Shown: positions 1 through 64,000 of the stretch, piece after piece
How the letters are laid out: each line of letters begins with the position of its first letter
How positions within the stretch are numbered: the first letter of the stretch is position 1
Source: an uncultured virus (IMG/VR IMGVR_UViG_3300021400_001748)
Taxonomy: Duplodnaviria > Heunggongvirae > Uroviricota > Caudoviricetes
Reading direction: 5' to 3' (one strand)
IMG/VR virus record: IMGVR_UViG_3300021400_001748
DNA: 64,000 nt
Program-made: the position numbers and the translations under genes
Notes under the pieces: generated by a model
Told to the model about the DNA's origin: nothing
The model's database searches: none
Seen by the model: only the letters and a program-made list of their open reading frames with translations

Positions 1-183
1 GGGCTACAAAATTATAAAAAAAATTTGCCCCCCGCTTTCAAAAGTGAGTTATAAAAAAAAAACCGGGGTTTTTTAAAACTGAGGTGTGGTAATTCCCCCC
101 TTTTTTTTTTTTTTTTTTTTTTTTTTGCAAATATTACACCCCATATTATAGCAGATAAAAACTATTTTATGGGAGGTATTATT

Positions 184-468
184 ATGTATAACTTAAATTA
201 TGTATATGTAGTAGTTTCTATGGACAAAAAGGATTATATGATTGAGCAGCTTATCAGCGATCTTGAAGGCTGGGCTAGTCATCTGTATAGAGTCGATCGG
301 AAGAATCGGGTCCTGTATAGAGGCCTTATTCCAGTGAAAGAACTTGAGAGTCTGTTTACATTAGAAGCCATGAGTCCTTATGGAGCTGGCTACGAGATTA
401 CAGTTGACGGAGTACCTGCCAGGGATTATGGTTGTTATCCTTGGAAAGTAGTTAGAGGGATTGCATAA
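184..468 (+). CDS. hypothetical protein
   Basis: GGAGG RBS, ATG at 184, upstream repeated motif. Confidence 0.7.
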   Translation: MYNLNYVYVVVSMDKKDYMIEQLISDLEGWASHLYRVDRKNRVLYRGLIPVKELESLFTLEAMSPYGAGYEITVDGVPARDYGCYPWKVVRGIA

Positions 469-541
469 ATTGCAGTCCCTTTAATTTTTACATATCCTAT
501 AATGTAACAATAACTCACAACTCAATAAAGGAGGAACGATT

Positions 542-844
542 ATGGAAGAACTTATTAATGCTTTGAATGAGCTATTCGACAATGCGCTGAAAGTAGGAAT
601 TGTTGAATACCCGGAAGATCCTGGATACTTATATTTCAAAGAGGATAATGATTTGTACAAGAAGGTGGACAAGTTGTGTGATCAGCTATTGATTGACAGC
701 TCCGAACACTGCAACTGGACAAACATTAGCACTCTTCGAAATTCTGGATTCAGAGTATTTCCTGGAGATCAAGATGGTTTTGGCTGGCTAGTTGGATGCA
801 TTCAGAGAAATGGTGACCGTAAGCTTACGTTTACTTATGGATGA
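542..844 (+). CDS. hypothetical protein
   Basis: AAAGGAGG RBS; motif upstream, hairpin downstream. Confidence 0.75.
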   Translation: MEELINALNELFDNALKVGIVEYPEDPGYLYFKEDNDLYKKVDKLCDQLLIDSSEHCNWTNISTLRNSGFRVFPGDQDGFGWLVGCIQRNGDRKLTFTYG

Positions 845-929
845 TGTTTGTTACGACTTAAGAGCAACTATTACAGCTGCTCTTTCTTTTTGCAAATATT
901 ACAGCTCCTAGTATAGGAGGTGATACTTT

Positions 930-1139
930 ATGATGAACGAATTAGATTTTCAAAAAATGCGAGGCGACGAATATTTCAAGGCACTACAAAAAGAGTGGGC
1001 TAAGAGTTATGAGTATCAATGTAAAATAACAGAACTGTTAGACAAACTATATGAGAAAGATAATGAAATATATCGTCTCAAGTGCGAAATTTCTGATTTA
1101 AAGTTTGAGTTAAAATGCACTAAAAATGGAGCAGATTAA
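930..1139 (+). CDS. small coiled-coil hypothetical protein
   Basis: AGGAGGTG RBS; heptad pattern; stop codon lies in the terminator loop. Confidence 0.7.
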   Translation: MMNELDFQKMRGDEYFKALQKEWAKSYEYQCKITELLDKLYEKDNEIYRLKCEISDLKFELKCTKNGAD

Positions 1140-1159
1140 ACATCTGCTTCTTTTTTTTT
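1131..1159 (+). terminator. intrinsic terminator GCAGAT-TAAAC-ATCTGC + T tract (also at 2142 and 8256)
   Basis: Perfect hairpin followed by T-rich sequence; three identical cores. Confidence 0.75.
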
Positions 1160-1202
1160 CTGTTCGAACTAGTGAGAACTGGTGAACGTAGTGAACGCAC
1201 TA

Positions 1203-1231
1203 TTGACAACACGACGAAAACCCTATATAAT
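1203..1231 (+). promoter_or_regulatory. consensus sigma70/sigmaA promoter
   Basis: TTGACA(1203)-17 nt-TATAAT(1226). Confidence 0.8.
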
Positions 1232-1309
1232 GCCTTAGTGAGGTACCAATCGCAAAACCTAAGGGCATACATAGGGCATTCTATCATATATGGATCCTAA
1301 GCAAATCCT

Positions 1310-1338
1310 ATTGTAGAATATTTTCTAAGCCATGTCAA
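1310..1338 (-). promoter_or_regulatory. convergent sigmaA-type promoter on the minus strand
   Basis: Minus strand TTGACA-17 nt-TACAAT; spacer overlaps inverted repeat TAGAA-TATT-TTCTA. Confidence 0.6.
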
Positions 1339-1402
1339 GGGGTTTTGTGACGAAATAGTAAAATTTAAGTCACTCATTTTCATGAAAGGAGATCAAAATG
1401 AC

Positions 1403-1600
1403 ATGGTTTACGAACAGATTTTAAAGTATTGTGAAGAGGAGAACATTTCGCTCTCAGAATTCGAGAAGAGATGCGAGATTGGAAACGGAACTGTAGGCAA
1501 ATGGAAGGACGGTAAGACGAGTCCTACGATTAAAACTTTGAATAAAATAGCTATTCATACAGATGTCACGATCGGATACTGGCTGGGAGGGATGGCATGA
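1403..1600 (+). CDS. XRE/Cro-family HTH transcriptional regulator
   Basis: ISLSEFEKRCEIGNGTVGKWKDGKTSPTIKTLNKIA is a typical HTH_XRE; AAAGGAG RBS. Confidence 0.85.
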   Translation: MVYEQILKYCEEENISLSEFEKRCEIGNGTVGKWKDGKTSPTIKTLNKIAIHTDVTIGYWLGGMA

Positions 1601-1938
1601 TGTATGAGCTTAGTAGAAACAGGTTCAAAGAGCTGAAACACTTTTGTTTACAGTATCCTGAAATGAAAGAAAGGACGCTTGAATTATATTCTAAGGGATA
1701 CGAAGAGACTTACGATCCAACAGGAAAGATAGCTTCAGAACTTGCTGACATAGAAAAAGCGATGAATCTGATCGAGACGACAGCATTCAATATCGGAAAA
1801 TTCCCGGGGGAGAAAATTCTGAAAATCGTTACAGAAGGAAGGGTGATAGGAGAAGTGTGCCCTGGTGATAATGATATTTGTGAGTGGTATCTTCGGAAGT
1901 TTTACTGGATGCTGGATAAAGCTAAGGGTGTGATTTGA
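1597..1938 (+). CDS. phage hypothetical protein
   Basis: ATGA overlap with the upstream gene; ELKHFCLQYPEM motif. Confidence 0.7.
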   Translation: MMYELSRNRFKELKHFCLQYPEMKERTLELYSKGYEETYDPTGKIASELADIEKAMNLIETTAFNIGKFPGEKILKIVTEGRVIGEVCPGDNDICEWYLRKFYWMLDKAKGVI

Positions 1939-1979
1939 AGCAAATATTACAACTCTTAAAATAGAAAGGAGTGATGAAT

Positions 1980-2150
1980 ATGAAAGAAATAATACTGTAT
2001 TCCGAAGGTCATATCTTTGCCAGCGATGCAGAAAGGATAAAGCAAATATGTGACGAACTTAATCAAAAGCTGGCGGCTGAAGGATATCTTTCGGCATACG
2101 ATGTCCTTGATGAAATCTATGAAGCACTCGGCATTAAAGAAGCAGATTAA
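1980..2150 (+). CDS. 56-aa protein resembling the DUF6353 C-terminal motif (not in ORF track)
   Basis: Own motif, AAAGGAG RBS and terminator; MKEIILYSEGHIFASDAERIKQICDELNQKLAAEGYLSAYDV... Confidence 0.65.
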   Translation: MKEIILYSEGHIFASDAERIKQICDELNQKLAAEGYLSAYDVLDEIYEALGIKEAD

Positions 2151-2208
2151 ACATCTGCTTCTTATTTTGCAATTATTACATCTCCTAGTATAGAAAGGAG
2201 TGATAGTT

Positions 2209-2472
2209 ATGAAAGTATACGCAGTTATACGCGAAGGGCAGTATGACGAACCAACGGAATTAATCTCTATTCACAAGACATTTGATGGAGCCCGTGAATC
2301 TATGAAAAGAGAATCATTCAAACTTATCGACGATGAGATAGCCGTTCTCATTAAAGAGAAGGAAGATAGTATTACTCTAGGATACGAGTGCCCAACAATG
2401 AACGAGTATGAAGAACCGAAGATTGATCCGTGGCTCGGATACTACATCGAAACAAAAGAATTACTTGAATAA
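2209..2472 (+). CDS. hypothetical protein
   Basis: Cassette with RBS; MKVYAVI start. Confidence 0.7.
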   Translation: MKVYAVIREGQYDEPTELISIHKTFDGARESMKRESFKLIDDEIAVLIKEKEDSITLGYECPTMNEYEEPKIDPWLGYYIETKELLE

Positions 2473-2481
2473 CTTATCAAC

Positions 2482-2765
2482 TTAAGAGCATCTACTACAG
2501 GTGCTCTTAATTTTGCAATTTTTACATCTTCTATAATGAATCATTAATATTCATTTAAAGGAGGAAAAATCTATGAATACTTGCAAACGAATCATGGACG
2601 TAGTTAATAAGTCTTTAGTTGTTTTGTACGGCGGAGGAATACTTATGAGCTGCGTTTTAGTAGGACAATGGAGTATAAATTGGGCAAAAGAGGAATTTAT
2701 GAAGGAATAATATTTGATAAGAGCATCTACTACAGGTGCTCTTAATTTTTACATCTCCTATAATG
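2482..2765 (+). repeat. direct repeat of terminator plus promoter (TAAGAGCATCTACTACAGGTGCTCTTAATTTT...ACATCT) flanking a small ORF
   Basis: Near-identical copies at about 2483 and 2718. Confidence 0.85.
2573..2710 (+). CDS. 45-aa membrane peptide (not in ORF track)
   Basis: AAAGGAGG RBS; hydrophobic core; complete cassette. Confidence 0.6.
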   Translation: MNTCKRIMDVVNKSLVVLYGGGILMSCVLVGQWSINWAKEEFMKE

Positions 2766-2798
2766 TAATAAACTTTATATTTTCGAAAGGAGATACTT

Positions 2799-3107
2799 AT
2801 GGTAGAAAAAGAGGTACTGCAGAATTTTATAGGAATTAAATTCTGGGATTTAAAAAGGCAACTCGGGGTCGATAACGATTATTCCGACTATGAGCAGAAT
2901 AATGTTAGACAGACATATCTTGACGAATGCATCGAATTGTTACCGTATTTAATGACAAGAAGCGGAACTGTAGATGAGGCAGAAAGACTGACAAAATATT
3001 ATTTTGTACTCAAGGTGTCAGAGCATCGTCCAGATCTCGATATCACCAAGGCTAGAATTGATTTGGGAATTACAGAGCTCAAGGAAAAGTATTGTAAGGA
3101 AATTTAG
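2799..3107 (+). CDS. hypothetical protein
   Basis: Cassette with RBS and hairpin. Confidence 0.7.
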   Translation: MVEKEVLQNFIGIKFWDLKRQLGVDNDYSDYEQNNVRQTYLDECIELLPYLMTRSGTVDEAERLTKYYFVLKVSEHRPDLDITKARIDLGITELKEKYCKEI

Positions 3108-3184
3108 TAGTGAAAAAGATGAGGAGTCCTAACAAGGGCTCTTCTTTTTGTTGAGTGAAACGAAGCACTAAGGAGGTTATATTT

Positions 3185-3454
3185 ATGGGACCTGATTTAT
3201 TAGAAGTATACAATCCCTGGACTGGCGAGATTGTTAAGACAACGCATTCTAATCTTATGAACAGCATCTGGACGTTAAACAAGCTATCACGTCCTGTTAA
3301 GCTGTGGTCACTTTTATATGCATTCGGACTTGAGCAGACTGTTACGAGTAAAGGTATTGATATTTTGAGTGATTCGTCTGAAAATCTCGGCGTTAGAACA
3401 GAAAGACTAAACGACAAAATAATGCTTGAATTATACATTCGAACTGATCTGTAA
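3185..3454 (+). CDS. hypothetical protein
   Basis: AAGGAGG RBS before ATG at 3185. Confidence 0.65.
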   Translation: MGPDLLEVYNPWTGEIVKTTHSNLMNSIWTLNKLSRPVKLWSLLYAFGLEQTVTSKGIDILSDSSENLGVRTERLNDKIMLELYIRTDL

Positions 3455-3511
3455 TTTTTACAATTCCTATAATGAACCAATCACTTTATATTTTAAAAAG
3501 GAGGATTTATT

Positions 3512-3736
3512 ATGGGTCATGAGACAAAAGTTAAGTTGGGATACCCAGAGTTCCAGCAATTAGTGAATGCTAATGATTATCTTGAGGAAATAAGAGAACT
3601 GCTAAGAGCACAGACACAAATGAACTTGCTCTCAGATCTCCTGTTCCATGACATGATCAGCGAAGAGGTTTATAAGTCGGAACTCGAAAATATTGCAACG
3701 ACGGAAATGCATATGAGCATAAAGTTCCTGAAGTGA
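3512..3736 (+). CDS. hypothetical protein
   Basis: Cassette with RBS. Confidence 0.7.
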   Translation: MGHETKVKLGYPEFQQLVNANDYLEEIRELLRAQTQMNLLSDLLFHDMISEEVYKSELENIATTEMHMSIKFLK

Positions 3737-3807
3737 CAACTATAACCCTGTGCAGGTGATGCATGGGGTTAATTTTTACATCTCCTGTAATGAAAGGAGT
3801 GATACGT

Positions 3808-3993
3808 ATGTTCAATACTAAAAAGAACAGAATTAAGGAGCTCGAAAATAGACTTATTACTGCATTATTGTATAATGAATTACTGGAGAAGCAGGTAGAG
3901 AACTATCAAGGACGTCTTGATGCTGAAATTAAAGAATCAGAGAAGTGGAAGAAACGTTGTCACGAATTATGCAAAGAAGCTCAGGAGAAATAA
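3808..3993 (+). CDS. small coiled-coil protein
   Basis: AAAGGAG RBS; cassette. Confidence 0.65.
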   Translation: MFNTKKNRIKELENRLITALLYNELLEKQVENYQGRLDAEIKESEKWKKRCHELCKEAQEK

Positions 3994-4092
3994 CCTGGGC
4001 TTTTATATTTTCTGTTCGAATTCATGATGATCTGTAAAAATTACACTTCTTATAATGTAAATAATAACTAACTTTTCAAAAGGAGGACTATT

Positions 4093-4275
4093 ATGAAACA
4101 CATAACAAGACAGTATTTTATGGCTGTTGCATCGCTGACCGCAGCACATCTTCAGAATGCAAAAGAATCTGATGACGGAAAGACGGTGGTCGACGAAAGC
4201 TATTTAAGAGCAGTTTTGAATTGTTTTGGACAAGATCCTGATGTTAGGAATTATTACGCAGAGGAGGAAAAGTAA
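4093..4275 (+). CDS. hypothetical protein
   Basis: Cassette with RBS. Confidence 0.65.
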   Translation: MKHITRQYFMAVASLTAAHLQNAKESDDGKTVVDESYLRAVLNCFGQDPDVRNYYAEEEK

Positions 4276-4379
4276 CAAGTTATGAAACTAAAAATAGGGG
4301 AGGCGCTGCTTCTCCTATTGTTTTTCTAATTGCTTCATGATATTCTATTCGTACACTTTACTAAAAGGAGGAGAGACCT

Positions 4380-4595
4380 ATGAAAGTAACGTTTGATGAG
4401 TATCTTGAAGCTTGTGACAGAAGTGTTGAAAATCCAGATATTCCTATGCCGATTCCATGTGCTAGCTGTGAGGATGAAATGATGGAATACGATGCAGATA
4501 GCGAAAGTTATATTTGCCAGTCTTGTGGAAGAGAGGTACTGCTTGAAGATAAGGATGAATACTTACAGGACATTCTTTCTGGAAAGTATGAATAA
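4380..4595 (+). CDS. acidic zinc-ribbon protein
   Basis: CASC...CQSC; strong RBS; lacks the repeated motif. Confidence 0.7.
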   Translation: MKVTFDEYLEACDRSVENPDIPMPIPCASCEDEMMEYDADSESYICQSCGREVLLEDKDEYLQDILSGKYE

Positions 4596-4702
4596 TAGAA
4601 TTTCAAAAGGCTCTATCAGAAATGGTAGGGTCTTTTTTATTCGTAAAAATTACATCAGCTATAATGTAGCATAAAGTTATTTTTAGAAAGGAGAAACTTA
4701 CT

Positions 4703-4876
4703 ATGAAGATGATGAATGACAAGGAAAGACAGGTATGTTTAGGCATTATTTCTAGAGGAATTGAGAATGCGGACTTGGCGAAAGAAAACCAGGATCGTAT
4801 TATCAGAGCTCAGAGTAGGCTGATTATTGACTTGTTGACCGAAGTCACGGCTTTAAAGAAGGAACTTGGTAAATAA
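4703..4876 (+). CDS. 57-aa hypothetical protein (not in ORF track)
   Basis: Motif, AAAGGAG RBS and hairpin. Confidence 0.6.
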   Translation: MKMMNDKERQVCLGIISRGIENADLAKENQDRIIRAQSRLIIDLLTEVTALKKELGK

Positions 4877-4998
4877 TAATTAACATTACAAAAAAGGAGG
4901 GACTTAGCACGAGACTGTTGCAAGTCCTTTCTTTTTCGCAATTTTAACATTTCCTTTAATGATATACATTAACTATTTATTATAAAGGAGGAAATGAC

Positions 4999-5172
4999 AT
5001 GAAAAGCTGGATCTTAAAAGTGATTGGATTCATTCATGGAGGCATATTGATGACTAGCATCTGTATGAATGTAATACTTGGTCTCATTATTGCACTTATG
5101 TATGAAGACAAGAAGAAAGAAAAAGAGAATCCATGGCACAGTTATAGCGGATATTATAATGGAAAGAAATGA
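4999..5172 (+). CDS. 57-aa membrane peptide (not in ORF track)
   Basis: Motif and RBS; one hydrophobic segment. Confidence 0.6.
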   Translation: MKSWILKVIGFIHGGILMTSICMNVILGLIIALMYEDKKKEKENPWHSYSGYYNGKK

Positions 5173-5233
5173 TATTTTCAAAAGCTTCAGGCAGAAATGT
5201 CTGGGGCTTTTAGTTTTCACTAAAGGAGGACAT

Positions 5234-5716
5234 ATGGACAAACTTTATATTCATTACGGGTCTAATCATTTAATCAAAGAGAAAGTTACTGAAATGAAAC
5301 ATGAAGCAGGAATCAATATGTGCATAAACAAGCCAGATTTCGGACTTTGGGGCTCTCCAGTTGACTGTGAATTCGGATGGAAGGAGTGGTGCGAATCCGA
5401 AGACTTTCATACGGATACTCTTGATCAATATTTTGTATTCAAGGTGAAAGACGGAGCCAAGATTTTTACAGTGAGAAAGAATAATGACGTATCGGATTAT
5501 CTTCACTCTCTTGGTTATCTAAATATGTTCAAGTGCATAGACTTTGATAAAATCATGAAAGAATACGACGGCATGGAATTAATTCATGGCGATAACTATA
5601 TGGATCTTCATTATGGGTATTTCTACAGTTGGGATGTTGATTCAATAGTCGTCTGGAATCCGGATGTTATCGAAGTAGTTAGGAAGCATACGCAAAAACT
5701 ACACATACTAAGATAG
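5234..5716 (+). CDS. phage hypothetical protein
   Basis: AAAGGAGG RBS before ATG at 5234; YIHYG, KPxxGLWGSP and WDVDS motifs. Confidence 0.75.
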   Translation: MDKLYIHYGSNHLIKEKVTEMKHEAGINMCINKPDFGLWGSPVDCEFGWKEWCESEDFHTDTLDQYFVFKVKDGAKIFTVRKNNDVSDYLHSLGYLNMFKCIDFDKIMKEYDGMELIHGDNYMDLHYGYFYSWDVDSIVVWNPDVIEVVRKHTQKLHILR

Positions 5717-5856
5717 AAAGGAGGTTGACCGGGAGGCCGGCAGAGGCACATCTATGGCCATATCTATGTCATCTCTATTTCACATCTAAGTAACGCTTTG
5801 AGTTAGATTGCAAGTAATTCAATGCGTTATATCTTTTTGAGAAAGGAGGCGAAAAA

Positions 5857-6012
5857 GTGGATACACTGGGCATTGTTTGTATTGTTTTTACGATTATCAT
5901 TCAAACTTTTTGTCTGGGAGAAGATTTGGGTAATTTTAAAGCGGCCGTTAAAGTTACCTGTATCTCTTTCTGGACCATGTTACTCGCTGTGTTACTATTT
6001 AAACTCATATGA
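5857..6012 (+). CDS. 51-aa peptide with two hydrophobic segments (not in ORF track)
   Basis: AAAGGAGG RBS before GTG. Confidence 0.55.
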   Translation: MDTLGIVCIVFTIIIQTFCLGEDLGNFKAAVKVTCISFWTMLLAVLLFKLI

Positions 6013-6023
6013 AAGGAACTAAA

Positions 6024-6326
6024 ATGAAGGTATTTTTAAGTTATCCAATGAATGGAAAGTCATTATCTGAACAGCTTGGAATCAGGCATGCTATGAAAGA
6101 AGCACTATGGAATCAAGGCTATGCAGGGTGCGAGGTTACTCATAATGCCTACTGTCCGATTGTAGAAGGAGCAGGTAGACTCTACTACTTAGGACAGGCT
6201 ATCTCAAAAATGGACGGATGCGATGCGGTTGCATTTCATCCTGAATGGATCATGGCGAATGGATGCAGAGTTGAAAGATTTGTTGCTGAGATATACGGAC
6301 TTACTATCATTGATCTTGACATGTAA
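6024..6326 (+). CDS. DUF4406 / nucleoside 2-deoxyribosyltransferase-like protein
   Basis: MKVFLSYPMNG ... CDAVAFHPEW..ANGCRVE pattern. Confidence 0.75.
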   Translation: MKVFLSYPMNGKSLSEQLGIRHAMKEALWNQGYAGCEVTHNAYCPIVEGAGRLYYLGQAISKMDGCDAVAFHPEWIMANGCRVERFVAEIYGLTIIDLDM

Positions 6327-6342
6327 AGGAGTGATATTTATC

Positions 6343-6627
6343 ATGTGGATTTTAATTTTGACATTTATAATCGGCTTACTGATGGGCATTGTGATAGGCA
6401 TTCCTGTAACACTATATCTCTATAAAGCAGGAACTCTTGTAATTGATCAATCTGATCTTATCACAGACAAATACTCATTCGAAATAGATAAGGATCTTGC
6501 TAAGCTGCCTCGTGAAGATTATATTTCAATGAAGATCAAAGTAATAAACGAGCGTCCAGAAGTCGTTACTGAAGAGCATGTTAAGAAGTATTTAGACGTG
6601 CCTGAAGATGACCTTGATCCGCAATAA
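6343..6627 (+). CDS. protein with an N-terminal TM helix
   Basis: RBS; hydrophobic N-terminus. Confidence 0.7.
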   Translation: MWILILTFIIGLLMGIVIGIPVTLYLYKAGTLVIDQSDLITDKYSFEIDKDLAKLPREDYISMKIKVINERPEVVTEEHVKKYLDVPEDDLDPQ

Positions 6628-6682
6628 AAACAATGGCTTTAATGAAACTATAAAATTGGTCTTAGAAAGGAGATACGGAAAC

Positions 6683-7081
6683 ATGACAACAAATTATGCG
6701 GAAACTCTTGATCAGATTCTTGAAGTAAATGCAGAATCTATATTGCAGATGGATCTGACAGATGAGAAAGCAGAAAAGGCTGTTAAGAATTTGGAAACTC
6801 TTAGCGGCATTCGTGTTCAGCTGTACCAGGCACAGCAGGAAGCATATGAAGCTGAAGTTAAGGCTCAGCAGGAAGATGCTAAGGCTGTACTTGATCGGAA
6901 GAATACGATTGCAACATGGGCAACAAATGGATTCACAGCTGTATTGATGCTTTTCTCTGCGGTAACTCCGTTTGTGATCATGAACGCTGAGAAAGAGGGC
7001 AGATTCTGGTCGAGAGCTGCCATGAATGCTGTCGAAAAGGGTCCGAAGTTTGGATTCGTAAAGGCTATTTTTAGGAAGTAG
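6683..7081 (+). CDS. coiled-coil protein with a TM segment
   Basis: Cassette with RBS. Confidence 0.7.
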   Translation: MTTNYAETLDQILEVNAESILQMDLTDEKAEKAVKNLETLSGIRVQLYQAQQEAYEAEVKAQQEDAKAVLDRKNTIATWATNGFTAVLMLFSAVTPFVIMNAEKEGRFWSRAAMNAVEKGPKFGFVKAIFRK

Positions 7082-7185
7082 TTTCAATCAGTTTAAGGCC
7101 CTGTGTGATATTTTACATGGGGTCTTAATTTTTACAAGTCGTATAGTGATACTAATTAAAATGTTTCTGAGAAAGGAGAAATGTT

Positions 7186-7533
7186 ATGAAGGAAGAAACT
7201 ATTAACAAACTTGACAGGATCAAAAGAAAGATCGATGACCATCCACTTTTGGTAGGTCTTATTATAGGCATATCAACCGTGTCGATCATTGGCATTCCGT
7301 ATTTGATTGGTTACAGGCACGGTAAAGTAGATATGCTTAATATTGTGGACAAAAGCACAGAGCCAATCATTCAGAGGGCTTTTGATATTGGCGGGGAAGT
7401 CACTTATAGGACGATCAAAGAAAAGGCACCGAAAGCTTTCGATATGATGCATAAAGAAGTTGGGACGTTTTTAACAGTTGAGTATCCTGGAGCAACAGTA
7501 GACTATTTCAAAGGAACTATCAGAGTAAAATAA
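7186..7533 (+). CDS. membrane-anchored hypothetical protein
   Basis: Cassette; weak resemblance to 18038..18415. Confidence 0.7.
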   Translation: MKEETINKLDRIKRKIDDHPLLVGLIIGISTVSIIGIPYLIGYRHGKVDMLNIVDKSTEPIIQRAFDIGGEVTYRTIKEKAPKAFDMMHKEVGTFLTVEYPGATVDYFKGTIRVK

Positions 7534-7539
7534 GTATCA

Positions 7540-8012
7540 TTAAGGGCTTGTTGCAAATGCTACAGGTCCTTATATTTTTTTCAAATTAGCAATTTTTACA
7601 GATTGTATAATGATACAAATTAAATGTTTTCAAAAGGAGGAAAACTATGGACTTTGATAACATGGGAGAAATTAAAGAGCTTTTAAAACTTGGAGATGAT
7701 TTCAGTGATGAAGAGATAACTAGTAATCTTAACAAGAATATTACGATTCAGGCCATTATTGATGATGGAGAGAATGAAGTTGTATTCCCATTGATCAAAT
7801 TGCCGGCCTGGACAGTAGTCGAAGCTTATAAAAATATTGCTAGATTTGAGAAAGGAGAGTGCACTGAAGCAGACGCAAAAGAAGAGTTCAAAAACCGCTT
7901 TAATGATCTCATTGATGTCGGAATAGTGGAAGTCTGCATTTAATTGCATTGATAAGGGCTTGTGGCAAATGCTACAGGTCCTTATATTTTTTCAAATTAG
8001 CAATTTTTGCAT
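7540..8012 (+). repeat. about 60-bp direct repeat (terminator plus promoter) flanking ORF 7647..7943; third partial copy at about 8739
   Basis: TAAGGGCTTGTtGCAAATGCTACAGGTCCTTATATTTTTTCAAATTAGCAATTTTT at about 7541 and 7953. Confidence 0.85.
7647..7943 (+). CDS. acidic hypothetical protein
   Basis: Cassette with RBS. Confidence 0.7.
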   Translation: MDFDNMGEIKELLKLGDDFSDEEITSNLNKNITIQAIIDDGENEVVFPLIKLPAWTVVEAYKNIARFEKGECTEADAKEEFKNRFNDLIDVGIVEVCI

Positions 8013-8057
8013 CTCCTATGATGAAGAATATTAATCTATTTCAAAGGAGGAATTATT

Positions 8058-8264
8058 ATGTTTAGTTTAGAAAGATTAGTAGCAAAAATAAGACTTCATT
8101 ATCATGCTAATTGTCTTGACATTAATAATGCGCTGAATCAGATGCATTTAATGCCAGATGAAAAGAATGAGAAAAGTAATGAGAAGCATGCTATGATTAT
8201 CTTTACGGATGTATTTCCGATGTTGGGAGTTGATATTTTCAAAGGGAGGAATGAGGCAGATTAA
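8058..8264 (+). CDS. hypothetical protein
   Basis: Cassette; stop codon in the terminator loop. Confidence 0.65.
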   Translation: MFSLERLVAKIRLHYHANCLDINNALNQMHLMPDEKNEKSNEKHAMIIFTDVFPMLGVDIFKGRNEAD

Positions 8265-8314
8265 ACATCTGCTTCTTTTTTTTTTCGAATTCGCAAAAAC
8301 TACACATACTAAGA

Positions 8315-8482
8315 TAGAGAGTAAATACAAACTGAAGACTAGTTTCAGTTAAGTATTGAGCTCAAGGGATAAGAGCTAGTGGTTCTAGTATCCTAAACCA
8401 TAACCAGGCATGGATATTGTTCAAGTAGAGTGGGAATCTTGAAAAGGATTCTGCACCCCTTGCAACTCTTATTTTTTTTTTT
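8315..8482 (+). ncRNA. putative structured small RNA
   Basis: Follows a promoter motif but has no RBS or ORF; several hairpins including GAATCTT-GAAA-AGGATTC; ends in a long T run. Confidence 0.5.
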
Positions 8483-8567
8483 CGAGTTTGTGAGTATGAC
8501 AAACCGCAAATAATTCATGGCTTTTAATGATACAATTCAGATTATATTTGAAAGGAGAACTGCAGTT

Positions 8568-8732
8568 ATGAAAATTAATTTAGATATCGGAAAAGCAGGA
8601 CTTGGCTTATTCGGTGCTGGCTTAGCTATATTAGCAGGCATTGTTGAGGACAAGAAAATGGAATATACCGTAGAAAAGGAGGTGAAGAAACAGCTCTCTG
8701 GAGGAGATGAATCTGAAGAAAAGAAGAAATAA
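8568..8732 (+). CDS. small membrane protein
   Basis: AAAGGAG RBS; Gly-rich hydrophobic segment. Confidence 0.65.
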   Translation: MKINLDIGKAGLGLFGAGLAILAGIVEDKKMEYTVEKEVKKQLSGGDESEEKKK

Positions 8733-8832
8733 AGGCATAAGGGCTTGCAGTTAATGCTGCAGGTCCTTATATTTTTGCAATTTTTACATCCTTTATTATA
8801 GAACATATTGATCTATAAGGAGGAAAAGGATT

Positions 8833-9072
8833 ATGAAACATGAAAAAGCTTGGTTGGCCTTAGCAGTATTTGGTTATGGAAACTTGCTAATGACAATGAT
8901 TGCAGCTTTCATAGTAAGGGTTATGTACAATTTGAGTCTTGTATCTGACACGGTAAATAGTGTCGGAACAGGAATTATGATGTACGGAATAGCCTGCTAT
9001 GGAGTGTCATTAACGACAGCTTATTTCCTTGACAAATACGAGGAGAAGGACAAAAGAAAGGAGGCGAAATAA
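8833..9072 (+). CDS. two-TM membrane protein
   Basis: Cassette; two hydrophobic segments. Confidence 0.7.
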   Translation: MKHEKAWLALAVFGYGNLLMTMIAAFIVRVMYNLSLVSDTVNSVGTGIMMYGIACYGVSLTTAYFLDKYEEKDKRKEAK

Positions 9073-9193
9073 TCCTCCTCTTTATTTTTTTCTGGCTGAA
9101 TTGAAAATAGTACGTTATAGAACAAAATGTTCGCAATATTAACATCTCCTATGATAGAACAATACATGTTCTATTATGAAAGGAGATTTTATT

Positions 9194-9370
9194 ATGTTTA
9201 AATTATTTGGAATCAGAAAATATGGAGATGGATCAAAGATTGCATGTGTTCAAGATTCAACAGAAGATATGAGTCTTGAGCACTTAGAAATCGATGAGCT
9301 CAATGAAAGGATTTTGAAAACCAATGAGAAACTTATGAAAAATTTTCAGGAGATATTAAGAAACATGTAA
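9194..9370 (+). CDS. hypothetical protein
   Basis: Cassette with RBS. Confidence 0.65.
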   Translation: MFKLFGIRKYGDGSKIACVQDSTEDMSLEHLEIDELNERILKTNEKLMKNFQEILRNM

Positions 9371-9473
9371 AGTAAATTCGGGGATCTATTACAGGTCCCT
9401 GATATTTTCGCAGTTTTTACACTTCTTATAATGAATCAAGAAGAAATGAATTCATATAAAGGAGGAAAATATT

Positions 9474-9647
9474 ATGATTAGCTTATTAACGATTGCACTT
9501 TGTTGCGTGATTCTGGCGGTATTGCTGCCTATTTTAGGAGCAATCTTTCAGGTTATTGCGCCTGTGCTAGCAGTAATAATAATCGTTATATTTGTCCCTC
9601 TGGCAATTGGAATCATTGTCGGACGGATTTCAAATAGAAAGGAGTGA
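9474..9647 (+). CDS. 57-aa very hydrophobic peptide (not in ORF track)
   Basis: AAAGGAGG RBS; flanked by repeated GGGGATCTATTACAGGTCCC hairpins at 9379 and 9655. Confidence 0.65.
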   Translation: MISLLTIALCCVILAVLLPILGAIFQVIAPVLAVIIIVIFVPLAIGIIVGRISNRKE

Positions 9648-9736
9648 TATTGAAGGGGATCTATTACAGGTCCCCACAATTTTTACAACTCCTTTAATGA
9701 AACATTCTTAAATGATACTTTAAAGGAGGATTAATT

Positions 9737-10033
9737 ATGTATTATAGTTACAAACAAGCATTAAAAGATCTATTTGAGTTAGGCGAAAAGGACCTGTGGG
9801 TAGTTCGTGCTTTCACTGAGAACGATGTAGCAGGTACTGAGGTGTTCTCTATTTATGGAACGAAAAAAGAAGCCAAAGCCTATATTAAGAGTGTAAGAAA
9901 TTATTATAAAACAAGTAGATTTTATGAGTTTCTTAGAGAAAATATAGTGACTGGCTCTTTTAGAGTCAAAGAAGTAGGAACGAACAATATACTGCTGAAT
10001 AAATTTCAGTTAATTCACGAAAGAGCTGCATAG
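9737..10033 (+). CDS. hypothetical protein
   Basis: Cassette with RBS. Confidence 0.7.
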   Translation: MYYSYKQALKDLFELGEKDLWVVRAFTENDVAGTEVFSIYGTKKEAKAYIKSVRNYYKTSRFYEFLRENIVTGSFRVKEVGTNNILLNKFQLIHERAA

Positions 10034-10115
10034 GCTCTTTTTTTTCTGCTTGAGTATTTTCGCAATTAATACACTCCTTATAATGAAATACTTATTAAAT
10101 TAAGGAGGTTCGACT

Positions 10116-10262
10116 ATGAAAAGATTATTGAAATGGATGGCAAAAGTAATATTTGAGGCAGCACTCGAAACTGTTTGGGGAATGATTGGTGCTGTAGTAA
10201 TACTTGTATCACTTGGTAAGATATTTGAATTCATAGAAAGGAGGACTAATAAGAGTAAGTAA
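10116..10262 (+). CDS. 48-aa membrane peptide (not in ORF track)
   Basis: AAGGAGGT RBS; motif upstream. Confidence 0.6.
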   Translation: MKRLLKWMAKVIFEAALETVWGMIGAVVILVSLGKIFEFIERRTNKSK

Positions 10263-10376
10263 TTCGAAGGAGATGCTGGACGAATGATATTTACATCTGG
10301 CATTTCCTTTCGCATTTTTTACACTTCTTATAATGAATCAATAGCGATTCGTTTTCAGAAAAGGAGGAAAAATAAT

Positions 10377-10445
10377 ATGTTTACAATCGGCGTTATATTG
10401 ATTTGTGCTGGATTGATCCTGTTAGTAATGGATCATAGTAAGTAA
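10377..10445 (+). CDS. 22-aa single-TM micropeptide (not in ORF track)
   Basis: Own motif, AAAGGAGG RBS and downstream hairpin; MFTIGVILICAGLILLVMDHSK. Confidence 0.55.
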   Translation: MFTIGVILICAGLILLVMDHSK

Positions 10446-10510
10446 ATCAATACGACTAAGATGGGGGCAGGATTATCTTGTCCTCTTTCTTTTTGAAAGG
10501 AGGATTATAT

Positions 10511-10942
10511 ATGAAAGGCTACACTATTTGTCCTGGATTTGGCAAGGCGTTTAAGAGAATTCGAGATCGCTATGGCATGTCAATGAAGCAATTTGGAAAG
10601 ACACTCGGCATATCATCGTCGACTTGCCATAGGTACGAGCATGAAATAGCAAAAAGAATACCAGAGGACGTGTATAATAGCTTACTTGCACTCGCTATGT
10701 ATCCGGAAGATACTAATCTATTATATTCTCTTGTAAACGAAGATGACAGCATAGATGAAGAAATGCTAAGACTTCAAGGAATTATTGATCGATTAACGGA
10801 AGAAAACAAACATTTAAAAGCGCTACTTACTGAAAAATTTATTAAGGAATGGGAAGCACAGAACAGATTATACGAGATTACCAAAAATCACAGGAAAGGC
10901 ATAGAAGACTATTTACCTGAAGCATTTAGAATAAAAGAATGA
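10511..10942 (+). CDS. XRE-family HTH protein with a coiled coil
   Basis: IRDRYGMSMKQFGKTLGISSSTCHRYE. Confidence 0.8.
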   Translation: MKGYTICPGFGKAFKRIRDRYGMSMKQFGKTLGISSSTCHRYEHEIAKRIPEDVYNSLLALAMYPEDTNLLYSLVNEDDSIDEEMLRLQGIIDRLTEENKHLKALLTEKFIKEWEAQNRLYEITKNHRKGIEDYLPEAFRIKE

Positions 10943-10984
10943 TTCGTATTTTCAATCACATTAATGAAGAGGGGAGCATAAAAA

Positions 10985-11305
10985 ATGGCACTTGTAGATA
11001 AAAATGAAATGATGGAACTTGGCAAATACTTTATTAATGGCATCGCTTACGGTGGATCTGATCCAGTTAAGGATTATATTCTGAAAGATAAGCCGTCAAT
11101 TAAACAGAAGCTTGAGACTAAAGCAACTCTTCTGAAATGCCTTAATACAGCTAAGAAGATGAAGGCAAAAGGTGCTGATCGTAATGACATGCTGGATGCA
11201 CTCACTTATGCTTATATTTTGCTTGAAACCGAAGAGCACACTATGGATCTTGGAAGAGCTAAGGCTGACTTTAGAATGGATGAGATTCAGAGGAAGTATA
11301 CTTAA
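10985..11305 (+). CDS. stand-alone paralog of a segment of the RNAP-like protein
   Basis: Ungapped manual alignment to the segment of 43392..46256 downstream of DFDGD. Confidence 0.7.
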   Translation: MALVDKNEMMELGKYFINGIAYGGSDPVKDYILKDKPSIKQKLETKATLLKCLNTAKKMKAKGADRNDMLDALTYAYILLETEEHTMDLGRAKADFRMDEIQRKYT

Positions 11306-11367
11306 ACTGTTTGAGTGTAACGAAAATCTTATGAAGTATTCATGATATATTTCTAGGGAGGAAGTTT

Positions 11368-11793
11368 ATGAGCATTGATTTGAGTACTTTAAATGATGTT
11401 GAACTTAATGAATTGTTTAAATCTATCAAGCAAGAAAAAGAACTTAGATCTAACCCTTTACGATACAAGAGCGGAATAACTAATCTTGTCACGAAAAATG
11501 AAAGCACCTTCTTGAAGTATATTGCAGAGCTTAATAAGTGCATGGGAGATGATATTCCGGAAGAAAAATTAAGTCATTATTACGAAAATTATAGAGAACT
11601 CGAAAAATCATGCTTAAAGATCTGTGATATAACACTTGGCAACTATAAAGTCCGTATCAATTCTTTAGGCTCTATTAAGCGAGGATGTAACGGCTCCATG
11701 ATAGAAATAGAGGATCCAACAGAATACGCTGAAATGTATCAGGAGCTGTTTAAAGTAATTGACAAGCATTTGTTTAAAGATGCAAAAGACTGA
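11368..11793 (+). CDS. hypothetical protein
   Basis: GGGAGG RBS. Confidence 0.7.
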   Translation: MSIDLSTLNDVELNELFKSIKQEKELRSNPLRYKSGITNLVTKNESTFLKYIAELNKCMGDDIPEEKLSHYYENYRELEKSCLKICDITLGNYKVRINSLGSIKRGCNGSMIEIEDPTEYAEMYQELFKVIDKHLFKDAKD

Positions 11794-11863
11794 TTCCGCA
11801 ATTTTTACCTTTCGTATAATGAGACAATGTAGATCTCATTAATTTTTGAAAGGAGAAAGAATT

Positions 11864-12247
11864 ATGGAAAACGAGAAGATTATTAACTTTGAAGCACTTA
11901 AGAAACAGATTAAAATCGAAACTGCTAAAAGAAAGTTTAAAGAGGCAACAGACAAGGCAAAGCAGAAAGCCGGTGAAGTGTATTGCTGGGCAAAGGAACA
12001 TCCTGCTGAAGCTGCTTCTCTTGGTGCATCTGCAGCTATTATCGCGAAGAAGACGATTGGCTACAGAGCTGTCAAGAAGGAGGAGTACAGAAGGAAGACG
12101 GAGTTCTTCGATCCACGAACAGGCAAATACGCCTTTTCGAAGAAGCCTCTTACAACTAAACAGCAGCTCGAAGCAGAAAGGAGGTACAAAGAAAATAGAA
12201 ATACAACTTGGACCCAGGTTCTCTATGAAATGGGATTGTCTAAGTAG
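11864..12247 (+). CDS. basic phage hypothetical protein
   Basis: Motif, RBS and terminator. Confidence 0.7.
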   Translation: MENEKIINFEALKKQIKIETAKRKFKEATDKAKQKAGEVYCWAKEHPAEAASLGASAAIIAKKTIGYRAVKKEEYRRKTEFFDPRTGKYAFSKKPLTTKQQLEAERRYKENRNTTWTQVLYEMGLSK

Positions 12248-12326
12248 TCTCAAAACCCTGTGGCAGAAATGTCATGGGGTTATATTTTCTGATTTGAATT
12301 CATGAGTAATCGAAAGGAGAAATCTA

Positions 12327-12605
12327 ATGGCTTGCAAGTATTGTGATGACGTATTCACTGGTAACTGTTGCGATGATATTTTAACTGGAGATCTTCATAT
12401 GGGGTCTGTTAAGGTTGGAGACATTTCGGTATTCATCACCGAGGACTTCAAAGAGGGAGAAGCTGTCTTGAAACTCTATGCTGAAGTAGCCGACACTCCA
12501 ATTGTGAGAAAGGGAATTCCGATCAAGTTCTGTCCGTTCTGTGGTAAGAAACTTATCATGCCTGCCAAAGCTCAGGAGGATTTCCGAAAGAGGTTTTGGT
12601 CATGA
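12327..12605 (+). CDS. Cys-rich zinc-binding protein
   Basis: CKYC ... FCPFCG. Confidence 0.7.
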   Translation: MACKYCDDVFTGNCCDDILTGDLHMGSVKVGDISVFITEDFKEGEAVLKLYAEVADTPIVRKGIPIKFCPFCGKKLIMPAKAQEDFRKRFWS

Positions 12606-12832
12606 GTAGTTATAAGCCGAAGCAGATATCAGTACTTAAGAGGGCAAAATTCCCATGTAAAGACTGCAATGACAGACATACAGGATGCCATGATAAGTGT
12701 ACTAAGTATAAGGAAAGCATAAATAGATTTCATAATGCAAAAGATGAAAATGAATCTGTTTACAAGGATCTCTATAAAGGAATTTATAGGGGTCCTTCTA
12801 TTTATTATGGGACAAGTAGGAGGTATAAATGA
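12596..12832 (+). CDS. Cys/His-rich protein, paralog of 20190..20393
   Basis: PCKDCNDRHTGCHDKCTKY. Confidence 0.65.
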   Translation: MVMSSYKPKQISVLKRAKFPCKDCNDRHTGCHDKCTKYKESINRFHNAKDENESVYKDLYKGIYRGPSIYYGTSRRYK

Positions 12833-13146
12833 ACAACGAAAGAACTATCCTTAGCTTTTTAGTAGCTGGTATGAATTCGGAATTTTTCGATGACAAGAAC
12901 TCGGCGTCCGCATTACTCAATGAAATTAAGAACGTTATTGACACTCTTGGCAGTATTTCAGTGGATACTATCTGTGATATTTATGAAAAACATACTTCTG
13001 CACATTATGATAAGGTATACCGTAACATCAATTACAGATGGCATAGTATCAAGGATTTTAAATTTGTGGAAGCTATTAATTGTAGAACTGGAAGTCCATA
13101 TTACAGAATTGGCATTACAATTCCAACAAGCAACGAGGAGGTATAA
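12829..13146 (+). CDS. hypothetical protein with DUF6353-like C-terminal motif
   Basis: LLNEIKNVIDTLGSISVDTICDIY...YRW. Confidence 0.65.
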   Translation: MNNERTILSFLVAGMNSEFFDDKNSASALLNEIKNVIDTLGSISVDTICDIYEKHTSAHYDKVYRNINYRWHSIKDFKFVEAINCRTGSPYYRIGITIPTSNEEV

Positions 13147-13710
13147 ATGAAACGAACAATCATAAGCTGGATCATAGGAGTTATATTTGGATTCATTGGA
13201 TGTATTGCTGCAATTGCAGGAGTATTTAAGAAACTTTGTAATAGTATGCTTATTAGAGAAGAGATTATTTCATCAATTAAGAACGTGATCACTATCGCTT
13301 TGTTTGGTTCAAAGAGAGTTACATACGCTAACTCGTACACAGGAAAACCTAATAAGTACTCAGCATCATACTATTATATTAATGACGCTGTTCATAGAGT
13401 CGAAGAAGTTAAGTTTGATAAACATAAAATAGCAGTCGAAACGATCTACGACATCAGGGATATGCTGAATAAATGCGGAGGTAAGATCACAGTAGAGGAA
13501 GTTTTGGACACCATATACGGAGGCACGAGTCACACTGAAAAGTACCTTGATAAGCTGTTCGGATGGGATTCTCCAGACTTATTCAAGATAGGAACAACAG
13601 GGTTTTCTGAAAACAGTAAGTATTATATTTATGTAGCAGATAAACCGCACAAACTCGAGGAGGATGATAGTTATGTACAAGCAAGTGCCACTGAAGTGCA
13701 AAGACAGTAG
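13147..13710 (+). CDS. TM protein with DUF6353-like motif
   Basis: N-terminal TM; DIRDMLNKCGGKITVEEV...FGW. Confidence 0.65.
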   Translation: MKRTIISWIIGVIFGFIGCIAAIAGVFKKLCNSMLIREEIISSIKNVITIALFGSKRVTYANSYTGKPNKYSASYYYINDAVHRVEEVKFDKHKIAVETIYDIRDMLNKCGGKITVEEVLDTIYGGTSHTEKYLDKLFGWDSPDLFKIGTTGFSENSKYYIYVADKPHKLEEDDSYVQASATEVQRQ

Positions 13711-13891
13711 AAAGTGTTTCGGGAAAGCTGAGAAGCTGTTAAGTGGAAAAAAGAAGGATTATATTTGCAGGATCCTTCTTGAGAATTATGGAAGTAAAGG
13801 TTATGAGGATGGAGCTTGTCCTTTCTGTAAACCTATTCAGGACGTAACTAATGGCAAAGTGTACAGTAAAATGACAGCTCAGTACAAATAA
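13664..13891 (+). CDS. Cys-rich small protein
   Basis: CKDSRKC, CRIL and CPFCKP motifs. Confidence 0.55.
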   Translation: MIVMYKQVPLKCKDSRKCFGKAEKLLSGKKKDYICRILLENYGSKGYEDGACPFCKPIQDVTNGKVYSKMTAQYK

Positions 13892-13921
13892 ATCAGATCA
13901 ATTGAATAAAGGGGAAAGATT

Positions 13922-14140
13922 ATGGCGAATTTAAGAATTTACGATTTCACGAAAAGAAACCAGTGGGAAAACTTCAAGAGAAGGATGACAACTCCTAGCG
14001 AAAAGAAAATTGTTGAGTATTTCGATCTCATGGAAAAGCAGATCAATCTCTTAGCAGCTTACATTCATAACATGGAAGTTCAGCAGGCTAAGGAAGCCCT
14101 GGAAGCCATGATTGATGATAAGAAGGAGGAAGAGTCATGA
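13922..14140 (+). CDS. hypothetical protein
   Basis: RBS; coupled to the next gene. Confidence 0.65.
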   Translation: MANLRIYDFTKRNQWENFKRRMTTPSEKKIVEYFDLMEKQINLLAAYIHNMEVQQAKEALEAMIDDKKEEES

Positions 14141-14985
14141 ATATCGGAAGGGCATTTAAATCAGCTATCAGATCGATGAAAGATCATTCTGGTACTATCT
14201 GTGCTGTTACGGCTATGGCTGGCGTTGTAGCTACTGCTATTCTTTCAGGTAAGGCAGCTGTAAGAGCTGATCACGAAATTGATTGCGATATGACTAAGAA
14301 AGAGCGAGCCAAAGTATATGCCAGATGCTACTGGAAGACCGCAGCTGTTGGCGCTGCTACATGTGGACTTATATTTGGCAGCGATAGAATTCATGTGAGA
14401 AAAGAGGTTGGTCTTGCTGGTCTTGCAGCACTCTGGAAAGGCAAGTATGTAGATCTTGATAAGGCAACGCTTGAGACTGTTGGAGAGGAGAAGTATAAGG
14501 AGATTCAGAAGACAGTTATCGAGAACAAGATCAAAGAGAACCCGAATATTCCTGAGAGACCTGCAAACGCAACTGCTGATACGATTCTTGTATATGAACC
14601 GTATACAGATCAGTATATTTGGACAACGAGAGAACAGATCTGGTATGCACTTTATGAAGCTAACTTAAGACTTCAAAAGGATTGTGAAGTTAAACTGTCC
14701 GTTATCATCGATTATCTCGGAGGTGAATGGGATCCGATGGCAGACATGATAGGATGGAATTACGATAATGCAATTCAGCAAGAGGCATGGAGCTATTACG
14801 ACGGAGGAATCGAGCTGCTTTCTGATGTGTATAAAAAGGTCGAAGGCAAAGGTGAACCGATACCAACTTCATACGTAAAGAAGGGCGATGAAGTAAGTCC
14901 AGATGATGCAATTTGTCTATTCTATACTGTTGATCCGGAGACTCAGACGCCAGAAGACATGATCTATTTTGATAATGATAAGTAA
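14137..14985 (+). CDS. DUF6353-like phage protein
   Basis: HSGTICAVTAMAGVVATAIL N-terminus; ANLRL...IGWN C-terminal motif. Confidence 0.75.
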   Translation: MNIGRAFKSAIRSMKDHSGTICAVTAMAGVVATAILSGKAAVRADHEIDCDMTKKERAKVYARCYWKTAAVGAATCGLIFGSDRIHVRKEVGLAGLAALWKGKYVDLDKATLETVGEEKYKEIQKTVIENKIKENPNIPERPANATADTILVYEPYTDQYIWTTREQIWYALYEANLRLQKDCEVKLSVIIDYLGGEWDPMADMIGWNYDNAIQQEAWSYYDGGIELLSDVYKKVEGKGEPIPTSYVKKGDEVSPDDAICLFYTVDPETQTPEDMIYFDNDK

Positions 14986-15004
14986 AAAAGGAGGGGGTAT
15001 ATAC

Positions 15005-15778
15005 ATGGCAAACTGCTATAAGACCAAGGAAAAGGAAGAACGCAGAGAAAAGTTATATTTGTTTCTGAGAAAAAACCCCGGGAAGGAATTTTCCTGGAAA
15101 CAATTGAGTCCAGTCCTTAATGTGAAATACAATGCAATTTGTCGTGATATGGATGCACTCACTGAAGAATATGGAGATGTAGTAAGAACCAGCATTGGGA
15201 TCATGTACAATGGGAAGATTATCATGGAGGAAAATAAAGACAGGTATCCTATCACGAAGAACAATGAGGGATATTCTGATCCAACTGCTGCTGCAACACT
15301 TATCAAGGAGCAGAAGGAAGAGGCTAGACAGCAGGATCAAATAAAAGAGATTACTAACCCTAAGCCTGGTGAAGTCTGGCATGTGGCAAGATCTGATGGC
15401 AAGGACGATGATATTCTGTTAGTGCTTGCTGTTGATACTGATAAGAGATTTGCTACATGCTGCCCCTATTGTATAGAATCTGTATGTGCTCCTTCTGAAT
15501 ACAATAGGCTTTTCACGAAGCCTCTTAAATACTTCAGAATGAAAGCTTGGGGAATGCCTTTGTCTGTTATGATTGAGACTCGCAATGCTCTTCGCGAATA
15601 CTTCGAAATTGATCCGGAGCTTATCGAGGTTGAAAAGATCGTTGAGAAGCCAGTTACTGTAGATGCTCCGGCTGTTACAACTGACAAATTATATTCTCAG
15701 CTTGAAATGGATGCTGCAATTGCAAAAGTGAAAGCCGAGGTATATGAGGAATGCTTCAAGGCTTTGGCAAAAAGATAA
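15005..15778 (+). CDS. protein with an N-terminal HTH-like region and NxEGYxDPTA motif
   Basis: GGAGG RBS; motifs in the translation. Confidence 0.7.
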   Translation: MANCYKTKEKEERREKLYLFLRKNPGKEFSWKQLSPVLNVKYNAICRDMDALTEEYGDVVRTSIGIMYNGKIIMEENKDRYPITKNNEGYSDPTAAATLIKEQKEEARQQDQIKEITNPKPGEVWHVARSDGKDDDILLVLAVDTDKRFATCCPYCIESVCAPSEYNRLFTKPLKYFRMKAWGMPLSVMIETRNALREYFEIDPELIEVEKIVEKPVTVDAPAVTTDKLYSQLEMDAAIAKVKAEVYEECFKALAKR

Positions 15779-15790
15779 GGGGGAGGTCAT

Positions 15791-16576
15791 ATGGTAAATA
15801 CGTTACAAGTTAAGATACGATTTCGAAACTCCGGAACGCGAATGAAAGATCATAAAGAACATATTAAAGAGGCTATAGAATTCGCTCAATGCAATCTGTG
15901 GCAAAGATTCAGAATAAAGATCTCTGATATTTCTTTTAATGATGAGTATAACCGTTGTAGCATTACTCTTACTTGTAAAGAGCATGATATTCACGAATTC
16001 TATAATATCCCAAGAAGGCTTAGAGGTATATCGGCTTATCTTTGTAAAAAGTATCCAGAAGAATATGAACATTTAAAAAGTGGAACAAGGCTATTCAACT
16101 ATTGGGTTGATGGACCTGTTATCTCTATAAAGGAGGCGAAATCTATGAGCGCTTACATGTGCAGTCCGAAAGTCCTGTCTGTCATTGCAGATGGAGTTCT
16201 TGAATATGCAAAAGACGATGACAATCTTGTGACAGTATTCGAAGATCATAACGATATGGTTCCAAAGATTATATTTGAAAAGCTGTTTCAAATGAATCTC
16301 GATGCCCTTGAAGTGAGATACGGACATGAGACAGCAGATTCTATGTATGATAAGAATGATATGAAGTACACGTTTGATCGTATATCGTGTTCAAGAATGA
16401 AAGGATATTGCTTGTACGCATGCCTTCGCAAGTATCTGTATCAATGCACGGAAGGAGATATTCCGAATTCTATGATGTACACGGTTCTTAATAACCTCGG
16501 TGATAGAGTTGCTCATGATATTATACAGGATTCGCTGGCATATGATCTTATGATGAACGAAATTTCCCGGTGGTGA
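15791..16576 (+). CDS. hypothetical protein, possibly two fused genes
   Basis: Internal AAAGGAGG at about 16130 precedes in-frame ATG at 16145. Confidence 0.65.
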   Translation: MVNTLQVKIRFRNSGTRMKDHKEHIKEAIEFAQCNLWQRFRIKISDISFNDEYNRCSITLTCKEHDIHEFYNIPRRLRGISAYLCKKYPEEYEHLKSGTRLFNYWVDGPVISIKEAKSMSAYMCSPKVLSVIADGVLEYAKDDDNLVTVFEDHNDMVPKIIFEKLFQMNLDALEVRYGHETADSMYDKNDMKYTFDRISCSRMKGYCLYACLRKYLYQCTEGDIPNSMMYTVLNNLGDRVAHDIIQDSLAYDLMMNEISRW

Positions 16577-16581
16577 ATTTT

Positions 16582-16606
16582 CGCAAAAACTTCAAGTACT
16601 TAGATG
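16582..16606 (+). promoter_or_regulatory. copy of the repeated promoter motif
   Basis: CGCAAAAACTTCAAGTACTTAGATG. Confidence 0.55.
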
Positions 16607-16678
16607 AGTCGGAGAAATCCGGCTTTTGTTTTTCATGTAATTATATTTTTGAGACTGTTATCAAGAAAGGAGAAAAGG

Positions 16679-17527
16679 ATGAATCTTGGTAAGGTACTAA
16701 AAACAACCGGTAAGTCGATACTTGGATTTGCCAATAAGAATTCGCATATCATAAGTGGGTGTGCGGCAATTGCAGGGGTAGCTGTTACGGCTATCCTTGC
16801 ATATAAGTCGTATCCAAAAGTGAATAGAATTATTGAAGATCAGAAAGAAAAGATGGATGAGCTCGACGAGGTAGTTAATATTCCGGAAGAAGAGCTCAAA
16901 AGATGTCGTCGCGAGATCACTGTTGATACATGTAAGAGTCTTGCTCCAGCGCTTGCACCTGCTATCGTGAGCGGTATTGCCACATGCGGACTAATGGGGT
17001 TCTCAATCGTGAGCGGTAACAAGAAAATTGCAGCTGCTACAAGTCTTGCTGCTTTATATGAAACGGCAAATAGAGAGATCCTAAACAAGACAAAAGAGCT
17101 CGTTGGCGAAGAAAAGGCTGAAGAGATTAGACAGGAGGCACTAAAAGAAGAAGTCAAGAATAAATTCTGTGATATTTCAGAAGAAGAGATGGAACAGATA
17201 ATCATGCAGGCAGATGGTGGAGATACCTGGTTCTATGATCCGAATATTGGAAGGCCATTCAAGTCTGATGTGGAGACAATTCAAAGAGCTTGTATGAGTC
17301 TAACTAAGAGGCTGATTAGTGGTCAGGAACCGTATATAGACTATAATGACTTTCAATCGGCAATAGGTCTTCCACAGACGATGTTTGGTTCGTTGGTAGC
17401 ATGGGGAGGCACCTCACCAGCACGGGAGATTGAACCGAATCTTAATAACACTATCAGAATTGGTGAAAAAGCCATGATCATTCTTGATTGGTACACAAGA
17501 CCGACATCACAGTATAGAAACAGCTGA
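16679..17527 (+). CDS. DUF6353-like phage protein
   Basis: NSHIISGCAAIAGVAVTAILAYK; WFYDPNIGRPFKSD; IDYNDF. Confidence 0.8.
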   Translation: MNLGKVLKTTGKSILGFANKNSHIISGCAAIAGVAVTAILAYKSYPKVNRIIEDQKEKMDELDEVVNIPEEELKRCRREITVDTCKSLAPALAPAIVSGIATCGLMGFSIVSGNKKIAAATSLAALYETANREILNKTKELVGEEKAEEIRQEALKEEVKNKFCDISEEEMEQIIMQADGGDTWFYDPNIGRPFKSDVETIQRACMSLTKRLISGQEPYIDYNDFQSAIGLPQTMFGSLVAWGGTSPAREIEPNLNNTIRIGEKAMIILDWYTRPTSQYRNS

Positions 17528-17698
17528 ACAGTAGAAATCGTAACGGAAGGGGGTGATTGTATTCTATGGACTTTTTAAAGTGTCCTAAATGTGGACGTTA
17601 CATGATCCCCTATATAGTTACGACAGATAGAACTCACTATAGATGTGTATGTGGGTATGATACAGCAAAGAATAAGATTATATTTTGGAGGTGGATTT

Positions 17699-17872
17699 TT
17701 GACTAATCTTGGCAATTGGAAAGATCTCGTTGATTTCGTTCAAACACTTCAGAAAGCTGAAAAAGAGCTTAGAAACAGGAGATTTATTAAGGAAGCTAAT
17801 GCAGTTAAGGATTCTTACAAGATTATCCTTTTGATAGCCGATGAGATGAATAAGGAGGGAGAGAATGGCTAA
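17699..17872 (+). CDS. hypothetical protein
   Basis: GGAGGTG RBS before TTG. Confidence 0.55.
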   Translation: MTNLGNWKDLVDFVQTLQKAEKELRNRRFIKEANAVKDSYKIILLIADEMNKEGENG

Positions 17873-18037
17873 TTATATTCTGAAGGATGACGATAATAAA
17901 GTTGTAGATGAATGTGCAGACTGTGATTACAGCCAGTTCGATTACACATCTAAGAAATGGATCTGTATTTCCGATGATCCGTGCGATGCAGCTCTTAGCG
18001 TTAAGCATATCAAAGAAAACAGAAGGAGGAAGAGATA

Positions 18038-18415
18038 ATGGCAGCTACTATCACAGTTGAGAAGAAAGACGAAAGATCTAAGCTTCAGAAGGCTAAGGAT
18101 TTCGCTATCAAGTACCGGTATGTTATTCTCGGAAGTATGGCAGCTGGAGTATTATATTCCATGGGATTTAAAAGTGGATGGAACACTAAGGCTAAAGTCG
18201 ATTTGAATATATTCAATGAATCTCTTCCTGCTATTGTCGAGAAAAGTGGACGAATAGGAGCATTCAGCTTTTATGATTGGATGGCTGAAAGAGTACCGGA
18301 GGCATTAAAGCTTTGCGATGAGTTCAGTGACAAGCATCCGGAGCTTTCGAATATTCGTGATTATTTCATGAAGAATGAAGAGATTATGAAGACTCTTGAG
18401 GTCTGCAAAAAGTAA
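18038..18415 (+). CDS. membrane-anchored hypothetical protein
   Basis: AAGGAGG RBS. Confidence 0.7.
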   Translation: MAATITVEKKDERSKLQKAKDFAIKYRYVILGSMAAGVLYSMGFKSGWNTKAKVDLNIFNESLPAIVEKSGRIGAFSFYDWMAERVPEALKLCDEFSDKHPELSNIRDYFMKNEEIMKTLEVCKK

Positions 18416-18419
18416 CTAT

Positions 18420-18445
18420 CGCAAAAATTACACTTGTTATAGTAG
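18420..18445 (+). promoter_or_regulatory. copy of the repeated promoter motif
   Basis: CGCAAAAATTACACTTGTTATAGTAG. Confidence 0.7.
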
Positions 18446-18487
18446 AACCTATAACAGTTCAAAATTATATTTTCAGGAGGAAAAATC

Positions 18488-18727
18488 ATGAACAACGAAG
18501 AAAGCAAGGTTGTAGAAAACACAGAAGAAACTGTAGAAGAGATCAAAGAAGAAGGAAAATTCAAGAAGGGCCTTAAGACTGTCTGGAAGTACACGAAGAA
18601 AGCTATTCCGGCTGTAGCAGCTGGTGTTGGCTGCTTCGTACTTGGCAGACTCTCAAAAGGGGCTGTTGATGTTCCTGATGAGATCAAAGAAGCAGTTGAG
18701 ACTGTAACCGAGAACGTAACTGAGTGA
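18488..18727 (+). CDS. small membrane-anchored acidic protein
   Basis: Complete cassette; its terminator at 18777 is identical to the one at about 5180. Confidence 0.7.
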   Translation: MNNEESKVVENTEETVEEIKEEGKFKKGLKTVWKYTKKAIPAVAAGVGCFVLGRLSKGAVDVPDEIKEAVETVTENVTE

Positions 18728-18833
18728 GTGATATTTGATTACAACTGAATATGGAACTATTGGTTTGGTGAAGATAAAAGCTTCAGGCAGAAATGTCTGG
18801 GGCTTTTGATTTTCTAAATAAGGAGGAATAGAC

Positions 18834-19139
18834 TTGAGTAAAGATTATATTTCATTGATTAGCTTTTCAGTAATGATGTGCGGTGGTGTAGCACTTAGAG
18901 ATATTGTAGGGAAAACTATGAAGGAGCTTCCTCATTCGAAAGGACTTATGACTATTATTGGAAGATCGGCTATTAGAGCAGGTGCATTCGTGACAGGTGC
19001 CAAGATCGCGGCTATTGGAGTTAAGTTCGTAGAGGAGATCACCGATTCATATAGCAGTAAAATCAAAGAGAAGACAGAGGATTCCGTCGAGGTTGTCGAA
19101 GAAGAGAATAAGGAGGAAGACAATGGAATGGCAGAATGA
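18834..19139 (+). CDS. hypothetical protein
   Basis: AAGGAGG RBS before TTG. Confidence 0.65.
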   Translation: MSKDYISLISFSVMMCGGVALRDIVGKTMKELPHSKGLMTIIGRSAIRAGAFVTGAKIAAIGVKFVEEITDSYSSKIKEKTEDSVEVVEEENKEEDNGMAE

Positions 19140-19293
19140 GAGAGAAGTATTATATTCTCAGTATTGCAAGACCTGCAGACATGTGAATGTACCTGAGACA
19201 GAAGATCCGTGTAATGAATGTCTCACATATCCGTCTAATATAGATTCACATAAACCTATCAACTACGAGAAAGGAGCAGCAAATAATGGCTAA
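19123..19293 (+). CDS. Cys-rich small protein
   Basis: YCKTC..DPCNECL. Confidence 0.6.
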   Translation: MEWQNEREVLYSQYCKTCRHVNVPETEDPCNECLTYPSNIDSHKPINYEKGAANNG

Positions 19294-19954
19294 AGACACT
19301 AATGGCGACAAGATTGTTACAAAAGACAAAGCTGCTATCACTAAAGGGGTTGAGATTGAGGATTCTGCTCTCAAGAAGGCTGCAAAACTGTTTTTCGCTG
19401 AAGATATTGATCATGTAACAGATTCGATTGTTGATGAGTTTATTAAGCCTCGTACAAAATCATTTGGACTTGATCTCGTGAAGAAGTTTAAGGAGTTCAT
19501 GTTCAATTCACTATCCGATTTGGCTCGTCAACTTATATTTGGAAATGGACCTAGTAAGAGATCTGATTCATATTATAGCGATGGATACACATCATATACC
19601 AAGTATCATTACGGTGAAGACTACTATGGCAATGGATCCAGCTACTACTATAAATCAAATAGCAACGTATCAAAGCCTGATGACAGACCTCGTGACCAGC
19701 TGAAAAGGATCGGCATAGAGACACTTGGCAAAGCTCAGGAGGTTCTTGATGACTTAAGAACTGAAATTGCCACAACTGAAAAGCATCAGGTGAGCATTGC
19801 CACATACTATCAGCTTGTAAGGACCAGCGTTAACAAAATAGACTTCGAATATGGCTGGAAGAGAGGGATGCTTGATGGGAATATTCCGATCAGATACGTT
19901 GGAAAAGATGGATACTTGATCTGTTTCCCTAAGCCGGTACCACTGGATTCTTAA
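19286..19954 (+). CDS. phage protein with DUF6353-like C-terminal motif
   Basis: AQEVLDDLRTEI...VSIATYYQL...DFEYGW. Confidence 0.75.
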   Translation: MAKDTNGDKIVTKDKAAITKGVEIEDSALKKAAKLFFAEDIDHVTDSIVDEFIKPRTKSFGLDLVKKFKEFMFNSLSDLARQLIFGNGPSKRSDSYYSDGYTSYTKYHYGEDYYGNGSSYYYKSNSNVSKPDDRPRDQLKRIGIETLGKAQEVLDDLRTEIATTEKHQVSIATYYQLVRTSVNKIDFEYGWKRGMLDGNIPIRYVGKDGYLICFPKPVPLDS

Positions 19955-19990
19955 TTATATTTCAAGGCCGCTTCGAAAGGGGATGAGGGA

Positions 19991-20203
19991 TTGTTCTTTG
20001 TTATAGCAATAGTTTCGTATCTGTTTTCATTGATTGATTTCGCAGTTGGTAATCATGAGGCTGCCTGGAAGTTGGTTGTTCTGGGCAGTCTTTTTCTTAA
20101 TCTTTACTATTTAACTTATATTTTCTTGAGGGTAAGGGAGATCGAGAAATTCATAGAGTTTATGAAGAAAAAATCCGAGGGGTCAAATTTTGAGCAACTT
20201 TAA
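19991..20203 (+). CDS. small membrane protein
   Basis: Two hydrophobic segments. Confidence 0.5.
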   Translation: MFFVIAIVSYLFSLIDFAVGNHEAAWKLVVLGSLFLNLYYLTYIFLRVREIEKFIEFMKKKSEGSNFEQL

Positions 20204-20393
20204 TTATCCATTTAATCCAAACGGTCCATGCAGAGAGTGTCACGACAGGTATCCGGCTTGCCATGACAAATGTGAAAGTTATATTTCATACAAGAAAGAA
20301 TACGATAAGAAGCAAAAGAGAATTAGAGCTGACAAGTATCTTCATAGCTTGTCGTTTCCAATGAGCACGCATCCAAAACGGAGAGAACTATGA
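20190..20393 (+). CDS. Cys/His-rich protein, paralog of 12596..12832
   Basis: PCRECHDRYPACHDKCESY. Confidence 0.65.
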   Translation: MSNFNYPFNPNGPCRECHDRYPACHDKCESYISYKKEYDKKQKRIRADKYLHSLSFPMSTHPKRREL

Positions 20394-20547
20394 GTATATT
20401 TTTCAAGAGGGGAAAACGAAAACCAATCAAGTATCCATGCAGAAAATGCGTTTACTACTGTGCATGCGGAGATGGAGGGAGAACCAAAGCATGCGAAGAT
20501 CGTAAAACTAAAGCAGATATTCGTGAGGAAGAAAGGAGAAAAAATAA

Positions 20548-21084
20548 ATGAAGAAACAGATCGAAATTAACTTTGATAGTGGGATTGTTGTGGCAGGTGC
20601 ATCTCTTCTAGTTTCTGCGGTATCTATTATATTTGCAGGAAAGGCTTCATCGAAATTGAACAGATTTAGTAAGAAGATCGGTATGTCTCTTGAGGATCTG
20701 TCGAATAAGACGTCTGTTGAGATCACTGAGGAAATGGTGAACCGTTGTACTGAAACAGCTGTACAGAAGGCTGCAGATAAAGCTGCTAAGTCTGTAATTG
20801 CTACGATTAGATCAGATGCAGATGCTGTTATTAGCAGCAGAGTACAGGATGCTATTCAGAACCAGTACGACAATGTGAAGGATGATGTAACAAGAGAGCT
20901 CAGGAAACAGGTATCCAGGATCAATGTTTCAAGTCTCAAGGCTGAAATCAAGGACAGCGTAAAGAGGGAAGTTACAGATAGACTTCACAATGAAATGAAT
21001 GATATTTTGGACAGCTATAATTCGCAGCTTACCGACATCGGCAAGATCTATTCATCGATTGCAGATAGTATGAGTAAGAAGTGA
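20548..21084 (+). CDS. TM plus helical-bundle protein
   Basis: AAAGGAG RBS. Confidence 0.75.
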   Translation: MKKQIEINFDSGIVVAGASLLVSAVSIIFAGKASSKLNRFSKKIGMSLEDLSNKTSVEITEEMVNRCTETAVQKAADKAAKSVIATIRSDADAVISSRVQDAIQNQYDNVKDDVTRELRKQVSRINVSSLKAEIKDSVKREVTDRLHNEMNDILDSYNSQLTDIGKIYSSIADSMSKK

Positions 21085-21098
21085 AAGGAGCCCAAAAG

Positions 21099-21461
21099 AT
21101 GAATAAAGTAGCAGATCTTCTTGAAGAACTTTATGACTATGGGTGGGCTATAGACGAATTCGGTGTAGATGACGAAGACGATGCCAAATATTATAGTCTT
21201 AAAAATGACGAATTATGTATTCATGTATGGATGGATTCGGTTGAAGATCACGAGAACGATTTCATTACGATCACAAGTACAGATACCACAGAGCATTTAT
21301 CGTATGCCTTCCTCAGATATGAATTTGAATGTATACATAAATTCATAAGTACTGTGACATCTATTCGTATGTTAGAAAATGAACATGTTGTTCAGATGAT
21401 GAAAAAGTTAAAAGAAAAGGACAAATTGTCAGCAAAGGCTTGGAAGGAGGAACAATTATGA
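21099..21461 (+). CDS. hypothetical protein
   Basis: AAAGGAG RBS. Confidence 0.65.
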   Translation: MNKVADLLEELYDYGWAIDEFGVDDEDDAKYYSLKNDELCIHVWMDSVEDHENDFITITSTDTTEHLSYAFLRYEFECIHKFISTVTSIRMLENEHVVQMMKKLKEKDKLSAKAWKEEQL

Positions 21462-21687
21462 TTAGAGATATACTTAGAGATATAGCAGACAAAGTTTGTA
21501 ACGATGAAAATTTATTAACTGTGAATTCGATTATCGACGCAAAGCATACTGCAACAGCAGGAGCATACTCACTGTCTGAATTAGTTGACTATGATTTTAA
21601 AGAAGCCGGAAAAGGTTTCAAAGCGTGGAGAGATGCTCTAATGTCGCAATACTAATTATATTTAAGAGGGGGGAGAAGGGGTTTATT

Positions 21688-21933
21688 ATGAGCGATGTGA
21701 ATTGGGCAAAACTGATTTCAAAGCCGGATATGGTTAAAAGCATGCCTGATGTTGACTTGATCTTTTATCATGGAGTGGTTGGGCATTCGTACTTCAATAA
21801 CGATGAAATGCTGCCTGGAGGGTACAGATCGGCGGTTCAAAAGTTATATTTTGCAATCAATGAAGAACTTATGAATAGACTTTGTTGTCATAAAAGTGTG
21901 AGGTCTGTAAATGCTGAGGAGAAAGGAGAATAG
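21688..21933 (+). CDS. hypothetical protein
   Basis: ORF within the operon. Confidence 0.55.
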   Translation: MSDVNWAKLISKPDMVKSMPDVDLIFYHGVVGHSYFNNDEMLPGGYRSAVQKLYFAINEELMNRLCCHKSVRSVNAEEKGE

Positions 21934-22249
21934 TTATATGAATCGCGAAAACTCATGCCCATTATGCAAATACAGTAGCATTTGTAAAGAATCTATTTGT
22001 GAATATGCTGATCCAGAATATTGTTCAGATTATAGCACATTTAGACATTTAACAAAACTTTGTCCAGGTGACATTGTTAACACTGTCCTTGGTGAGAAAG
22101 CTAGAATAATTACTCCATTAATTAGTTGTAATGAAGCTTATGCATATGCGGTTCGAATGCTTAATTGGACAGATGAACAAGTAGAGGCGATGGGAGGCGA
22201 AAAAGAAGCCTGGATCATTATAGGTATTGACCAAATAATTTTAGAGTGA
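21911..22249 (+). CDS. Cys-rich hypothetical protein
   Basis: ORF within the operon; true start probably the internal ATG after AAAGGAG. Confidence 0.55.
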   Translation: MLRRKENSYMNRENSCPLCKYSSICKESICEYADPEYCSDYSTFRHLTKLCPGDIVNTVLGEKARIITPLISCNEAYAYAVRMLNWTDEQVEAMGGEKEAWIIIGIDQIILE

Positions 22250-22503
22250 GAAAGGGGATGAAAATAGTGCCGATTAAGAGTAATGATTTAGAATTTACTG
22301 AATGCACTTTATATGCTATTGGACCTGACGGACAACATTATTTATTAGCAAAGCCATTAACGACAGCTGAAATTAGCGATATCGGTATAAGAGACAAGGA
22401 CATTAGACTACATTATATTTATCATGCAAATAATAATCGTCGAAGAATGAATGGCAAACGAGTTTATAGACGCAGAGCTATTTTGAGAATATTATACAAA
22501 TGA
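22246..22503 (+). CDS. hypothetical protein with NNxRRxxG motif
   Basis: Motif shared with 23431..23769. Confidence 0.6.
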   Translation: MRKGMKIVPIKSNDLEFTECTLYAIGPDGQHYLLAKPLTTAEISDIGIRDKDIRLHYIYHANNNRRRMNGKRVYRRRAILRILYK

Positions 22504-22518
22504 GAAAGGGGACGAAGC

Positions 22519-22980
22519 TTGTTGACAGACTTCGAGAAAATGGTTAATAACTTCGACGGATTCATGAGGAATCGAGGCTACGTTCGAAGTAAAGAATGGG
22601 CACAGGTAAAGAACGTAAGCCTTAGTAGACCTAATGCTATGATTAATGAGGGGAAAATCAGCGGGCTAAACTACTTCAAAGTTGGTCATGTTCATTATAT
22701 TTCACTCGAGAGGGACGGGTATAAGAAATATGGTGAAGAATTTAAGGCAATGCTTGAGGACTTTGAAGTCTATATGAGGGATCATGGCTATGTCAGAACA
22801 TCCGAATATGCTAAAGAGAATTTTCAGAGTGTTGTTACTGTTAGGAACTGGTATCAGAGAGGCATACTTATATTTCCAGATGTCGTTAAGATCGGAGAGG
22901 TCTATTACATGAGGAAAGATGTAGACATAGTTTCAAAGTTTAAGCCGAGGGGACCTAAAAGAGGAAGGAGAGTGAAGTAG
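22519..22980 (+). CDS. tandem-duplicated excisionase/HTH-like DNA-binding protein
   Basis: Two internal repeats (MRNRGYVRSKEWA / MRDHGYVRTSEYA); basic PRGPKRGRR tail. Confidence 0.6.
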   Translation: MLTDFEKMVNNFDGFMRNRGYVRSKEWAQVKNVSLSRPNAMINEGKISGLNYFKVGHVHYISLERDGYKKYGEEFKAMLEDFEVYMRDHGYVRTSEYAKENFQSVVTVRNWYQRGILIFPDVVKIGEVYYMRKDVDIVSKFKPRGPKRGRRVK

Positions 22981-22981
22981 T

Positions 22982-23245
22982 ATGATTACAGCTGGGTATT
23001 ATATTAATGTGTTTAAACCTAACGGAGTAGATCTATTCGGAAACGAACATTATTTGTATGATCTGTACGTTTTACTTAACGAACCTAATGACGAGCCAAC
23101 TCCGGAAGAAGTAACTGCAATTGGAAAGGCTATTGATGGCATTCATCATTCACTAGTCAAAGATCAAGCCTATGAAACTATTGAAAAGTTAAACTTAAAT
23201 TGCACGAAATTCGGCTTCAGAATTGTCGATGGGAAGGAGGAATAA
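22982..23245 (+). CDS. hypothetical protein
   Basis: RBS; operon position. Confidence 0.6.
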   Translation: MITAGYYINVFKPNGVDLFGNEHYLYDLYVLLNEPNDEPTPEEVTAIGKAIDGIHHSLVKDQAYETIEKLNLNCTKFGFRIVDGKEE

Positions 23246-23430
23246 TATGATACGAAAAGATTGCTTCAATTATCATTGTGAGCCAATGATGGGTGCTAGT
23301 ATAGACTGTTGCTCAGAAAAAGGCCTTGGCATTTGCCCATGTACCGAGGATTGCAAGGATTATGTAAATAAATATGAGGTGTATAAGTATGGTCTAGAAT
23401 GCATTAGAAAACAAAAAGAGGAGGAATAGT

Positions 23431-23769
23431 ATGCCGCCAAAAGAAGGCACAAACTTAATGGACGGAACATTATATTTTACAGATGAAAACGACGAGCTTA
23501 GGCCTATCACTGTTATTCATGATGATGTTGAACTGACTACAGATACCGATCTTGAAGACATTATTCCTGAAGAGTACCGACTGTCGGATGCGTATAATTT
23601 TAGTTTTTCTTTAGATAAATTAGCTTACAAGATGCTCGTCAAAATGCATCAAAATAACTATAGAAGGCTTCATGGATTGAGACCTGTCAGACATAAGGTT
23701 CGGAGGCATAAACCTAAAATTAGTTTGTTTGCAGTAAAGCGTATGAGAGGAGGGTTTAAGTTTAAATGA
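23431..23769 (+). CDS. hypothetical protein with NNxRRxxG motif
   Basis: GAGGAGG RBS. Confidence 0.65.
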   Translation: MPPKEGTNLMDGTLYFTDENDELRPITVIHDDVELTTDTDLEDIIPEEYRLSDAYNFSFSLDKLAYKMLVKMHQNNYRRLHGLRPVRHKVRRHKPKISLFAVKRMRGGFKFK

Positions 23770-23841
23770 CTTGTGATGATGCATATGCCTATCTAATGAA
23801 ATTCTCATGGAAAATCGGAACCACGGCGATGGAAGACATGA

Positions 23842-24186
23842 ATGAGAAAGAGGGCGACAGATTCAGAGAAGCAGTACAGACATTATATTTTAATGCCGCT
23901 TGCTCTGCAATGGGGAATGAAAGATGAACTATCACAAAACAAAATATATAGACAAGCTATGGAGATTTATATGATAGATCCAATTTTTCCACGAAAAGAA
24001 GACGAACAAATGTCAGACAGGGATTGGGAAACATATTGCTGTTTAGTTTGGTGCTGTAATAGCTTGAATGCTTACGAATGCATATTAAGGCATCAATGCG
24101 ACAACAGAGGAGCCGAATACATAAAAAGAGCACAAGATGTTATTAAATTTCTACTGTATGATTCAGGGCGTCTGGAAAGGAGCTGA
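23842..24186 (+). CDS. hypothetical protein
   Basis: ORF within the operon. Confidence 0.55.
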   Translation: MRKRATDSEKQYRHYILMPLALQWGMKDELSQNKIYRQAMEIYMIDPIFPRKEDEQMSDRDWETYCCLVWCCNSLNAYECILRHQCDNRGAEYIKRAQDVIKFLLYDSGRLERS

Positions 24187-24198
24187 AATTAAAACAGA

Positions 24199-24267
24199 AT
24201 GAACTATCACAACATAACTCATGACGATATGCAAAACGGGGAAGGATATGGAAGAAATTGGAGGTAA
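24199..24267 (+). pseudogene. duplicated 5' fragment of nrdG
   Basis: MNYHNITHDDMQNGEG versus nrdG MNYHNITHDDMKNGEG; first 26 nt identical to 24469 onward. Confidence 0.75.
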
Positions 24268-24271
24268 TTAA

Positions 24272-24466
24272 ATGATGATAAAAAGAATGTGCGATAGGTG
24301 TAAAAAGGAAATGCCATTAAACATGGGTCTTGCAGATTATGTTCCGCCAACTTACACAATTTCAAAGCACGATCCGAATTCACTATTTATCCAGATAGAT
24401 CTATGTGAAGAATGCTGTGACAAATTGACAAAATGGCTAAAGAAAGAAGATAAATTAGAGGATTAA
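24272..24466 (+). CDS. zinc-finger small protein
   Basis: CDRC ... DLCEEC. Confidence 0.7.
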   Translation: MMIKRMCDRCKKEMPLNMGLADYVPPTYTISKHDPNSLFIQIDLCEECCDKLTKWLKKEDKLED

Positions 24467-25041
24467 TGATGAACTATCACAACATAACTCATGATGACAT
24501 GAAAAATGGCGAAGGATTAAGAACTGTTCTTTGGGTTGCTGGATGTAGTCATCACTGTAAAGGCTGTCAGAATCCTGAGACTTGGGATCCAAAAGGTGGA
24601 ATTCCATTTGATGATGAAGCCTGGAACGAACTTTTCGATGCACTAGATAAGGATTACTGTTCAGGCCTCACTTTATCTGGCGGAGATCCGTTATCTATGT
24701 GGTGCTGTGAAGAGTCAGCTAGAATCGTTGGAGAGTTTCGAAGAAGATATGGATTCGGAAAGAAGACAATTTGGGTGTATACAGGGTTTACGATGGATGA
24801 TCTTAGAGGTCTTAAGCTTCATCCTGCTGTAGATTATATTCTCGAAAATGTCGATGTAATAGTCGATGGTCCGTACATTGAGGAGCAGAGAAATATTCAT
24901 AGACTCTGGTGCGGATCTGAGAATCAGCGTATTTGGAGAAGAATGACTTCTGGGTGGATTGCTGACGCTCCAGAGTATGAGAAGTCGCTGAATGAATTGA
25001 ACTTAGATGAGCAGCATGCAAAAGAATGCGGATGTGAGTAA
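24466..25041 (+). CDS. nrdG: anaerobic ribonucleotide reductase activating enzyme (radical SAM)
   Basis: NGEGLRTVLWVAGCSHHCKGCQNPETW, GLTLSGGDPL, VDGPY and GSENQR motifs. Confidence 0.93.
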   Translation: MMNYHNITHDDMKNGEGLRTVLWVAGCSHHCKGCQNPETWDPKGGIPFDDEAWNELFDALDKDYCSGLTLSGGDPLSMWCCEESARIVGEFRRRYGFGKKTIWVYTGFTMDDLRGLKLHPAVDYILENVDVIVDGPYIEEQRNIHRLWCGSENQRIWRRMTSGWIADAPEYEKSLNELNLDEQHAKECGCE

Positions 25042-25068
25042 TTATATTTCATAGGGGGACTAAGGGAT

Positions 25069-25344
25069 ATGAGTATTAATACTACTAAGCTCACGGGTTC
25101 TGTTCCTGTTGCAGTGGCAGCCAAAGTATATGGTAAAGATGCTTGCTGGGTTAGAGCAGGGATTATTGAAGGATGGCTTCCGATCGGAACCGCGACAAGA
25201 CGAGGGAAGCAGGTAAAGAGTATCAAAGAAATGGACAGCAGGCTGGGTAGGATTAACTATTATATTTCGCCAGCTAAGTTATACGAGAGCACTGGGTATT
25301 TGTACATGTTTAAAGATAATAAGAGAAAGGAGAATCGAATATGA
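25069..25344 (+). CDS. phage DNA-binding (HTH-like) protein
   Basis: SVPVAVAAKVYGKDACWVRAGIIEGWLPIG. Confidence 0.7.
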   Translation: MSINTTKLTGSVPVAVAAKVYGKDACWVRAGIIEGWLPIGTATRRGKQVKSIKEMDSRLGRINYYISPAKLYESTGYLYMFKDNKRKENRI

Positions 25345-25634
25345 ATATTAATACTGTATATAGATGCCCATACTACGGTAACAGTATAGAATGTCCTAAT
25401 GAGTGTAATTCTATACAGCATGCAACACTGGCTAACGAATTCTATGCAACTGACAAAATCTATGGATACGATCCGTTTTTCTGCGATCGTGATGGAGTTC
25501 TGATTGACAATGATAAAAACCCGATATGCAGAATAAATATCGACACAGATATTGAGCATAGTCTTCAGAATGCTATTAATTATATTTCAAAATGCAAAGT
25601 TAGAGGCGAGAAAGGAGAATCAGATAAATCATGA
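25341..25634 (+). CDS. hypothetical protein
   Basis: AAAGGAG RBS. Confidence 0.6.
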   Translation: MNINTVYRCPYYGNSIECPNECNSIQHATLANEFYATDKIYGYDPFFCDRDGVLIDNDKNPICRINIDTDIEHSLQNAINYISKCKVRGEKGESDKS

Positions 25635-25810
25635 GAGGAGCAAGAAAGCAGAAAGTTATTGACAAAGATGCACTTATGAATGCGTTAGATTTGCTTGACG
25701 ATCAGTATGTAACTGTTGATACTGTAGACGATATCATAGAAGATCTTGAGGAGGATGCTATGATGGCTTCTGCAGAACATGACGAGACTGATTATTATGG
25801 AGTGTAAGTT

Positions 25811-26002
25811 ATGGAAGTGTTTCAAACAATTGGGATTTTCGTAGTGGCATTAGTATTTTATGCCATAGTGTCTCTTTTTATTCCAATAACAATAAACGAT
25901 GGCAATGCAAGTAAAGGCTTCTGGATTGCTGCATGGGTAATAGGAGCTATCTTATTTTGTACTCACATTTGCTTATGGATCAATGGATGGAAATTAATAT
26001 AG
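25811..26002 (+). CDS. two-TM small protein
   Basis: Hydrophobic segments. Confidence 0.6.
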   Translation: MEVFQTIGIFVVALVFYAIVSLFIPITINDGNASKGFWIAAWVIGAILFCTHICLWINGWKLI

Positions 26003-26209
26003 GCATTTATACGAAGATGGAGAGTGAACATGGCAATAGTAATTTGGATAGGTGCTTTTATACTGATGGCGTTTTTGATCATGCTTTTTGTCGTGCTAGT
26101 ATTAGTCGATTCTATTCCATTTTTTCTTAATGCTTTAGACACTATTGAAGAGTGGAAAAAGAAAAGAAGGAAAGAAAAAGAAGACAGCACTGGAGAGGAG
26201 TGATTATAT

Positions 26210-26608
26210 TTGCATGATGTTGCTCGAAATGAATACGGAGAAGTGATTGGAAGCTGTAAGATTTGTAAACATATAAAGAGTGCTGCTAAGCCTGTAACAG
26301 GAGATCCTGGAATGTATGAACTTGACTTCGCATGTTCTTTGCCAGATCACGAATGTAGATTTGAGGAAAAAGTTGATGAAAAAGTTGATGAATCTTGTGA
26401 CGATTACAAACTATATCGTAGTATAAGTGGAAATGCCAAGGAGCTTCTTAATCTTATCAGTGATGAACTTTTCGCAATCAATAAAGGAGGAGATAAAGTT
26501 AAAGGATTAGCTCTCATTGAAGGATATTTAGAAGGATTTCAGATGCTAATGAATGCTTTAAGGTATATTGATCCACCTGCTAATTTTGCTGATAAAGAAG
26601 GAGAGTGA
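26210..26608 (+). CDS. hypothetical protein
   Basis: GAGTGATTATAT-TTG start. Confidence 0.65.
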   Translation: MHDVARNEYGEVIGSCKICKHIKSAAKPVTGDPGMYELDFACSLPDHECRFEEKVDEKVDESCDDYKLYRSISGNAKELLNLISDELFAINKGGDKVKGLALIEGYLEGFQMLMNALRYIDPPANFADKEGE

Positions 26609-26614
26609 TTATAT

Positions 26615-26890
26615 TTGACGAATGAGGATTTGTATCGATTGTTTCGAAGTACGTATCCCGAAACCAAGCCGGTTGATTATAGGCCTGCAGAATCTATGTT
26701 CGTGAAAGGCAAAGTAGGTATAACTATCTGGACTGACAATGGAGATATGTTAATGTATTTTCCAAATCAAGACGCTCTGAATAGACGAGATGCATCCATA
26801 AGTGAGTTATTTGAAAAGATGTTTGTCAGTAATACGATTGTAAGTAAGGAAGTAATTGAAAAATTGCTAAATAATGAGGAAGAGGAGTGA
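26615..26890 (+). CDS. hypothetical protein
   Basis: GAGTGATTATAT-TTG start. Confidence 0.65.
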   Translation: MTNEDLYRLFRSTYPETKPVDYRPAESMFVKGKVGITIWTDNGDMLMYFPNQDALNRRDASISELFEKMFVSNTIVSKEVIEKLLNNEEEE

Positions 26891-26896
26891 TTATAT

Positions 26897-27094
26897 TTGA
26901 TAGATATCTGTATGTCTGGTATGTGCGAAAACTGTAAGTATGCCGATCTTAAGCTTGAATCGCTGGTTTTCGATTCATTCGAAGATCAGAGAACTGATTA
27001 CATACTAAAATGTCGTCACGAAGAGATCTGCTCCTTGTGGGAACGAAAACTAAATTCTGAACGTGACCAGCTTAAATATGGATATTATAGATAG
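26897..27094 (+). CDS. Cys-rich small protein
   Basis: GAGTGATTATAT-TTG start; CENC..CRHEEIC. Confidence 0.6.
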   Translation: MIDICMSGMCENCKYADLKLESLVFDSFEDQRTDYILKCRHEEICSLWERKLNSERDQLKYGYYR

Positions 27095-27106
27095 GGGTGA
27101 ATACTA

Positions 27107-27310
27107 ATGTTTGAATTAAATCCTATACAGCCATTTATAGCAATGGATAGTAAAGATAAACGTAATAACGAGTTATGGGTTGCAATAACAACTGCTATTC
27201 ATTTATGCGGCCTTAGTGGAGAAGATGTAACTATGATGGGACTCGAAACATTAAAAAGACTTGGCAGGTATGATATACTTCCGCCTTGTGAAAGGGGTGA
27301 TTATATTTGA
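27107..27310 (+). CDS. hypothetical protein
   Basis: RBS; operon position. Confidence 0.55.
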   Translation: MFELNPIQPFIAMDSKDKRNNELWVAITTAIHLCGLSGEDVTMMGLETLKRLGRYDILPPCERGDYI

Positions 27311-27939
27311 AAGTAATAGAGCCTAGCTTTGAGATTCTTACGCCTATTTCAGAAGGTGGTATTAAAGAGCTTCAAATGATTGAACGAATCGGGAGGATTT
27401 GCTACAAATCAGAAGACAAAATTTCCCCGGATGGAGCTTCTGCTAAAAAGTTTGTAAAGATGCTTATTGATAGAGGACACGAAGCAATGATTGAGCACAG
27501 TCAGCTTAGTGTTCTTTTTGTTTGCGATCGAGGAGTATCTCATGAGCTTGTTAGGCATAGGCTTTGTAGTTTTGCTCAGGAGAGTACAAGGTATGTTAAC
27601 TATTCAAGAGAAGATAAGGCTCCTGAAGGCATTATATTTATTAAGCCTTGCTTTTTAGATGAAAAATCAGACAAGTACAGGGAGTGGCTTGTAGCTTGTC
27701 AGGATTGTGAGTTTTGGTATCTGCAGGCGATTAAGAAAGGTGCTACTCCTCAGGAAGCAAGAGCTGTACTTATTAATTCAGTTAAGACGGAGATTGTGGT
27801 GACGGCAAATCTGCGTGAGTGGAGGACCATATTTAAGCTAAGATGCGATCAAGCTGCTCATCCTCAAATGAGGGAGATTATGGTACCACTTTTAGAGGAG
27901 TTGAAGAGAAGAATTCCGGTAGTGTTTGATGATATTTGA
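27307..27939 (+). CDS. thyX: FAD-dependent thymidylate synthase
   Basis: GHEAMIEH, SHELVRHR-x7-S (RHRLCSFAQESTRY), NLREW and AHPQMR motifs. Confidence 0.95.
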   Translation: MKVIEPSFEILTPISEGGIKELQMIERIGRICYKSEDKISPDGASAKKFVKMLIDRGHEAMIEHSQLSVLFVCDRGVSHELVRHRLCSFAQESTRYVNYSREDKAPEGIIFIKPCFLDEKSDKYREWLVACQDCEFWYLQAIKKGATPQEARAVLINSVKTEIVVTANLREWRTIFKLRCDQAAHPQMREIMVPLLEELKRRIPVVFDDI

Positions 27940-28007
27940 AATGGTGATTTCAATGTACTCGCTGAGTTAACGAAGCGGTTTATATTTTCGTGTGAAAGGA
28001 GAACCAT

Positions 28008-28505
28008 ATGCCTAACTGGATTCAAGGATCGTTAAAAGCAAGAGGCAGCCTAGATGATGTTAAAAGGTTCTTATCAGAAGGTGTTGAAGCTTTGCATTAT
28101 AGTGAAATTCAGATGATAGACAACGGATTTAAACTTGAGGAGTATGATAACGGTTACTTCGAAGTTTCGTATGAAATTCCGTCTGATGCCTGGTTATATT
28201 TTGCTGATTCTTCTAGAGCTTTTCCTGATGAAACCAATGGCATAATCTTAATTGTAGACGAAGATACAAAAATAGCAACTGTCCATATACTTATAAGACA
28301 AGCATGGGGATTTGATTATGACTATTGGGCTGATATTTCTAAAAAGTACAATATCGAGCTGAAACTTTATGGTGTTGAATGCGGTATGCAATTTACTGAT
28401 GATCTTGAAATAAAAAACGGCGAGATCACTAAGAGCGATGGAAAGTCATACAAAAAATACTGTGAATTTGTATGGGAAGTACCGTTTCCGAAAATGGGAG
28501 GATGA
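28008..28505 (+). CDS. Api92/DUF1281-like ferredoxin-fold protein
   Basis: MPNW start, QAWG and E-x-GMQF motifs. Confidence 0.6.
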   Translation: MPNWIQGSLKARGSLDDVKRFLSEGVEALHYSEIQMIDNGFKLEEYDNGYFEVSYEIPSDAWLYFADSSRAFPDETNGIILIVDEDTKIATVHILIRQAWGFDYDYWADISKKYNIELKLYGVECGMQFTDDLEIKNGEITKSDGKSYKKYCEFVWEVPFPKMGG

Positions 28506-28508
28506 TGC

Positions 28509-29051
28509 ATGAGTTTAGAGTATGATAACTATTTGATAAAGCATATTGCAGCTGTTAATGAAGCACTTAGCTGGATTCAGGGTAATTTGCCGGAGCTTGT
28601 GCCGCTGGGAGTTAATCTTGAGCATTTCGCAAGGCATGATGAATCTAAGAAGACAATTGAAGAGTATGCAGCTTATGACAATTATTTTTATGGGGATGAT
28701 AAGGATGAACTGACTGAGGAACTGTTCGATACGGCATGGCTTCATCACATTCACAATAATCCTCATCATTGGCAGTATTGGGTTCTTATTAAAGATGATC
28801 CTTCGCCTAATCTTAAGAATAATATGACTCCAATTCGTATTCCATATAAGTATATTCTTGAAATGGTATGCGATTGGTGGTCGTTCTCATGGACTAAGGG
28901 CGATCTTCGAGAGGTTTTCAAGTGGTATGACGATCATAAGGGTACTATGGTGATTCATCCTGATTCAAAGAAACGGGTTGAGTATATTTTAAATAAGATC
29001 AAAGAGAAACTGGATGAACTAGATGCGTTGGAGGGAAAAGAGAATGAGTGA
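28509..29051 (+). CDS. DUF5662-like HD-fold protein
   Basis: HDESK, AWLHHIHNNPHHWQYW and EMVCDW motifs. Confidence 0.75.
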   Translation: MSLEYDNYLIKHIAAVNEALSWIQGNLPELVPLGVNLEHFARHDESKKTIEEYAAYDNYFYGDDKDELTEELFDTAWLHHIHNNPHHWQYWVLIKDDPSPNLKNNMTPIRIPYKYILEMVCDWWSFSWTKGDLREVFKWYDDHKGTMVIHPDSKKRVEYILNKIKEKLDELDALEGKENE

Positions 29052-29255
29052 CAGTTATATTCCTGATAGCATTCAGAATCTTATCGATAGGCTTAATAAT
29101 GTTAATTCTATTACTGGCATTGAGTCAATTATAGATATGTGCCGTGAAGCTGCTAACTATATTTCGAATATGGAAGCATATAGGCATGAAGTGCTTTGTC
29201 ATACAGAAGCTATTAAGCAGCAACTTGACAGAATTATCTAATAGGAGGTAAATAA

Positions 29256-29978
29256 GTGAACAAAGTAGCTGTGTATACAGGAACCAGAAACTTATACATT
29301 CATATGGTTCCAGCAATAAAGAGTCTATTAGCCAATTCAGATGTCGAGAGAGTGTATCTTCTTATCGAGGACGACGAGTTTCCGCATTATATTCCGAAGG
29401 GCTTAGTTAAGACGATTAACATGTCGGATCAGAAGTTCTTTGACATGACGGTGAATCCGAATAATAAAAGCCGTTTTACCTATATGGCAATGATAAGAAC
29501 CGCTTTCACGAAGATTTTCCCTGAGCTTGATGCTATTCTTTCGCTTGATGTAGATACGTTCTGTATCAATGATATTTCTGGCATTTGGAATATTCCTATT
29601 GATCAGTATTATTTCTCAGCGGTAAAAGAAAATCCTGAAACTGGAGGATGTGATGGATGGAATGCCGGTGTAATGCTTCAGAATCTAAAGAAGCTTAGAG
29701 AAACAGGCATGGATGATATTTTAATCAACAGGCTTCGTAATGAGGAGATCAGGTTTTTGGATCAAACAGTTTACAATCAGGAATGCAAAGACGCGGTGTA
29801 TGATATGAATCCATCATATAATGTGTGCGAGTATTGTATGCCTACAAAAGATCCAAAAATCATTCATTATGCTGGTCATCCTAACTGGCATAACTTCCCA
29901 GAGTATCGTAAGTGGATAAATGAATCTTGGGAAAGTGTACTCACTAGACATGAAGAAAGGATAAAAGTAGGTTTATGA
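29256..29978 (+). CDS. glycosyltransferase family 8
   Basis: LDVD (DxD), NAGVMLQN, DQTVYN and IIHYAG motifs. Confidence 0.85.
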   Translation: MNKVAVYTGTRNLYIHMVPAIKSLLANSDVERVYLLIEDDEFPHYIPKGLVKTINMSDQKFFDMTVNPNNKSRFTYMAMIRTAFTKIFPELDAILSLDVDTFCINDISGIWNIPIDQYYFSAVKENPETGGCDGWNAGVMLQNLKKLRETGMDDILINRLRNEEIRFLDQTVYNQECKDAVYDMNPSYNVCEYCMPTKDPKIIHYAGHPNWHNFPEYRKWINESWESVLTRHEERIKVGL

Positions 29979-30667
29979 ATTATCTGATTCATGCATATGA
30001 GCCAAGAATGTGGTATGTGAATGAGTTTCTGATACCATCAATGATCAATCAGGGTATTAAAAGAGAAGACATTGATATTTTTACAGATGATGGCTCTTTG
30101 GGAAACCTTAAGGCAGCTATGGAGAGCTTTAAAAATCTGCCAGATGACGACAGTGTTACATGGCATTTACAGGATGATATTTGCATCTGTTCTGATTTTG
30201 CTAAAGTTACAAAGCAGTATGAGAATGAATACACTATCATTTGCGGCTATTGTTACTGTAGAGACAAAGATTCAATCATCAGAAAAGGTGGCGAAGTAAG
30301 CGCAAAAGACATGTGGCATTCGTTCCCATGCATCATGATACCTAATAAGATTGCTATCGAATGCTCTGAATGGTTTTATAGTGATGCCATACACAGGTCT
30401 AAATTCAAGGAATGGGTAGACGAAAACAAGTACGATGATGCCTTCTTTAAAAAGTTCATGGAGGAAAATTATCATAGTCTAGGCGTTAAAATCATAAATT
30501 ATATTCCAAACCTGGTTGATCACATTGACTATTTAATAGGCGGATCCACTGTAAACAAGGAACGTGAAAAATGGTATAAGCAGTCAAGGGCAGCGTGGTT
30601 TAGTGATAAGCATTTAGTTGATCAGCTTACAGTGAGGCTAGAAGAAAGAAAAATGGAGGCAAAATAG
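29975..30667 (+). CDS. putative GT-A fold glycosyltransferase
   Basis: HLQDD and PNLVDH motifs; overlaps the GT8 stop codon. Confidence 0.6.
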   Translation: MNYLIHAYEPRMWYVNEFLIPSMINQGIKREDIDIFTDDGSLGNLKAAMESFKNLPDDDSVTWHLQDDICICSDFAKVTKQYENEYTIICGYCYCRDKDSIIRKGGEVSAKDMWHSFPCIMIPNKIAIECSEWFYSDAIHRSKFKEWVDENKYDDAFFKKFMEENYHSLGVKIINYIPNLVDHIDYLIGGSTVNKEREKWYKQSRAAWFSDKHLVDQLTVRLEERKMEAK

Positions 30668-30882
30668 TGAAATTCATATCGAAAAAGAACTTAATTGGGG
30701 TTTTAGAGCTTATTGGATCAGATTATATTTCAGGAGAGACACTTCAGAAGGTAGTTAAGGCTTATGGTGATGACTATTTCAAAGATCCTGGTGTAGAGCC
30801 GTGGGAGAGAACTGGTATCAATGAAGAGATCAAAATCGTGCTCGGAAGTTCGTATGAAGAGCTTCCTGAAAGGCTTAGATAG
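30667..30882 (+). CDS. hypothetical protein
   Basis: GGAGG RBS before GTG. Confidence 0.55.
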   Translation: MKFISKKNLIGVLELIGSDYISGETLQKVVKAYGDDYFKDPGVEPWERTGINEEIKIVLGSSYEELPERLR

Positions 30883-30930
30883 GTAAAAATAGTCCAATTT
30901 GGGCTGATTTGGAGGTGAAATTAGTACATT

Positions 30931-31569
30931 ATGGGCTATTTTGAGTTATATTTGGACTCTGTTTTGGCTGGAATGGCCATTGGATTAGGTGGATGCGGGT
31001 ATCTTTCATGTGAAAATAAAATTGTAGGAGCACTTTTGTTTAGCGTAGGGCTTCTCACAATTTTGGGGTTTAGGTGGAAACTTTTCACAGGAATGCTTTG
31101 TTCAAAGACGAAAATTAGTGAACTTTTGGTGTGTTACATCGGAAATTACTCAGGAACAGCCATCATTTCAGTTATATTTTGGTTTGCAAAGGCTTTCGAT
31201 CGAGAAAAACTTGCAGTTTTTGCGAATTTTGCCACTGCGAAGCTTCAAAAGCCACTATTTAGCACATTTTGTTCTGCTATTTTGTGCGAATTTTGCATTT
31301 TTGTAGCTGTAATTGGCTATAAAAAGGTACATTATGTTCTAGGAAAGTACTTTTGCGTAGTGCTAGGAGTGATGGTCTTCGTGATTTCTGGGTTTGAACA
31401 CTCGATCGCTGACATGTATTACATGGGTCTTTCAGGGGCTAATGACTTAGCTTTGATCGGCAGAATTATTATATTTTTAGCAGTTGTAACAGCCGGAAAT
31501 GTGGTCGGAGCAGTGATTTTGAGGCTATTTTCAGAGAAATTCCCGCAAAAATTACAAAGTTCTAAATGA
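30931..31569 (+). CDS. formate/nitrite transporter (FNT) family channel
   Basis: Multiple TM segments; LFTG, GFEHSIADM and GNVVG motifs. Confidence 0.85.
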   Translation: MGYFELYLDSVLAGMAIGLGGCGYLSCENKIVGALLFSVGLLTILGFRWKLFTGMLCSKTKISELLVCYIGNYSGTAIISVIFWFAKAFDREKLAVFANFATAKLQKPLFSTFCSAILCEFCIFVAVIGYKKVHYVLGKYFCVVLGVMVFVISGFEHSIADMYYMGLSGANDLALIGRIIIFLAVVTAGNVVGAVILRLFSEKFPQKLQSSK

Positions 31570-31671
31570 AACAGGTAACCCTGTGGCAGAAATGTCATGG
31601 GGTTGTCGTTTTCTGCTCGAATATTATGAGAGCTGGTGAACAAAGTGAACTAATGAGAAAGGAGAAAAATT

Positions 31672-32271
31672 ATGACATGTTATGAGTTTCCAGCAATTTT
31701 CACGAAAGAGGACAATGGCCACTATTCAGTAGACTTCCCAGACATTGAAGGCTGTCATACATGCGGGGATAATCTGAATGATGCTTTTTTTATGGCACAC
31801 GATGCTCTAAAAACGGTGCTTAGATTCAGAAAAAACAATGGTGAGCCTATGCCTGTAGTGCATATGGATCAAGCAATTATGCCTATTAAGAAGAATCAGG
31901 AAGCCTATGTGATTGCAGTGGATATAGATGATAATTATATTTCAGATGAGAAAGAGAAAAAGGAAGATCCTGTAAATCATCCGTCTCACTATGAAAAACA
32001 GTGTTCTCTTGAATGCATTGACGTTATGGAGGCCGTTTTTGAGTACGATGCAGTGTTTGATTTCTGTGTCTGTAATGCATTCAAGTATTTATGGAGACAC
32101 AAATTCAAAAACGGCGGTGAAGATATTAAGAAAGCTGAATGGTACATCAATAAGGCAGAGGCAATCATGTACGATGTAGGCGATGAAGAGCATCTGATGA
32201 ACAAACTCATCAGGGTACGGGATCTTTATAAGAAGGTAGAGAAGAAAGAGGCAAACATTGACTCAGAGTAA
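31672..32271 (+). CDS. HicB-like domain fused to DUF3310 domain
   Basis: YSVDFPDIEGCHTCGDNLNDA (HicB); DPVNHPSHY..ECID..NAFKYLWR..EDIKKAEWY (DUF3310). Confidence 0.8.
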   Translation: MTCYEFPAIFTKEDNGHYSVDFPDIEGCHTCGDNLNDAFFMAHDALKTVLRFRKNNGEPMPVVHMDQAIMPIKKNQEAYVIAVDIDDNYISDEKEKKEDPVNHPSHYEKQCSLECIDVMEAVFEYDAVFDFCVCNAFKYLWRHKFKNGGEDIKKAEWYINKAEAIMYDVGDEEHLMNKLIRVRDLYKKVEKKEANIDSE

Positions 32272-32416
32272 AGGTTACAAGTCCATTTTTGGCTAAAAAC
32301 TCGCAGAAAAAACATGGCGTATAATAGGAGCATGATTTTAGCTATTTTTAGCTACATCTGCTCCTATTTTTGCCTCGAAAAAGAGCATAGATTATATTTT
32401 TGCAAGGAGTATTATC

Positions 32417-32629
32417 ATGGAAAAATTCAAAGAAATTTGGGCTACAATTGGCAAGGAAGACAAAGAAAAACTGTACATTCTCATCGGAAAAACCTTCACA
32501 AATGGGAAAAGACAGGCTATTCCGAAGGATATTTATGACAGTATGACGAAGGAGCAGAGGATTGCGGCTCGTTATATTTTAGATCTCGCTCAGGAGTGTT
32601 TTGGTAATACTTCGGATAAGTGGCTGTAA
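32417..32629 (+). CDS. hypothetical protein
   Basis: AAGGAG RBS. Confidence 0.6.
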   Translation: MEKFKEIWATIGKEDKEKLYILIGKTFTNGKRQAIPKDIYDSMTKEQRIAARYILDLAQECFGNTSDKWL

Positions 32630-32983
32630 ATGAATATAGATTTTAAAGGCGTCTCAAATAGGGATTACATGATGGTAGTAGCAGTTATATTTGAGCTGCC
32701 AAATGGTGATTATGTGTCTGTTGGATGTGACGGCTATTCATTCTTTTCAGATTTCACAGTAGACGAAGAAGATGCAGAAGAAGGATGGGTTGTAGAGTAC
32801 GAAATGACGTGGAGAGCATGCTTCATATGGGATACGAAAGACCCTGATAACTTCGTAGTGGACAGATATTTTGTGTCAGGAGATGAGGAGATACTTAATA
32901 ACAGTATAGTCGTTGGATTCATGACTGACCATGATGCAATAGACGATTATGAAATGGCGTTCGATGAGTTTGAGGCGTACTAA
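32630..32983 (+). CDS. acidic hypothetical protein
   Basis: ORF within the operon. Confidence 0.6.
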   Translation: MNIDFKGVSNRDYMMVVAVIFELPNGDYVSVGCDGYSFFSDFTVDEEDAEEGWVVEYEMTWRACFIWDTKDPDNFVVDRYFVSGDEEILNNSIVVGFMTDHDAIDDYEMAFDEFEAY

Positions 32984-33017
32984 GAGAGGTAAAGATTAAG
33001 AAAGGAGATTATATTTC

Positions 33018-34112
33018 ATGAATAAAGGCAAAGTAGGAAAGTTATTCACTAAAATCAAATTGCCTGAAAAGGTAAAAGTGGGGGTTGGCATGGCAAGTCT
33101 CAAGGTAAAGAAGCATTCACCAGAAATTCTTCTTGGCCTTGGATTCGTGTCGATGGGAGCTGCAATTATATCTGCGGTGAGGTCAGCAAGAGAGCACGAT
33201 CAACTCATTGCAGATCATGAGGAAAGACTTGAGGCAGCCAAATGTGAGTATGTTATTCCTGATGAATATGACATCATCGCAGAAGCTGAATCGGGTGAAT
33301 ACAAGATGAGTGCTGGCGGTGGCACTATCGTTCGGAAGACAGAGAAAGAAGTGAACAGTGCTATCAGAAAATGCTACTTTGAGACGGCTGTAGGGTTCGC
33401 TAGATTATATGCCCGTACAACGCTGTATACGGCGATTTCAGCGCTTTGTTTCGTTAGTGCATATAATATACAGGCAAGGAGGGTATTGGCCCTAGAAACG
33501 GCGTATACGAGCTTACAGGAGTATATTAGGAAGTACGAACAGCGAAATATTGAACTCAATGGGAAAAAGAGCCATGAAATGTGTAAATATGGCTATAAAG
33601 AGATCGAAGCAACTGAAGAAGATCCGGATACTGGAGAGACTGTAACAGAGAAAAAGTTAGTACCTGCTTATGAAGGTGCGAGTAGTGAAGAGATGGCTAA
33701 AATGCCGTTCCATGATCAGTTCTTTATATTCTGTAAGCAGTCAGCGCCAGGAAAGTATACAGGGTTTGCAAATCGTGATAAGACAGAACTTGCGATTTCA
33801 GAAGATTATCTGAACGACCTTATTAATGCAAGAGGCTGGGCAGTTGTAAATGACTGGCTCGATTCAATTGGAATGGAAAGAACGGCTCAGGGTATGATTG
33901 AAGGATGGGTCAAAGGATATGGTCCTAGAGCTACGATTGGATGGGACGATCCGATTAATCGTGAGGCACTTGATGGGCATAATCACAGAGATTGGTACCT
34001 GGATTGTAATGTTCATGGTAATGTTTTCTCTATTCTTTCAGAGATGGAAAAGAAGAAAGAGGAACTAGAAGAGAAGTTAAAAGCTGAGCGTCTTGCTGAG
34101 GAGAAGGTGTAA
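33018..34112 (+). CDS. DUF6353-like phage protein
   Basis: KKHSPEILLGLG; YLNDLINARGWAVVNDWLDSIG..EGW; LDCNVHG. Confidence 0.8.
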   Translation: MNKGKVGKLFTKIKLPEKVKVGVGMASLKVKKHSPEILLGLGFVSMGAAIISAVRSAREHDQLIADHEERLEAAKCEYVIPDEYDIIAEAESGEYKMSAGGGTIVRKTEKEVNSAIRKCYFETAVGFARLYARTTLYTAISALCFVSAYNIQARRVLALETAYTSLQEYIRKYEQRNIELNGKKSHEMCKYGYKEIEATEEDPDTGETVTEKKLVPAYEGASSEEMAKMPFHDQFFIFCKQSAPGKYTGFANRDKTELAISEDYLNDLINARGWAVVNDWLDSIGMERTAQGMIEGWVKGYGPRATIGWDDPINREALDGHNHRDWYLDCNVHGNVFSILSEMEKKKEELEEKLKAERLAEEKV

Positions 34113-34114
34113 TT

Positions 34115-34939
34115 ATGACAAATGGGAGACTTCGAGGGGCAATTATATTTGTGATCGGAGCAGCTGTAGGAGGTTCTGCAGCTGCTTTTTTTACTCATAA
34201 ATGGGCGAAAAAGAAGTATATGGCTATCGCTAAATCTGAAGTTGATAGCTTAAAAGAGTATATTGAAAAGCTCCAGGCAGAAAGAATATGCGATATGAGT
34301 GGGTATTCTGGTAAGGGTAGCGGTGATGGGTCTGATGCTGTTGAAGATGGAGATGTAGCTGGACCAAATGGCTATCGCAAAGAGAAAGGGGAGAGTCAGG
34401 CAAGAAATTCTGGGTATAAGGGCAGGGAGGATCCTAATTATGTTCCCTATTCACAGTATTCAAAACATGGAAATAGCGATTCATGGAGGTCTGAGGAGGG
34501 AAAAAAGAGCAAAGTAGATGAAATTTACGATCAATTAGCTGCTGAATTAGAGCATCCAAGTGAAGGTGATGAAGGCGATTGGGATGCAGAGGATGCATAT
34601 TATCGTTCAGTCGAAATAAGAAAAGTAGATTCGGCAGAAGAACTATCAGATAGAGCAAATTCAGATGATAGTGGACCAGTAATTATATCCTTCCAAGAGT
34701 GTGGACTAAACCCTGAATATGACAAAGAAGACCTGTTTTTCTATAAGGAAGACGGTGTTGTAACTAATGATAATGAAGAAATCTGTGCCGCTCCTGAAGA
34801 TATGATTGGCACATGTATTCAGGATTCAGGATTCGATAGAAATGATCAGGAGATTCTGTACGTTCGGAATGATCGGAGGCTTACTTACTATGCTATCGAG
34901 AAGTATGACTATGCCTATTCAGAGAAAGACGGGTACTAA
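34115..34939 (+). CDS. acidic phage protein with an N-terminal TM helix
   Basis: FVIGAAVGGSAAAF; LYVRND motif. Confidence 0.75.
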   Translation: MTNGRLRGAIIFVIGAAVGGSAAAFFTHKWAKKKYMAIAKSEVDSLKEYIEKLQAERICDMSGYSGKGSGDGSDAVEDGDVAGPNGYRKEKGESQARNSGYKGREDPNYVPYSQYSKHGNSDSWRSEEGKKSKVDEIYDQLAAELEHPSEGDEGDWDAEDAYYRSVEIRKVDSAEELSDRANSDDSGPVIISFQECGLNPEYDKEDLFFYKEDGVVTNDNEEICAAPEDMIGTCIQDSGFDRNDQEILYVRNDRRLTYYAIEKYDYAYSEKDGY

Positions 34940-34941
34940 AT

Positions 34942-35244
34942 ATGGCAGGAATGAGGATATTTAGGACTGCAGACGACATGATGTATGACTTAGGATATCA
35001 TAAAGTTGAGGACAGCATTTCATGCAAAGATCTGTCCGGAGTTACCTATGAAAGGTTCATGGGAGAAGGCATCGGAACTAAGGTTATAGCTCTTGAACGG
35101 CAGGATGATGGACATTATATTCTTGGGTGTTTCAATAAATCTGGAAGTGTTCTTGGAGTAGGTGGTCACACTATGAGTTGGCTTACAGATAAGGAAATGA
35201 AGGCTGCTTATAGGAAGATGAAGGAGCTTCGGTCCAGAGAATGA
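34942..35244 (+). CDS. hypothetical protein
   Basis: ORF within the operon. Confidence 0.6.
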   Translation: MAGMRIFRTADDMMYDLGYHKVEDSISCKDLSGVTYERFMGEGIGTKVIALERQDDGHYILGCFNKSGSVLGVGGHTMSWLTDKEMKAAYRKMKELRSRE

Positions 35245-35254
35245 GGGAAGTGAT

Positions 35255-35455
35255 ATGGGCGAATCTTGGGAAAATGAAGTTGTTCGTAAGAAGGATCTTG
35301 TAGATTGGATTCAGAAGGCGGCATCTGCATATCAACAGCTACAATATTTGTATAGGAACCGCATAGACTATGGAAAAGAAATGACAATTCTTTGTGCTGT
35401 TGCAGATTATGTGCGTTGTATGAAGCCGTATGATAGTGATAATGTAGACAAGTGA
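35255..35455 (+). CDS. hypothetical protein
   Basis: ORF within the operon. Confidence 0.55.
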   Translation: MGESWENEVVRKKDLVDWIQKAASAYQQLQYLYRNRIDYGKEMTILCAVADYVRCMKPYDSDNVDK

Positions 35456-35494
35456 TGTGGAGAACATTATATTTCACAGTTTGGGAGGAGGTGA

Positions 35495-36049
35495 TTGTTA
35501 TTGGAGAAATTCCGCGGGTGGCATATTTTTGAATATTATCAATGGCTTCTTGAGAAGATTGACGGTTACAAGGAGCCTTATTATAACTATAGTTTGTTGC
35601 TTCATGAGCTTCATTCAATGCCTTTTATCTACTCACTTGAGATGGATGAAAACAGGGCTTCAGATGGCATTAGACTTCGCTGGGCTTACATGGATGAAAA
35701 CAATATTCCAGACCTTTATTACAAAGAAGGATTCTCTTGTTCAGTGCTCGAAATGATGATTGGACTCGCGATTCGATGCGATGTTGAGATCATGGGAGAC
35801 GGGGATTCGTACGGTACAAATGCCGGAAAATGGTTCTGGATAATGATTGATAATCTGGATCTGATGAAGTGCGATGACGAGCATTTTTCGAGTGAATATG
35901 TGCATCAACAGATCAAGATTTGGCTGACTCGTACGTTCTCAAGGAATGGCGAAGGGAGTCCGTTTCCGCTTCACAAAAAGAGATGCAGAGACCAGAGAAA
36001 TGTCGACATTTGGTTTCAGATGTGCGGGTATTTGAGTGAGAATTTTTAG
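35495..36049 (+). CDS. phage hypothetical protein
   Basis: GGAGGAGG RBS; DENRASDGIRLR, CSVLEMMIGLAIR and DIWFQM motifs. Confidence 0.75.
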   Translation: MLLEKFRGWHIFEYYQWLLEKIDGYKEPYYNYSLLLHELHSMPFIYSLEMDENRASDGIRLRWAYMDENNIPDLYYKEGFSCSVLEMMIGLAIRCDVEIMGDGDSYGTNAGKWFWIMIDNLDLMKCDDEHFSSEYVHQQIKIWLTRTFSRNGEGSPFPLHKKRCRDQRNVDIWFQMCGYLSENF

Positions 36050-36083
36050 TGATTTTGGAGGTGAATTGGAGGCATTATATTTT

Positions 36084-36278
36084 ATGGAAAATGGCGGTGA
36101 AAAGCGTGGTCGAGGAAGGCCGAAAAAGGACGGAATTACGTTAAAAAATGATGCACATTTTCGCATTTCTGACGAGGATGATGAGCGCTTAAATTTGATA
36201 GCAAAAGAGCTAAAAACTACGCGTTCAAATGCCATCAGAATACTTATAAAAGAGGCCAAAAATATACTAAATATTTAG
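36084..36278 (+). CDS. AT-hook plus ribbon-helix-helix DNA-binding protein
   Basis: KRGRGRPKK; FRISDEDDERLNLIAKELKTTRSNAIR. Confidence 0.7.
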   Translation: MENGGEKRGRGRPKKDGITLKNDAHFRISDEDDERLNLIAKELKTTRSNAIRILIKEAKNILNI

Positions 36279-36279
36279 A

Positions 36280-36580
36280 ACAAAATGGGCATTACATTTT
36301 CATTACATTCTGCTAAAAAATGCCTTACATTTTTGCCATTTTCGATTTAGTGTATCCCAAAATAAAAAAATAAAATGGGATACACTAATTCAAAAGTGTA
36401 ATGAAATGTAAGGAAATGTAATGCCCGAAACCCGCATAAATACTGGGTTTTTTCAAATCCTTACAAATTACATAATTTTTTTATATTGCATCTATAGAAA
36501 TTAAAAAATGAAAATATATAGAACAAACTGAAAAATTTTTGTAATTTTGTAATGCGAGTCCAAAATGGGCTAAAAATTGA
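36280..36580. other. candidate replication origin
   Basis: AT-rich non-coding region with TTACA/TGTAA repeats and nested inverted repeats, directly upstream of the replicase gene. Confidence 0.55.
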
Positions 36581-36601
36581 TGAAAGGAGGTGCGAAAATG
36601 A

Positions 36602-39600
36602 ATGCGACATTTTGTGCGAATTGATTGCGAAATTAGGGAGGCAAAACGCAACGGAAAAAAGAGGTTATATTTGATCGTAAAACCGGCCTATAACATCACT
36701 GCAAAAGACATCATGAAGAAGGGCGGAAAGTTCTATGCAATCCTCGATAGAAATACCGGAATGTGGTCAACAGATGAAGGCGATGTAGCCACCATAATCG
36801 ACAACGATATAAAAGAGTATGTGAAGACACAATGCCGTAAGGATGAAGCCGGGAATTATATTTGGCATGATAGAGCAGATGACACTTATTTGCCAGTTCA
36901 TATGCTATTAATTGATGATAGCACTTCTGGCCAGCTTCTTGAGTTCAATAGATGGTTTAATAACCTCCCTCCGAATCATAACTATGTACAGCTTGATTCA
37001 GATATCACATTTAAAGATGACGCGGTTACTCCTGAAATGTACAGAAGCAAGCGACTGTCATATAGTATAAGTCCTGGAGACATTGAAGCCTATGACAGAC
37101 TTATGAGCGTATTATATTCTGAGCAGGATAGAGAAAAAATTGAATGGTCTATTGGATCAGTGTTCACAGGGATGTCTAAGAAGATTGAGAAGATTCTTGT
37201 TCTTTACGGAAAACCTGGAAGCGGAAAGTCGACAGTACTTGATCTTATCAAAGAATTGTTCAAAGGATACTGGGCTCCGTTTGTTGCAAGTGAGCTTGTC
37301 AGTAAAACGAATCAGTTTGCGACTGCAGTGTTTAAGGACAATCCTTTAATAGCAATTCAGGACGATGGCAGTCTTGCCAAGATCGAGTCTCCAGTCATTA
37401 ATGAAATTATATCCCATAAGGATGTAATGATTAATGAGAAGTCTAAGCAGCAGTATGCAATCCGTTCAAACGCATTCTTATTTCTCGCCACCAATGAGGT
37501 TGTAGACATACGCGATAGAAAACTTGGCATCACAAGAAGGCTTCTTGACGTTTATCCATCTGGCAAAAAAATACCGGAAGATGAATTTGACTCAATCGTT
37601 GAAAGACTGAGATTTGAACTTGGAGCAATAGCTGATCATTGCATAACGGTATTTAAAACTCTTGGCAAGAATTACTATAGTCGATACGAGCCAATGAAGA
37701 TGATCGAAAAAACTAATCCTCTTCAGAATTTCTTGTTTGATAACTTAGACAGTCTCATGGGCAAGGAGTTCTACTTTCGTGATCAATTATATTCTGATTA
37801 CAAAAATTACTTTGAAGAAAGTGGTTTTGGGTATCCGCCAAAAAGAATGGACTTCACTGAGCAAGTAACAGAATATTTTGAAACATATGAAAAGACGAAG
37901 TGGATCCCAGGAAGAGGAACTGTTAGAAATGTGTTTTCAGGTCTAAAGGTAAATAAGATTTGCGGACTTGGAGAAAGTGACACTGTAAAAAAGTCGTCGA
38001 CGTGGCTTAACTTTGATCAGACGGAATCAATTCTTGATGAATTATATTCTGATCAGCCTGCACAGTATGCAAAAGATGACGGAACTCCAAAAAATAAATG
38101 GAGTAAAGTCAAGACGAAACTTAAAGACATGGATAAGTCCAAGCTTTATTGGGTGAAGTTTCCTGAGAATGTGATAAAGATGGATTTTGACTTGACTGAC
38201 AAAGACGGGAATAAGTCGCTGGAGGAGAATGTTAAGGCGGCTTCTAAGTTTCCTCCAACTTACGGTGAGTTGTCAAAGTCTGGTCAAGGCATTCACCTTT
38301 ATTATATTTACGATGGAGACCCTAGCGAGCTTGAAGATATGTTCGCTGAACATATTGAAATCAAGAAATCATTTGGCGACAGATCACATAGACGACTTAT
38401 CACGAAATGTAATAATCTACAATTAGCTCATTTAAGCACGGGACTTCCGTTGAAAGGAGAGGGGGTCAAAGTGATAGACGAAAATGTAGTAGCAACAGAA
38501 AAGGGATTGCGGACAACTATTCTGAAATGCACTCACAAAGAAGTTCATGGCGATACGAGATCAAATATTGATTTCATTTACAAAGTTCTTGAAGATGCTT
38601 ACAACAGCGGACTCAAGTATGATGTGTCTGATATGAGACAGGAAGTACTTATATTCGCTATGAATTCAACTCACCAGTCTGAATACTGTGTCAACAAAGT
38701 CGGAGAAATGAAGTTCTCATCTGAAGAAGCTGGACGATATGATGACAGCTATGATCCAGATGGACCAATTATATTCTTCGACTATGAAGTTTTTCCAAAC
38801 CTTGTATTACTTTGCTATAAAGTACAAGGCGAAGGAAATCCAGTAACTAAAATATTTAATCCTACTCCGAAACAGATTCAAGATTTTCTTGGAATGGAGC
38901 AGAAGTACAAGAACAAAGTCATAGGATTCAATAACAAAGAATATGATAATCACATAACTTATGCTCTTCTTATGGGCAAGACACCTTATGAGGTCTTTAT
39001 TATATCTCAGGGAATCATTAATAAAGAGAAAGGTGCTAAGTTTAGAGAAGCTTACAATTTATCGTATTCAGATATCAGAGACTTTTGTCCAAATAAGCAG
39101 TCACTAAAGAAATGGGAGATTCAGCTTGGCATTCATCATCAGGAACTTGGATTCAGATGGGATGAGCCGGTCGATGAAAAAGATTGGCCGACAGTAGCAT
39201 CGTATTGCGAAAATGATGTCATTGCAACTGAAGCAGTTTTTGAAGCTAATCAGGCAGCTTGGAAAGGAAGACAGATCTTAGTAGATCTTGCGAATATCCT
39301 TATTGGGCCTGGATCAACGGTTAATGACAGTACGAATCAGCTTACAACAAAACTGATAGTCGGGAACGAAAAGAATCCTCAGCGGTATTACAATTATCCA
39401 GATTTAGCAAAAGAGTTCCCAGGATATGAATTTAACAAGTTCGGCATTGATAAGTCTCGTTATATTTCAAAAGATGTTATTATCAGCGGCAAATCTATTT
39501 ACAAAGGCTACGATCCTGGAGAAGGTGGCTTTGTCTGGGCAAATCATGGAATGTACGGAAGAGCCATAAGCTTTGATAGTGCTTCTCATCATCCTAGCTC

Positions 39601-40606
39601 AATAATTGCTGAGAATGGATTCGGCAAGTTCACAGAAAACTTTAAACGGCTTCTTGATTTGAGACTTCATGTGAAACATAAAGAGTATGACATTATCAGA
39701 AGCATGTACAATGGAGCGTTGGCAAAATATCTGCAAACAGATGAAGATGCCGATGCTCTTTCTTTTGCACTTAAGATAGCAATCAATAGTGTATACGGCC
39801 TTACAGCAGCTACATTTCCTCATCCTCTTCGTGATCCGAGGAATATCGACAATTGGGTTGCTAAGCGCGGAGCACTATTCATGATTGATTTGATGCTTAA
39901 TGTAAGAGCTATGGGCTACACCGTGCTACATTGTAAGACGGATTCGATAAAGGTCCTTAATCCTGACGAGAAGGTAGCCAATTATATTTACGAATATGGC
40001 AAGAAGTTTGGATACACCTTTGAGATTGAGCATATCTTTGATCGTATTTGTCTTGTTAATGATGCTGTTTACGTCTGTAAGTATACAGAAGATCCTGAAA
40101 ATGGAAAGCATGCTGGCAAATGGGATGCTACTGGAAAACAGTTTCAGGTTCCGTATGTTTTCAAGACTCTATTCTCGCATGAGCCAATAGAGTTTGAAGA
40201 CATGTGCGAAACGAAGAACGTCGAGACGGCATTATATTTGGATTACAACGAAAATCTGCCTGATGGAGAGCATGATTATCAGTTCGTTGGAAAGACAGGT
40301 CAGTTTTGTCCTATAAAGCCTGGCTGTGGTGGAGCTCTTCTTATGCGAGAGAAAGATGGAAAGTACGCCGCTGCAGAAAGTACGAAAGGATATAGATGGC
40401 TTGAGGCAGAAGTTGTAAAGAAGTTTGAAAAAGAGGACACTATTGACACTTCATACTATGAAGTCATGGTAAATAAAGCATTGGACAAAATTGGCGAATT
40501 CGGAAGCTATGAAAAGTTTGTTTCTGATGAGCCTATTGATCCTCCATTACCAGATTTCATGAATATCCCGGAAACAGATGAAGAAGAATTGCCATGGGCA
40601 CTTTAA
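36602..40606 (+). CDS. fused SF3 (D5-like) helicase, primase-like domain, 3'-5' exonuclease and family-B-like DNA polymerase
   Basis: Walker A GKPGSGKST; DFD and SKSGQGIHLYY; Exo motifs FDYE, GFNNKEYD, YCENDV; Pol motifs DSASHHPS, KIAINSVYG, KTDS. Confidence 0.88.
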   Translation: MRHFVRIDCEIREAKRNGKKRLYLIVKPAYNITAKDIMKKGGKFYAILDRNTGMWSTDEGDVATIIDNDIKEYVKTQCRKDEAGNYIWHDRADDTYLPVHMLLIDDSTSGQLLEFNRWFNNLPPNHNYVQLDSDITFKDDAVTPEMYRSKRLSYSISPGDIEAYDRLMSVLYSEQDREKIEWSIGSVFTGMSKKIEKILVLYGKPGSGKSTVLDLIKELFKGYWAPFVASELVSKTNQFATAVFKDNPLIAIQDDGSLAKIESPVINEIISHKDVMINEKSKQQYAIRSNAFLFLATNEVVDIRDRKLGITRRLLDVYPSGKKIPEDEFDSIVERLRFELGAIADHCITVFKTLGKNYYSRYEPMKMIEKTNPLQNFLFDNLDSLMGKEFYFRDQLYSDYKNYFEESGFGYPPKRMDFTEQVTEYFETYEKTKWIPGRGTVRNVFSGLKVNKICGLGESDTVKKSSTWLNFDQTESILDELYSDQPAQYAKDDGTPKNKWSKVKTKLKDMDKSKLYWVKFPENVIKMDFDLTDKDGNKSLEENVKAASKFPPTYGELSKSGQGIHLYYIYDGDPSELEDMFAEHIEIKKSFGDRSHRRLITKCNNLQLAHLSTGLPLKGEGVKVIDENVVATEKGLRTTILKCTHKEVHGDTRSNIDFIYKVLEDAYNSGLKYDVSDMRQEVLIFAMNSTHQSEYCVNKVGEMKFSSEEAGRYDDSYDPDGPIIFFDYEVFPNLVLLCYKVQGEGNPVTKIFNPTPKQIQDFLGMEQKYKNKVIGFNNKEYDNHITYALLMGKTPYEVFIISQGIINKEKGAKFREAYNLSYSDIRDFCPNKQSLKKWEIQLGIHHQELGFRWDEPVDEKDWPTVASYCENDVIATEAVFEANQAAWKGRQILVDLANILIGPGSTVNDSTNQLTTKLIVGNEKNPQRYYNYPDLAKEFPGYEFNKFGIDKSRYISKDVIISGKSIYKGYDPGEGGFVWANHGMYGRAISFDSASHHPSSIIAENGFGKFTENFKRLLDLRLHVKHKEYDIIRSMYNGALAKYLQTDEDADALSFALKIAINSVYGLTAATFPHPLRDPRNIDNWVAKRGALFMIDLMLNVRAMGYTVLHCKTDSIKVLNPDEKVANYIYEYGKKFGYTFEIEHIFDRICLVNDAVYVCKYTEDPENGKHAGKWDATGKQFQVPYVFKTLFSHEPIEFEDMCETKNVETALYLDYNENLPDGEHDYQFVGKTGQFCPIKPGCGGALLMREKDGKYAAAESTKGYRWLEAEVVKKFEKEDTIDTSYYEVMVNKALDKIGEFGSYEKFVSDEPIDPPLPDFMNIPETDEEELPWAL

Positions 40607-40630
40607 CAAAGAGAAAGGAGAATTATATTT

Positions 40631-41134
40631 ATGGCAAGAGTATTTGACCTTGATTTTGAAAACGTACGAATTGTATCTAGAGATTTTGGCGGAGAGACAT
40701 TTGGACCTGATCAGAGGCAGTTTAAAGTTGTTATTGAGGATCCTGAATTCATCCAGAAGCTTATTAATGACGGAGTTAAGATCTGGTGCCCTGAGAAGCA
40801 GAGCCCTGATGATCCACCTGTTGGATACATGACCGTTAAAGTTAGCTATAGATTTGGAGCACCTAAGATTGCCCTTCTTACTCCTGAAGGTAATGCTCAC
40901 CTTTTTGATGAGAGATCTGTGCATGAGCTTGACAGAGCATGGATCAAGGACGTTGAACTTCACGTTCATGGCAGCACCTGGGAACGTCCGAATGGACAGA
41001 AAGGCATCTCTGTCTATCTTGACACACTTGTTGGCCATCTGATCAGTAAAGAAGAGCGTGATCAGCTCATGCAGGAATCTCAGTATACAAATGATCCTGT
41101 GAGAAACAAGTATAAAGGAATTTTTGGAGAATAA
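40631..41134 (+). CDS. putative single-stranded DNA-binding protein
   Basis: Located between polymerase and helicase; beta-rich pattern (GISVYLDTL). Confidence 0.6.
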   Translation: MARVFDLDFENVRIVSRDFGGETFGPDQRQFKVVIEDPEFIQKLINDGVKIWCPEKQSPDDPPVGYMTVKVSYRFGAPKIALLTPEGNAHLFDERSVHELDRAWIKDVELHVHGSTWERPNGQKGISVYLDTLVGHLISKEERDQLMQESQYTNDPVRNKYKGIFGE

Positions 41135-41137
41135 ACT

Positions 41138-42355
41138 ATGGAATTATATTCTCACCAGATTAAAGCTATAGATAAGCTTAAAAACGGTTCGATACTTTGT
41201 GGTGATGTTGGCACCGGAAAAAGTAGAACAGCACTTGCTTACTATTACACAAAAGTATGCGGTGGGAGTATGGAAGTTAACGATGAAGGTGCCTGGGGAG
41301 ATCCAACAGCTCCTCGGGACCTTTTTATTATCACCACTGCTAAGAAACGAGATGATTGTGAATGGCTTAAAGAATGCATTCCATTTGGCATTGGTTCCGA
41401 TCCAAATATCAGCATTTCAGGAATTAAGGTCACTGTAGACTCTTGGAACAACATTCGAAAATATGTAAATGTCTACGGAGCGTTTTTCATTTTTGATGAA
41501 CAGAGAGTTTGCGGATATGGAGCTTGGGTAAAGGCATTCTTTAAGATCACTAAGAAAAATCAATGGATTCTGCTTTCTGCAACTCCTGGCGATACATGGT
41601 CTGATTATATTCCTGTGTTTATAGCAAACGGATTCTACAGAAACAAAACAGACTTCAATTCACAGCATTGCATTTTCAGCCCGTATACGAATTATCCAAA
41701 AATTGAGAAATATGTGAATATAGGCACTTTGATGAGACACCGTCAGGAAATCTTAGTTCGGATGAAATATAGAAAGCAGGCTGAACAGCATCATCTCTAC
41801 ATTCAAACACTTTATGATAAGCAATTATATTTGCAAGTTTTCAAATATCGATGGGATCCATATGACAATGCCCCAATAGACGAAACTGGCAAATTGTGTT
41901 ATCTACTTAGAAAGGTGGTGAATTCAGATATCAGCAGAATAGAGGCTGTAAGAGACATCTTGAAAGATCATAAAAAAGTTATAGTGTTTTATAACTTCAC
42001 TTATGAGCTTGAAATGTTACGAGATCTTTTTACAGCTCTTAAGATTTCGTTTACAGAGTGGAATGGACAAAAGCATGAGACTATTTCAGATGGCGACACT
42101 TGGGGCTACTTTGTTCAGTACTCTGCTGGCTGTGAAGGTTGGAATTGTATCACTACTGACACAATTATATTCTATTCTCAAAACTATTCATACAGAATGA
42201 CTGTTCAGGCTTCTGGCAGAATAGACAGAATGAATACGCCATTTACAGATTTGTACTATTACCATTTGAAATCTTCATCGCCAATAGATTCTGCAATAGC
42301 TCGTGCTTTGCATAACAAAAAGAACTTTAACGAGAAAGGCTTTTTAGGAGGGTAA
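41138..42355 (+). CDS. SF2 (SNF2/DEAD-like) helicase
   Basis: GDVGTGKS, FDEQ, LSATPG, EGWN and QASGRIDR motifs. Confidence 0.9.
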   Translation: MELYSHQIKAIDKLKNGSILCGDVGTGKSRTALAYYYTKVCGGSMEVNDEGAWGDPTAPRDLFIITTAKKRDDCEWLKECIPFGIGSDPNISISGIKVTVDSWNNIRKYVNVYGAFFIFDEQRVCGYGAWVKAFFKITKKNQWILLSATPGDTWSDYIPVFIANGFYRNKTDFNSQHCIFSPYTNYPKIEKYVNIGTLMRHRQEILVRMKYRKQAEQHHLYIQTLYDKQLYLQVFKYRWDPYDNAPIDETGKLCYLLRKVVNSDISRIEAVRDILKDHKKVIVFYNFTYELEMLRDLFTALKISFTEWNGQKHETISDGDTWGYFVQYSAGCEGWNCITTDTIIFYSQNYSYRMTVQASGRIDRMNTPFTDLYYYHLKSSSPIDSAIARALHNKKNFNEKGFLGG

Positions 42356-42401
42356 GCCATAATATTATATTTAAAAGCAGTCTTTGCAGGTGCTATAAAT
42401 T

Positions 42402-42427
42402 CGCAAAAATTACAAGGCGTATAATAG
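42402..42427 (+). promoter_or_regulatory. copy of the repeated promoter motif upstream of the nuclease-RNAP operon
   Basis: CGCAAAAATTACAAGGCGTATAATAG. Confidence 0.7.
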
Positions 42428-42497
42428 AAGAGAAGGGATAGAATACGGCATTTCTAGAACTTCTTTTAATTTTCGAATTATTGAGAGGTGCCTTGTA

Positions 42498-42788
42498 ATG
42501 TTAGAAAACAACTTCCAGAAGAAGATCAAAAAAGAGATAAAAGAACGATTTCCTGGTTGCTACATTTACAAGACAGATTCTCAGCAGATTCAGGGAAGTC
42601 CTGATCTTTTAATTTTGCATAAAGACAAATGGGCTGCCCTTGAAGTTAAGAAAAGCGAGAATGCACCGCATAGACCAAATCAGGATTACAGAGTGAGGCA
42701 AATGAACGAGATGTCATATGCCTCTTTTATTTTTCCCGAAAATAAGGAGAAAGTGTTAAATGATTTGGAAAGATTATTCAAAGCTTAA
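42498..42788 (+). CDS. VRR-NUC domain nuclease
   Basis: GSPDL, LEVK and PNQ motifs. Confidence 0.85.
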   Translation: MLENNFQKKIKKEIKERFPGCYIYKTDSQQIQGSPDLLILHKDKWAALEVKKSENAPHRPNQDYRVRQMNEMSYASFIFPENKEKVLNDLERLFKA

Positions 42789-43389
42789 GAATACTCATGC
42801 ATTCTGCGGCGCTAGTAACTACAGATGGCGAAACTACGATCCTGAGAAACTGATTCAGAGCAAAGAGAATAGTTATGCTACAACTATTGGAACTCTTCTT
42901 CATGACAGAGCGGCGCATTATATTTCAAAACCGAAAAAGATGATTAAGAGTTCTAAAATCAGCATCTATGATTACTTGACAATTGATAATGACATTCCTG
43001 AGTCAGCTATCGACATCGACAGGCTGTTTCCGAACCTCATGAATTATGTGAATGAAACGATAGCCTTTGAGATGGATCCTGAAATAACATTATATTTCTC
43101 TGACAACTTTTATGGAACTGCAGATGCCATTTCATGGGAAGATGGATTGCTTAGAATATCTGACTTAAAGACAGGAGTTACTCCTGCTTCCTTTATGCAG
43201 CTTGAAAACTATGCTGTCTTCTTCTGCCTTGATTACAAGATTAAACCGTCACAGATCAAGAAACTTGAGTTTAGAATTTATCAAAACAACGAAGTACTGT
43301 TTGCTGATCCAGATCCGCACATATTGAACCCGATTATCGAGCAGGTAATTGAGTTCAATAAGATTCTTTCAGACTTCGAGAGGAGATAG
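42760..43389 (+). CDS. PD-(D/E)XK Cas4-like (DUF2800-like) exonuclease
   Basis: GTLLH, GTADAI, DLKTG and QLENYA motifs. Confidence 0.8.
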   Translation: MIWKDYSKLKNTHAFCGASNYRWRNYDPEKLIQSKENSYATTIGTLLHDRAAHYISKPKKMIKSSKISIYDYLTIDNDIPESAIDIDRLFPNLMNYVNETIAFEMDPEITLYFSDNFYGTADAISWEDGLLRISDLKTGVTPASFMQLENYAVFFCLDYKIKPSQIKKLEFRIYQNNEVLFADPDPHILNPIIEQVIEFNKILSDFERR

Positions 43390-43391
43390 AA

Positions 43392-46256
43392 ATGGACAAT
43401 TATATTTCATCAGCAAATGACGAAATGTTAGATGAATTCTTAATGCACTATGGTGTTGGTCCTGATGACAATCCACCTGGCAGAGGATCAGGAAGATATG
43501 CAAAAGGCAGCGGTGACAATCCGCTTCAGCACGACACTAGCATTTTGGGCGTTGTCGCAGACATGAAAAAGCAAGGCATGTCAGAGTCTGATATAGCTTT
43601 AGCACTTGGGTTTGTGAACCGTAAAGGTAAACCATCTACGACATCACTTAGAGCTGCACAGTCTATTGCTAAAGATCAGAGAAAGCTCGATCTGTCACAA
43701 ATGGTTCCAAGGTATAAAGAAAGCGGCATGAGCAATCAGGCTATAGCTTCTAAACTTGGAATCTCTGAATCGTCTGTTCGTAACTATCTTGATAAAGACA
43801 GAACAATTCAGCTTGGTAAGGCAACCAATGTTGCTAACAGACTGAAAGAAGAATTAAAAACGAAGCATTATATTGACGTTGGTCCTGGTGTCGAGCTTGA
43901 AAACGGCGTTTCTGCTGAACGAATGAAGACAGCACTTGAGATGATGAAGCAAGAAGGATACAAGATTCATCTTGTAAACGTTGAGCAAGTTGGAAATCCT
44001 GGGAAATACACAACGATCAAAGTAGTAGGTGAACCAGATACTGAATGGAAGACTGTTGTTCAAGATCCAAGCCTTATAAAGCCATTTCAGAGCTATGCTC
44101 AGAATGACGGTGAAACTGTTCTTGGACTTAGACCAGTTAAGTCAATTGATTCGAAGCGAGTCTATATTAATTACACTGATGAAAATGGTAAAGGCGGCGC
44201 TGAGAAAGACGGAACCATTGAACTTAGACGAGGCGTTGAAGACATTTCTCTTGGCAACAGTAGATATGCTCAGGTTCGAATTGGTGTAGATGGCACTCAT
44301 TACATGAAAGGTATGGCTATTTATAGTGATAACATACCTGACGGTTATGATGTTGTCTATAACACTAATAAAAAGATTGGAACTCCTCCCGAAGATGTCT
44401 TCAAACCTATGAAAAGGATTAAGAATCCAGATGGTTCTGATGGTCCAATCAATCAGGAGAATCCATTTGGTGCTTCTATTAAGCCTTTCAATGCTGGAGG
44501 CCAGAGCTACTGTCTTGATAAGAATGGCAATCCTACTGATCAGCTTAGAGTTATCAATAAGATTAATGATCAGGGCGACTATGCTGAGTGGTCTAAGACT
44601 ATTTCGGCACAGGTTCTTGCTAAGCAGCCATTACCACTTATCAGAAGACAGCTTGAGCTTACTTACCAGGACAAAGTTGAACAGTACAATACCATCAAGT
44701 CGTTAGATAATCCAACAATCAAGAAGAAATTGCTTGAATCATTTGCCGATGATTGTGATGCTTCTGCCGTTCACCTTAAAGCTCAGGCATTTCCTGGTCA
44801 GGCTAGTCATGCTATCATACCAATTCCTTCTTTAGCCGGCGATGACAACTACAAGAAGAAGCATGGCGTTGATGGTGAGATCTATGCACCGAATTATGAG
44901 AATGGAACGACTGTTGCTCTTATACGATACCCGCATGCTGGCACATTTGAGATTCCTATTCTTAGAGTTAATAATAACAACAAAGAAGGTCGCGCTGTTC
45001 TTGGCAATGCTCCTGACGCTGTTGGAATTAATGCTAAGATTGCAGAACGATTATCAGGTGCCGACTTTGATGGCGACACTGTTTCTGTAATACCTACAAC
45101 TCATACGAATATTCTTAGTACACCAAGACTTGACGGACTTAAGAACTTCGATCCTAAGATGTATAAGTTTGCTGACCCAAATGCACCCGGCATTAAGTCA
45201 CAAACTAAGCAGACTGAGATGGGTAAGGTTACAAACCTGATTGCAGATATGCAGATCAAGGGTGCTAAGCCTGAAGAGATTGTAAGAGCTGTTAAACATT
45301 CCATGGTTGTTATCGATTCAGAGAAGCATCATCTTGATTACAAGGCATCCGAAGCTGACAACAGAATTAAAGAGTTGAAAGAACTGTACCAGAGAACTCC
45401 TGAAGGTACTGGCGCTTCCACACTCATCACTCGTGCTGGATCAGAGAAGCATATTCCTGAGCGTAAGGTTGGCAGTGTTGAGATTACAGATCCTGTTACT
45501 GGCAAGACACGTAAGTATTATGGAGTTGATCCTCGTACTGGCGAGAAGATACTTGTGCCTACTGGTAATACTTATGAGAAAGATGGCAAGACAGTAACAA
45601 GAACGGAGACAGTTCCTTGGATGTCAATCAAGACTGACGCAAGAGAACTGATGTCATCACGTAGTAATCCAAACCCGGTAGAGCTGGCTTATGCGAACTA
45701 TGCTAACCGTATGAAAGCTATGGCTCTTGAAGCTAGGAAGGAAGCAGTGAATACCCCCGGACTCAAGAGAGACCCCCAGGCTGCCAGGGAGTACCGTGAA
45801 GAAGTTGATACCCTCACCTCTAAACTGAACATCGCTTTAAAGAATGCACCTAAAGAAAGGCAAGCTCAGATCATTGCTAATGTCACCTATAAGAATCAGA
45901 TAGAATCTAACCCATCCCTGAAGGAGGATAAGACCTATCTGAAGAGACTACGTGGCCAGGCACTTGACGCCGCTCGTCGACGCATTGGCGCTGGCAAAAC
46001 AAGGATAGACATAACTGATAGGGAATGGGAAGCTATTCAAAAGGGTGCCATTAGTGATGCAAAGCTTAGAAAGATTCTGGATAACACCAAATCTGAAGAG
46101 ATTGTTAAGCGTGCAACTCCAAGAGAAAACAAAGCTTTGTCTGCAAGCAGGGAGGCATTAGCTAAAACAATGGCCGCCTCTGGTTACACACAGGCAGAGA
46201 TAGCACAGAGACTTGGCGTGTCTGTCACTACTGTATCTAAAGCTATTAATGGTTAA
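43392..46256 (+). CDS. single-chain double-psi-barrel RNA polymerase-like protein with HTH domains
   Basis: RYPHAG followed by LSGADFDGD catalytic-type motif; HTH-like segments at both ends. Confidence 0.75.
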   Translation: MDNYISSANDEMLDEFLMHYGVGPDDNPPGRGSGRYAKGSGDNPLQHDTSILGVVADMKKQGMSESDIALALGFVNRKGKPSTTSLRAAQSIAKDQRKLDLSQMVPRYKESGMSNQAIASKLGISESSVRNYLDKDRTIQLGKATNVANRLKEELKTKHYIDVGPGVELENGVSAERMKTALEMMKQEGYKIHLVNVEQVGNPGKYTTIKVVGEPDTEWKTVVQDPSLIKPFQSYAQNDGETVLGLRPVKSIDSKRVYINYTDENGKGGAEKDGTIELRRGVEDISLGNSRYAQVRIGVDGTHYMKGMAIYSDNIPDGYDVVYNTNKKIGTPPEDVFKPMKRIKNPDGSDGPINQENPFGASIKPFNAGGQSYCLDKNGNPTDQLRVINKINDQGDYAEWSKTISAQVLAKQPLPLIRRQLELTYQDKVEQYNTIKSLDNPTIKKKLLESFADDCDASAVHLKAQAFPGQASHAIIPIPSLAGDDNYKKKHGVDGEIYAPNYENGTTVALIRYPHAGTFEIPILRVNNNNKEGRAVLGNAPDAVGINAKIAERLSGADFDGDTVSVIPTTHTNILSTPRLDGLKNFDPKMYKFADPNAPGIKSQTKQTEMGKVTNLIADMQIKGAKPEEIVRAVKHSMVVIDSEKHHLDYKASEADNRIKELKELYQRTPEGTGASTLITRAGSEKHIPERKVGSVEITDPVTGKTRKYYGVDPRTGEKILVPTGNTYEKDGKTVTRTETVPWMSIKTDARELMSSRSNPNPVELAYANYANRMKAMALEARKEAVNTPGLKRDPQAAREYREEVDTLTSKLNIALKNAPKERQAQIIANVTYKNQIESNPSLKEDKTYLKRLRGQALDAARRRIGAGKTRIDITDREWEAIQKGAISDAKLRKILDNTKSEEIVKRATPRENKALSASREALAKTMAASGYTQAEIAQRLGVSVTTVSKAING

Positions 46257-46260
46257 CGTT

Positions 46261-46521
46261 ATGGAAAAAGAATTTGCTTTAACTACTTCTGACAATCCTT
46301 TTAATCCAATAAAAGACTTTGATCGTTGGTTCTTCTTTGATCAAATTGAAAAAGGTTATTGCACTTGTCAGTATTTAGATTCAATTAGTATGAGGGGAGA
46401 CGGACTTGGTGACGTGCTGAACGATGAAATCATTGAAGCAGCAATTGATGAAGCTGTTCAACTTGACTTGATTGCTCTTCGAACAGAAAACAAAGTACAC
46501 TACGTCAAGGTAACTGGATAA
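46261..46521 (+). CDS. small acidic phage protein
   Basis: LTTSDNPFNP..DFDRW..FD motif. Confidence 0.65.
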   Translation: MEKEFALTTSDNPFNPIKDFDRWFFFDQIEKGYCTCQYLDSISMRGDGLGDVLNDEIIEAAIDEAVQLDLIALRTENKVHYVKVTG

Positions 46522-46566
46522 GTGACAGGGGGAGGGGCACACAAAATTAACCCCTCCCTCCTACAT

Positions 46567-46575
46567 CGCCGGCCT
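46567..46575 (+). other. putative cos site (cohesive end) CGCCGGCCT
   Basis: GC-rich 9-mer in an AT-rich genome, between the RNAP operon and terS, preceded by GGGGGAGGGG/CCCCTCCC repeats. Confidence 0.6.
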
Positions 46576-46635
46576 CTTCAAAAATTCTCCGGAGGATTAT
46601 ATTTTGGGAACTTTTTTAACCCAGACTTCCCTTGG

Positions 46636-46800
46636 AGATGCTTTTGAAGAGGGTACTATGACTTTGTTTTCTGATTAGCTATCCTGGGACTGCAGTAATG
46701 TCTCCCGCAATCCCTCGTTACGGCAGATCTCGGCCTAGCTATGGTCGTAAAAGTATCTCCTTTCTCGAACAAAGTTATAGTATTCTCTTCAAAAGCATCT
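46636..46800 (+). ncRNA. long stem-loop RNA element upstream of terS
   Basis: About 33-bp terminal stem whose deviations are G-U pairs; internal UCUCCUUUC. Confidence 0.45.
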
Positions 46801-46842
46801 ATAAACCAATACCAAACTATCCGAAACAGGAGGCAAACTTGT

Positions 46843-47172
46843 ATGAAACAAACCCCGTCTTCTGCAGGTCGTAGAAGAGATCGAGTTGCAACAACTCCTG
46901 AGGCGAGAGAGCAGCAGTTAATCGCCAAAGCGGAGCGACTTGCAGAGAAAAAACTCGAAGACGGAACTGCCTCTCCTCAGATTATTGTCCATTATCTACG
47001 ACTTGCAACTGAAAAAGAGCGACTTGATCGTGAAGCATTAAAAGCAGACGTCGCTTTGAAAGAAGCTAAGATCGAAGCATTGCAGTCTGCAGCTAAGATC
47101 GAGTCTTTGTATGAAGATGCAATGAGAATGTTCAAGAAATACCACGGCGAAGAGGATGAGGCTGATGGTTAG
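46843..47172 (+). CDS. putative terminase small subunit
   Basis: First gene after the cos candidate; helical; ATTPEAREQQLIA...GTASPQIIVHYLRL. Confidence 0.65.
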   Translation: MKQTPSSAGRRRDRVATTPEAREQQLIAKAERLAEKKLEDGTASPQIIVHYLRLATEKERLDREALKADVALKEAKIEALQSAAKIESLYEDAMRMFKKYHGEEDEADG

Positions 47173-47575
47173 AACTTATAGTGAACTAATCAAAATCCCA
47201 ACATTTCTTGAGAGGTTCAAATACTTGAAACTTAACGGAAGTGTTGGCGTTGATACATTTGGATTCGACCGATATTTGAATCAGACATTCTATAGATCAT
47301 ATGAGTGGAAGCGTCTACGAAACAATGTTATTGTACGTGACATGGGATGCGACCTAGGACTTGAAGGCTATGATATTTTTGACAAGATTCTAGTCCATCA
47401 TATGAATCCAATAGGACCTGATGACATTATACATAGATCCGATTACTTACTTGATCCTGAGTTCCTGATCTGTACATCGAAACTTACTCACGATGCAATC
47501 CACTACGGAGATGAACAGATACTCTATCAGGATCCAGTAATCCGAACTCCTGGCGACACTTGTCCTTGGAGATAA
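47165..47575 (+). CDS. HNH endonuclease (packaging-associated)
   Basis: RDMGCDLG, VHHMNP and THDAIHYG motifs. Confidence 0.85.
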   Translation: MVRTYSELIKIPTFLERFKYLKLNGSVGVDTFGFDRYLNQTFYRSYEWKRLRNNVIVRDMGCDLGLEGYDIFDKILVHHMNPIGPDDIIHRSDYLLDPEFLICTSKLTHDAIHYGDEQILYQDPVIRTPGDTCPWR

Positions 47576-47673
47576 CTATGCTGGGCCCAGCCTTCACTGC
47601 CATAGCTATAGATTTACGGATTTGTTACATCTTTGCAGTGAAGGTATAAAAAGAATAACATGGAGGCGTTATC

Positions 47674-48018
47674 ATGCTTGAAATTAAGGATGGCGTAATT
47701 ACTGTCACTCAAGGGGACACAATTGAAACGTCTCTTGAAATGTACATTGACGAGGAGATGGAAACACCATATGTTCCATCCTCTCTTGATCAGATTTGGT
47801 TTGCTGTGAAGGACAAAGATAGACCAAACGTCGAACCGATCTTTAGTGTTCAGATCCCTGTTGATACTATGATCCTTCGAGTCGAACATGAGGACACTGA
47901 GAAGTTGCCGTATAAGGATAAACCTTACTACTACGACGTTGAGCTGATCACTCCTGATGGAACTCATAAGACCTTCATTTCCAATCTTCTTTACTCTACG
48001 AGGGAGGTACATAAATGA
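47674..48018 (+). CDS. BppU-N-like structural protein
   Basis: ITVTQGDT..FAVK..YYYDVEL pattern. Confidence 0.55.
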   Translation: MLEIKDGVITVTQGDTIETSLEMYIDEEMETPYVPSSLDQIWFAVKDKDRPNVEPIFSVQIPVDTMILRVEHEDTEKLPYKDKPYYYDVELITPDGTHKTFISNLLYSTREVHK

Positions 48019-48866
48019 GCGTTGAACCTATTAAAGGCGTACTTTCCATTTATACGAATCCTCTCTACGGAACCTTAGCATCTGAATTACTTAGAGGCTA
48101 CTCTGCTTACAATATAGCAGTGATGGAAGGATATGAAGGCACAATTGATGAATGGCTTGAATCTCTTAAAGGTGAAAAAGGAGACAAAGGCGACGTTGGT
48201 GAAACCGGACCTCAAGGAGAGAAGGGCGATACAGGTCTTCCTGGATCTGACGGCGAAACTGGACCAAAAGGCGACAAGGGTGATAAAGGCGATACTGGCA
48301 ATGGCATTTATGCAGTTGTCTTAAGAGCTGACTATACACTTTCTATATACTTTACAGATGGTTCAGTTTACAATACACCATCCATCAGAGGACGAGAAGG
48401 AGCTGTAGGTCCAGCTGGTCCTGTTGGTCCACAAGGTGAGACTGGCGCAAAAGGCGATAAGGGTGACACTGGAGACGCTGGCGTTGGAATTTCCTCAATT
48501 GTTCAAAATGCCGACCATTCTTTAACGATTAATCTTGACAACGGTACTAGTTATACAACTGATCCAGTTGAAGCTTTAAAAGGAGACAAAGGCGATACTG
48601 GCAACGGTATCTCTTCGATAGTCATGAAGTCTGATTACACTCTTCAGATCAACATGACGAATGGTGCTTCTTACACTACACCTTCGATCCGTGGCGTTGC
48701 TGGCGCAAAAGGCGACAAAGGCGATCCAGGCGAGCTGACCTTTGAAGATAAGCCTGTGGATGCTTCTGCGTCTGGTTCACAAGGACAGGTAGCGTATGAT
48801 AGCAATTATCTGTATATCTGTGTGGAAACGAATACATGGAAACGAGTTGCACTTGAGACATGGTAA
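48015..48866 (+). CDS. collagen-like (Gly-X-Y) fibre protein
   Basis: GXY runs alternating with three copies of a G-I-x-x-I/V-V...D-Y/H-T/S-L module. Confidence 0.85.
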   Translation: MSVEPIKGVLSIYTNPLYGTLASELLRGYSAYNIAVMEGYEGTIDEWLESLKGEKGDKGDVGETGPQGEKGDTGLPGSDGETGPKGDKGDKGDTGNGIYAVVLRADYTLSIYFTDGSVYNTPSIRGREGAVGPAGPVGPQGETGAKGDKGDTGDAGVGISSIVQNADHSLTINLDNGTSYTTDPVEALKGDKGDTGNGISSIVMKSDYTLQINMTNGASYTTPSIRGVAGAKGDKGDPGELTFEDKPVDASASGSQGQVAYDSNYLYICVETNTWKRVALETW

Positions 48867-48892
48867 ACTAACTTAAATGGCGCATTAAATCA

Positions 48893-49067
48893 TACGCAGT
48901 GGCGGAATAGGTAGACGCTATGAAGTATACAGGTAGGCAGGAACTTCGGTTCAAATCCGGCTTGGCGTACATGTATTTACATGTGGTGGACGAAGTAGTC
49001 CTGGACGCAGAGGTTTATATCTAGGTGACATTCCTGCTATATAAGGTGCAAATCCTTATCTGCATAT
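48893..49067 (+). ncRNA. tRNA-like RNA with a large insertion in place of the anticodon/variable arm
   Basis: Acceptor TACGCAG/CTGCATA; Leu-type D arm TGGCGGAATAGGTAGACGC; T-like arm ATAAGG-TGCAAAT-CCTTAT. Confidence 0.6.
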
Positions 49068-49398
49068 GAGTTACAAATAAATTAACACTTTCTCCTTTCA
49101 CAAATTAACTTAATGATTCCTCAACACCTGTTGAGTTTCATAATTTTTCTCCTTTATTTAAGGCGACATTAGGGTTTGGCTCATGCTATATGAGTCAGGC
49201 CCTTTTGTTCGCTCCAAATGTGTATTTAACAGCGGCCTTGCTATTTGGTTATCCGCCTCCTTTCTTGATAGCTAAAATGGGTATTGGTTAATTGCTTTGC
49301 TGCTGCACGGGTTTCTTGTCAATTGTCATAGTCCAAGTAGCAAGGAAGCTGTTAAGTACACATTTACACAAACATCATATAGCAAAAGAGGTGATCTT

Positions 49399-49770
49399 AT
49401 GGACAGCATTCTAACATCCGTAAAAAAGAAGCTCGGGATCGAAGAAGAGTATGAGCACTTTGATGATGGTGACATTATCGACCACATTAACAGTGCCTTC
49501 TTTACTCTGAATCAGTTAGGAGTTGGTCCAGATAAGCCTTTTGTTATCGATGATGACTCTTACGTCTGGACTGACTTTGTTCCTGAAGGTGAAGCAGAAG
49601 CTGTGAAGTCTTATGTGGCTTTGTATGTGAAGCTTCTATTCGATCCTCCGTCGAGTTCCCATCTGGTTGAGAATATTAACCAGAAAATTCGGGAGCTTGA
49701 GTTTAGACTACTTGTTGATGCAGAGAAAGACAAACTCTACCCAGCTGACATGGGCGGAGTCTATATGTGA
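49399..49770 (+). CDS. putative head-tail connector protein
   Basis: MDSILTSVKK..HINSAF..L.QLGVG..VKLLFDPP..ELEFRL. Confidence 0.6.
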   Translation: MDSILTSVKKKLGIEEEYEHFDDGDIIDHINSAFFTLNQLGVGPDKPFVIDDDSYVWTDFVPEGEAEAVKSYVALYVKLLFDPPSSSHLVENINQKIRELEFRLLVDAEKDKLYPADMGGVYM

Positions 49771-49789
49771 TTAGTTGAGGTACTTCAAA

Positions 49790-51235
49790 ATGCGAGTAAT
49801 TGATGAACGTGGGCTTGTGTATGATTCACGATACATTTGCCATACTGCATTGTCGAATCAAAAGTATGCTATTCCTAACCTAAAGAAGTATCCATTACCA
49901 GACAAAGCTCATGTGAAGTCAGCTATAAAGTTTTTTAATTATGTATCGCCTAGATATGAGAAGACTTTGGCTTATGCAATTCTTAAACGAATGGATGAAT
50001 ATGGCATGAGTTTTGATGATATGACCATTGGCGATGAGAATAGATTTAAGAAATACATTCCAAAGAGAGAATATCTTGCTCATCATGGCATAAAAGGGAT
50101 GCACTGGTATGTTCGTAGATACCAGCCATATCCTGGAGATTACCGAGGCGAAGGTAAATACGTCGGTAAGAGAAGTTTAGCAGAAGGTGCCTCAAATGCA
50201 GTAAGATCTGTAGGCAGAGGCGTTAAGAAAGCCGCTAAATGGACTGCTAACAAAGTCATGATGTCCAAGAAGTTTCCGAGTGCTCTTCTTAGTGATGAAG
50301 CTCTTGCTAGAAAGACTGAGAGATACAGAGCTGTAAATGCCCTTAATCTTGAAATGGGTAAGAGAACTGGACAGCAGCAACTTGCAGCTAGATCTGAAAG
50401 AGAAAGGCTTAAAAGAGATGCTGCTAGGCAAGTGGTGTTCAATACACTGCAGGCTGTAGGCACTCAGGCACTTGCAAATTACGTCAAGACTAAGATGCAG
50501 AATAGAGCCAACCTTACAGATAAGATGCAGAATGACATCTATAAAGATTCCAGAGAGCGTGGAATGACAGCTCTTGAATCGATGACAAATGCCAAGAACA
50601 AAGAGTTCATTATTCCGAAAAAGAAGGATGATAGTCTTGATGGTCTTTCGAATCCTGTTAAGAATCAGATGATGAAGGACATCTATGATAAAGCTAAAGA
50701 AGCTGGCTATGGTGCCAAAGATGCTGCTAGATTTGCTGCGAAGATGGATGATAGCTTTACAAAGAGAAGTAACACTTCTACATCCGATTATAGAGATGTA
50801 ACGAATGATACAGGTCCGTCTAGATCGTCTGACTATAGAGATGTAACAAATGAACCAAGTTCAACTAAGACATCATTTGTCACAAAGAATGATAAGCTTA
50901 AAGGCATACTCGATTATGCAAAGAGCGTCGAAGTAAGCGATTCAGGGTATAAGATCTTTACAGGTCCGAAAGCAGATCGCAAAACTGCAAAGTCCGTGAC
51001 GTTTGATAATTACGACGGATCTGATTTCGTTAAACTGGTTAAGCCAAAACTAACAGGCGCTGCTAGAGAAGCCCATGCTTATAAGATGTTCAAAGAAGCA
51101 AAAGCTAACTGGTATAAGTCTAGTGGATCAGGTACGAGAATTGTAGGAGATACAATTATCTATTCGGATGGATCTCGTGGAAGTCTTAAAGAATTGTTCA
51201 ATAGCAATAAGTCATTCTGGCTTGGGCAGGATTAA
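49790..51235 (+). CDS. HHGIKG-motif (DUF7211-like) protein with DUF6582-like N-terminal domain
   Basis: [36 protein letters not shown]; internal SDYRDVTN duplication. Confidence 0.75.
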
Positions 51236-52980
51236 TGTCTCTCTCCAACACCGCAACCCCGAAATATTACGGCCAGTTCCGGGACGCAGTAATACGCGGC
51301 GAAATACCGGTATGTGAGACTATTGAGATGGAGATGAATAGGATTGATGCTCTTATTCGTTCTCCTATTTACTATTACGATGATAACGCTGTTGAAGGAT
51401 ACATTTCATACTGTGAGAATGAATTAACGCTTACAGATGGATCTGACATGTTCCTCCTCGATAGCTTCAAACTTTGGGCAGAAGAGATATTTGGCTGGTA
51501 CTACTTTGTTGAAAAGTCAGTATACGTGCCAGGTAAGAATGGAGAGCCAGGGAGATATGTTCGAAAGACTGTTAAGAAGAGATTAACTTTGAAACAGATT
51601 CTTATCGTAGGACGAGGAGCCTCCAAGTCGACTTACTGCTCAACGATTCATAGTCACTATTTAAATGTTGACACGTCTACCACACATCAGATAGCTACTG
51701 CTCCAACTATGAAGCAGGCAGAAGAAGTATTATCCCCAATTCGTACAAGCATCATTAGATCACGTGGACCATATTTCAAATTCTTAACGGCTGGATCTAT
51801 TCACAATACGACTGGATCAGCTGCTAATAGAGTTCACTTGGCTTCAACTAAGAAAGGCATTGAGAATTTCTTCACTGGATCGTTGCTTGAAATTAGGCCT
51901 ATGAGCATAGATAAGCTTCAGGGTCTAAAAGTGAAAGTTGCATCAGTTGATGAGTGGCTTTCCGGTGATATTCGTGAAGATGTTATCGGTGCTATTGAGC
52001 AGGGTGCATCTAAGAATCCTGATTATCTCATCTTAGCTACAAGTTCAGAAGGCACTGTACGAAATGGACCTGGCGATACTGTAAAGATGGAGATCATGGA
52101 CATTCTTAAAGGTAAGTACATGAATCCGCATGTATCTATTTGGTACTACAAGCTTGATGATGTGAAGGAAGTTGCTAATCCAGACATGTGGGTTAAAGCA
52201 AATCCTAATATTGGTAAGACAGTTTCTTATGAAGCTTATCAGATGGATGTTGATAAGGCTGAACACAATCCATCAGCAAGAAATGACATTCTGGCTAAGA
52301 GATTTGGTATTCCGTCAGAAGGCTATACGTACTTCTTTACTTACGAAGAGACACTATGTCATCCGAAGAAAGAGTATTGGCAGATGCCATGCTCTATGGG
52401 TGCTGACCTTTCTCGTGGTGATGACTTCTGTGCTTTCACTTTTCTATTTCCTCTGCCTTATGAGAAATTCGGAGTTAAAGTTCGTTCTTACATTACTTCT
52501 AATACTCTACATAAACTCCCAGGTGCAATGCGATTTAAATACGATGAATTCATTGAAGAGGGCAGCCTTATAGTTCTTGAAGGTACTGTACTTGATATGA
52601 ATGAAGTTTATGAAGATCTTGAGAAGCATTATCTTGCATTCGACTACGACATCAGATCGTTTGGATTTGACCCGTATAATGCTCGTGAGTTTGTACAGAG
52701 ATGGGAAGCTGAGAATGGACCGTTTGGAATTGAGAAAGTAATTCAGGGAGCTAAGACCGAATCTGTACCACTTGGCGAATTAAAGAAACTTGCTGAAGAC
52801 AGATGCCTTCTGTTTGATGAGAAGCTTATGGAGTTCTGCATGGGTAACTGTATAACTCTTGAAGATACAAACGGCAACAGGAAACTCCTTAAGCGTCGCC
52901 ATGACCAGAAGATTGATAATGTGTCAGCTCTTATGGATGCATTCATAGCCTATAAGCTTAATAAAGATTTGTTTGATTGA
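51235..52980 (+). CDS. terL: terminase large subunit
   Basis: VGRGASKS Walker A, VDEW Walker B, GADLSRGDD, FDPYNA and KIDNVSALMDA motifs. Confidence 0.93.
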   Translation: MSLSNTATPKYYGQFRDAVIRGEIPVCETIEMEMNRIDALIRSPIYYYDDNAVEGYISYCENELTLTDGSDMFLLDSFKLWAEEIFGWYYFVEKSVYVPGKNGEPGRYVRKTVKKRLTLKQILIVGRGASKSTYCSTIHSHYLNVDTSTTHQIATAPTMKQAEEVLSPIRTSIIRSRGPYFKFLTAGSIHNTTGSAANRVHLASTKKGIENFFTGSLLEIRPMSIDKLQGLKVKVASVDEWLSGDIREDVIGAIEQGASKNPDYLILATSSEGTVRNGPGDTVKMEIMDILKGKYMNPHVSIWYYKLDDVKEVANPDMWVKANPNIGKTVSYEAYQMDVDKAEHNPSARNDILAKRFGIPSEGYTYFFTYEETLCHPKKEYWQMPCSMGADLSRGDDFCAFTFLFPLPYEKFGVKVRSYITSNTLHKLPGAMRFKYDEFIEEGSLIVLEGTVLDMNEVYEDLEKHYLAFDYDIRSFGFDPYNAREFVQRWEAENGPFGIEKVIQGAKTESVPLGELKKLAEDRCLLFDEKLMEFCMGNCITLEDTNGNRKLLKRRHDQKIDNVSALMDAFIAYKLNKDLFD

Positions 52981-52991
52981 GGGCATTCAAA

Positions 52992-53678
52992 ATGCGAATA
53001 ATTTGTAGTAATGGCCTTGTCTATGACAGCAATGATTACTTGTCACATCATGGAATACAAGGTCAAAAGTGGGGTAAGAAGAATGGACCTCCATATCCAT
53101 TGTCTGCAGGTGCACATTCCGCTGCTGAGAAGAAAGCAGGATGGAGAGACAGTCTTAATTCTTCTGGTAGCAAAGCTCAAGGTCGTAAGAAGTCTGTTTC
53201 TAAGCAGGGAAGGGTCAATAAGGCTGTTAGTGCACTTAAAAAGAAAATTCAAGATATATCTCCAGAGAAGAAAGAAAAGGCTAAAAGAATAGCAAAAACA
53301 GCTCTTAAAGTTGCTGGCGGTGTTGCAATAGCTGGACTCGTTGGATACGGTGCGGCTAAATATATTGTAAACCCTATGATGTACAATAAGCTTCGCAACG
53401 ATTTTATTCAAAAGGCAGTAAAAGCCCACAAGCTTGATATAGTAAGGCAGGCTTCTGAAAATGACTTTTTACGGTTAACTGGAAGAGGAAGAGCTTCTGA
53501 GAGTATGCTTGATTATCTTCAGGAAAGGGCAATTAAGAATTTTAATAGATGGAATGATGCAGATTTTGTCAAGAGAAAGGCTGGAAACGTATTGAAGGCT
53601 TATGCTCCTGGGCATGGAAGTGACTTGGTGAAATTCAGAAGACAAATTGATCACATTAGGTATCTTATGGGTAAATAA
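52992..53678 (+). CDS. HHGIQG-motif (DUF7211-like) basic protein
   Basis: YLSHHGIQGQKWGKKNGPPYPL. Confidence 0.75.
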   Translation: MRIICSNGLVYDSNDYLSHHGIQGQKWGKKNGPPYPLSAGAHSAAEKKAGWRDSLNSSGSKAQGRKKSVSKQGRVNKAVSALKKKIQDISPEKKEKAKRIAKTALKVAGGVAIAGLVGYGAAKYIVNPMMYNKLRNDFIQKAVKAHKLDIVRQASENDFLRLTGRGRASESMLDYLQERAIKNFNRWNDADFVKRKAGNVLKAYAPGHGSDLVKFRRQIDHIRYLMGK

Positions 53679-53695
53679 ATTAACGGTGATGAAAA

Positions 53696-54442
53696 ATGAG
53701 AATAATTGCTAATAATGGTTTGGTTTATGACAGTACTGATTATTCGTACTATTTAGCACATCATGGAATTCAAGGACAGAAATGGGGAAAGCAGAATGGA
53801 CCGCCTTATCCATTAGCTCCTAGTGCTCACAGTCAGGCAGAAAAGAGACTTCGTTTGGTCAATGAAGGACAGCTCGATTCTTGGAAGGATGAACAGGCTG
53901 TAAAGGTAAACAAAAAGTACGATAAGAAGATCACACGTATTCAGAAAAAAGTAGATAAGAATGCAAGAAGTCTCGAAGCTGCAAAAGAAATGGGTGCCAG
54001 TGATAAGGCTTTAGCAAAGAAACAGGCTAAAGTTCAGAGGCTAGTCGAAAAGAGCATAAAGACTAAAGCGATGAAAGCCCTTGAAAATGAAGCATTAGCC
54101 AAGATGAACATTGACGATGTCAATGACGAAGAGGCTAAGGTCGTAAAAGCATATGTCAGAGATGCTTTACTTACCGTCGGATCTATGGCATTAGCTTCTC
54201 ATGGAGTTATTCCTTTCTATATTATCTCTGTTCCGGATACAAAAAGGATACGTCAAGACAGCAGAATGAACATGCTGAATGCTAAGCAGAAGCAAGGCAT
54301 GTCTAATCTTAAATCCGATAAGAATGTTGCATTTGTAGCTAATCGAGCAAAAGGTATGAGAACAAGCGGACTTTCTTATGCACAGATTGCTAGAAAGCTT
54401 GGTATACCGTTAAGCTCCGTATCCTATTACTTGAGTCTGTAA
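53696..54442 (+). CDS. HHGIQG-motif (DUF7211-like) protein with a C-terminal HTH
   Basis: YLAHHGIQGQKWGKQNGPPYPL; GLSYAQIARKLGIPLSSVSYYL. Confidence 0.75.
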   Translation: MRIIANNGLVYDSTDYSYYLAHHGIQGQKWGKQNGPPYPLAPSAHSQAEKRLRLVNEGQLDSWKDEQAVKVNKKYDKKITRIQKKVDKNARSLEAAKEMGASDKALAKKQAKVQRLVEKSIKTKAMKALENEALAKMNIDDVNDEEAKVVKAYVRDALLTVGSMALASHGVIPFYIISVPDTKRIRQDSRMNMLNAKQKQGMSNLKSDKNVAFVANRAKGMRTSGLSYAQIARKLGIPLSSVSYYLSL

Positions 54443-54462
54443 AACATTGAGGTAACTTCAAA

Positions 54463-55740
54463 ATGCCATATAATTTAACAGATAGATTAAAGAATGCCTG
54501 GAATGCATTCACCTCCAGGGATCCCACCACGAGATATCCTGGAGAGTTTTATGGATCTGCTTACAGGCCTGATCGAAAACGAAGCTTCGTAACGAATGAC
54601 GGTAACATCATCACAATGATTGAAAACCGTATTGCTGTTGACGTAGCTCAGGTTGATATCAGGCATGTTAAGAAAGATAAAGATGGAAACTATAAAGAAG
54701 ACATGGATACAAAAGGGAATCTAAATTTCCTATTTCAAGTCAGTGCCAACTTAGATCAAACAGGAAGAGCTTTCTTCCAGGATGCTGCTATGAGCCTTCT
54801 AGATGAAGGATGTATAGCACTTGTTCCGATTGATACGGACATTAATCCTGAAGATGGCTCTTTTTCTATTGAATCAATTCGAGTTGGCCAGATTCTTGAA
54901 TGGTTTCCAGCTCATATAAGAACACTTGTTTACAACGAGAAAACTGGCAGACGAGAAGAGCTAATTGTTCCTAAAGCTACTACTGCAATCATAGAGAATC
55001 CGTTCTACTCAATCATGAATTCTCCTAACTCTACTTTGCAGAGACTTATTAGAACGCTTAGGACTCTTGACGTTGTCAATGAGGCTAATGCTTCAGGTAA
55101 GATGGATTTGATTATTCAGCTTCCCTATTCTTTGAAGTCGCCTCTTAAGCAACAGCAAGCCGAAGCTCGTCGTAAACAGGTTGAGATGCAGTTGGTTGGA
55201 TCTAAGTATGGGATTGCGTACATCGATGCAGCTGAACACATTACACAGCTTAATAGACCGCTTGAGAACAACTTATGGAAAGAAGCACAAGACCTAACGG
55301 CAATGCTATACAACCAGCTTGGACTCACTCAGTCTATCTTTGATGGTACTGCGTCAGACTCACAGATGACCAATTACTATAACCGTACCATTGAGCCGAT
55401 TCTTGCCGCCATTACAGAAGAAATGGAAAGGAAGTTCTTAACCAGAACAGCCATTTCTCAGCATCAGGCGATCATCTACATTAGAGATCCGTTTAAGTTA
55501 ACAACTGTCACTGACATAGCCAATATTGCTCAGACATTTACTCAGAACGAAGTTATGTCCTCGAATGAGATTAGAGCAAAGATTGGCCTTAAACCTGTTA
55601 ATACTGCAAGAGCTAATGAGCTGATTAATAAGAACATCAATAAGATCGGTGAATCGCCACTTCCAAAAGGGAATGACGAGATGCCTACCGAAGATGCTAT
55701 GGCGGCACCAGAAGCTCCTGAAGTAAACAATACAGAATGA
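54463..55740 (+). CDS. portal protein (HK97-like)
   Basis: Position after terL; NRIAVDVA, TIEPIL and SSNEIRAKIGL motifs. Confidence 0.88.
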   Translation: MPYNLTDRLKNAWNAFTSRDPTTRYPGEFYGSAYRPDRKRSFVTNDGNIITMIENRIAVDVAQVDIRHVKKDKDGNYKEDMDTKGNLNFLFQVSANLDQTGRAFFQDAAMSLLDEGCIALVPIDTDINPEDGSFSIESIRVGQILEWFPAHIRTLVYNEKTGRREELIVPKATTAIIENPFYSIMNSPNSTLQRLIRTLRTLDVVNEANASGKMDLIIQLPYSLKSPLKQQQAEARRKQVEMQLVGSKYGIAYIDAAEHITQLNRPLENNLWKEAQDLTAMLYNQLGLTQSIFDGTASDSQMTNYYNRTIEPILAAITEEMERKFLTRTAISQHQAIIYIRDPFKLTTVTDIANIAQTFTQNEVMSSNEIRAKIGLKPVNTARANELINKNINKIGESPLPKGNDEMPTEDAMAAPEAPEVNNTE

Positions 55741-55755
55741 AAGGAATAATTCAAA

Positions 55756-57657
55756 ATGAGCGAACATTACGATTTTTGTGGCTATGCTACAAAGAACGAC
55801 CTTTTATGCTCAGACGGTAGAACCATTCGCCGTGATGCATTTAAGGCCTGTGATGGTGTAACTGTTCCTCTTGTTTGGAATCATCGTCATGATGACCCTG
55901 AAATGGTGCTTGGACATGCGCTACTTCAGAATCGTCCTGATGGTGTTTATATGTACGGCAAATTCAATGATACCGAAAAAGGACAGGCTTGCAAAAAGAT
56001 CCTTGAGAATAAAGATCTCAGGGGTCTTTCTATTTGGGCAAATAACCTGAAACAGAAAGCAGGAGATGTCCTTCACGGCGTAATTAGAGAAGTTAGTCTT
56101 GTTCTTTCAGGAGCTAATCCTGGAGCACTTATTGACTTCTCTCTTTCCCATGCCGACGAAGCTGATGACGAAGTATATGTATACCTTGTAGGTGAAGAGT
56201 ATACGGAGCTTCAGCACGGTGACATTGAATTTAAAGAATTTTCGCCGGAACCTGAAACCAAAGTAGAGGAACCTGTCGTGGATGAGAAGGCTGCTGAAAC
56301 TCTTGTCCATGCTGAAGAAAAGAAGGAGAAAGACATGGCAGAAGAGAAGAAAGAGCCGAAGGAAGAAGTAAAAGAAGAAAAGAAAGAAGAGGGAAAGACT
56401 GTAGAAGATGTCTTTAATACCCTTACTGAAGAACAGAAGACTGCTGTATATGCACTGATCGCAGCCATCACAGAAGATGATGACGATGAAGACGAGGAGG
56501 ACGAAGAAGTGAAACATAATGCATTCGAAGTAGAAAACAACCGGGAATACCTGAGCCATGCTGACATGGAGACGATCTTTAATGACGCTAAGAGAATTGG
56601 ATCTCTGAAAGAAGCAGTTCGCCAGCACACAGAAGATGGCGTACTTGCTCATTCCGTAACGGGACCGGATGACTATGGTGTGTCTAGAGGCGCAGCACCT
56701 ACAGCTACAAATGTAGATAAGTATGGTATGTATGATCCTGATATGCTGTTCCCGGAATACAAGAGCCTGGATCCGACTCCGCAGTGGATTAAGAGAGACA
56801 CTGACTGGGTTGATGACTTTATGGCATCTGTTAAGCATACTCCGTTCGCCCGGATCAAAACTTTAATGGCTGACATCACTGAAGATGATGCTCGTGCTCT
56901 GGGTTACATCAAAGGCAACCTTAAGAAAGAGGAGTTCTTCAGCCTGATTAAGAGAACGACCGATCCGCAGACCGTATACAAGAAACAGAAAATGGATCGC
57001 GATGATATCGTTGATATTACAGATTTCGATGTTGTTGCCTGGATCAAAGGCGAAATGAGAATCATGCTGAATGAAGAAATCGCTCGTGCTGCACTTCTTG
57101 GTGATGGCAGATCTGCTGCTTCTTCTGACAAGATTTCTGAATCTCATATTAGACCGATCGCTACAGACTCTGATCTGTTTTCTGTTAAGGTCCCGGTTAC
57201 TGTTGGCCAGACCGATGATGCTACAGCTAAGAACTTCATTCGTGCTGCTATCAAAGCTCGTAAAGATTACAAAGGCTCTGGCAACCCGGTTCTGTACACA
57301 ACCGATACCATGCTTGCAGACATCCTGCTGATCGAGGATGGTCTTGGACATCTTCTGTATGCGAATGAAGGACAGCTTATGACTGCTCTTCGTGTTCGTA
57401 AGATCGTAACTGTTCCGGTTATGGAAGGTGCTACTATTCCGATCACTGTTGAGTCCACGACTTCCAACAAAGATCTGATGGGCATCATCGTGAATCCGCA
57501 GGACTACACTCTTGGCGCCGACAAGGGCGGAGCTGTATCCATGTTCGATGATTTCGATATCGACTACAACCAGCAGAAATACCTGATTGAGACAAGAGTA
57601 TCTGGTGCACTCGTGAAGGCTCATTCCGCTCTGGTTCTGTACAGGAACGCTGCCTGA
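55756..57657 (+). CDS. prohead protease-scaffold-major capsid polyprotein
   Basis: HK97 protease motifs (VPLVWNH, GLSI, EVSLVLSGANPGA), acidic linker and HK97-type capsid C-terminus. Confidence 0.88.
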   Translation: MSEHYDFCGYATKNDLLCSDGRTIRRDAFKACDGVTVPLVWNHRHDDPEMVLGHALLQNRPDGVYMYGKFNDTEKGQACKKILENKDLRGLSIWANNLKQKAGDVLHGVIREVSLVLSGANPGALIDFSLSHADEADDEVYVYLVGEEYTELQHGDIEFKEFSPEPETKVEEPVVDEKAAETLVHAEEKKEKDMAEEKKEPKEEVKEEKKEEGKTVEDVFNTLTEEQKTAVYALIAAITEDDDDEDEEDEEVKHNAFEVENNREYLSHADMETIFNDAKRIGSLKEAVRQHTEDGVLAHSVTGPDDYGVSRGAAPTATNVDKYGMYDPDMLFPEYKSLDPTPQWIKRDTDWVDDFMASVKHTPFARIKTLMADITEDDARALGYIKGNLKKEEFFSLIKRTTDPQTVYKKQKMDRDDIVDITDFDVVAWIKGEMRIMLNEEIARAALLGDGRSAASSDKISESHIRPIATDSDLFSVKVPVTVGQTDDATAKNFIRAAIKARKDYKGSGNPVLYTTDTMLADILLIEDGLGHLLYANEGQLMTALRVRKIVTVPVMEGATIPITVESTTSNKDLMGIIVNPQDYTLGADKGGAVSMFDDFDIDYNQQKYLIETRVSGALVKAHSALVLYRNAA

Positions 57658-57699
57658 TCGATTTAACAACTAATCTTCAAAATGCGAGGAAATTGAATA

Positions 57700-58029
57700 A
57701 TGAGTAAGTATTATGTAACTGTTGGCTATGCTGAACAGATTGAAACTGCTCCTGACGTATGGCAAGAACAGATAACTGAAAAGAACTATCAGGGTGAAGC
57801 ATTAAGGCTCACTAGAAGATGGCAGGGAACTGAGCATCTAAACGATAGTCTTGTCGTGAATAATCGAATTAGCATAGTCGCAGATCCATATGCTTACAAG
57901 AATTTCCATTTGATTAGATATTGCACTTGGATGGGAGTGAAATGGAAAGTTACAAATGTTGAAGTAGCTTACCCAAGACTCCTTCTTGACTTGGGAGGTG
58001 TCTATAATGAGCAGAATGGATCTCAGTGA
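57700..58029 (+). CDS. head-tail adaptor/closure protein
   Basis: Position after the capsid gene; ISIVADPYA and KWKVTNVE motifs. Confidence 0.7.
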   Translation: MSKYYVTVGYAEQIETAPDVWQEQITEKNYQGEALRLTRRWQGTEHLNDSLVVNNRISIVADPYAYKNFHLIRYCTWMGVKWKVTNVEVAYPRLLLDLGGVYNEQNGSQ

Positions 58030-58306
58030 AAAGTTTCATGAGATTTGTAACAACGTTTATTATCAGCCACCTTCTGGGCATCAATTAAAGTATCCATGTA
58101 TTATTTATGAACGCAGAACTGGAGACACATTTTATGCAGACAATTTACCGTATGTGTTTCATATGTGCTATACGGTAACAGTAATAGACCCTGATCCTGA
58201 CAGTGAGATTCCTCTTGAAGTAGCTAAGCTTCCTTTCTGCAAGATGGATCGATGCTTTACTGCTGACAACTTGAATCACTCTGTTTTTATTATGTATGAT
58301 GATTAA
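58007..58306 (+). CDS. putative tail terminator/completion protein
   Basis: NVYYQPP..LKYPCIIY; position before the tail tube gene. Confidence 0.65.
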   Translation: MSRMDLSEKFHEICNNVYYQPPSGHQLKYPCIIYERRTGDTFYADNLPYVFHMCYTVTVIDPDPDSEIPLEVAKLPFCKMDRCFTADNLNHSVFIMYDD

Positions 58307-58323
58307 TTTTAGGAGGAAATAAT

Positions 58324-58992
58324 ATGCCTACTTATGCTCCGCTTGTATGGGATGACACAGGAAAGAAAATTTTCGAGACTGGTACTAAGAAAGGTGTTCT
58401 GTATGTAATGGACGCTAATGGCCAGTACGGTGATGGCGTTGCCTGGAATGGTCTTACTGCTGTTACAGAGTCTAACTCTGGTGCAGAAGAGACTGCTCTG
58501 TGGGCAGACGACATTAAATATGCTTCTATGAGATCTGCTGAGGAATTCGGTGCTACGATCGAGGCTTATCAGTGTCCGCACGAATTCTATGTATGTGATG
58601 GCTCTGCCGATCTTGGAACTGGTGTGACGATCAATCAGCAGGACAGAAGATCATTTGGATTCAGTTATGTAACTACGATCGGTAATGATGTAATGGGAAC
58701 CGGTTATGGCTATAAGATCCATCTGATTTATGGCTGCTCTGCTTCCCCGTCTGAAAGAGCTTACCAGACTATCAATGATAGCCCTGATGCTATTACTCTT
58801 TCCTGGGAAGTTACGACTACTCCGACTAATGTGACTGGACATAAGCCAACTGCTCATCTGATTATTGATTCTACCCTTGTGAATTCTACCGCTCTTGGCA
58901 AAATTGAGAAGCAGCTGTATGGCTCGAATGAAAATGCTCCTACTCTGCTCCTTCCGGATCAGGTCAAGGGCATTCTGGATGAGAATCCGTGA
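58324..58992 (+). CDS. major tail tube protein
   Basis: GVAWNGLTAVTE, WADDIKY and LLLPDQV motifs. Confidence 0.85.
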   Translation: MPTYAPLVWDDTGKKIFETGTKKGVLYVMDANGQYGDGVAWNGLTAVTESNSGAEETALWADDIKYASMRSAEEFGATIEAYQCPHEFYVCDGSADLGTGVTINQQDRRSFGFSYVTTIGNDVMGTGYGYKIHLIYGCSASPSERAYQTINDSPDAITLSWEVTTTPTNVTGHKPTAHLIIDSTLVNSTALGKIEKQLYGSNENAPTLLLPDQVKGILDENP

Positions 58993-59010
58993 TAAAGCTT
59001 AGCTAAAAAT

Positions 59011-59044
59011 ATAGGGGGTGCTATTTACGGCATCCCCTATTTTA
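59011..59044 (+). terminator. intrinsic terminator after the tail tube gene
   Basis: ATAGGGGGTGC...GCATCCCCTAT followed by TTT. Confidence 0.7.
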
Positions 59045-59085
59045 TGTTATAATCTTTCAAAATGACAGACTTTGGAGGGATTGCC

Positions 59086-59526
59086 ATGAAGATTATAGAC
59101 ATAAAATGTCCTAAGTGCGGTGGAGAGCTGCATATAGGAGAAGGTAGAAAAGATTGTTTCTGTGAGTATTGTGGATCGCATTTGTTCTTTGAGGACGATG
59201 AAGGCGACAGAACAATAACCAATATTACTATCATCAGGGACGAAGCAAAGATCAAAGATGCAGAAGCCAGAATGAAACGAGAAGAAGTTCTGGATAAAGG
59301 TCTCGACATTATAAAGAATCATAGAGACTTTAGAGAGACTATAAAAGCTATTGAAACATTTGCTGTGATACTGTTTGTCTTTACAAGTCGTGCGTTTAGT
59401 GGACCTTTAACAATTATACGTGACTTATTGTTCGCCATAGTTGTTGGACTTGGAATCTACTTGTACTTCACGAGAAATAAAAGCAGTAACGAAGATGCTG
59501 ATAGTAAAAAGAAGAAACGAAGATAG
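59086..59526 (+). CDS. moron-like zinc-ribbon plus two-TM protein
   Basis: CPKCGG..CEYCG; two TM segments; extended -10 TGTTATAAT at 59045; downstream terminator at 59531. Confidence 0.75.
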   Translation: MKIIDIKCPKCGGELHIGEGRKDCFCEYCGSHLFFEDDEGDRTITNITIIRDEAKIKDAEARMKREEVLDKGLDIIKNHRDFRETIKAIETFAVILFVFTSRAFSGPLTIIRDLLFAIVVGLGIYLYFTRNKSSNEDADSKKKKRR

Positions 59527-59584
59527 CATTTAAGACTTCAGAGAAATCTGAGGTCTTTTTTTATTTGAGAGAGGAGATCATACT

Positions 59585-60019
59585 ATGTTTAAGATTCCGA
59601 TTACTTATGTCGGTTTTGATGGAAAAGAGAAAACGAGGGATTTCTATTTCAATCTTACTAAAGGTGAGATTGCGGAAATTCATCTTGCACTTCCTGGCGG
59701 ATTCGACGGGTTCCTTGATAGGCTTAACGATGAACCGGACGTTGCAGATATCGTGAATGTATTTAAGCAGCTGATTCTTAAATCATATGGAAAAAGAACA
59801 GCTGAGAATAAATTTATCAAATCTAAAGAGATCTCTGAGGAGTTTGCAGCAACTGATGCATACTCTGAGCTGTTTCTTAAGTTTATTGATAACGAAGATG
59901 ACTTTGTAAATAAATTCCTGGAAGGGGCTATTAATGCTCCAGTTGGAACTATCAATAAGATCCTTGAGGAGAATCCAAAGCTCAAGGAGACTGCTGATCT
60001 GGTTCCAAGTGAATTTTAA
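59585..60019 (+). CDS. tail assembly chaperone
   Basis: Position; FYFNLTKGE and AYSELF motifs. Confidence 0.7.
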   Translation: MFKIPITYVGFDGKEKTRDFYFNLTKGEIAEIHLALPGGFDGFLDRLNDEPDVADIVNVFKQLILKSYGKRTAENKFIKSKEISEEFAATDAYSELFLKFIDNEDDFVNKFLEGAINAPVGTINKILEENPKLKETADLVPSEF

Positions 60020-60034
60020 ATAGAGGTGACATAG

Positions 60035-60577
60035 ATGCCAATGCGACTAACAATCCCTGCCAGAGACGATCTGTGGGACGAGTCAACTGGCATGTTTGTC
60101 TCAATGAAAGAGCAGACTTTGGTGCTTGAACACTCTTTGCTCTCTTTATCAAAATGGGAGAGAAAATGGAAAAAACCGTTTTTGTCGACAGAGGATAAGT
60201 CAGCTGAAGAATGGCTTGATTACTTTAGATGCATGACACTAAATCAGGTAAACCCTTTAGTCTATGATTTTTTGTCAGCAAAAGATATGGAGCAGATTAT
60301 TGAATACATAAGTGATCCAATGACTGCTACAACTATTACGGATGTTAGTGCTTCAAATGGAAAACGAGAGATAGTAACAAGTGAAATTATTTATTACAAC
60401 ATGATTTCATATGGAATACCGATTGAAATGGAGAAATGGCATCTTAATACCTTGATAACGCTGATAAGAGTATTCTCGATTAAAGGCGGCAACACTAAAA
60501 AGATGTCAAGATCTGAAGCTGCTGCTTTCCAAAGAAACATTAACGAAAGTAGACTCGCTAAGAATCGCAGGAGGTGA
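60035..60577 (+). CDS. putative second tail assembly chaperone
   Basis: Position; LEHSLLSLSKWE..KPFL and WHLNTL motifs. Confidence 0.6.
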   Translation: MPMRLTIPARDDLWDESTGMFVSMKEQTLVLEHSLLSLSKWERKWKKPFLSTEDKSAEEWLDYFRCMTLNQVNPLVYDFLSAKDMEQIIEYISDPMTATTITDVSASNGKREIVTSEIIYYNMISYGIPIEMEKWHLNTLITLIRVFSIKGGNTKKMSRSEAAAFQRNINESRLAKNRRR

Positions 60578-60582
60578 ATCTT

Positions 60583-60966
60583 ATGTCTATGATAACCATC
60601 TCACAGCGAGGGGACTTTTCAAAGACATTAAGATTCTTGCGAAAGCTTAGAGATAAGAAATTTGCAGAGAAATTAGACAAGTATGGACAACTTGGAGTAG
60701 ACGCTTTGAGAGAAGCAACTCCTAGGAGAAGCGGAAAGACTGCCGAATCATGGACTTATCAAGTTGAGGTATCGGGATCTTCAGCTACTATATACTGGTC
60801 TAATACAAACCAGAATGGATACTTTAACGTTGCTGTTGGTATTCAGTATGGTCATGGCACCAGAAATGGTGGATATGTTCAGGGCATAGACTACATTAAT
60901 CCAGCTATGAGGCCAATATTTGAACAGATAGCAAATGAAATTTGGGCGGAGGTGATTTCGGATTGA
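60583..60966 (+). CDS. HK97 gp10-like neck/tail component
   Basis: TPRRSGKTAESW and QYGHGTRNGGYVQG motifs. Confidence 0.75.
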   Translation: MSMITISQRGDFSKTLRFLRKLRDKKFAEKLDKYGQLGVDALREATPRRSGKTAESWTYQVEVSGSSATIYWSNTNQNGYFNVAVGIQYGHGTRNGGYVQGIDYINPAMRPIFEQIANEIWAEVISD

Positions 60967-63900
60967 GTAACGTTGATGAAAGAATCGTCGAGATGAAATT
61001 CGAGAATCATCTCTTTGAAAAGAACGTAAATACTTCTATTGGAACTCTTGAAAAGCTTAAGAATGCACTTAAGTTTAACGGAGTTGATAAGAATTTAGCT
61101 GATCTTGATAAGTCTGTTAATTCAATGGACTTTTCGAAATTAGCGGCAGGAGTTGACGCTCTTAATAAACGATTCTCAACCATGGGAATCGTAGGCATGA
61201 CAGTTATTCAGGACTTAACTCGAGCTGCTGAGAATTTAGCTCATAAGATGGCCTTTGGTCTATTTAATCAGATGAAGACTGGTGGCTGGTCTAGAGCTAC
61301 TAATATTGATCAAGCTAAATTTCAGCTTGAAGGTCTTGGCGTAGCATGGAACGATATTGTAGCAGATATCGAATATGGTGTAAACGATACTGCGTACGGA
61401 CTTGATTCAGCAGCTAAAGTCGCATCACAGCTTGTAGCATCTGGTATCACAATAGGTGATAATATGCAAGCTGCACTTCGAGGTGTATCAGGCGTCGCTG
61501 CTATGACTAATTCATCGTACGATGAGATTGGAGCTATATTTACTACTGTTGCAGGTCAAGGCAAGCTTATGACCATGCAGCTCAGGCAGCTTGAATCGAG
61601 AGGTCTTAACGTTGCTGCTAACTTAGGAAAAGCATCTGGCAAACTTGCTGGCAAAACAGAGTCTGAGATTCGTGACATGGTAACGAAAGGCAAAATCGAT
61701 TTTCAGACCTTTGCTGACGCTATGAATGAGGTATTTGGTCCTCAGGCAAAGAAAGCAAATGAAACATTCGAGGGTTCGCTTGCTAACATGAAATCAGCTC
61801 TTTCCAGAATTGGTGCTGAATTTGCAACACCGATTAGAAAGAACATGATTCCTATTTTTAATAAATTAAGAGAAATCTTTAATGATATTAAAAAACAGAA
61901 ACTCGGACAGGTTTTTAAAGACTTCGAATCATTTGCTTTTAAAATGTCCAAGTTTGCATATGGCGTATTGGACACACTTCATAAAAACCTTGGGTTCGTT
62001 GACACATTAGCCGGAGGAATTCATTCTATATGGATCTGGTTCGACGAACTTATGCAAGGCGTTTCTCCGGTATGGAAATTCTTTACAAAAGCTGAAGAAA
62101 AGGCTGAGGTTGCGGCTACTGCGATCAGCAAAGTAGGCCTTACTCTTGAAGTTGTTGAGGATCTTGCTCAGAGAGTATTAGCTGGTGAGTTCGGGAATGA
62201 ACAGGCCAGATGGGATGCCATTGATGAGCTTACAGGAATTGAAAATGCAGGTCTTGCTGTTCAGAACAGAGTAAATGAATTACTAAATTGTTCTAAAAGA
62301 TATTCTGAAGCTGCTGAAATAGTTGAAGATTCAACAGCAAAAGAACAAGAGGCTTTAGAAAAAGCCGGAGAGTCTATAAAAGACTATGCCGAAGCCCAGG
62401 ATGAAATTCAGACTACTGCGCAAAGCATGATAGAGACTCTTAAGAAAGCTTTTAGTGAAATCGATCAAGCCGCAATATTTGAATGGGCTGCAACTGTTAT
62501 TGGCGGATTCAGAGCTGCTTTGACTATTCTTGGAAGAACTGTTATGGCAGTTGCTGCCGGAGCATTAGAGCCGCTCATTGAGATCGGTAAAACTATAGCT
62601 GGCGTATTCGGCAAAGTAACAGCAACAATTGCCGAATGGATCATGGATTTTAGCAAGTATATGAAAGAGTCAGGTGGCTATGCAAAGATCCAGACCGTTA
62701 CTAACAAAGTATTCAAAACATTTTCTTCTATATTAAAAGGCACAGTAAAAGTCGGATCAAAAGTATTTGATATTCTTGGGAACACTATAGGAAAAGTTGG
62801 AAGTATAATTGATCAAGCTAAGTTCCGTTTCCAGGTGTTCATGGAGCTTTTAAAGAATACAGAAGGATACAAACGACTTACTGAAGCGTTTGATAATATT
62901 GGATCTAAATTAACAGAATTAAAAGATAATGCATTCTCCAAAATTCAGGATGCTTTAAACAGATTTATGGAAACGGATGTTGAGCTTCCTAAAATTAATC
63001 TTATGGATCTTGCCAATTCTGTAAGCGACGGAATTGTCTGGATGCTTGATAAAATTAATGAGCTCAAGACATCGATCCTTGATTTCTACAATACGAATAT
63101 CATTGGTGAAGGCGGCTTGATGGAGAAGCTTCAGAACTTCTTCTCGAGTGAGAATCTTCAAGCTGGCATTCAGAATTTCATTGAACTTATCAACGAAGCA
63201 AGAGAAGCTATTGTTAAATTCTTTACTGGAACATCCGGAGCAGAAGGAGAAGCTGGAGAAACCACTAGCGGATTACAGAAGTTCTTGGATGACGTTAACC
63301 GGATATTTGAACAGATTAAGCAAACAGTAGTTGATCTTGTAAGCGGCGGTGTCGAAGACTTTAATGAATTCGTGAATAGAATCAAAGAGTCCATACCCTC
63401 GCTTGATGAAGTTGTAAAGAAGATAATGCATATCGTTGGTGAAATTACTGCTATAAACTTCATCAGGGCTGTGAACGGTATAATGACTTCTATTAGTCAT
63501 ATTTCCGGAATCCTTAGAAATGTAAAAGGAGCTATCGGATCGTTTAAATGGTTCTTTAGATCTTTGTCTTTAGCTGTTTCTGGCTTGGCACTACTTGAAA
63601 TTGCTGGTGCCATTGGTATATTAGCTTTGTCGTTTAAACTTCTCGGTTCTCTTTCTTGGGACCAGTTTAAAGTAGCTGCAGCGGCAATTATTGTTATAAC
63701 AGGCGCATTAGCTGTACTGTTTGCAGTTATTGGTCACTTTTCTGCTGGCAAAGGTGGAAAAGTTATAGAAACTCCGCTTCAGTCACTAACAGAAATGGTG
63801 AAAACTCTTTCTAGTACGATAAGTAAAGCCATGAAAGGCATAGGAAGAGCTGCAACGATAGCTGCATTCGCTTACGCTGTTAAGACTATTTACGACGTCA

Positions 63901-64000
63901 TCATGTCTGTTGTAGATATGCCATGGTACAAAGTAAAGACAGGCCTTAAACTTGTTGGGGCTATTCTGGCTGAAATAGTAATTGCTATGGCTGCACTTAA
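60963..64000 (+). CDS. tape measure protein (truncated by the window end)
   Basis: GGAGGTG RBS and TTG start, MSNVDERIVEMKF; long Ala/Gly-rich helical ORF that appears open to the window end. Confidence 0.88.
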   Translation, partial: MSNVDERIVEMKFENHLFEKNVNTSIGTLEKLKNALKFNGVDKNLADLDKSVNSMDFSKLAAGVDALNKRFSTMGIVGMTVIQDLTRAAENLAHKMAFGLFNQMKTGGWSRATNIDQAKFQLEGLGVAWNDIVADIEYGVNDTAYGLDSAAKVASQLVASGITIGDNMQAALRGVSGVAAMTNSSYDEIGAIFTTVAGQGKLMTMQLRQLESRGLNVAANLGKASGKLAGKTESEIRDMVTKGKIDFQTFADAMNEVFGPQAKKANETFEGSLANMKSALSRIGAEFATPIRKNMIPIFNKLREIFNDIKKQKLGQVFKDFESFAFKMSKFAYGVLDTLHKNLGFVDTLAGGIHSIWIWFDELMQGVSPVWKFFTKAEEKAEVAATAISKVGLTLEVVEDLAQRVLAGEFGNEQARWDAIDELTGIENAGLAVQNRVNELLNCSKRYSEAAEIVEDSTAKEQEALEKAGESIKDYAEAQDEIQTTAQSMIETLKKAFSEIDQAAIFEWAATVIGGFRAALTILGRTVMAVAAGALEPLIEIGKTIAGVFGKVTATIAEWIMDFSKYMKESGGYAKIQTVTNKVFKTFSSILKGTVKVGSKVFDILGNTIGKVGSIIDQAKFRFQVFMELLKNTEGYKRLTEAFDNIGSKLTELKDNAFSKIQDALNRFMETDVELPKINLMDLANSVSDGIVWMLDKINELKTSILDFYNTNIIGEGGLMEKLQNFFSSENLQAGIQNFIELINEAREAIVKFFTGTSGAEGEAGETTSGLQKFLDDVNRIFEQIKQTVVDLVSGGVEDFNEFVNRIKESIPSLDEVVKKIMHIVGEITAINFIRAVNGIMTSISHISGILRNVKGAIGSFKWFFRSLSLAVSGLALLEIAGAIGILALSFKLLGSLSWDQFKVAAAAIIVITGALAVLFAVIGHFSAGKGGKVIETPLQSLTEMVKTLSSTISKAMKGIGRAATIAAFAYAVKTIYDVIMSVVDMPWYKVKTGLKLVGAILAEIVIAMAAL

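Follow-up and report, generated by a model that had tools for sequence, protein, structure and literature searches.

Many genes of an uncultured tailed phage are preceded by copies of one promoter-like element, which raises the question of which RNA polymerase (RNAP) would read it. The window analyzed here is the whole stretch of 64,000 nucleotides (IMG/VR record IMGVR_UViG_3300021400_001748); it belongs to a temperate gut siphophage within the 1706-like/actinophage supercluster. A near-identical complete relative, the IMG/VR contig G026 (87,960 bp), served as a stand-in for the whole genome. On sequence evidence, the 25-nt element is probably the promoter of the 954-aa RNAP that the phage itself encodes.

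Form and number of the repeated element

We searched both strands of the window with the pattern given in the initial annotation, allowing up to three mismatches, and compared the outcome with 100 shuffles. The search returned 25 matches, all on the + strand, against a shuffle mean of 0.15 and a maximum of 1. Iterated scans with a position weight matrix (PWM) added the copies at 891, 2168, 3768, 5691, 8292 and 16582; at a cut-off of at least 14 bits there are exactly 31 hits in the window, 31 of them on the + strand, compared with 0–2 in 20 shuffled windows. Each copy is 25 nt long and follows the consensus CGCAA-W4-TACA-N5-TATAAT-G/A. A dense block at 126-11821 holds 26 copies, and the others lie at 16582, 18420, 31544, 32302 and 42402.

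The internal spacing is sharply defined. On the + strand, TACA-N{k}-TAWWRT has 17 hits at k=5 versus 0–6 at each of the remaining spacings examined (k=2–20); on the - strand of the window there are no hits at k=5. The A/T box is more variable, with TAGTATAG, TAAGATAG and TTTAATG among its forms. At the -35 position, 16–18 bp upstream of TATAAT, there are no conserved bases (information of at most 0.7 bit). The converse arrangement, with TTTACA as the -35 hexamer of a downstream -10 box, was rejected, as no conserved box occurs 16–18 nt downstream. Sigma-54 promoters have an invariant GG at -24 and GC at -12; the pooled consensus CGCAwnwwTTACAnnnnCTATAAT contains neither a GG nor a GC of this type 10 bp apart. 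The element thus has no sigma-70 architecture: it lacks a -35 box, its spacing is 5, and the corresponding box in phage FP_oengus is CTTTAT. Canonical promoter architecture is present elsewhere in the phage, apart from the repeated element: a TTGACA-17-TATAAT promoter-like site (12/12) lies at 1203..1231 on the + strand, ahead of a gene for a Cro/CI-type HTH protein (1382-1600).

These counts largely bear out the initial annotation. It had given about 32 copies, where we find 31, and about 27 between 127 and 11821, where we find 26 (126-11821); its five outlying copies were all recovered. It had placed the copies on the + strand and mostly between genes; all 31 are on the + strand and at gene boundaries. 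The gap of about 5 nt between TTTACA and TATAAT, which it had considered incompatible with sigma70 spacing, corresponds to the k=5 peak. The variation that it had described in the -10-like part is likewise present.

Gene context of the copies and proposed RNA start sites

A Shine-Dalgarno sequence and start codon follow 10–43 nt downstream, mostly at 30–40 nt, in 24 of the 31 copies, or in 25 if a 22-codon ORF after the copy at 10311..10335 is counted. Positions 1-13000 contain 22 terminator-like hairpins of the intrinsic, host-type kind (5.5±2.7 expected), many of them just upstream of copies. For example, such hairpins at 4605-4636, 7952-7985, 8737-8770 and 9378-9402 end 6, 14, 6 and 7 nt upstream of the copies at 4642..4666, 7999..8023, 8776..8800 and 9409..9433, respectively. 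The copy at 2741..2765 overlaps the T-tract of a hairpin (2718-2744), and the copy at 9675..9699, a TTTAAT variant, abuts another (9655-9675).

The dense block opens with the copy at 126..150 (TGCAAATATTACACCCCATATTATA), directly preceded by a run of ~30 T, and is closed by the copy at 11797..11821. Between them, the copy at 480..504 has a leader of 37 nt to the ATG at 542, while those at 2514..2538 and 10061..10085 differ from the initial pattern by one and zero mismatches. The pattern search also yielded the copies at 3450..3474, 4033..4057, 7588..7612 and 9132..9156, the TTTAATG variants at 4937..4961, 6620..6644 and 8505..8529, and a TATAGTG copy at 7124..7148. The copy at 5691..5715, a CGCAAAAACTACACATACTAAGATA variant found by the PWM, is followed by 141 nt without a long ORF. 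An identical sequence at 8292..8316 is followed by ~175 nt without an ORF and a T-run, possibly a small RNA gene. Beyond the dense block, the PWM-derived copy at 16582..16606 (TTAGATG variant) precedes a DUF6353 gene, those at 18420..18444 and 32302..32326 came from the pattern search, and the copy at 31544..31568 overlaps the 3' end of an ORF (30931-31569).

Several copies leave very little room between the element and the downstream signals. Shine-Dalgarno sequences begin 0–2 nt past the motif end at 891, 1939, 2168, 3768 and 5691. At 891..915 (TAGTATA variant) the next base starts GGAGG, with the ATG at 930; the copies at 1939..1963 (TAAAATA variant) and 2168..2192 (TAGTATA variant) run directly into GAAAGGAG, with ATG codons at 1974 and 2209; and at 3768..3792 (TGTAATG) AAAGGAG follows directly, with the ATG at 3808. 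In FP_oengus, a tRNA-like gene with an aberrant anticodon loop starts at 2935, adjoining a motif copy at 2910-2934; Rfam and ARAGORN searches of the window gave no hits. Such an arrangement implies, indirectly, that in several copies the RNA starts within 2 nt of the motif end, which excludes a sigma-type start ~7 nt downstream for those copies. Judged from this layout, transcription would in several copies begin at the G at the 3' end of the motif rather than ~7 nt past a -10 box. When the copies from six phages are pooled, each of the 88 has a G at motif position 25 or 26, and this G would be the exact +1 position.

These constraints bear on the possibility that the copies are host sigma-A promoters with a true -10 box, in which the CGCA/TTACA blocks bind a phage or host activator replacing the -35 box, as in sigma appropriation by MotA/AsiA of T4. 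The A/T box does fit the -10 consensus in 17 of the 31 window copies, and the A2 and T6 of a -10 hexamer are found in most copies of the window and of phages Mudcat, Secretariat and DrGrey. In 26 of the 31 copies the leader could accommodate a start 7 nt downstream, a temperate phage must begin on host transcription, and the upstream block lies roughly where a MotA box would be expected. However, at least six copies have a Shine-Dalgarno sequence or tRNA-like gene 0–2 nt past the motif, and in Secretariat and DrGrey a start 7 nt downstream would land in CCC. The A at position 2 is missing from the window variants with TTTAAT (4937, 6620, 8505, 9675) as well as from the FP_oengus consensus CTTTAT. 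Moreover, G026 has neither sigma region 2 nor a MotA domain (no match to the MotA activation domain PF09114 at E<=1), and a near-identical motif extends from phages of low-GC Firmicutes to phages of Streptomyces hosts, which is unexpected for a host-adapted promoter. We therefore regard activated sigma-A promoters, which are possible at the remaining copies, as unlikely, albeit the most serious of the alternatives.

The phage RNA polymerase and its operon

The proposed reader of the motif is a predicted single-chain two-barrel RNAP of 954 aa encoded at 43392..46256 on the + strand. It matches phrog_4291 with E=0 and carries GADFDGD at residues 556-562, a sequence invariant in 45 homologues. 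HTH modules are located at both ends of the protein (residues ~62-87, 112-132 and 930-950), and the C-terminal one is matched by Pfam sigma-70 region 4. The Pfam RdRP family PF05183 aligns over GADFDGD, but its 16.3 bits fall short of the family cut-off (23.8). A profile search of PDB sequences with the family alignment retrieved HTH proteins only, and a Pfam search of the 45 members retrieved HTH families only. The ESM Atlas returned the protein's own family and, as a lead only, one RdRP-named cluster at 0.88. Some clusters of this search carry the automatic names 'structural' or 'tail' protein; the annotations of phages 1706 and P162 do not label the RNAP as structural. The family is large, with 6617 clusters at E<=1e-10 among 7999 candidates scored, and is encoded in 250 records of the phage collection. 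According to bioRxiv 10.1101/842583, the small set of genes common to the whole supercluster includes the HTH-bearing RNAP. The phage genome is predicted to encode an RNAP with a DxDGD metal-binding loop.

The RNAP gene is the third of an operon on the + strand, after an endonuclease gene (42498..42788) and a Cas4-like exonuclease gene (42760..43389). The operon is headed by the motif copy at 42402..42426, with GAAGAGAAGGG directly after it, and a copy at the equivalent position heads the RNAP operon in all six relatives examined. Directly 3' of the RNAP gene, an 86-aa ORF (46261..46521, + strand; phrog_4303) is found in 7 of 7 phages compared, and its product is possibly an RNAP cofactor. No strong canonical host promoter was detected upstream of the operon. 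The RNAP is the sole protein of G026 with the motif D[FYWLIVM]D[GAS]D (DFDGD-type); its operon lying behind its own motif copy, with no second protein of this type, creates a bootstrapping problem for its first expression and is a point against recognition by the phage RNAP. G026 also encodes an integrase, which indicates that the phage is temperate.

Alternatively, the phage could encode a sigma-like factor that redirects the host core enzyme to motif copies; a candidate is a 248-aa ORF (53696-54442) whose C-terminus matches Pfam Sigma70_r4_2 (E=6.8e-6). But no sigma region 2 was found in G026, in a search whose control was positive in 11 of 14 genomes, and the ORF sits among late structural genes. 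No homologue of it turned up among 50,697 phage records, yet the motif occurs across the supercluster. Since the start-site constraints of 0–2 nt past the motif count here too, we give this explanation hardly any weight.

Conservation in related phages

In G026 the PWM finds 35 hits of at least 14 bits, all on the + strand within 42,065-83,796, and none in the 42-kb structural module. Megablast of window positions 1-12000 and 30000-50000 returned nothing from the phage collection. Equal motif blocks and spacings are found in phages 1706 (12 copies), FP_oengus (15), Mudcat (7), Secretariat (11) and DrGrey (12), and the motif is present in each of the six named relatives to which the PWM was applied. 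The hosts of motif-bearing relatives are Lactococcus, Faecalibacterium, Arthrobacter, Gordonia, Streptomyces and Rhodococcus, which represent two phyla. Half-pattern matches are strongly polar in ReqiPoco6 (13 forward, 0 reverse), P162 (13/0) and Qui (9/1). Few exact half-pattern matches occur in the RNAP-bearing phages Camille (1), Pippin15 (1), BitterVaud1 (2) and Scap1 (2) and in the partial contig89 (0). Two further comparisons were abandoned: covariation of HTH modules and promoters between CGCA and CGCG phages, as both forms occur inside single contigs, and the use of Enterococcus and Listeria phages as an RNAP-less control, as they have only a distant part of DNA polymerase in common.

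The initial annotation had suggested co-occurrence of motif and RNAP gene in related phages as a check, and the association was found in the reverse direction as well. Fifty IMG/VR contigs were chosen solely by an exact motif match and then scored for the RNAP, which was present in 35 of them and in all 17 that were at least 90% complete. A control with the motif letters read backwards gave 33 single hits, and none of 32 contigs, 5 of them near-complete, encoded the RNAP. As other core genes are also shared, this co-occurrence follows the phage lineage and does not by itself single out the polymerase as the reader.

A further possibility is that the repeats are mainly recombination boundaries or operator sites, retained for cassette shuffling or repressor binding. 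In cluster AU Arthrobacter phages, a 32-bp intergenic repeat flanks rearranged genes, and bioRxiv 10.1101/2020.01.10.891226, which describes it, proposes such a boundary role. The joints of the window with related contigs fall on or close to copies (e.g., 891, 2165, 3475, 4666, 8290 and 8778), and G026 has additional cassettes relative to the window, each of which brings its own copy. On the other hand, a transcription signal fits the strict polarity, the constant distance from copy to Shine-Dalgarno sequence and start codon, and the fixed internal spacing, as well as the fact that what is conserved across phyla is short blocks, not long homology. Repeated promoters can be expected to recombine as a by-product, which agrees with the promoter function; a main role of the repeats as recombination boundaries or operators we consider very improbable.

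Proposed mechanism

Recognition by the phage RNAP, one of the two options in the initial annotation, is therefore the reading that we favor, in view of an RNAP with HTH modules, the conservation of fixed spacing, the co-occurrence and the starts 0–2 nt past the motif. We infer that this RNAP is the protein that reads the motif, as well as which HTH module faces which block. The enzyme would bind duplex DNA through its built-in HTH modules and contact two upstream blocks, CGCR near -24 and (T/A)ACA near -15, which are one helical turn apart at a fixed spacing. It would then melt the A/T box (TATAAT or one of its variants, roughly -6 to -1), and RNA would begin at the G at motif position 25 or 26. 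Each small early gene may form a single cassette composed of a terminator-like hairpin, promoter, ~35-nt leader, Shine-Dalgarno sequence and ORF, whereas the sparser copies would drive replication genes. The copy at the RNAP operon could create a positive-feedback loop.

We also put forward, tentatively and with somewhat more doubt than belief, a stronger version. The RNAP may be a self-sufficient, sigma-free miniature of cellular RNAP, whose three HTH modules read CGCR, TTACA and TATAAT and which starts at G without a cofactor, acting as an autocatalytic lytic switch in an enzyme–promoter pair kept nearly unchanged between Firmicutes and Actinobacteria.

How minimal two-barrel RNAPs find promoters is an open question. 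The present family is very large, is spread over phages of two bacterial phyla and has its own DNA-binding modules; with a defined 25-nt promoter, fixed spacing and a predictable +1, the question becomes testable with one protein and short templates. The motif also offers a rule by which early transcription units could be annotated in several hundred sequenced phages. If the RNAP is self-sufficient, the enzyme and its promoter could make a host-independent module for orthogonal expression in Gram-positive hosts.

Comparison with known systems

TTTACA and TATAAT recall the -35 and -10 hexamers of sigma-70/sigma-A promoters, and the C-terminal HTH of the RNAP corresponds to sigma region 4. However, the spacer is 5 nt here versus 16–18 nt, the motif has an additional CGCR block, and the start would lie no more than 2 nt past the A/T box as against ~7 nt. 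The T7 and SP6 promoter consensus is a block of ~25 bp with a 'TATA' box next to the +1 G. The phage element has the same layout of one contiguous block with an A/T box directly before a predicted +1 G, and some copies of phage 1706 read ACTATAGTAGAAAG, which is T7/SP6-like. The predicted fold of the window RNAP is unrelated to that of T7-type polymerases. PF00940 (T7-like RNAP) has no match in G026, in a search whose control was positive in no genome, and no hit among the 31 large ORFs scanned.

Within the supercluster, bioRxiv 10.1101/842583 describes a putative RNAP with an HHpred match to RdRP (95.7%), a DxDGD motif and HTHs at both ends; by that description it and the window RNAP are one protein family. 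The cluster AU 32-bp repeat is probably the same DNA element as the window motif. In the available text of the two studies, the repeat is not tied to the polymerase: 'promoter' occurs 0 times in bioRxiv 10.1101/842583, and bioRxiv 10.1101/2020.01.10.891226 interprets the repeat as a recombination boundary. Our literature search with motif strings and for promoters of YonO-like/double-psi RNAPs retrieved no paper linking the motif to the enzyme.

Thermus phage P23-45 encodes two single-chain two-barrel RNAPs, the virion gp96 and the non-virion gp64 (PMC10770324). From what the available part of this article reports, P23-45 is likewise a siphophage with cellular-type (DxDGD) single-chain RNAPs, each linked to its own conserved motif ahead of early-gene starts, its RNAP gene lies at the genome end, and motif presence follows RNAP presence in relatives. 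It differs in having mapped starts and two enzymes, one of them fused to the tape measure protein; the same part describes the motifs only as AT-rich and GC-rich and mentions no HTH modules. The supplements of PMC10770324 make no mention of 1706-like/actinophage supercluster phages. In contrast, the window phage has a single DFDGD protein, and its proposed promoters are defined here from sequence alone.

YonO of the Bacillus prophage SPbeta is, by description, also a single-chain two-barrel RNAP, encoded likewise by a temperate siphophage with a Firmicute host, and Pfam RdRP gives a weak match both on the window RNAP and on a B. subtilis control genome. According to PMC5467207, YonO serves one late operon with one mapped start, its promoter and cofactor need being left undetermined there. 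The window phage instead has 31 copies of its motif, mainly at early genes, and an RNAP equipped with three HTH modules.

Promoter-like motif in the phage genome

Within the window, 25 matches to the pattern proposed in the initial annotation were found with at most three mismatches, every one on the + strand, compared to 0.15 on average and never more than 1 in the shuffled control. A PWM was made from these pattern-matched copies and iterated over the window, which added copies at 891, 2168, 3768, 8292, 16582 and then 5691. At a threshold of at least 14 bits the window has exactly 31 matches, whereas each of 20 shuffled windows has 0–2. All 31 lie on the + strand, as initially claimed, and the pattern and PWM scans confirmed the five outlying copies at 16582, 18420, 31544, 32302 and 42402. 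The dense block at 126–11821 is also real but holds 26 copies rather than the 27 or so first counted. The proposed 5-nt distance between TACA and TATAAT held as well: TACA-N{k}-TAWWRT has 17 + strand matches at k=5 versus 0–6 at the other values of k from 2 to 20, and CGCR-N5-WACA-N5 was found with that spacer only. The internal spacing of the motif is thus rigid. Overall, the motif represents a promoter class that is real and highly non-random. Directly 5' of the first copy, where the genome borders on the integrase side, six C are followed by about 30 T (96–126).

Relatives were scanned with the window's PWM, and the same architecture was recovered in each: CACAAGTTTTACA-N4-CTATAGTAG in Lactococcus phage 1706, CGCGTAAATTACA-N4-CTATAATG in Arthrobacter phage Mudcat, CGCGAAAAAWNCA-N5-CTTTATGG in Faecalibacterium phage FP_oengus, and CGCA-N4-ATTACA-N4-CTATAATGAGACCCC in both Secretariat (Gordonia) and DrGrey (Streptomyces). 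Pooling 88 copies from six phages gives the consensus CGCAwnwwTTACAnnnnCTATAATrr, with a G at position 25 or 26 in 88/88. The half-pattern WACA-N5-TATART has 13 forward and 0 reverse matches in each of ReqiPoco6 and P162 and 9 and 1 in Qui; it is scarce (1–2 matches each) in Camille, Pippin15, BitterVaud1 and Scap1, and one partial contig has none.

The two-barrel RNA polymerase and its co-occurrence with the motif

The 954-aa polymerase (43392–46256, +) gives a full-length match to phrog_4291 ('RNA-dependent RNA polymerase'; E=0) and has HTH matches near both termini, the C-terminal ones including sigma-70 region 4. Three HTH units are located at approximately residues 62–87, 112–132 and 930–950, and the recognition helix of the middle one, ESSxR, is almost invariant. 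The stretch S555-G-A-D-F-D-G-D562 is invariant across 45 aligned homologues; the Pfam RdRP model PF05183 falls exactly over the GADFDGD loop with a sub-threshold score of 16.3 bits (cut-off 23.8) and also matches the B. subtilis control genome weakly. By tblastn, the polymerase was found in 250 phage records at 42–46% identity, whose hosts include Arthrobacter, Gordonia, Streptomyces, Lactococcus, Curtobacterium, Microbacterium, Rhodococcus and Faecalibacterium, and the family comprises 6617 metagenome clusters at E <=1e-10 among 7999 candidates scored. These phages correspond to the supercluster described in bioRxiv 10.1101/842583, the available text of which predicts the protein to be an RdRP/YonO-like polymerase whose DxDGD loop is accompanied by an HTH at either end, and does not contain the word 'promoter'. 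Directly after the polymerase gene, in 7/7 phages compared, lies an 86-aa ORF (46261–46521, phrog_4303) with the invariant residues L-T-DNP-NP-W-D-G, whose product is a candidate polymerase cofactor.

The initial annotation had named the co-occurrence of motif and polymerase gene as a check. IMG/VR contains at least 133 stretches that match CGCA-N4-TTACA-N5-TATAATG exactly, with multiple copies on the same strand in many of the contigs. The 80 matches listed come from 60 distinct contigs, of which we searched 50 for the polymerase; 35 of the 50 encode it, including every one of the 17 with a completeness rating of 90% or more. The same letters written backwards gave 33 single matches in IMG/VR, and none of the 32 contigs searched, five of them near-complete, encodes the polymerase.

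Predicted transcription start and likely reader of the motif

At copies 891, 1939, 2168, 3768 and 5691 the Shine-Dalgarno sequence starts 0–2 nt past the motif, and most 1706 copies read CTATAGTA-GAAAGAAGG-N10-ATG. In FP_oengus, a tRNA-like gene detected by ARAGORN (2935–3006), with a visible acceptor stem GAAGGAG/CTCTTTC, starts one base after the motif at 2910–2934. If transcription began about 7 nt beyond the A/T box, as at a sigma promoter, the acceptor stem or ribosome site would be missing from the RNA; at the Secretariat and DrGrey copies, the RNA would then start within CCC. These constraints, and the G present at position 25 or 26 of every pooled copy, place the likely +1 at the 3' edge of the motif. 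In this geometry the A/T box would span about -6 to -1, with TTACA near -15 and CGCR near -24. The FP_oengus tRNA-like gene also has a 6-nt anticodon loop, is called 'tRNA-???' by ARAGORN and ends in a T-run.

The initial annotation had offered two readings of the motif, a site of the phage polymerase or an activator site beside a host -10 box, of which we favor the former. The host -10 reading is disfavored by the start-site constraints, by the CTTTAT box of FP_oengus and by the likeness of the motif across hosts whose G+C content ranges over 35–72%. Moreover, domain searches found neither MotA nor sigma region 2 in G026, a near-identical complete IMG/VR relative of the window. Recognition by a phage sigma factor could be proposed from a 248-aa ORF (53696–54442), located between the terminase and portal genes and carrying a C-terminal sigma-70 region-4-like HTH, but the phage collection contains no homologue of this ORF. 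The most probable reader of the motif, in our view, is the HTH-bearing two-barrel polymerase that the phage itself encodes.

Gene context of the motif copies

The copies sit at gene boundaries, consistent with their initial description as mostly intergenic, and 24 of the 31 are followed by a Shine-Dalgarno sequence and start codon 10–43 nt downstream, usually at 30–40 nt. Terminator-like hairpins are abundant in window 1–13000 (22 versus 5.5±2.7 expected, 21 of them on the + strand); many stop just 5' of a motif copy or extend into it, and the terminator T-tract thereby doubles as the motif's A/T stretch.

Alignment of the window with contigs of a related phage reveals joints at 891, 2165, 3475, 4666, 8290 and 8778, at or beside motif copies, suggesting that gene cassettes may be swapped at the repeated promoters. 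The same coincidence would fit a purely recombinational 'boundary' sequence, a role proposed for the 32-bp repeat of cluster AU phages in the available text of bioRxiv 10.1101/2020.01.10.891226, but such a role leaves the polarity, spacing and start-codon distance of the motif unexplained. Since the joints fall at copies of a promoter, cassette exchange is likely a by-product.

A variant promoter, CGCAAAAACTACACATACTAAGATA, is present in two identical copies, and no convincing ORF was found in the stretches 3' of them, 8317–8495 and 5716–5850, which are possible small RNAs. The 8317–8495 stretch, which has a T-run at its end, shares 99.5% identity with G026, versus about 95% in its flanks; the fold z-score is only -1.7.

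Genome organization and host-type promoters

Every large ORF in the window is on the + strand with strong AAAGGAGG ribosome sites. Pfam and PHROGs matches identify a siphophage (terminase, portal, protease-capsid fusion, major tail protein, tape measure protein) that also encodes a 1334-aa primase-polymerase, SSB, helicase, Cas4-like exonuclease and ThyX. Further genes include a formate/nitrite-transporter-like gene (30931–31569), three DUF6353 paralogues (14137–17527 and 33018–34112), a radical-SAM Fer4_12 protein and a family-8 glycosyltransferase.

The G026 contig (87,960 bp, rated 100% complete) encodes an identical polymerase and shares about 90–99% identity with the window across shared parts. 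Its ends fall at window 46566/46568, just 3' of the polymerase operon, so the window is a rotated view of the genome. The polymerase operon thus forms the right end of the genome, likewise in 1706 and the actinophages. Where the ends of G026 fall on the window, 46522–46570 carries a GGGGGAGGGG/CCCCTCCCTCC inverted repeat and is probably the cos site or terminus. All 35 motif matches in G026 are on the + strand within 42,065–83,796, and the PWM scan found none in its 42-kb structural and lysis module. Both in G026 and in FP_oengus, the integrase is on the - strand just 5' of the early region, indicating a temperate phage. The intergenic region 48890–49210 (fold z-score -3.25), located ahead of the late genes, contains tRNA-like arms (e.g., GGTTCAAATCCGG) together with a strong terminator-like hairpin (49171–49203); ARAGORN and Rfam gave no call there.

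A perfect TTGACA-17-TATAAT site (1203–1231, +, 12/12) lies in a 240-nt gap, 5' of a Cro/CI-type HTH gene (1382–1600), and is faced by a - strand site at 1338–1310 (11/12); both are kept in G026. Because matches at 11/12 or better total a chance-level number, it is by its context that 1203–1231 shows the form of a host-type promoter in this genome. Within 1150–1400 there are also three upstream GTGAAC repeats, and a 55-aa - strand ORF (1287–1120) flanks the gap opposite the Cro/CI-type HTH gene. The arrangement, conserved in G026, looks like a lysis-lysogeny switch.

Possible sources of the first polymerase and known systems

The polymerase operon itself lies 3' of a motif copy, and one copy precedes the endonuclease-exonuclease-polymerase operon in 6/6 fully scanned relatives. 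No strong canonical promoter was found upstream of the operon, the genome has a single DFDGD protein, and the phage is temperate. This leaves three possible sources of the first polymerase molecules: leaky host transcription, the virion, or a host promoter that was not recognised.

Previously, the enzyme family was known as a prediction, and a repeat was known in one cluster; in the literature searched, no text links the repeat with the polymerase or defines the promoter. The nearest characterised systems include YonO, whose promoter is undefined in the available text of PMC5467207, and the P23-45 polymerases, which according to the available text of PMC10770324 have promoters of their own.

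Follow-up and report, generated by a model that had tools for sequence, protein, structure and literature searches.

The 64,000-nucleotide stretch of DNA analysed here (hereafter the window) comes from an uncultured gut phage, and the 106-aa protein that it encodes at positions 10985..11305 (+ strand, ATG start) is genuinely paralogous to residues ~580-668 of the RNA polymerase (RNAP) of the same phage. This protein, ORF106, had been described from the letters of the DNA alone (the sequence-only reading) as a stand-alone paralog, lacking the catalytic motif, of the part of RNAP just after DFDGD, lying in an accessory region, and the statistics, profiles, predicted folds and selection reported below all agree with that description. 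In every RNA polymerase of the cellular type, the bridge helix and the trigger loop form the mobile core. ORF106 and its small relatives are free-standing copies of this module, and the finding is of interest because what has been copied lies at the catalytic centre of a putative polymerase that is widespread among phages. As for function, the reading that we favour, at a probability of about one in three (roughly 0.35), is that the small proteins may be mimics that titrate a ligand of the bridge-helix and trigger-loop module of RNAP.

The similarity between ORF106 and RNAP was evaluated at several levels. Using the whole ORF as the BLASTP query against the 954-aa RNAP, residues 35-105 aligned with RNAP residues 597-666 (36.6 bits, E = 8e-8), with 21 identities in 72 residues (29%). 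None of 500 shuffled versions of ORF106 reached this score (mean 15.7, sd 2.1, maximum 25.4 bits). A count made by hand in the sequence-only reading, 14 identities in an ungapped alignment of 52 residues, was reproduced exactly; this alignment to RNAP 615-666 (45234-45389) also contains 33 positives and has a BLOSUM62 sum of 79, a value attained by 0 of 20,000 shuffles scored in the fixed register (mean -36.9, sd 14.9, maximum 26). Profile comparison pointed the same way. With hhalign, a profile of six small proteins matched a profile of 34 RNAPs with a probability of 96.3% and an E value of 1.8e-9 over 77 ungapped columns (small proteins 29-105, RNAP 591-667), and when an HMM was made from 28 small proteins, without any RNAP, it matched the RNAP of the window (E = 2.3e-13, 45.8 bits). 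In a joint alignment, the small proteins matched RNAP ~580-668 end to end, finishing at a conserved "...KYQ". The additional claim that an upstream pattern, DP..Y...P.IK, also corresponds to RNAP stood in part: the homology does reach the N-terminus of the small proteins in the joint alignment (RNAP ~580), but small gaps are needed to get there (three in BLAST). By pairwise BLAST, ORF106 matched 185 of the 197 RNAPs of the family, with a median of 30.8 bits. For each small protein, some other RNAP outscored that of the window (which ranked 15 of 185 with ORF106), and we therefore leave the donor and the date of the duplication unnamed.

ORF106 belongs to no Pfam family, and its match to phrog_4291 stayed below threshold (E = 0.064, profile positions 563-629 of 909). 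As the sequence-only reading had stated, the catalytic motif is lacking, since DFDGD occupies RNAP residues 558-562, N-terminal to the copied segment. Indeed, neither the double-psi beta-barrels nor the DxDGD metal-binding loop of two-barrel RNAPs (phrog_4291 / Pfam RdRP PF05183) is present in ORF106. Within the window, the ORF106-RNAP pair was the sole paralogy between a small and a large protein at E ≤ 1e-3, hence fragments of the phage's other essential genes are not scattered in the same manner.

The parent gene (43392..46256, + strand) encodes a 954-aa single-chain, two-barrel RNA polymerase with a helix-turn-helix (HTH) at both ends, where Pfam HTH matches were found at residues ~100-135 and 920-953. 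It belongs to phrog_4291 over its full length (E = 0, 1073 bits). A computational study described an HTH-flanked "RdRP-like" putative RNA polymerase in a supercluster of Actinobacteria and Firmicutes phages (bioRxiv 10.1101/842583), and the 954-aa protein is, by sequence, a member of that family (phrog_4291; Lactococcus 1706 / Faecalibacterium FP_oengus type). The same polymerases have been reported as the "1706" group of YonO-like proteins (PMC2919709), and YonO is a proven DNA-dependent RNA polymerase (PMC5467207). Relatives were present in 250 phage records, including phages of Arthrobacter, Gordonia, Streptomyces, Lactococcus and Faecalibacterium, all of them with less than 60% identity to the RNAP of the window (about 44-46% among the matches listed), and its relatives in the databases number at least 7,999 proteins. 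The copied segment, RNAP residues 580-668, is encoded at 45129..45395 (+ strand). With 21 invariant and 12 near-invariant columns at residues 583-667 in 34 sequences, it lies in one of the most conserved stretches of the enzyme.

To identify the copied module, we relied on predicted structures. The AlphaFold2 model of ORF106 (28 sequences; pLDDT 86.5, pTM 0.78) is helical apart from two short strands, and that of RNAP 480-720 (52 sequences; pLDDT 82.9, pTM 0.70) shows the same elements, shifted throughout by 561 residues. Helices 39-61, 66-83, 89-95 and 98-105 of ORF106 correspond to RNAP helices 603-622, 627-646, 650-656 and 659-667, and the strand at 86-87 corresponds to that at RNAP 648. 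A search of BFVD with the ORF106 model gave a sole match under E = 0.8, a 190-aa protein carrying the annotation RNA-dependent RNA polymerase (E = 1.3e-3, probability 1.0, TMq 0.65). Searches of the PDB with the same model returned generic helical bundles only (VIA Z ≤ 5.9; no Foldseek match below E = 1.7). Of note, gp62 of phage P74-26 (8f5m_A) appeared in that comparison at a Z of 4.5, which is within the noise.

The larger RNAP model was more informative. VIA aligned it with QDE-1 (7y7p_A) at a Z of 9.1 and an rmsd of 3.9 Å over 176 residues, placing model positions 1..187 on QDE-1 916..1144, and scored maize RDR2 (Z 9.1), gp62 of the Thermus phage P74-26 (Z 9.1) and the largest subunits of cellular polymerases (Z 8-9.4) in the same range. 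QDE-1 was not retrieved when PDB chains were searched by sequence or by profile. In that enzyme, DPBB2 spans residues 916-1018 with the catalytic loop at 1007-1011, and a helical "flap" at 1025-1161 forms a presumed NTP tunnel together with the barrels (PMC1750930). The QDE-1 bridge helix contacts template positions +1/+2 through L1082, G1083, M1084, N1087 and R1091, while V1115, D1116 and K1119 of the trigger-loop subdomain (1102-1136) contact the incoming NTP, and the trigger loop is rigid, with hydrophobic packing on the bridge helix (PMC9508822). The fold search put the copied RNAP segment on QDE-1 ~1030-1144. Moreover, M610-G611..N615 and I641-D642..K645 were invariant in 34 RNAPs, with the spacing found in the bridge helix and trigger loop of QDE-1, and the RNAP/QDE-1 motif offsets of 951 and 953 agree with the ends of the structural alignment. 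From the fold search and the motif spacing, the copied segment is assigned to the bridge helix (~603-622) and the trigger-loop subdomain (~627-667). From the residue ranges and this spacing, G1083, N1087, D1116 and K1119 of QDE-1 would correspond to RNAP G611, N615, D642 and K645. Taken with the joint alignment and the matching models, the QDE-1 mapping identifies the small proteins as free-standing copies of the bridge-helix and trigger-loop module. As in QDE-1 (PDB 7Y7P), the module of the phage RNAP lies directly C-terminal to the catalytic barrel, with the same order of helices and the same G(+4)N and D(+3)K spacings. In both enzymes it is embedded in a chain of ~950-1400 aa and keeps its contact residues, whereas the small proteins are free chains of 102-121 aa, without barrels and with most contact residues changed.

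Similar fragments, which the sequence-only reading had suggested looking for in relatives, were found as a multi-copy family, with two copies in the window and four in the nearest related record. The second copy of the window, ORF102 (2799..3107, + strand), was detected by tblastn and by family HMMs. A 103-aa family member of the related record (P0005) used as a tblastn query hit 2799-3092 (E = 1.4e-11), and the HMMs recognized ORF102 with E values of 1.4e-26 and 2.7e-27. ORF102 matched ORF106 at E = 8e-4. Compared directly with RNAP by pairwise BLAST, ORF102 gave no significant match (E = 4.4-10), and it was counted in the family because of its links to ORF106 and P0005. A third candidate at 4703..4876 (mixed-profile E = 0.0018) was rejected, as hhalign gave it a probability of 4.8%. 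The related record (G001) is 87,960 bp long, 100% complete and has 42% of the sampled words of the window in common. Its four copies include a protein identical to ORF106 as well as P0005, which matched RNAP residues 584-666 (39.7 bits, E = 6e-9), and a 121-aa protein (P0006), which matched residues 633-666 (E = 2e-5). Three small subfamilies thus each match the same RNAP segment independently.

Among 5.8 billion clustered proteins, the family comprised 27 clusters of 82-121 aa. ORF106 alone, searched against 1.8 billion representatives, retrieved four small relatives; at library-wide thresholds, it retrieved no RNAP. In one variant from the databases (P0002), the C-terminus is shifted. No small-family match was obtained in a protein and DNA search of the GenBank phage collection, no close relative of ORF106 in a set of one genome per bacterial species, and no usable match in the ESM Atlas. 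A search for longer proteins bearing the domain, which gives weak evidence on fused forms, yielded none at E ≤ 0.01. We also applied the joint profile to 24 more distant IMG/VR records carrying an RNAP 42-51% identical to that of the window (out of 80 loci, those on contigs of 40 kb or more), and in 24 of 24 it matched in the RNAP gene only. Judging from these searches, the small family is confined to one phage lineage. A tree was then computed from 24 small proteins and 60 RNAP segments (every third of 180 distinct ones), on 89 columns, which are few for 84 rows. All small proteins fell on one side of a branch with an SH-aLRT support of 87, and they may have had a single origin. They formed four deep subfamilies, with stems of 2.7-4 changes per site compared with RNAP branches mostly below 0.5 and up to ~0.8. 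The pI of the subfamilies ranged from 4.9 to 9.1.

The residues that define the module in the enzyme were largely replaced. Of the 24 RNAP positions in 612-666 that are invariant or nearly so, ORF106 retained 6 (N615, M620, G624, A633, H646 and Y666), and its changes include D619K, S637A, K645E, K651G, N657F and K663Q. The helix equivalent to the bridge helix is lysine-rich in ORF106. At the four putative contacts, ORF106 has G611L, N615N, D642E and K645E; the P0005 type keeps G and K and has N615T and D642K; the P0006 type keeps G, D and K and has N615R; ORF102 has G611D and N615E. No subfamily kept all four of these residues, and the subset retained differed from one subfamily to the next. 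With no barrels and with most template and NTP contact residues lost, the small proteins cannot be enzymatically active as polymerases. Nonetheless, their genes are under purifying selection: ORF106 differs from the allele of another related locus (L005) by 17 synonymous and 2 non-synonymous codon changes, and from the G001 allele by 2 synonymous and 0 non-synonymous changes.

All genes of the window are on the + strand. Small ORFs without assigned function occupy ~1-13 kb, followed by nucleotide-metabolism genes and by a replication block at 36.6-43.4 kb (DNA polymerase/primase, annealing protein, helicase, exonuclease), and genes for HNH, terminase, portal and protease proteins lie 3' of the RNAP gene, which is itself 32 kb downstream of the small paralogs. 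The placement of ORF106 in a cassette region, as first proposed, was borne out, as a repeated promoter-like motif and terminator-like hairpins divide the first ~12 kb into short units. ORF106 has a Shine-Dalgarno-like GAGGGGAG 8 nt 5' of its start. Directly upstream in the same unit is an Xre-type HTH gene (10478..10942, + strand, starting at TTG 10478 or ATG 10511; Pfam Xre-like-HTH, E = 6.8e-6), and downstream is an ORF of 141 aa (ORF141; 11368..11793, + strand) that belongs to no family and also sits beside ORF106 in G001 and L005. The order HTH-ORF106-ORF141 is common to G001 and, by ORF layout, to L005. Apart from the Xre-type HTH, the neighbours of ORF106 matched nothing in Pfam, PHROGs and NCBIfam. 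The nearest promoter-like motif 5' of this unit, TTTTTACAnnTCnTATAATG at 10316..10335 (+ strand, 0 mismatches), probably drives ORF106. A hairpin scan placed terminator-like hairpins before the unit (10463..10485, + strand) and, as the first one listed after ORF106, at 12254..12281 (+ strand). ORF102 forms a one-gene unit, with the same motif, again with 0 mismatches, at 2746..2765 (+ strand), 33 nt upstream, and with hairpins at 2718..2744 and 3121..3144 (both + strand). From this arrangement we infer that the small paralogs are expressed early; a look through public runs turned up no RNA data set containing the phage.

Under the reading that we favour, a partial duplication of the phage's own RNAP gene would have given rise to a lineage-specific family of ~100-120-aa proteins, here ORF106 and ORF102. 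The duplicated part would have been limited to the helices that follow the catalytic barrel, i.e., the bridge helix and the trigger-loop subdomain, and the free copies are predicted to fold alone into the same helical bundle, in keeping with QDE-1, where the rigid trigger loop packs on the bridge helix. Having lost most template and NTP contacts, they would not polymerise. They would be made from early accessory units, each behind an early promoter-like motif, and would have diversified into four deep subfamilies with two to four copies per genome. By binding and titrating a ligand of the module, the mimics would spare the real enzyme or tune phage transcription. Candidate ligands would be an inhibitor of the active centre, from the host or from a rival phage, or a regulator of the phage itself. 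A more specific version, which we regard as doubtful, is that sacrificial copies of the module absorb an inhibitor of the active centre or NTP channel of RNAP, the divergent copies being the record of an arms race. Such an inhibitor could be a host defence protein, a small molecule or a factor of a rival phage. The sequence-only reading had offered three roles, namely a decoy for a host sensor, a dominant-negative regulator or an exclusion factor; it had not recognized that the family is multi-copy, that it is confined to one lineage, or which module was copied. Several observations weigh against the titration reading. The module lines the active centre and not the outer surface of the polymerase, which makes it a less obvious target for a protein sensor. 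A faithful mimic would be expected to keep the functional face of the module, and the change of most of the conserved polar residues disfavours mimicry, as does the lack of a detectable copy in all 24 of the more distant RNAP-bearing records. Furthermore, given the spread in subfamily charge and the differing sets of kept residues, new and separate functions would fit as well as an arms race.

The possibility that the small proteins are polymerase-derived helical bundles recruited to a now unrelated role, such as host take-over or the binding of nucleic acids or proteins, and that their resemblance to RNAP merely reflects ancestry, is a tentative one that we take seriously. Most invariant polar residues of the module have been replaced, the subfamily stems are very long, charge varies by subfamily, similarity between ORF102 and RNAP is gone by pairwise BLAST, and the lysine-rich helix of ORF106 and the location of the genes amid early small ORFs without assigned function would suit such a role. 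However, the domain boundaries and all secondary-structure elements of the module are retained, the family was found only in polymerase-bearing phages, and the presence of two to four copies of a piece of the polymerase, with none from other proteins, suggests a link with the enzyme.

We consider it unlikely that the small proteins are microProtein-type regulators or exclusion factors, which would bind the two-barrel polymerase of the phage or of a superinfecting relative and inhibit or retime transcription. They might dock at the barrel face or the NTP channel, or during folding. In QDE-1, the module packs on DPBB2 and together with it makes up the NTP tunnel, which would offer a free copy a natural docking surface (PMC1750930, PMC9508822), and the mode of action is known from MicroProteins (PMC9638782). 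The distance between the early small genes and the polymerase gene 32 kb downstream fits this explanation, and divergent copies could target different relatives. On the other hand, the docking site is already filled by the covalently attached module of the polymerase, and the residues that face the barrel are poorly retained.

It is very improbable that the copies are functionless remnants of partial gene duplications in the course of decay. They are indeed pieces of a larger gene, the variant P0002 has a shifted end, and none of the 24 more distant relatives has a copy. Against decay, synonymous changes outnumber non-synonymous ones 17 to 2, frames are intact and length is conserved across 27 clusters, a Shine-Dalgarno-like site precedes ORF106, a promoter-like motif lies 5' of both units, and the predicted fold is confident. 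Finally, a chance likeness of two helical, charged sequences, to which the low identity and the generic PDB matches of the small model might have pointed, was refuted by the shuffle, profile and HMM controls, by the independent matches of three subfamilies to one segment and by the 185 RNAPs that ORF106 matches.

The small paralogs are a further instance of domain-fragment paralogs, to which microProteins and viral decoys belong. MicroProteins are small single-domain paralogs that titrate multi-domain relatives (PMC9638782). As described there, they are below 20 kDa, have a single domain and derive from a larger protein, and the proteins studied here likewise have 102-121 aa and one helical domain homologous to RNAP 580-668. 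MicroProteins carry the protein-protein interaction domain of a dimerising regulator, whereas the phage proteins correspond to the active-centre module of a monomeric-looking enzyme. In Bodo saltans virus (BsV), fragments of essential genes have been reported and a decoy reading has been proposed (PMC5871332), which sets a precedent for the titration reading. According to that report, the BsV fragments are virus-encoded, multi-copy and rapidly diversifying pieces of the virus's own essential enzymes, and the phage family resembles them with its two copies in the window, four in G001 and four deep subfamilies. Those of BsV, a giant virus of eukaryotes, are joined to ankyrin repeats, while the phage proteins stand alone, with no added domain and no ankyrin fusion, in a bacteriophage. 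The parts available to us of the study on the polymerase family (bioRxiv 10.1101/842583) describe the polymerase and do not mention a stand-alone fragment. In the literature consulted, partly available as excerpts, we found no report of a multi-copy protein family, maintained by selection, in which the bridge helix and trigger loop stand on their own. If the small proteins act on or for the polymerase, they would provide a handle on the regulation or attack of a widespread family of phage polymerases. They would also indicate autonomous folding of the unit of bridge helix and trigger loop, a point relevant to the evolutionary assembly of two-barrel polymerases. Should they be sacrificial copies, they would be the first decoy derived from the catalytic-centre helices of a polymerase and would imply a new class of anti-phage factors directed against two-barrel phage polymerases. 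If they are merely recycled helical bundles, they would offer a tidy example of domain exaptation and little else.

The promoter-like motif itself is not limited to the two units with RNAP paralogs. A total of 17 copies of TTTTTACAnnTCnTATAATG were found in the window against 0.66 expected, 15 of which are on the + strand at 485-11821. Its core, TTTACA-N5-TATAAT, is found in 14 copies at 487-11820, with one more at 42409, upstream of the exonuclease-polymerase genes. Terminator-like hairpins were also in excess, with 22 in the window and 6.1 expected. That the motif may be this polymerase's own promoter was supported in part by other RNAP-bearing records, some of which are enriched in the core motif on the gene strand, with 18 copies in G001, 12 in G004, 8 in G021, 6 in G019 and 4 in G025, compared with 0-2 copies of the reversed motif. 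The remaining 12 records had at most three core copies.

The early region of the window is divided by terminator-like hairpins into units of one to four genes. Between positions 1 and 14000, we counted 22 GC hairpins followed by T tails against 6.1 expected, 21 of which lie on the + strand, and several are nearly identical to each other (for example 7952-7985, 8737-8770 and 7540-7586). A promoter-like motif, TTTTTACAnnTCnTATAATG, is also repeated in this region, with 15 copies on the + strand between 485 and 11821; in total, 17 matches were found while only 0.66 were expected. Its spacing is non-sigma70. The core TTTACA-N5-TATAAT occurs 14 times over the same + strand interval, and a single further core was located at 42409-42425 (+), upstream of the exonuclease and RNAP genes. 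Among 17 polymerase-bearing IMG/VR records tested, five, including the nearest related phage (G001), presented an enrichment of this core on the gene strand.

G001 carries four copies of the mini-protein family (45458-45742, 47212-47508, 47685-47987 and 54664-54972), two of which, P0005 and P0006, are neighbours, compared with two copies in the window. The place syntenic to this G001 pair is occupied in the window by a 57-aa ORF (4703..4876) that looks unrelated. As for ORF106 itself (10985..11305), one of its database alleles, P0002, found on an 84.6-kb contig, continues beyond residue ~82 in the +1 frame that overlaps it (window 11172..11345) and is a frameshifted or mis-sequenced copy. Some database entries (locus L005:2956-3321; P0127, P0157 and others) call ORF106 as a 121-aa protein beginning at an upstream ATG that overlaps the end of the Xre-type HTH gene; the Shine-Dalgarno-like site belongs to the 106-aa start.

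Other paralogs were observed in the window. Three belong to phrog_2152, of unknown function (14137..14985, 16604..17527 and 33018..34112; E 2.5e-29 to 5.3e-37), and two are small pairs, namely 7186..7533 with 18038..18415 (E ~1e-4) and the cysteine-rich 12596..12832 with 20190..20393 (E ~3e-6). The largest gene of the window (36602..40606) codes for a fused primase-polymerase of 1334 aa (phrog_4210), which combines a primase part and a DNA polymerase part; just downstream of it are the genes for the annealing protein, the helicase, the exonuclease and the RNAP. Finally, the protein encoded at 48015..48866, 283 aa long, contains collagen-like repeats of the G-x-y type (GDKGDxG) and matched tail-fibre PHROGs.

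What the first reader, a model, noticed from the sequence alone, without database searches (positions are those of the whole stretch)
43392..46256. Single-chain RNA polymerase-like protein with built-in HTH domains, probably the core of a phage-specific transcription system
Seen: a 954-aa ORF with RYPHAG...LSGADFDGD and three HTH-like segments (GMSESDIALALG, GMSNQAIASKLGISESSVRNY and C-terminal GYTQAEIAQRLGVSVTTVSK). Known: DxDGD is the Mg-binding motif of double-psi-barrel RNAPs, and single-chain phage versions exist (SPbeta YonO). Inference: this is a compact RNAP whose HTHs replace a sigma factor and read the repeated motif. One motif copy (42402) heads its own operon, which suggests positive feedback.
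Basis: partly seen in the sequence, partly recalled or inferred. Interest (0 to 1): 0.9.

Follow-up and report, generated by a model that had tools for sequence, protein, structure and literature searches.

The report
Phage one-chain RNA polymerase with HTHs
This gut phage encodes a single-protein relative of cellular RNA polymerases with built-in DNA-reading modules, from a family already predicted in print but never tested, and a promoter-like DNA motif that accompanies the gene in phages of very different bacteria now makes its way of finding genes testable.

Summary
It is a full-length member (E = 0) of PHROG 4291. This is the 'phage 1706 ORF75' family of HTH-flanked, YonO/QDE-1-like two-barrel polymerase homologues, predicted in print (2010, 2021) but with no assay in the papers I could search.

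The catalytic signature residues are invariant or near-invariant in 66 relatives. Two of the three HTHs pass Pfam cut-offs (sigma-70 region-4 type).

- **Motif in the window:** a ~27-nt promoter-like motif has 24 copies, all on the + strand, with none expected by chance. Its spacing is not that of sigma-70.
- **Same motif elsewhere:** it recurs in the same register in Gordonia, Lactococcus and Faecalibacterium phages whose polymerases are 36-45% identical.
- **Link to the gene:** 14 of 15 motif-bearing viral contigs encode the polymerase.
- **Own operon:** 67 of 71 polymerase loci carry a copy before the endonuclease-exonuclease-polymerase operon, followed by a terminator-like leader hairpin.

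Phage 1706's homologue is recorded as a structural protein, and the N-terminus carries a head-cargo-like tag, so delivery in the virion is plausible. The scan reached the same reading before on other DNA.

The parts
43392..46256 (+). 954-aa polymerase-like gene (P0001), a member of phrog_4291, the phage 1706 ORF75 family
43428..43532 (+). Conserved N-terminal tag (residues 13-47: hydrophobic-L-x-H-Y-G, then SGRY..GSG..P.Q). It is a variant of the DUF7211 tag carried by three head-module proteins, and a candidate head-loading signal.
   Evidence: Invariant columns H19, G21, S33, G34, R35, G41. DUF7211 sub-threshold, E 0.0015, in the window and E 0.02 in ReqiPoco6, so 2 of 5 N-termini tested. 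The tag pattern occurs 4 times in the + strand frames of the window.
43554..43691 (+). First HTH-like segment (residues 55-100). It is conserved in the family but not confirmed as an HTH.
   Evidence: Consensus pattern. No HTH family at E <= 1 when scanned alone, 0 of 2 fragments.
43713..43796 (+). Second HTH (residues 108-135), sigma-70 region-4 / LuxR type. The recognition helix ESSVR is invariant in the 5 phages aligned.
44208..44312 (+). Beta-like barrel motifs: D273-G274 (or D284), Q294-x-R296, K306-G307
   Evidence: Invariant or near-invariant in 66 sequences. R296 and K306-G307 align with YonO R266 and K271-G272 in the hhalign run. Which Asp is the counterpart is ambiguous.
44925..45077 (+). 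Beta-prime-like barrel motifs: R512-Y-P514-H515, then 43 residues, then D558-F-D560-G-D562 (Mg-binding loop)
   Evidence: Invariant in 66 sequences. The PF05183 match covers residues about 549-645, E 1.2e-4, below the cut-off. Aligned with YonO RSPH and DNDGD.
46149..46250 (+). C-terminal HTH (residues 920-953), sigma-70 region-4 type
   Evidence: NCBIfam sigma70-ECF matches residues 844-951, E 8.7e-7, below the cut-off.
42400..42426 (+). Promoter-like motif copy heading the endonuclease-exonuclease-polymerase operon
   Evidence: PWM score 29.2. An equivalent site is present in 67 of 71 related loci.
42428..42467 (+). Leader hairpin followed by a T-run, between that promoter and the first gene
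   Evidence: Fold -15 kcal/mol, z -1.29 on its own. Across 67 leaders the mean z is -2.5 and 33 of 67 are terminator-like, against 0-1 of 68-71 in controls.
42498..43389 (+). VRR-Nuc-type endonuclease (42498-42788) and Cas4-type exonuclease (42760-43389), co-oriented and packed directly upstream of the polymerase gene
46213..46521 (+). Small conserved gene of unknown function (phrog_4303) that always follows the polymerase gene
   Evidence: Homologues sit right after the polymerase gene in Secretariat, 1706, FP_oengus and ReqiPoco6.
124..11821 (+). Array of 21 motif copies. Most come after a terminator hairpin and lie 31-44 nt before a start codon of a small gene.
18418..18444 (+). Isolated motif copy
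   Evidence: score 17.6
32300..32326 (+). Isolated motif copy of the same subclass as the one before the polymerase operon
   Evidence: score 21.7
46563..46568 (.). Junction of the two ends of the closest complete viral record (G001). The polymerase gene ends about 310 nt before the right genome end.

Best explanation
The gene encodes a single-chain, DNA-dependent RNA polymerase of the two-barrel kind, the same ancient catalytic design as cellular polymerases, YonO and QDE-1. It is the signature enzyme of the siphovirus lineage that includes Lactococcus phage 1706, Faecalibacterium phage FP_oengus and the actinophage clusters infecting Arthrobacter, Gordonia and Streptomyces.

**Proposed mechanism (inferred).** The enzyme finds its own promoters without a separate sigma factor. 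Its sigma-region-4-like HTH modules dock on the upstream part of a ~27-33-nt promoter: CGC, about 7 nt, (A/T)ACA. A T-W-T-W-A-T element 5 nt further on, followed by purines, is where the DNA opens and RNA starts.

In this phage the promoter drives about 21 small, individually terminated early genes. Two further transcription units also have a copy, one of which is the polymerase's own operon.

The polymerase's own operon is headed by the same kind of promoter. The first enzyme molecules therefore most likely arrive inside the virion, loaded through the N-terminal tag. Newly made enzyme is kept low by a terminator-like leader hairpin.

**Shown here:** family membership, conserved catalytic residues, two HTHs, the motif and its statistics, its non-sigma-70 geometry, its conservation and position across phyla, and the leader hairpin.

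**Inferred:** catalysis, DNA template, who reads the motif, virion delivery, and the role of the hairpin.
For: **Family**
- phrog_4291 matches at full length, E = 0.
- The polymerase is 36-46% identical to those of 250 phage records.
- Ruprich-Robert & Thuriaux 2010 list the phage 1706 protein as one of five YonO-like two-barrel families with eight invariant residues (passages).
- Koert et al. report HHpred 95.7% to PF05183, HTHs at both ends, and DxDGD (passages).

**Catalytic signature**
- R296, K306, R512, P514, D558, D560 and D562 are invariant, and D273 is conserved in at least 90%, of 66 sequences.
- Order and spacing are as in the YonO family (R266, K271, R492, P494, D535/537/539) and in QDE-1.
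- A collinear hhalign alignment of 295 columns joins four motif blocks.
- PF05183 hits the DFDGD region at E 1.2e-4. Among 14 control genomes the same model rings only in Bacillus subtilis.
- YonO itself is a proven DNA-dependent RNAP whose aspartate triad is essential.

**Motif in the window**
- 24 PWM sites on the + strand, 0 on the - strand, 0.0 in shuffles.
- Terminator-like sites: 22 against 5.5 expected. Sigma-70-type sites are not enriched: 58 against 46 +/- 7.
- The TTACA to TATAAT spacing is 5 nt, and any -35-like hexamer sits 13-14 nt away.

**Motif across phyla**
- The same register is found in Gordonia phage Secretariat (10 sites), Lactococcus 1706 (11) and FP_oengus (11), all on the gene strand only.
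- 14 of 15 motif-bearing viral contigs of at least 46 kb encode the polymerase.
- 4 of 4 multi-copy genome assemblies tested encode it; the 1 single-copy assembly tested does not.

**Not a sigma-A -10 element**
- Among 63 distinct sites before the polymerase operon, hexamer positions 1, 3, 5 and 6 are 61-63 of 63 conserved, while position 2 is A38/T17/G5/C3.
- TATAAT and TTTTAT forms are each 22 of 68, and the form switches at least 6 times on the polymerase tree.
- Genomes stick to one form: 47 against 2 in five TATAAT-type contigs, and 1 against 7 in five TTTTAT-type contigs.

**Reader**
- Of 14 window genes conserved in all three comparison phages, only the polymerase has HTH domains.

**Virion delivery**
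- The original record of phage 1706 calls ORF75 'structural protein'. ReqiPoco6 gp106 is labelled likewise, by similarity.
- The N-terminal tag is shared with three head-module proteins.
- The polymerase's own operon has the phage-type promoter in 67 of 71 loci.
Against:
- **Profile links to known polymerases are not significant.**
  - hhalign against YonO alone: probability 0.7%.
  - Against a 26-sequence YonO alignment: 4.1%, E 0.01.
  - Core regions only: 6.8%, E 0.005.
  - PF05183: 16.3 bits against a cut-off of 23.8.
  - Family profile against PDB sequences: only weak hits at the DxDGD loop (P23-45 gp96 E 0.17-0.24, AR9 beta-prime E 1.6).
- **Which Asp of the beta-like barrel is catalytic is ambiguous:** D273 or D284.
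- **The motif-gene link cannot be separated from shared descent.** The terminase of this lineage gives the same per-genus record counts as the polymerase, so there are no polymerase-less kin to serve as a control.
- **Covariation between promoter form and polymerase residues was untestable.** Only 4 supported independent pairs were available.
- **TTTTAT-type genomes gave few exact matches:** 7 in five contigs, 0 in one of them.
- **In this window the hexamer is a perfect TATAAT and the terminators are ordinary intrinsic ones,** so the host enzyme is not excluded here.
- **Virion association is thin.** It rests on a database label for a homologue 36-39% identical. The 2008 paper behind the label was not available to me. 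The tag match to DUF7211 is sub-threshold and seen in 2 of 5 N-termini.
- **No expression data.** No RNA run holds this DNA, so no start site is known.
Confidence: 0.55

Rival explanations
1. The repeated motif is a set of host-polymerase promoters: the TATAAT is a sigma-A -10 box and the upstream part is an UP-like or activator site. The phage polymerase does a different job, such as late-gene transcription from another, still unseen promoter, as YonO does for SPbeta.
For: - The hexamer is a perfect TATAAT in 10 strict copies in the window.
- The early units end in ordinary intrinsic terminators.
- YonO transcribes late genes only.
- This promoter class is absent from the structural region here, and a hit lies downstream of the polymerase gene in only 1 of 27 loci. 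Late genes therefore need something else.
- Under this rival, host transcription of the polymerase operon removes the need for virion delivery.
Against: - There is no -35 hexamer at 16-18 nt, and sigma-70-type sites are not enriched (58 against 46 +/- 7; 21 against 25 around the gene).
- The whole 17-base motif, not just the hexamer, is the same in phages of Actinobacteria and Firmicutes.
- Hexamer position 2, the key base for sigma-A, is T, G or C in 25 of 63 sites, while position 3 is invariant.
- Each genome keeps one hexamer form throughout.
Confidence: 0.2
2. The motif is read by another phage protein, which recruits either the phage polymerase or the host enzyme. Candidates are the small conserved protein encoded right after the polymerase gene, or a tagged HTH protein such as the one at 53696-54442. 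The polymerase's own HTHs would then serve something else, such as DNA anchoring during ejection or packaging.
For: - The small gene after the polymerase gene is conserved in all four comparison phages.
- The protein at 53696-54442 combines the head-cargo tag with a Sigma70_r4_2 HTH (E 6.8e-6). Its HTH region aligns with the polymerase's second HTH (E 0.001).
- For YonO it is still open whether extra factors are needed.
Against: - The tagged HTH protein has no tblastn match in two or more of the three comparison phages.
- The small protein has no recognisable DNA-binding domain.
- The polymerase is the only one of the 14 window genes conserved in all three comparison phages that has HTH domains, and the recognition helix of its second HTH is invariant in the 5 phages aligned.
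Confidence: 0.15
3. The protein is not a transcriptase. It might be an RNA-dependent enzyme (as its database name says), a primer-maker for replication, or a virion DNA-binding protein whose polymerase core no longer works.
For: - RefSeq and PHROG name it 'RNA-dependent RNA polymerase'.
- It is encoded beside replication and recombination genes.
- It is labelled as a structural protein in phage 1706.
- Links to known polymerases are below significance.
Against: - The catalytic residues are invariant or near-invariant across 66 relatives only 43-86% identical to the window protein, which argues for an active enzyme.
- The name comes only from the distant PF05183 relationship. YonO, which shares that relationship, is DNA-dependent.
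- The phage already has a primase-polymerase fusion (36602-40606).
- HTH DNA-binding modules plus a strand-specific promoter-like motif fit a DNA template.
Confidence: 0.07

Closest known systems
Phage 1706 ORF75 family (phrog_4291): FP_oengus gp55, ReqiPoco6 gp106, and the 'helix-turn-helix DNA-binding domain protein' at the right end of Arthrobacter, Gordonia and Streptomyces phage genomes
   Same: - Full-length homology: 36-46% identity by tblastn and BLAST and up to 48% in the five-way alignment.
- HTHs near both ends.
- The same catalytic motifs.
- The same neighbours: helicase, VRR-Nuc and Cas4 upstream, and a small conserved gene downstream.
- The same place at the right genome end.

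   Different: Nothing that sets it apart as a kind. This copy sits in a larger (~88 kb) genome of an uncultured animal-gut phage. It has a short insertion in the first HTH-like segment.
YonO of Bacillus prophage SPbeta (proven single-chain DNA-dependent RNAP; Forrest et al. 2017, passages read)
   Same: - A single chain of about 100 kDa.
- R...KG, RxPH, DxDGD and (I/M)G..SN.I motifs in the same order and with similar spacing.
- Both give only a sub-threshold PF05183 signal.
- Both are phage-encoded.
   Different: - Profile similarity is not significant: hhalign probability 0.7-6.8%.
- None of the 120 YonO-family proteins listed carries an HTH Pfam domain; they carry only PF05183 or none.
- YonO's consensus ends in four invariant cysteines.
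- YonO acts on late genes from one start site, its promoter is unknown, and no virion role has been reported.
QDE-1 / eukaryotic RNA-dependent RNA polymerases (Pfam PF05183)
   Same: Two-barrel catalytic signature. QDE-1 has D709, R738, K743, R962, P964, D1007, D1009 and D1011. This protein has D273 (or D284), R296, K306, R512, P514, D558, D560 and D562. The distance from RxP to DxDGD is 43 residues in both.
   Different: - The Pfam match is below the cut-off: 16.3 against 23.8 bits.
- This protein has HTH DNA-binding modules and a DNA promoter-like motif.
- No RNA-silencing context.
[quoted passage not shown] 2024, passages read)
   Same: How it would work: a phage-specific promoter motif found only in phages that carry the enzyme, and an enzyme brought in with the virion to transcribe the first genes. 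There are weak sequence hits to gp96 at the DxDGD loop.
   Different: - No significant sequence similarity.
- Not fused to a tape-measure or giant protein.
- HTH modules are not described for those enzymes in the passages I read.
- Virion presence here is only indicated by a record label for a homologue.
Sigma-70 region 4 and sigma-dependent promoters
   Same: Both confirmed HTHs match Sigma70_r4_2 above the cut-off. The promoter-like motif has an upstream element and an AT-rich hexamer.
   Different: - The HTHs are part of the polymerase chain.
- The two DNA elements are 5 nt apart, not 17.
- Hexamer position 2 is variable and position 3 is invariant.
- There is no sigma region 2 match above any cut-off.

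Membership tests
phrog_4291 / phage 1706 ORF75 family | Full-length profile match | tested here: met
   E = 0, 1073 bits, residues 13-953 against profile positions 8-906 of 909
phrog_4291 / phage 1706 ORF75 family | HTH DNA-binding modules at both N- and C-terminal ends (Koert et al.) | tested here: met
   Residues 96-160 and 901-954 each pass Pfam HTH cut-offs when scanned alone
phrog_4291 / phage 1706 ORF75 family | Conserved synteny: VRR-Nuc and Cas4 genes upstream, small conserved gene downstream, right end of the genome | tested here: met
Two-barrel (double-psi beta-barrel) RNA polymerase superfamily | DxDGD metal-binding loop, preceded by R-x-P | tested here: met
   R512, P514, D558, D560, G561 and D562 are invariant in 66 sequences
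Two-barrel (double-psi beta-barrel) RNA polymerase superfamily | Second barrel supplying one Asp and two basic residues (eight invariant residues in all) | tested here: inconclusive
   R296 and K306 are invariant, and D273 and D284 are conserved in at least 90%. R296 and K306-G307 align with YonO R266 and K271-G272. The Asp counterpart is ambiguous, and the assignment rests on order and spacing only.
Two-barrel (double-psi beta-barrel) RNA polymerase superfamily | Two double-psi beta-barrel folds facing one active site | not testable with these tools
   Structure prediction accepted no jobs. The ESM Atlas holds a model (pTM 0.60), but its structure search returned only the protein's own family.
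Two-barrel (double-psi beta-barrel) RNA polymerase superfamily | Significant profile similarity to an established member | tested here: inconclusive
   PF05183: E 1.2e-4, 16.3 bits against a cut-off of 23.8. hhalign to the YonO family: probability 4-7%. PDB profile hits: E 0.17-1.7. In print: HHpred 95.7%.
YonO family proper (SPbeta) | Detectable sequence homology over the length of YonO | tested here: not met
   Probability 0.7% against YonO alone, 4.1% and 6.8% against its family. Only motif blocks align.
Virion-packaged phage RNA polymerases | Protein present in purified virions | not testable with these tools
   Indirect only: a 'structural protein' label on 1706 ORF75 and ReqiPoco6 gp106. 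The source papers are not held.
Sigma-70-type promoters (as the nature of the repeated motif) | -35 and -10 hexamers 16-18 nt apart, with A at -10 position 2 | tested here: not met
   The conserved elements are 5 nt apart. Consensus-type sites are not enriched. Position 2 is not A in 25 of 63 sites.

The most novel reading that the evidence does not exclude
A self-sufficient, sigma-free two-barrel RNA polymerase. One ~105-kDa chain is carried into the cell inside the phage head through a short N-terminal cargo tag. It recognises a ~30-nt promoter with its own sigma-region-4-like HTH modules and opens a T-W-T-W-A-T element by rules different from sigma-70. It limits its own synthesis through a promoter-proximal terminator hairpin. 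The promoter and the enzyme have stayed matched while the phage lineage moved between Actinobacteria and Firmicutes, and the hexamer form switched several times.
Probability: 0.35. Interest if true: 0.8.

Novelty: new member of a known kind. Interest (0 to 1): 0.6.

Why it matters
For the best-studied single-chain two-barrel polymerase, YonO, the promoter is still unknown, and so is whether it needs helper factors. This family offers what YonO lacks:

- a short, highly conserved candidate promoter with dozens of copies per genome;
- natural variants (TATAAT against TTTTAT forms);
- cultured members in easy hosts (Lactococcus, Arthrobacter, Gordonia, Streptomyces).

The question [quoted passage not shown] therefore becomes a bench experiment.

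If the enzyme works alone on a ~30-nt promoter in hosts from two phyla, it would also be a candidate orthogonal expression tool.

Papers from 2024 and 2026 still carry the puzzling label 'RNA-dependent RNA polymerase' for it, so a clear statement of what it probably is has practical value for annotation.

Tried and rejected
- **Structure prediction and fold search.** Structure prediction accepted no job, each retry after the stated wait. No fold search was possible.
- **ESM Atlas.** It returned only the protein's own family.
- **Sequence against PDB.** The single sequence gave nothing relevant. The family profile gave only HTH hits plus weak loop hits.
- **hhalign to YonO.** Not significant. 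A third database search with the YonO profile returned only close YonO kin and added no diversity.
- **NCBIfam.** Only sub-threshold HTH and sigma hits.
- **Expression.** No RNA holder was listed for the early region, so no reads were laid.
- **Rfam.** No family at gathering score in the window.
- **ARAGORN.** No tRNA.
- **Covariation of polymerase residues with promoter form.** The highest-information columns cluster in residues 49-226 (17 of the top 30). Only 4 supported independent pairs exist, so no test is possible. I draw nothing from it.
- **Polymerase-less relatives as a natural control.** None were found. Terminase and polymerase give the same per-genus counts.
- **Leader hairpin in the window alone.** z = -1.29, not significant. 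Only the multi-locus comparison carries weight.
- **Papers not held.** Summer 2011 and Drobysheva 2021; Garneau 2008 did not turn up in the search for it.
- **A search for 'DUF7211'** found no paper.
- **The window's own assembly is not held**.
- **Considered and rejected:**
  - A canonical sigma-A reading of the motif.
  - A TTGCAA -35 box with a 13-nt spacer.
  - A -10 box 17 nt downstream of TTTACA: there is no conservation there.


Full report
**1.

An ATG-started ORF runs from 43392 to 46256 on the + strand and is 954 aa long. Its translation contains RYPHAG at residues 512-517 and LSGADFDGD at 554-562.

The window is a phage genome. All sizeable ORFs lie on one strand. PHROG matches give, in order:
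- a primase-polymerase fusion (36602-40606);
- an annealing protein, a helicase, a VRR-Nuc endonuclease and a Cas4-type exonuclease;
- this ORF;
- an HNH nuclease, the large terminase, the portal, a protease-capsid fusion, tail genes and a tape measure.

**2. What family it is**

The protein matches phrog_4291 ('RNA-dependent RNA polymerase') over residues 13-953, E = 0. Against Pfam it matches only HTH-type families.

- tblastn finds it in 250 phage records, and 249 of them cover at least 80% of it. All are below 60% identity. By genus: Arthrobacter 95, Gordonia 55, Streptomyces 54, Lactococcus 13, plus FP_oengus and gut 'Siphovirus' contigs.
- The records name it variously 'helix-turn-helix DNA-binding domain protein', 'hypothetical protein', 'putative RNA polymerase' or 'RNA-dependent RNA polymerase'.
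- In the large protein libraries, 7994 of the 7999 candidates scored match at E <= 1e-3. 831 cluster representatives (50% identity level) match at E <= 1e-30.
- The terminase of the window gives 251 phage records with the same per-genus counts; only Rhodococcus differs, 5 against 4. The polymerase-like gene is therefore a signature of this whole siphovirus lineage.

**3. It is already in print as a predicted polymerase**

- Ruprich-Robert and Thuriaux (2010; passages) list the phage 1706 protein as one of five distantly related 'YonO-like' families of two-barrel polymerases that share eight invariant residues.
- Koert et al. (bioRxiv 10.1101/842583; passages) describe exactly this protein in FP_oengus, the 1706 group and the actinophage supercluster. 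They report HHpred 95.7% to PF05183 over 286 columns, HTH domains at both ends, and the DxDGD loop. Their text has no occurrence of 'promoter'.
- Papers of 2024 and 2026 on Streptomyces phages merely repeat the database label; one calls it puzzling.
- I found no experimental work on the family in these searches: YonO + RNA polymerase + phage (14 papers); FP_oengus; YonO-like; two-barrel + single-subunit; QDE-1 + phage + HTH (0 papers).
- Subscription journals are largely outside that library.

**4. Catalytic signature**

In a 66-sequence alignment (43-86% identity to the window protein), the invariant columns include Q294, R296, K306, G307, R512, P514, S555, G556, D558, D560, G561 and D562. 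D273 and D284 are conserved in at least 90%.

| Protein | First-barrel residues | R-x-P | Asp triad | Source |
|---|---|---|---|---|
| This protein | D273 (or D284), R296, K306 | R512, P514 | D558, D560, D562 | |
| YonO family (26 sequences) | D249-G250, R266, K271-G272 | R492, P494 | D535, D537, D539 | |
| QDE-1 | D709, R738, K743 | R962, P964 | D1007, D1009, D1011 | |

The order is the same in all three. The distance from R-x-P to the triad is 43 residues here and in QDE-1, and 41 in YonO.

The formal statistics are weak.
- The PF05183 model hits residues about 549-645 at E 1.2e-4, 16.3 bits, below the 23.8-bit cut-off. Among 14 control genomes the same search rings only in Bacillus subtilis, presumably on YonO.
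- hhalign against YonO alone finds nothing (probability 0.7%).
- Against the YonO alignment, hhalign aligns RYPH with RSPH and DFDGD with DNDGD, at probability 4.1%.
- On the core regions it gives one collinear 295-column alignment. This also joins VR...KG and a further shared block, (I/M)G..SN.I, at probability 6.8% and E 0.005.
- The family profile against PDB sequences gives only weak hits at the metal loop: P23-45 gp96 at E 0.17-0.24 and AR9 beta-prime at E 1.6.

Structure prediction accepted no job at six attempts.

**5. The HTHs**

Scanned alone, residues 96-160 pass the cut-offs of Sigma70_r4_2, HTH_23, GerE and HTH_24. Residues 901-954 pass those of HTH_23, HTH_3, Sigma70_r4_2 and Sigma70_r4, among others.

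The first segment is conserved in the family but matched no HTH model, in either of 2 fragments tested.

NCBIfam's sigma70-ECF model aligns to residues 844-951 below its cut-off.

**6. The repeated motif**

In the window.
- A weight matrix built from 17 copies finds 24 sites, all on the + strand, none on the - strand, and 0.0 in 20 shuffles.
- 21 sites lie between 124 and 11821. The others are at 18418, 32300 and 42400.
- The consensus is TTCGCAA-ttt-TTACA-N5-TATAAT-G.
- In the first 13 kb almost every small gene has its own copy. The copy follows a terminator hairpin (22 terminator-like sites against 5.5 +/- 2.7 expected, 21 of them on the + strand). It lies 31-44 nt before the start codon.
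- Sigma-70-type sites are not enriched there: 58 against 46 +/- 6.9.
- The two conserved blocks are only 5 nt apart, and the TCGCA block would give a 13-14-nt spacer.

**7. The motif travels with the gene across phyla**

| Phage | Polymerase identity | Sites | Consensus |
|---|---|---|---|
| Gordonia phage Secretariat | 45% | 10 | ttCGCA-N3-ATTACA-cGCCc-TATAAT-GAGACCCC |
| Lactococcus phage 1706 | 36% | 11 | caCAtgTTTTACA-N5-TATAGT-AGAAAG |
| FP_oengus | 44% | 11 | gaCGCGAaaaa-aCA-N5-CTTTAT-G |

All sites are on the gene strand only, and all lie in the block of small genes after the tail genes.

- The strict TTACA-N5-TATAAT pattern occurs 10, 7 and 9 times on the + strand of the window, G001 and Secretariat, and never on the - strand. 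Expectation is 0.02-0.08.
- From that list I picked 15 contigs of at least 46 kb. 14 encode a polymerase homologue, at E values from 4.7e-152 to 1.6e-217. The one miss is a 78%-complete record.
- In 596 Gb of cellular genomes the same pattern gives only 106 stretches, close to the roughly 70 expected by chance (my arithmetic). The multi-copy cases are phage-sized contigs. 4 of 4 such assemblies tested encode the polymerase, and the one single-copy case tested does not.
- This association cannot be separated from common descent (see section 2). It does show that a 17-base intergenic motif has been held constant while the polymerase diverged to 42-51% identity and the hosts changed phylum. That calls for a conserved, phage-encoded reader.
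- Of the 14 window genes with matches in all of Secretariat, 1706 and FP_oengus, only the polymerase has HTH domains.

**8. A copy heads the polymerase's own operon, almost everywhere**

I fetched 80 polymerase loci from viral contigs. Of these, 71 have at least 1400 nt upstream.

- 67 of the 71 carry a site 600-1400 nt upstream of the polymerase match, mostly at about 900-1050 nt, which is where the first gene of the endonuclease-exonuclease-polymerase block begins. Each scores above every control (reverse strand and intragenic; maximum control 10.5; medians 20.6 against -7.0 and -5.4).
- The strict TATAAT form is present in only 17 of the 71.
- Among 68 loci with a full-length polymerase, the hexamer is TATAAT in 22, TTTTAT in 22, TATTAT in 9, TGTTAT in 6, TCTAAT in 3, and other forms in 6.
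- Over 63 distinct sites, the universal core is CGC (56-61 of 63), about 7 nt, A-C-A (57, 63 and 55 of 63), 5 nt, then T-W-T-W-A-T. Hexamer positions 1, 3, 5 and 6 are 61-63 of 63 conserved. Position 2 is A38/T17/G5/C3. Position 4 is A31/T30/G2. Six to seven purines follow.
- That conservation pattern is the opposite of a sigma-A -10 box. There, position 2 matters most (established knowledge, not tested here).
- The A-or-not state at position 2 changes at least 6 times on the polymerase tree.
- Genomes keep to one form. Five TATAAT-type contigs hold 47 ACA-N5-TATAATR sites, all on the gene strand, against 2 TTTTATG sites. Five TTTTAT-type contigs hold 7 against 1; one of these had no match of either kind.
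- A search for polymerase residues that co-vary with the form was underpowered (4 supported independent pairs) and proves nothing.

**9. The leader hairpin**

The promoter before the polymerase operon is followed at once by a hairpin. Its 5' arm is the purine run.

| Region folded | n | Mean z | z < -2 | Terminator-like |
|---|---|---|---|---|
| Leader, 60 nt after the hexamer | 67 | -2.5 | 41 | 33 |
| Coding control, +200 | 68 | -0.31 | 3 | 0 |
| Coding control, +400 | 68 | -0.40 | 7 | 1 |
| Upstream control, -80 to -20 | 71 | -1.21 | 22 | 0 |
| Early promoters of the window | 19 | +0.19 | 1 | not counted |

- 'Terminator-like' means the stem closes within 45 nt and at least 5 T follow in the next 8 nt.
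- In 65 of the 67 leaders the stem opens within the first 8 nt.
- In the window alone the hairpin (42428-42467) is unremarkable: -15 kcal/mol, z -1.29.
- I read it as an attenuator, or a 5' stabiliser, specific to this operon.

**10. Virion delivery (inferred)**

- The original GenBank record of phage 1706 labels ORF75 'structural protein'; RefSeq renamed it. ReqiPoco6 gp106 carries the same label by similarity.
- I could not read the papers behind these labels.
- The N-terminus (FLMHYG..., then SGRY.KGSG) resembles the DUF7211 tag (YLAHHGI.G.KWG). Three proteins of the head-assembly module carry that tag, at 49775, 52977 and 53696. Secretariat genes between terminase and portal carry it too.
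- The polymerase's match to DUF7211 is sub-threshold (E 0.0015) and seen in 2 of 5 N-termini tested.
- The tag pattern occurs four times in the + strand frames of the window, and those four are these proteins.
- The spacer of the protease-capsid fusion is studded with hydrophobic-x-His sites.
- Logic adds weight. If the polymerase reads the promoter that drives its own gene, the first molecules must come from outside, unless the host enzyme can also use that promoter.
- The gene lies about 310 nt from the right genome end. G001, an 87,960-bp record estimated to be complete, carries the identical protein at 84786-87647, and the window reads through the junction of G001's two ends at about 46563-46568.

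**11. What remains open**

- This promoter class is absent from the structural region (46.5-64 kb) here. A hit lies downstream of the polymerase gene in 1 of 27 loci. Who transcribes the late genes is unknown.
- No RNA data exist for this phage.
- The host is unknown. Near-identical DNA occurs in animal-gut metagenomes. A 90-kb contig with four motif copies is binned with a Blautia genome, which is weak evidence for a host.

**12. Earlier notes of this scan**

Another agent reached the same reading on the same protein in another assembly: family known, and a promoter that travels with the gene (e1-5889255). Several notes describe the His-site cargo tag. I found both points before opening those notes, and they are not independent evidence.

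**13. Verdict**

But it is a new member of a family already predicted to be a polymerase. What goes beyond the literature I could search is:
- the promoter-like motif and its non-sigma-70 grammar;
- its conservation with the gene across phyla;
- its place before the polymerase's own operon, with a leader hairpin;
- the indications of virion delivery.

None of these has been tested at the bench.

Noticed in passing
window 42428-42467; loci L149-L228: A terminator-like hairpin sits directly after the promoter of the endonuclease-exonuclease-polymerase operon. It is conserved as a structure rather than as a sequence: 33 of 67 leaders are terminator-like, against 0-1 of 68-71 in controls. It is absent from the early promoters of the window.
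   Followed up: partly
window 49775-51235, 52977-53678, 53696-54442 and 43428-43532; L015 1707-4739: A short N-terminal tag (Pfam DUF7211, YLAHHGI.G.KWG) is carried by three proteins of the head-assembly module, and a variant opens the polymerase. The spacer of the protease-capsid fusion (55756-57657) holds six hydrophobic-x-His sites. This may be a head-loading and cleavage code. The scan has noted it before on other DNA.
   Followed up: partly
window 53696-54442: A 248-aa protein combines the DUF7211 tag with a C-terminal Sigma70_r4_2 HTH (E 6.8e-6). Its HTH region aligns with the polymerase's second HTH (E 0.001). It has no match in two or more of the three comparison phages.
   Followed up: partly
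window 46213-46521: A small acidic protein (phrog_4303, no Pfam or NCBIfam match) is encoded immediately after the polymerase gene in every family member examined. It could be an accessory factor.
   Followed up: no
window 36279-36601: A 323-nt gap before the primase-polymerase gene holds direct and inverted copies of a 9-nt iteron (CATTACATT / AATGTAATG), a 23-nt inverted repeat and AT-rich runs. It looks like a replication origin.
   Followed up: partly
window 46522-46740: A G-rich/C-rich stretch (GGGGGAGGGG...CCCCTCCCTCC) flanks the point where the two ends of the closest complete record meet (about 46563-46568). This is probably the cos or packaging site. An HNH nuclease gene lies just downstream (47156-47575).
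   Followed up: partly
window 1203-1231: A perfect sigma-70 consensus (TTGACA, 17 nt, TATAAT) lies on the + strand inside the early region, apart from the phage-type motifs. It may be a true host-polymerase promoter.
   Followed up: no
window 48015-48866: A gene with collagen-like G-x-y repeats (tail-fibre PHROG matches) lies between the HNH gene and the structural operon. It is followed by a 430-nt gap with a strong terminator at 49171-49203.
   Followed up: no
L012 2630-3060; L015 45160-45480; L010 4235-4540: In phages 1706, Secretariat and ReqiPoco6, the gaps near the polymerase or HNH gene hold several direct and inverted repeats. One example in 1706 is three to four copies of a ~30-nt unit ending in ...CTTCGGGA. 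Their function is unknown.
   Followed up: no
window 14137-14985, 16604-17527, 33018-34112: Three paralogous genes of phrog_2152 are present (annotated DUF6353 in FP_oengus). Two of the three (16604-17527 and 33018-34112) also have tblastn matches in Secretariat and FP_oengus. Their function is unknown.
   Followed up: no
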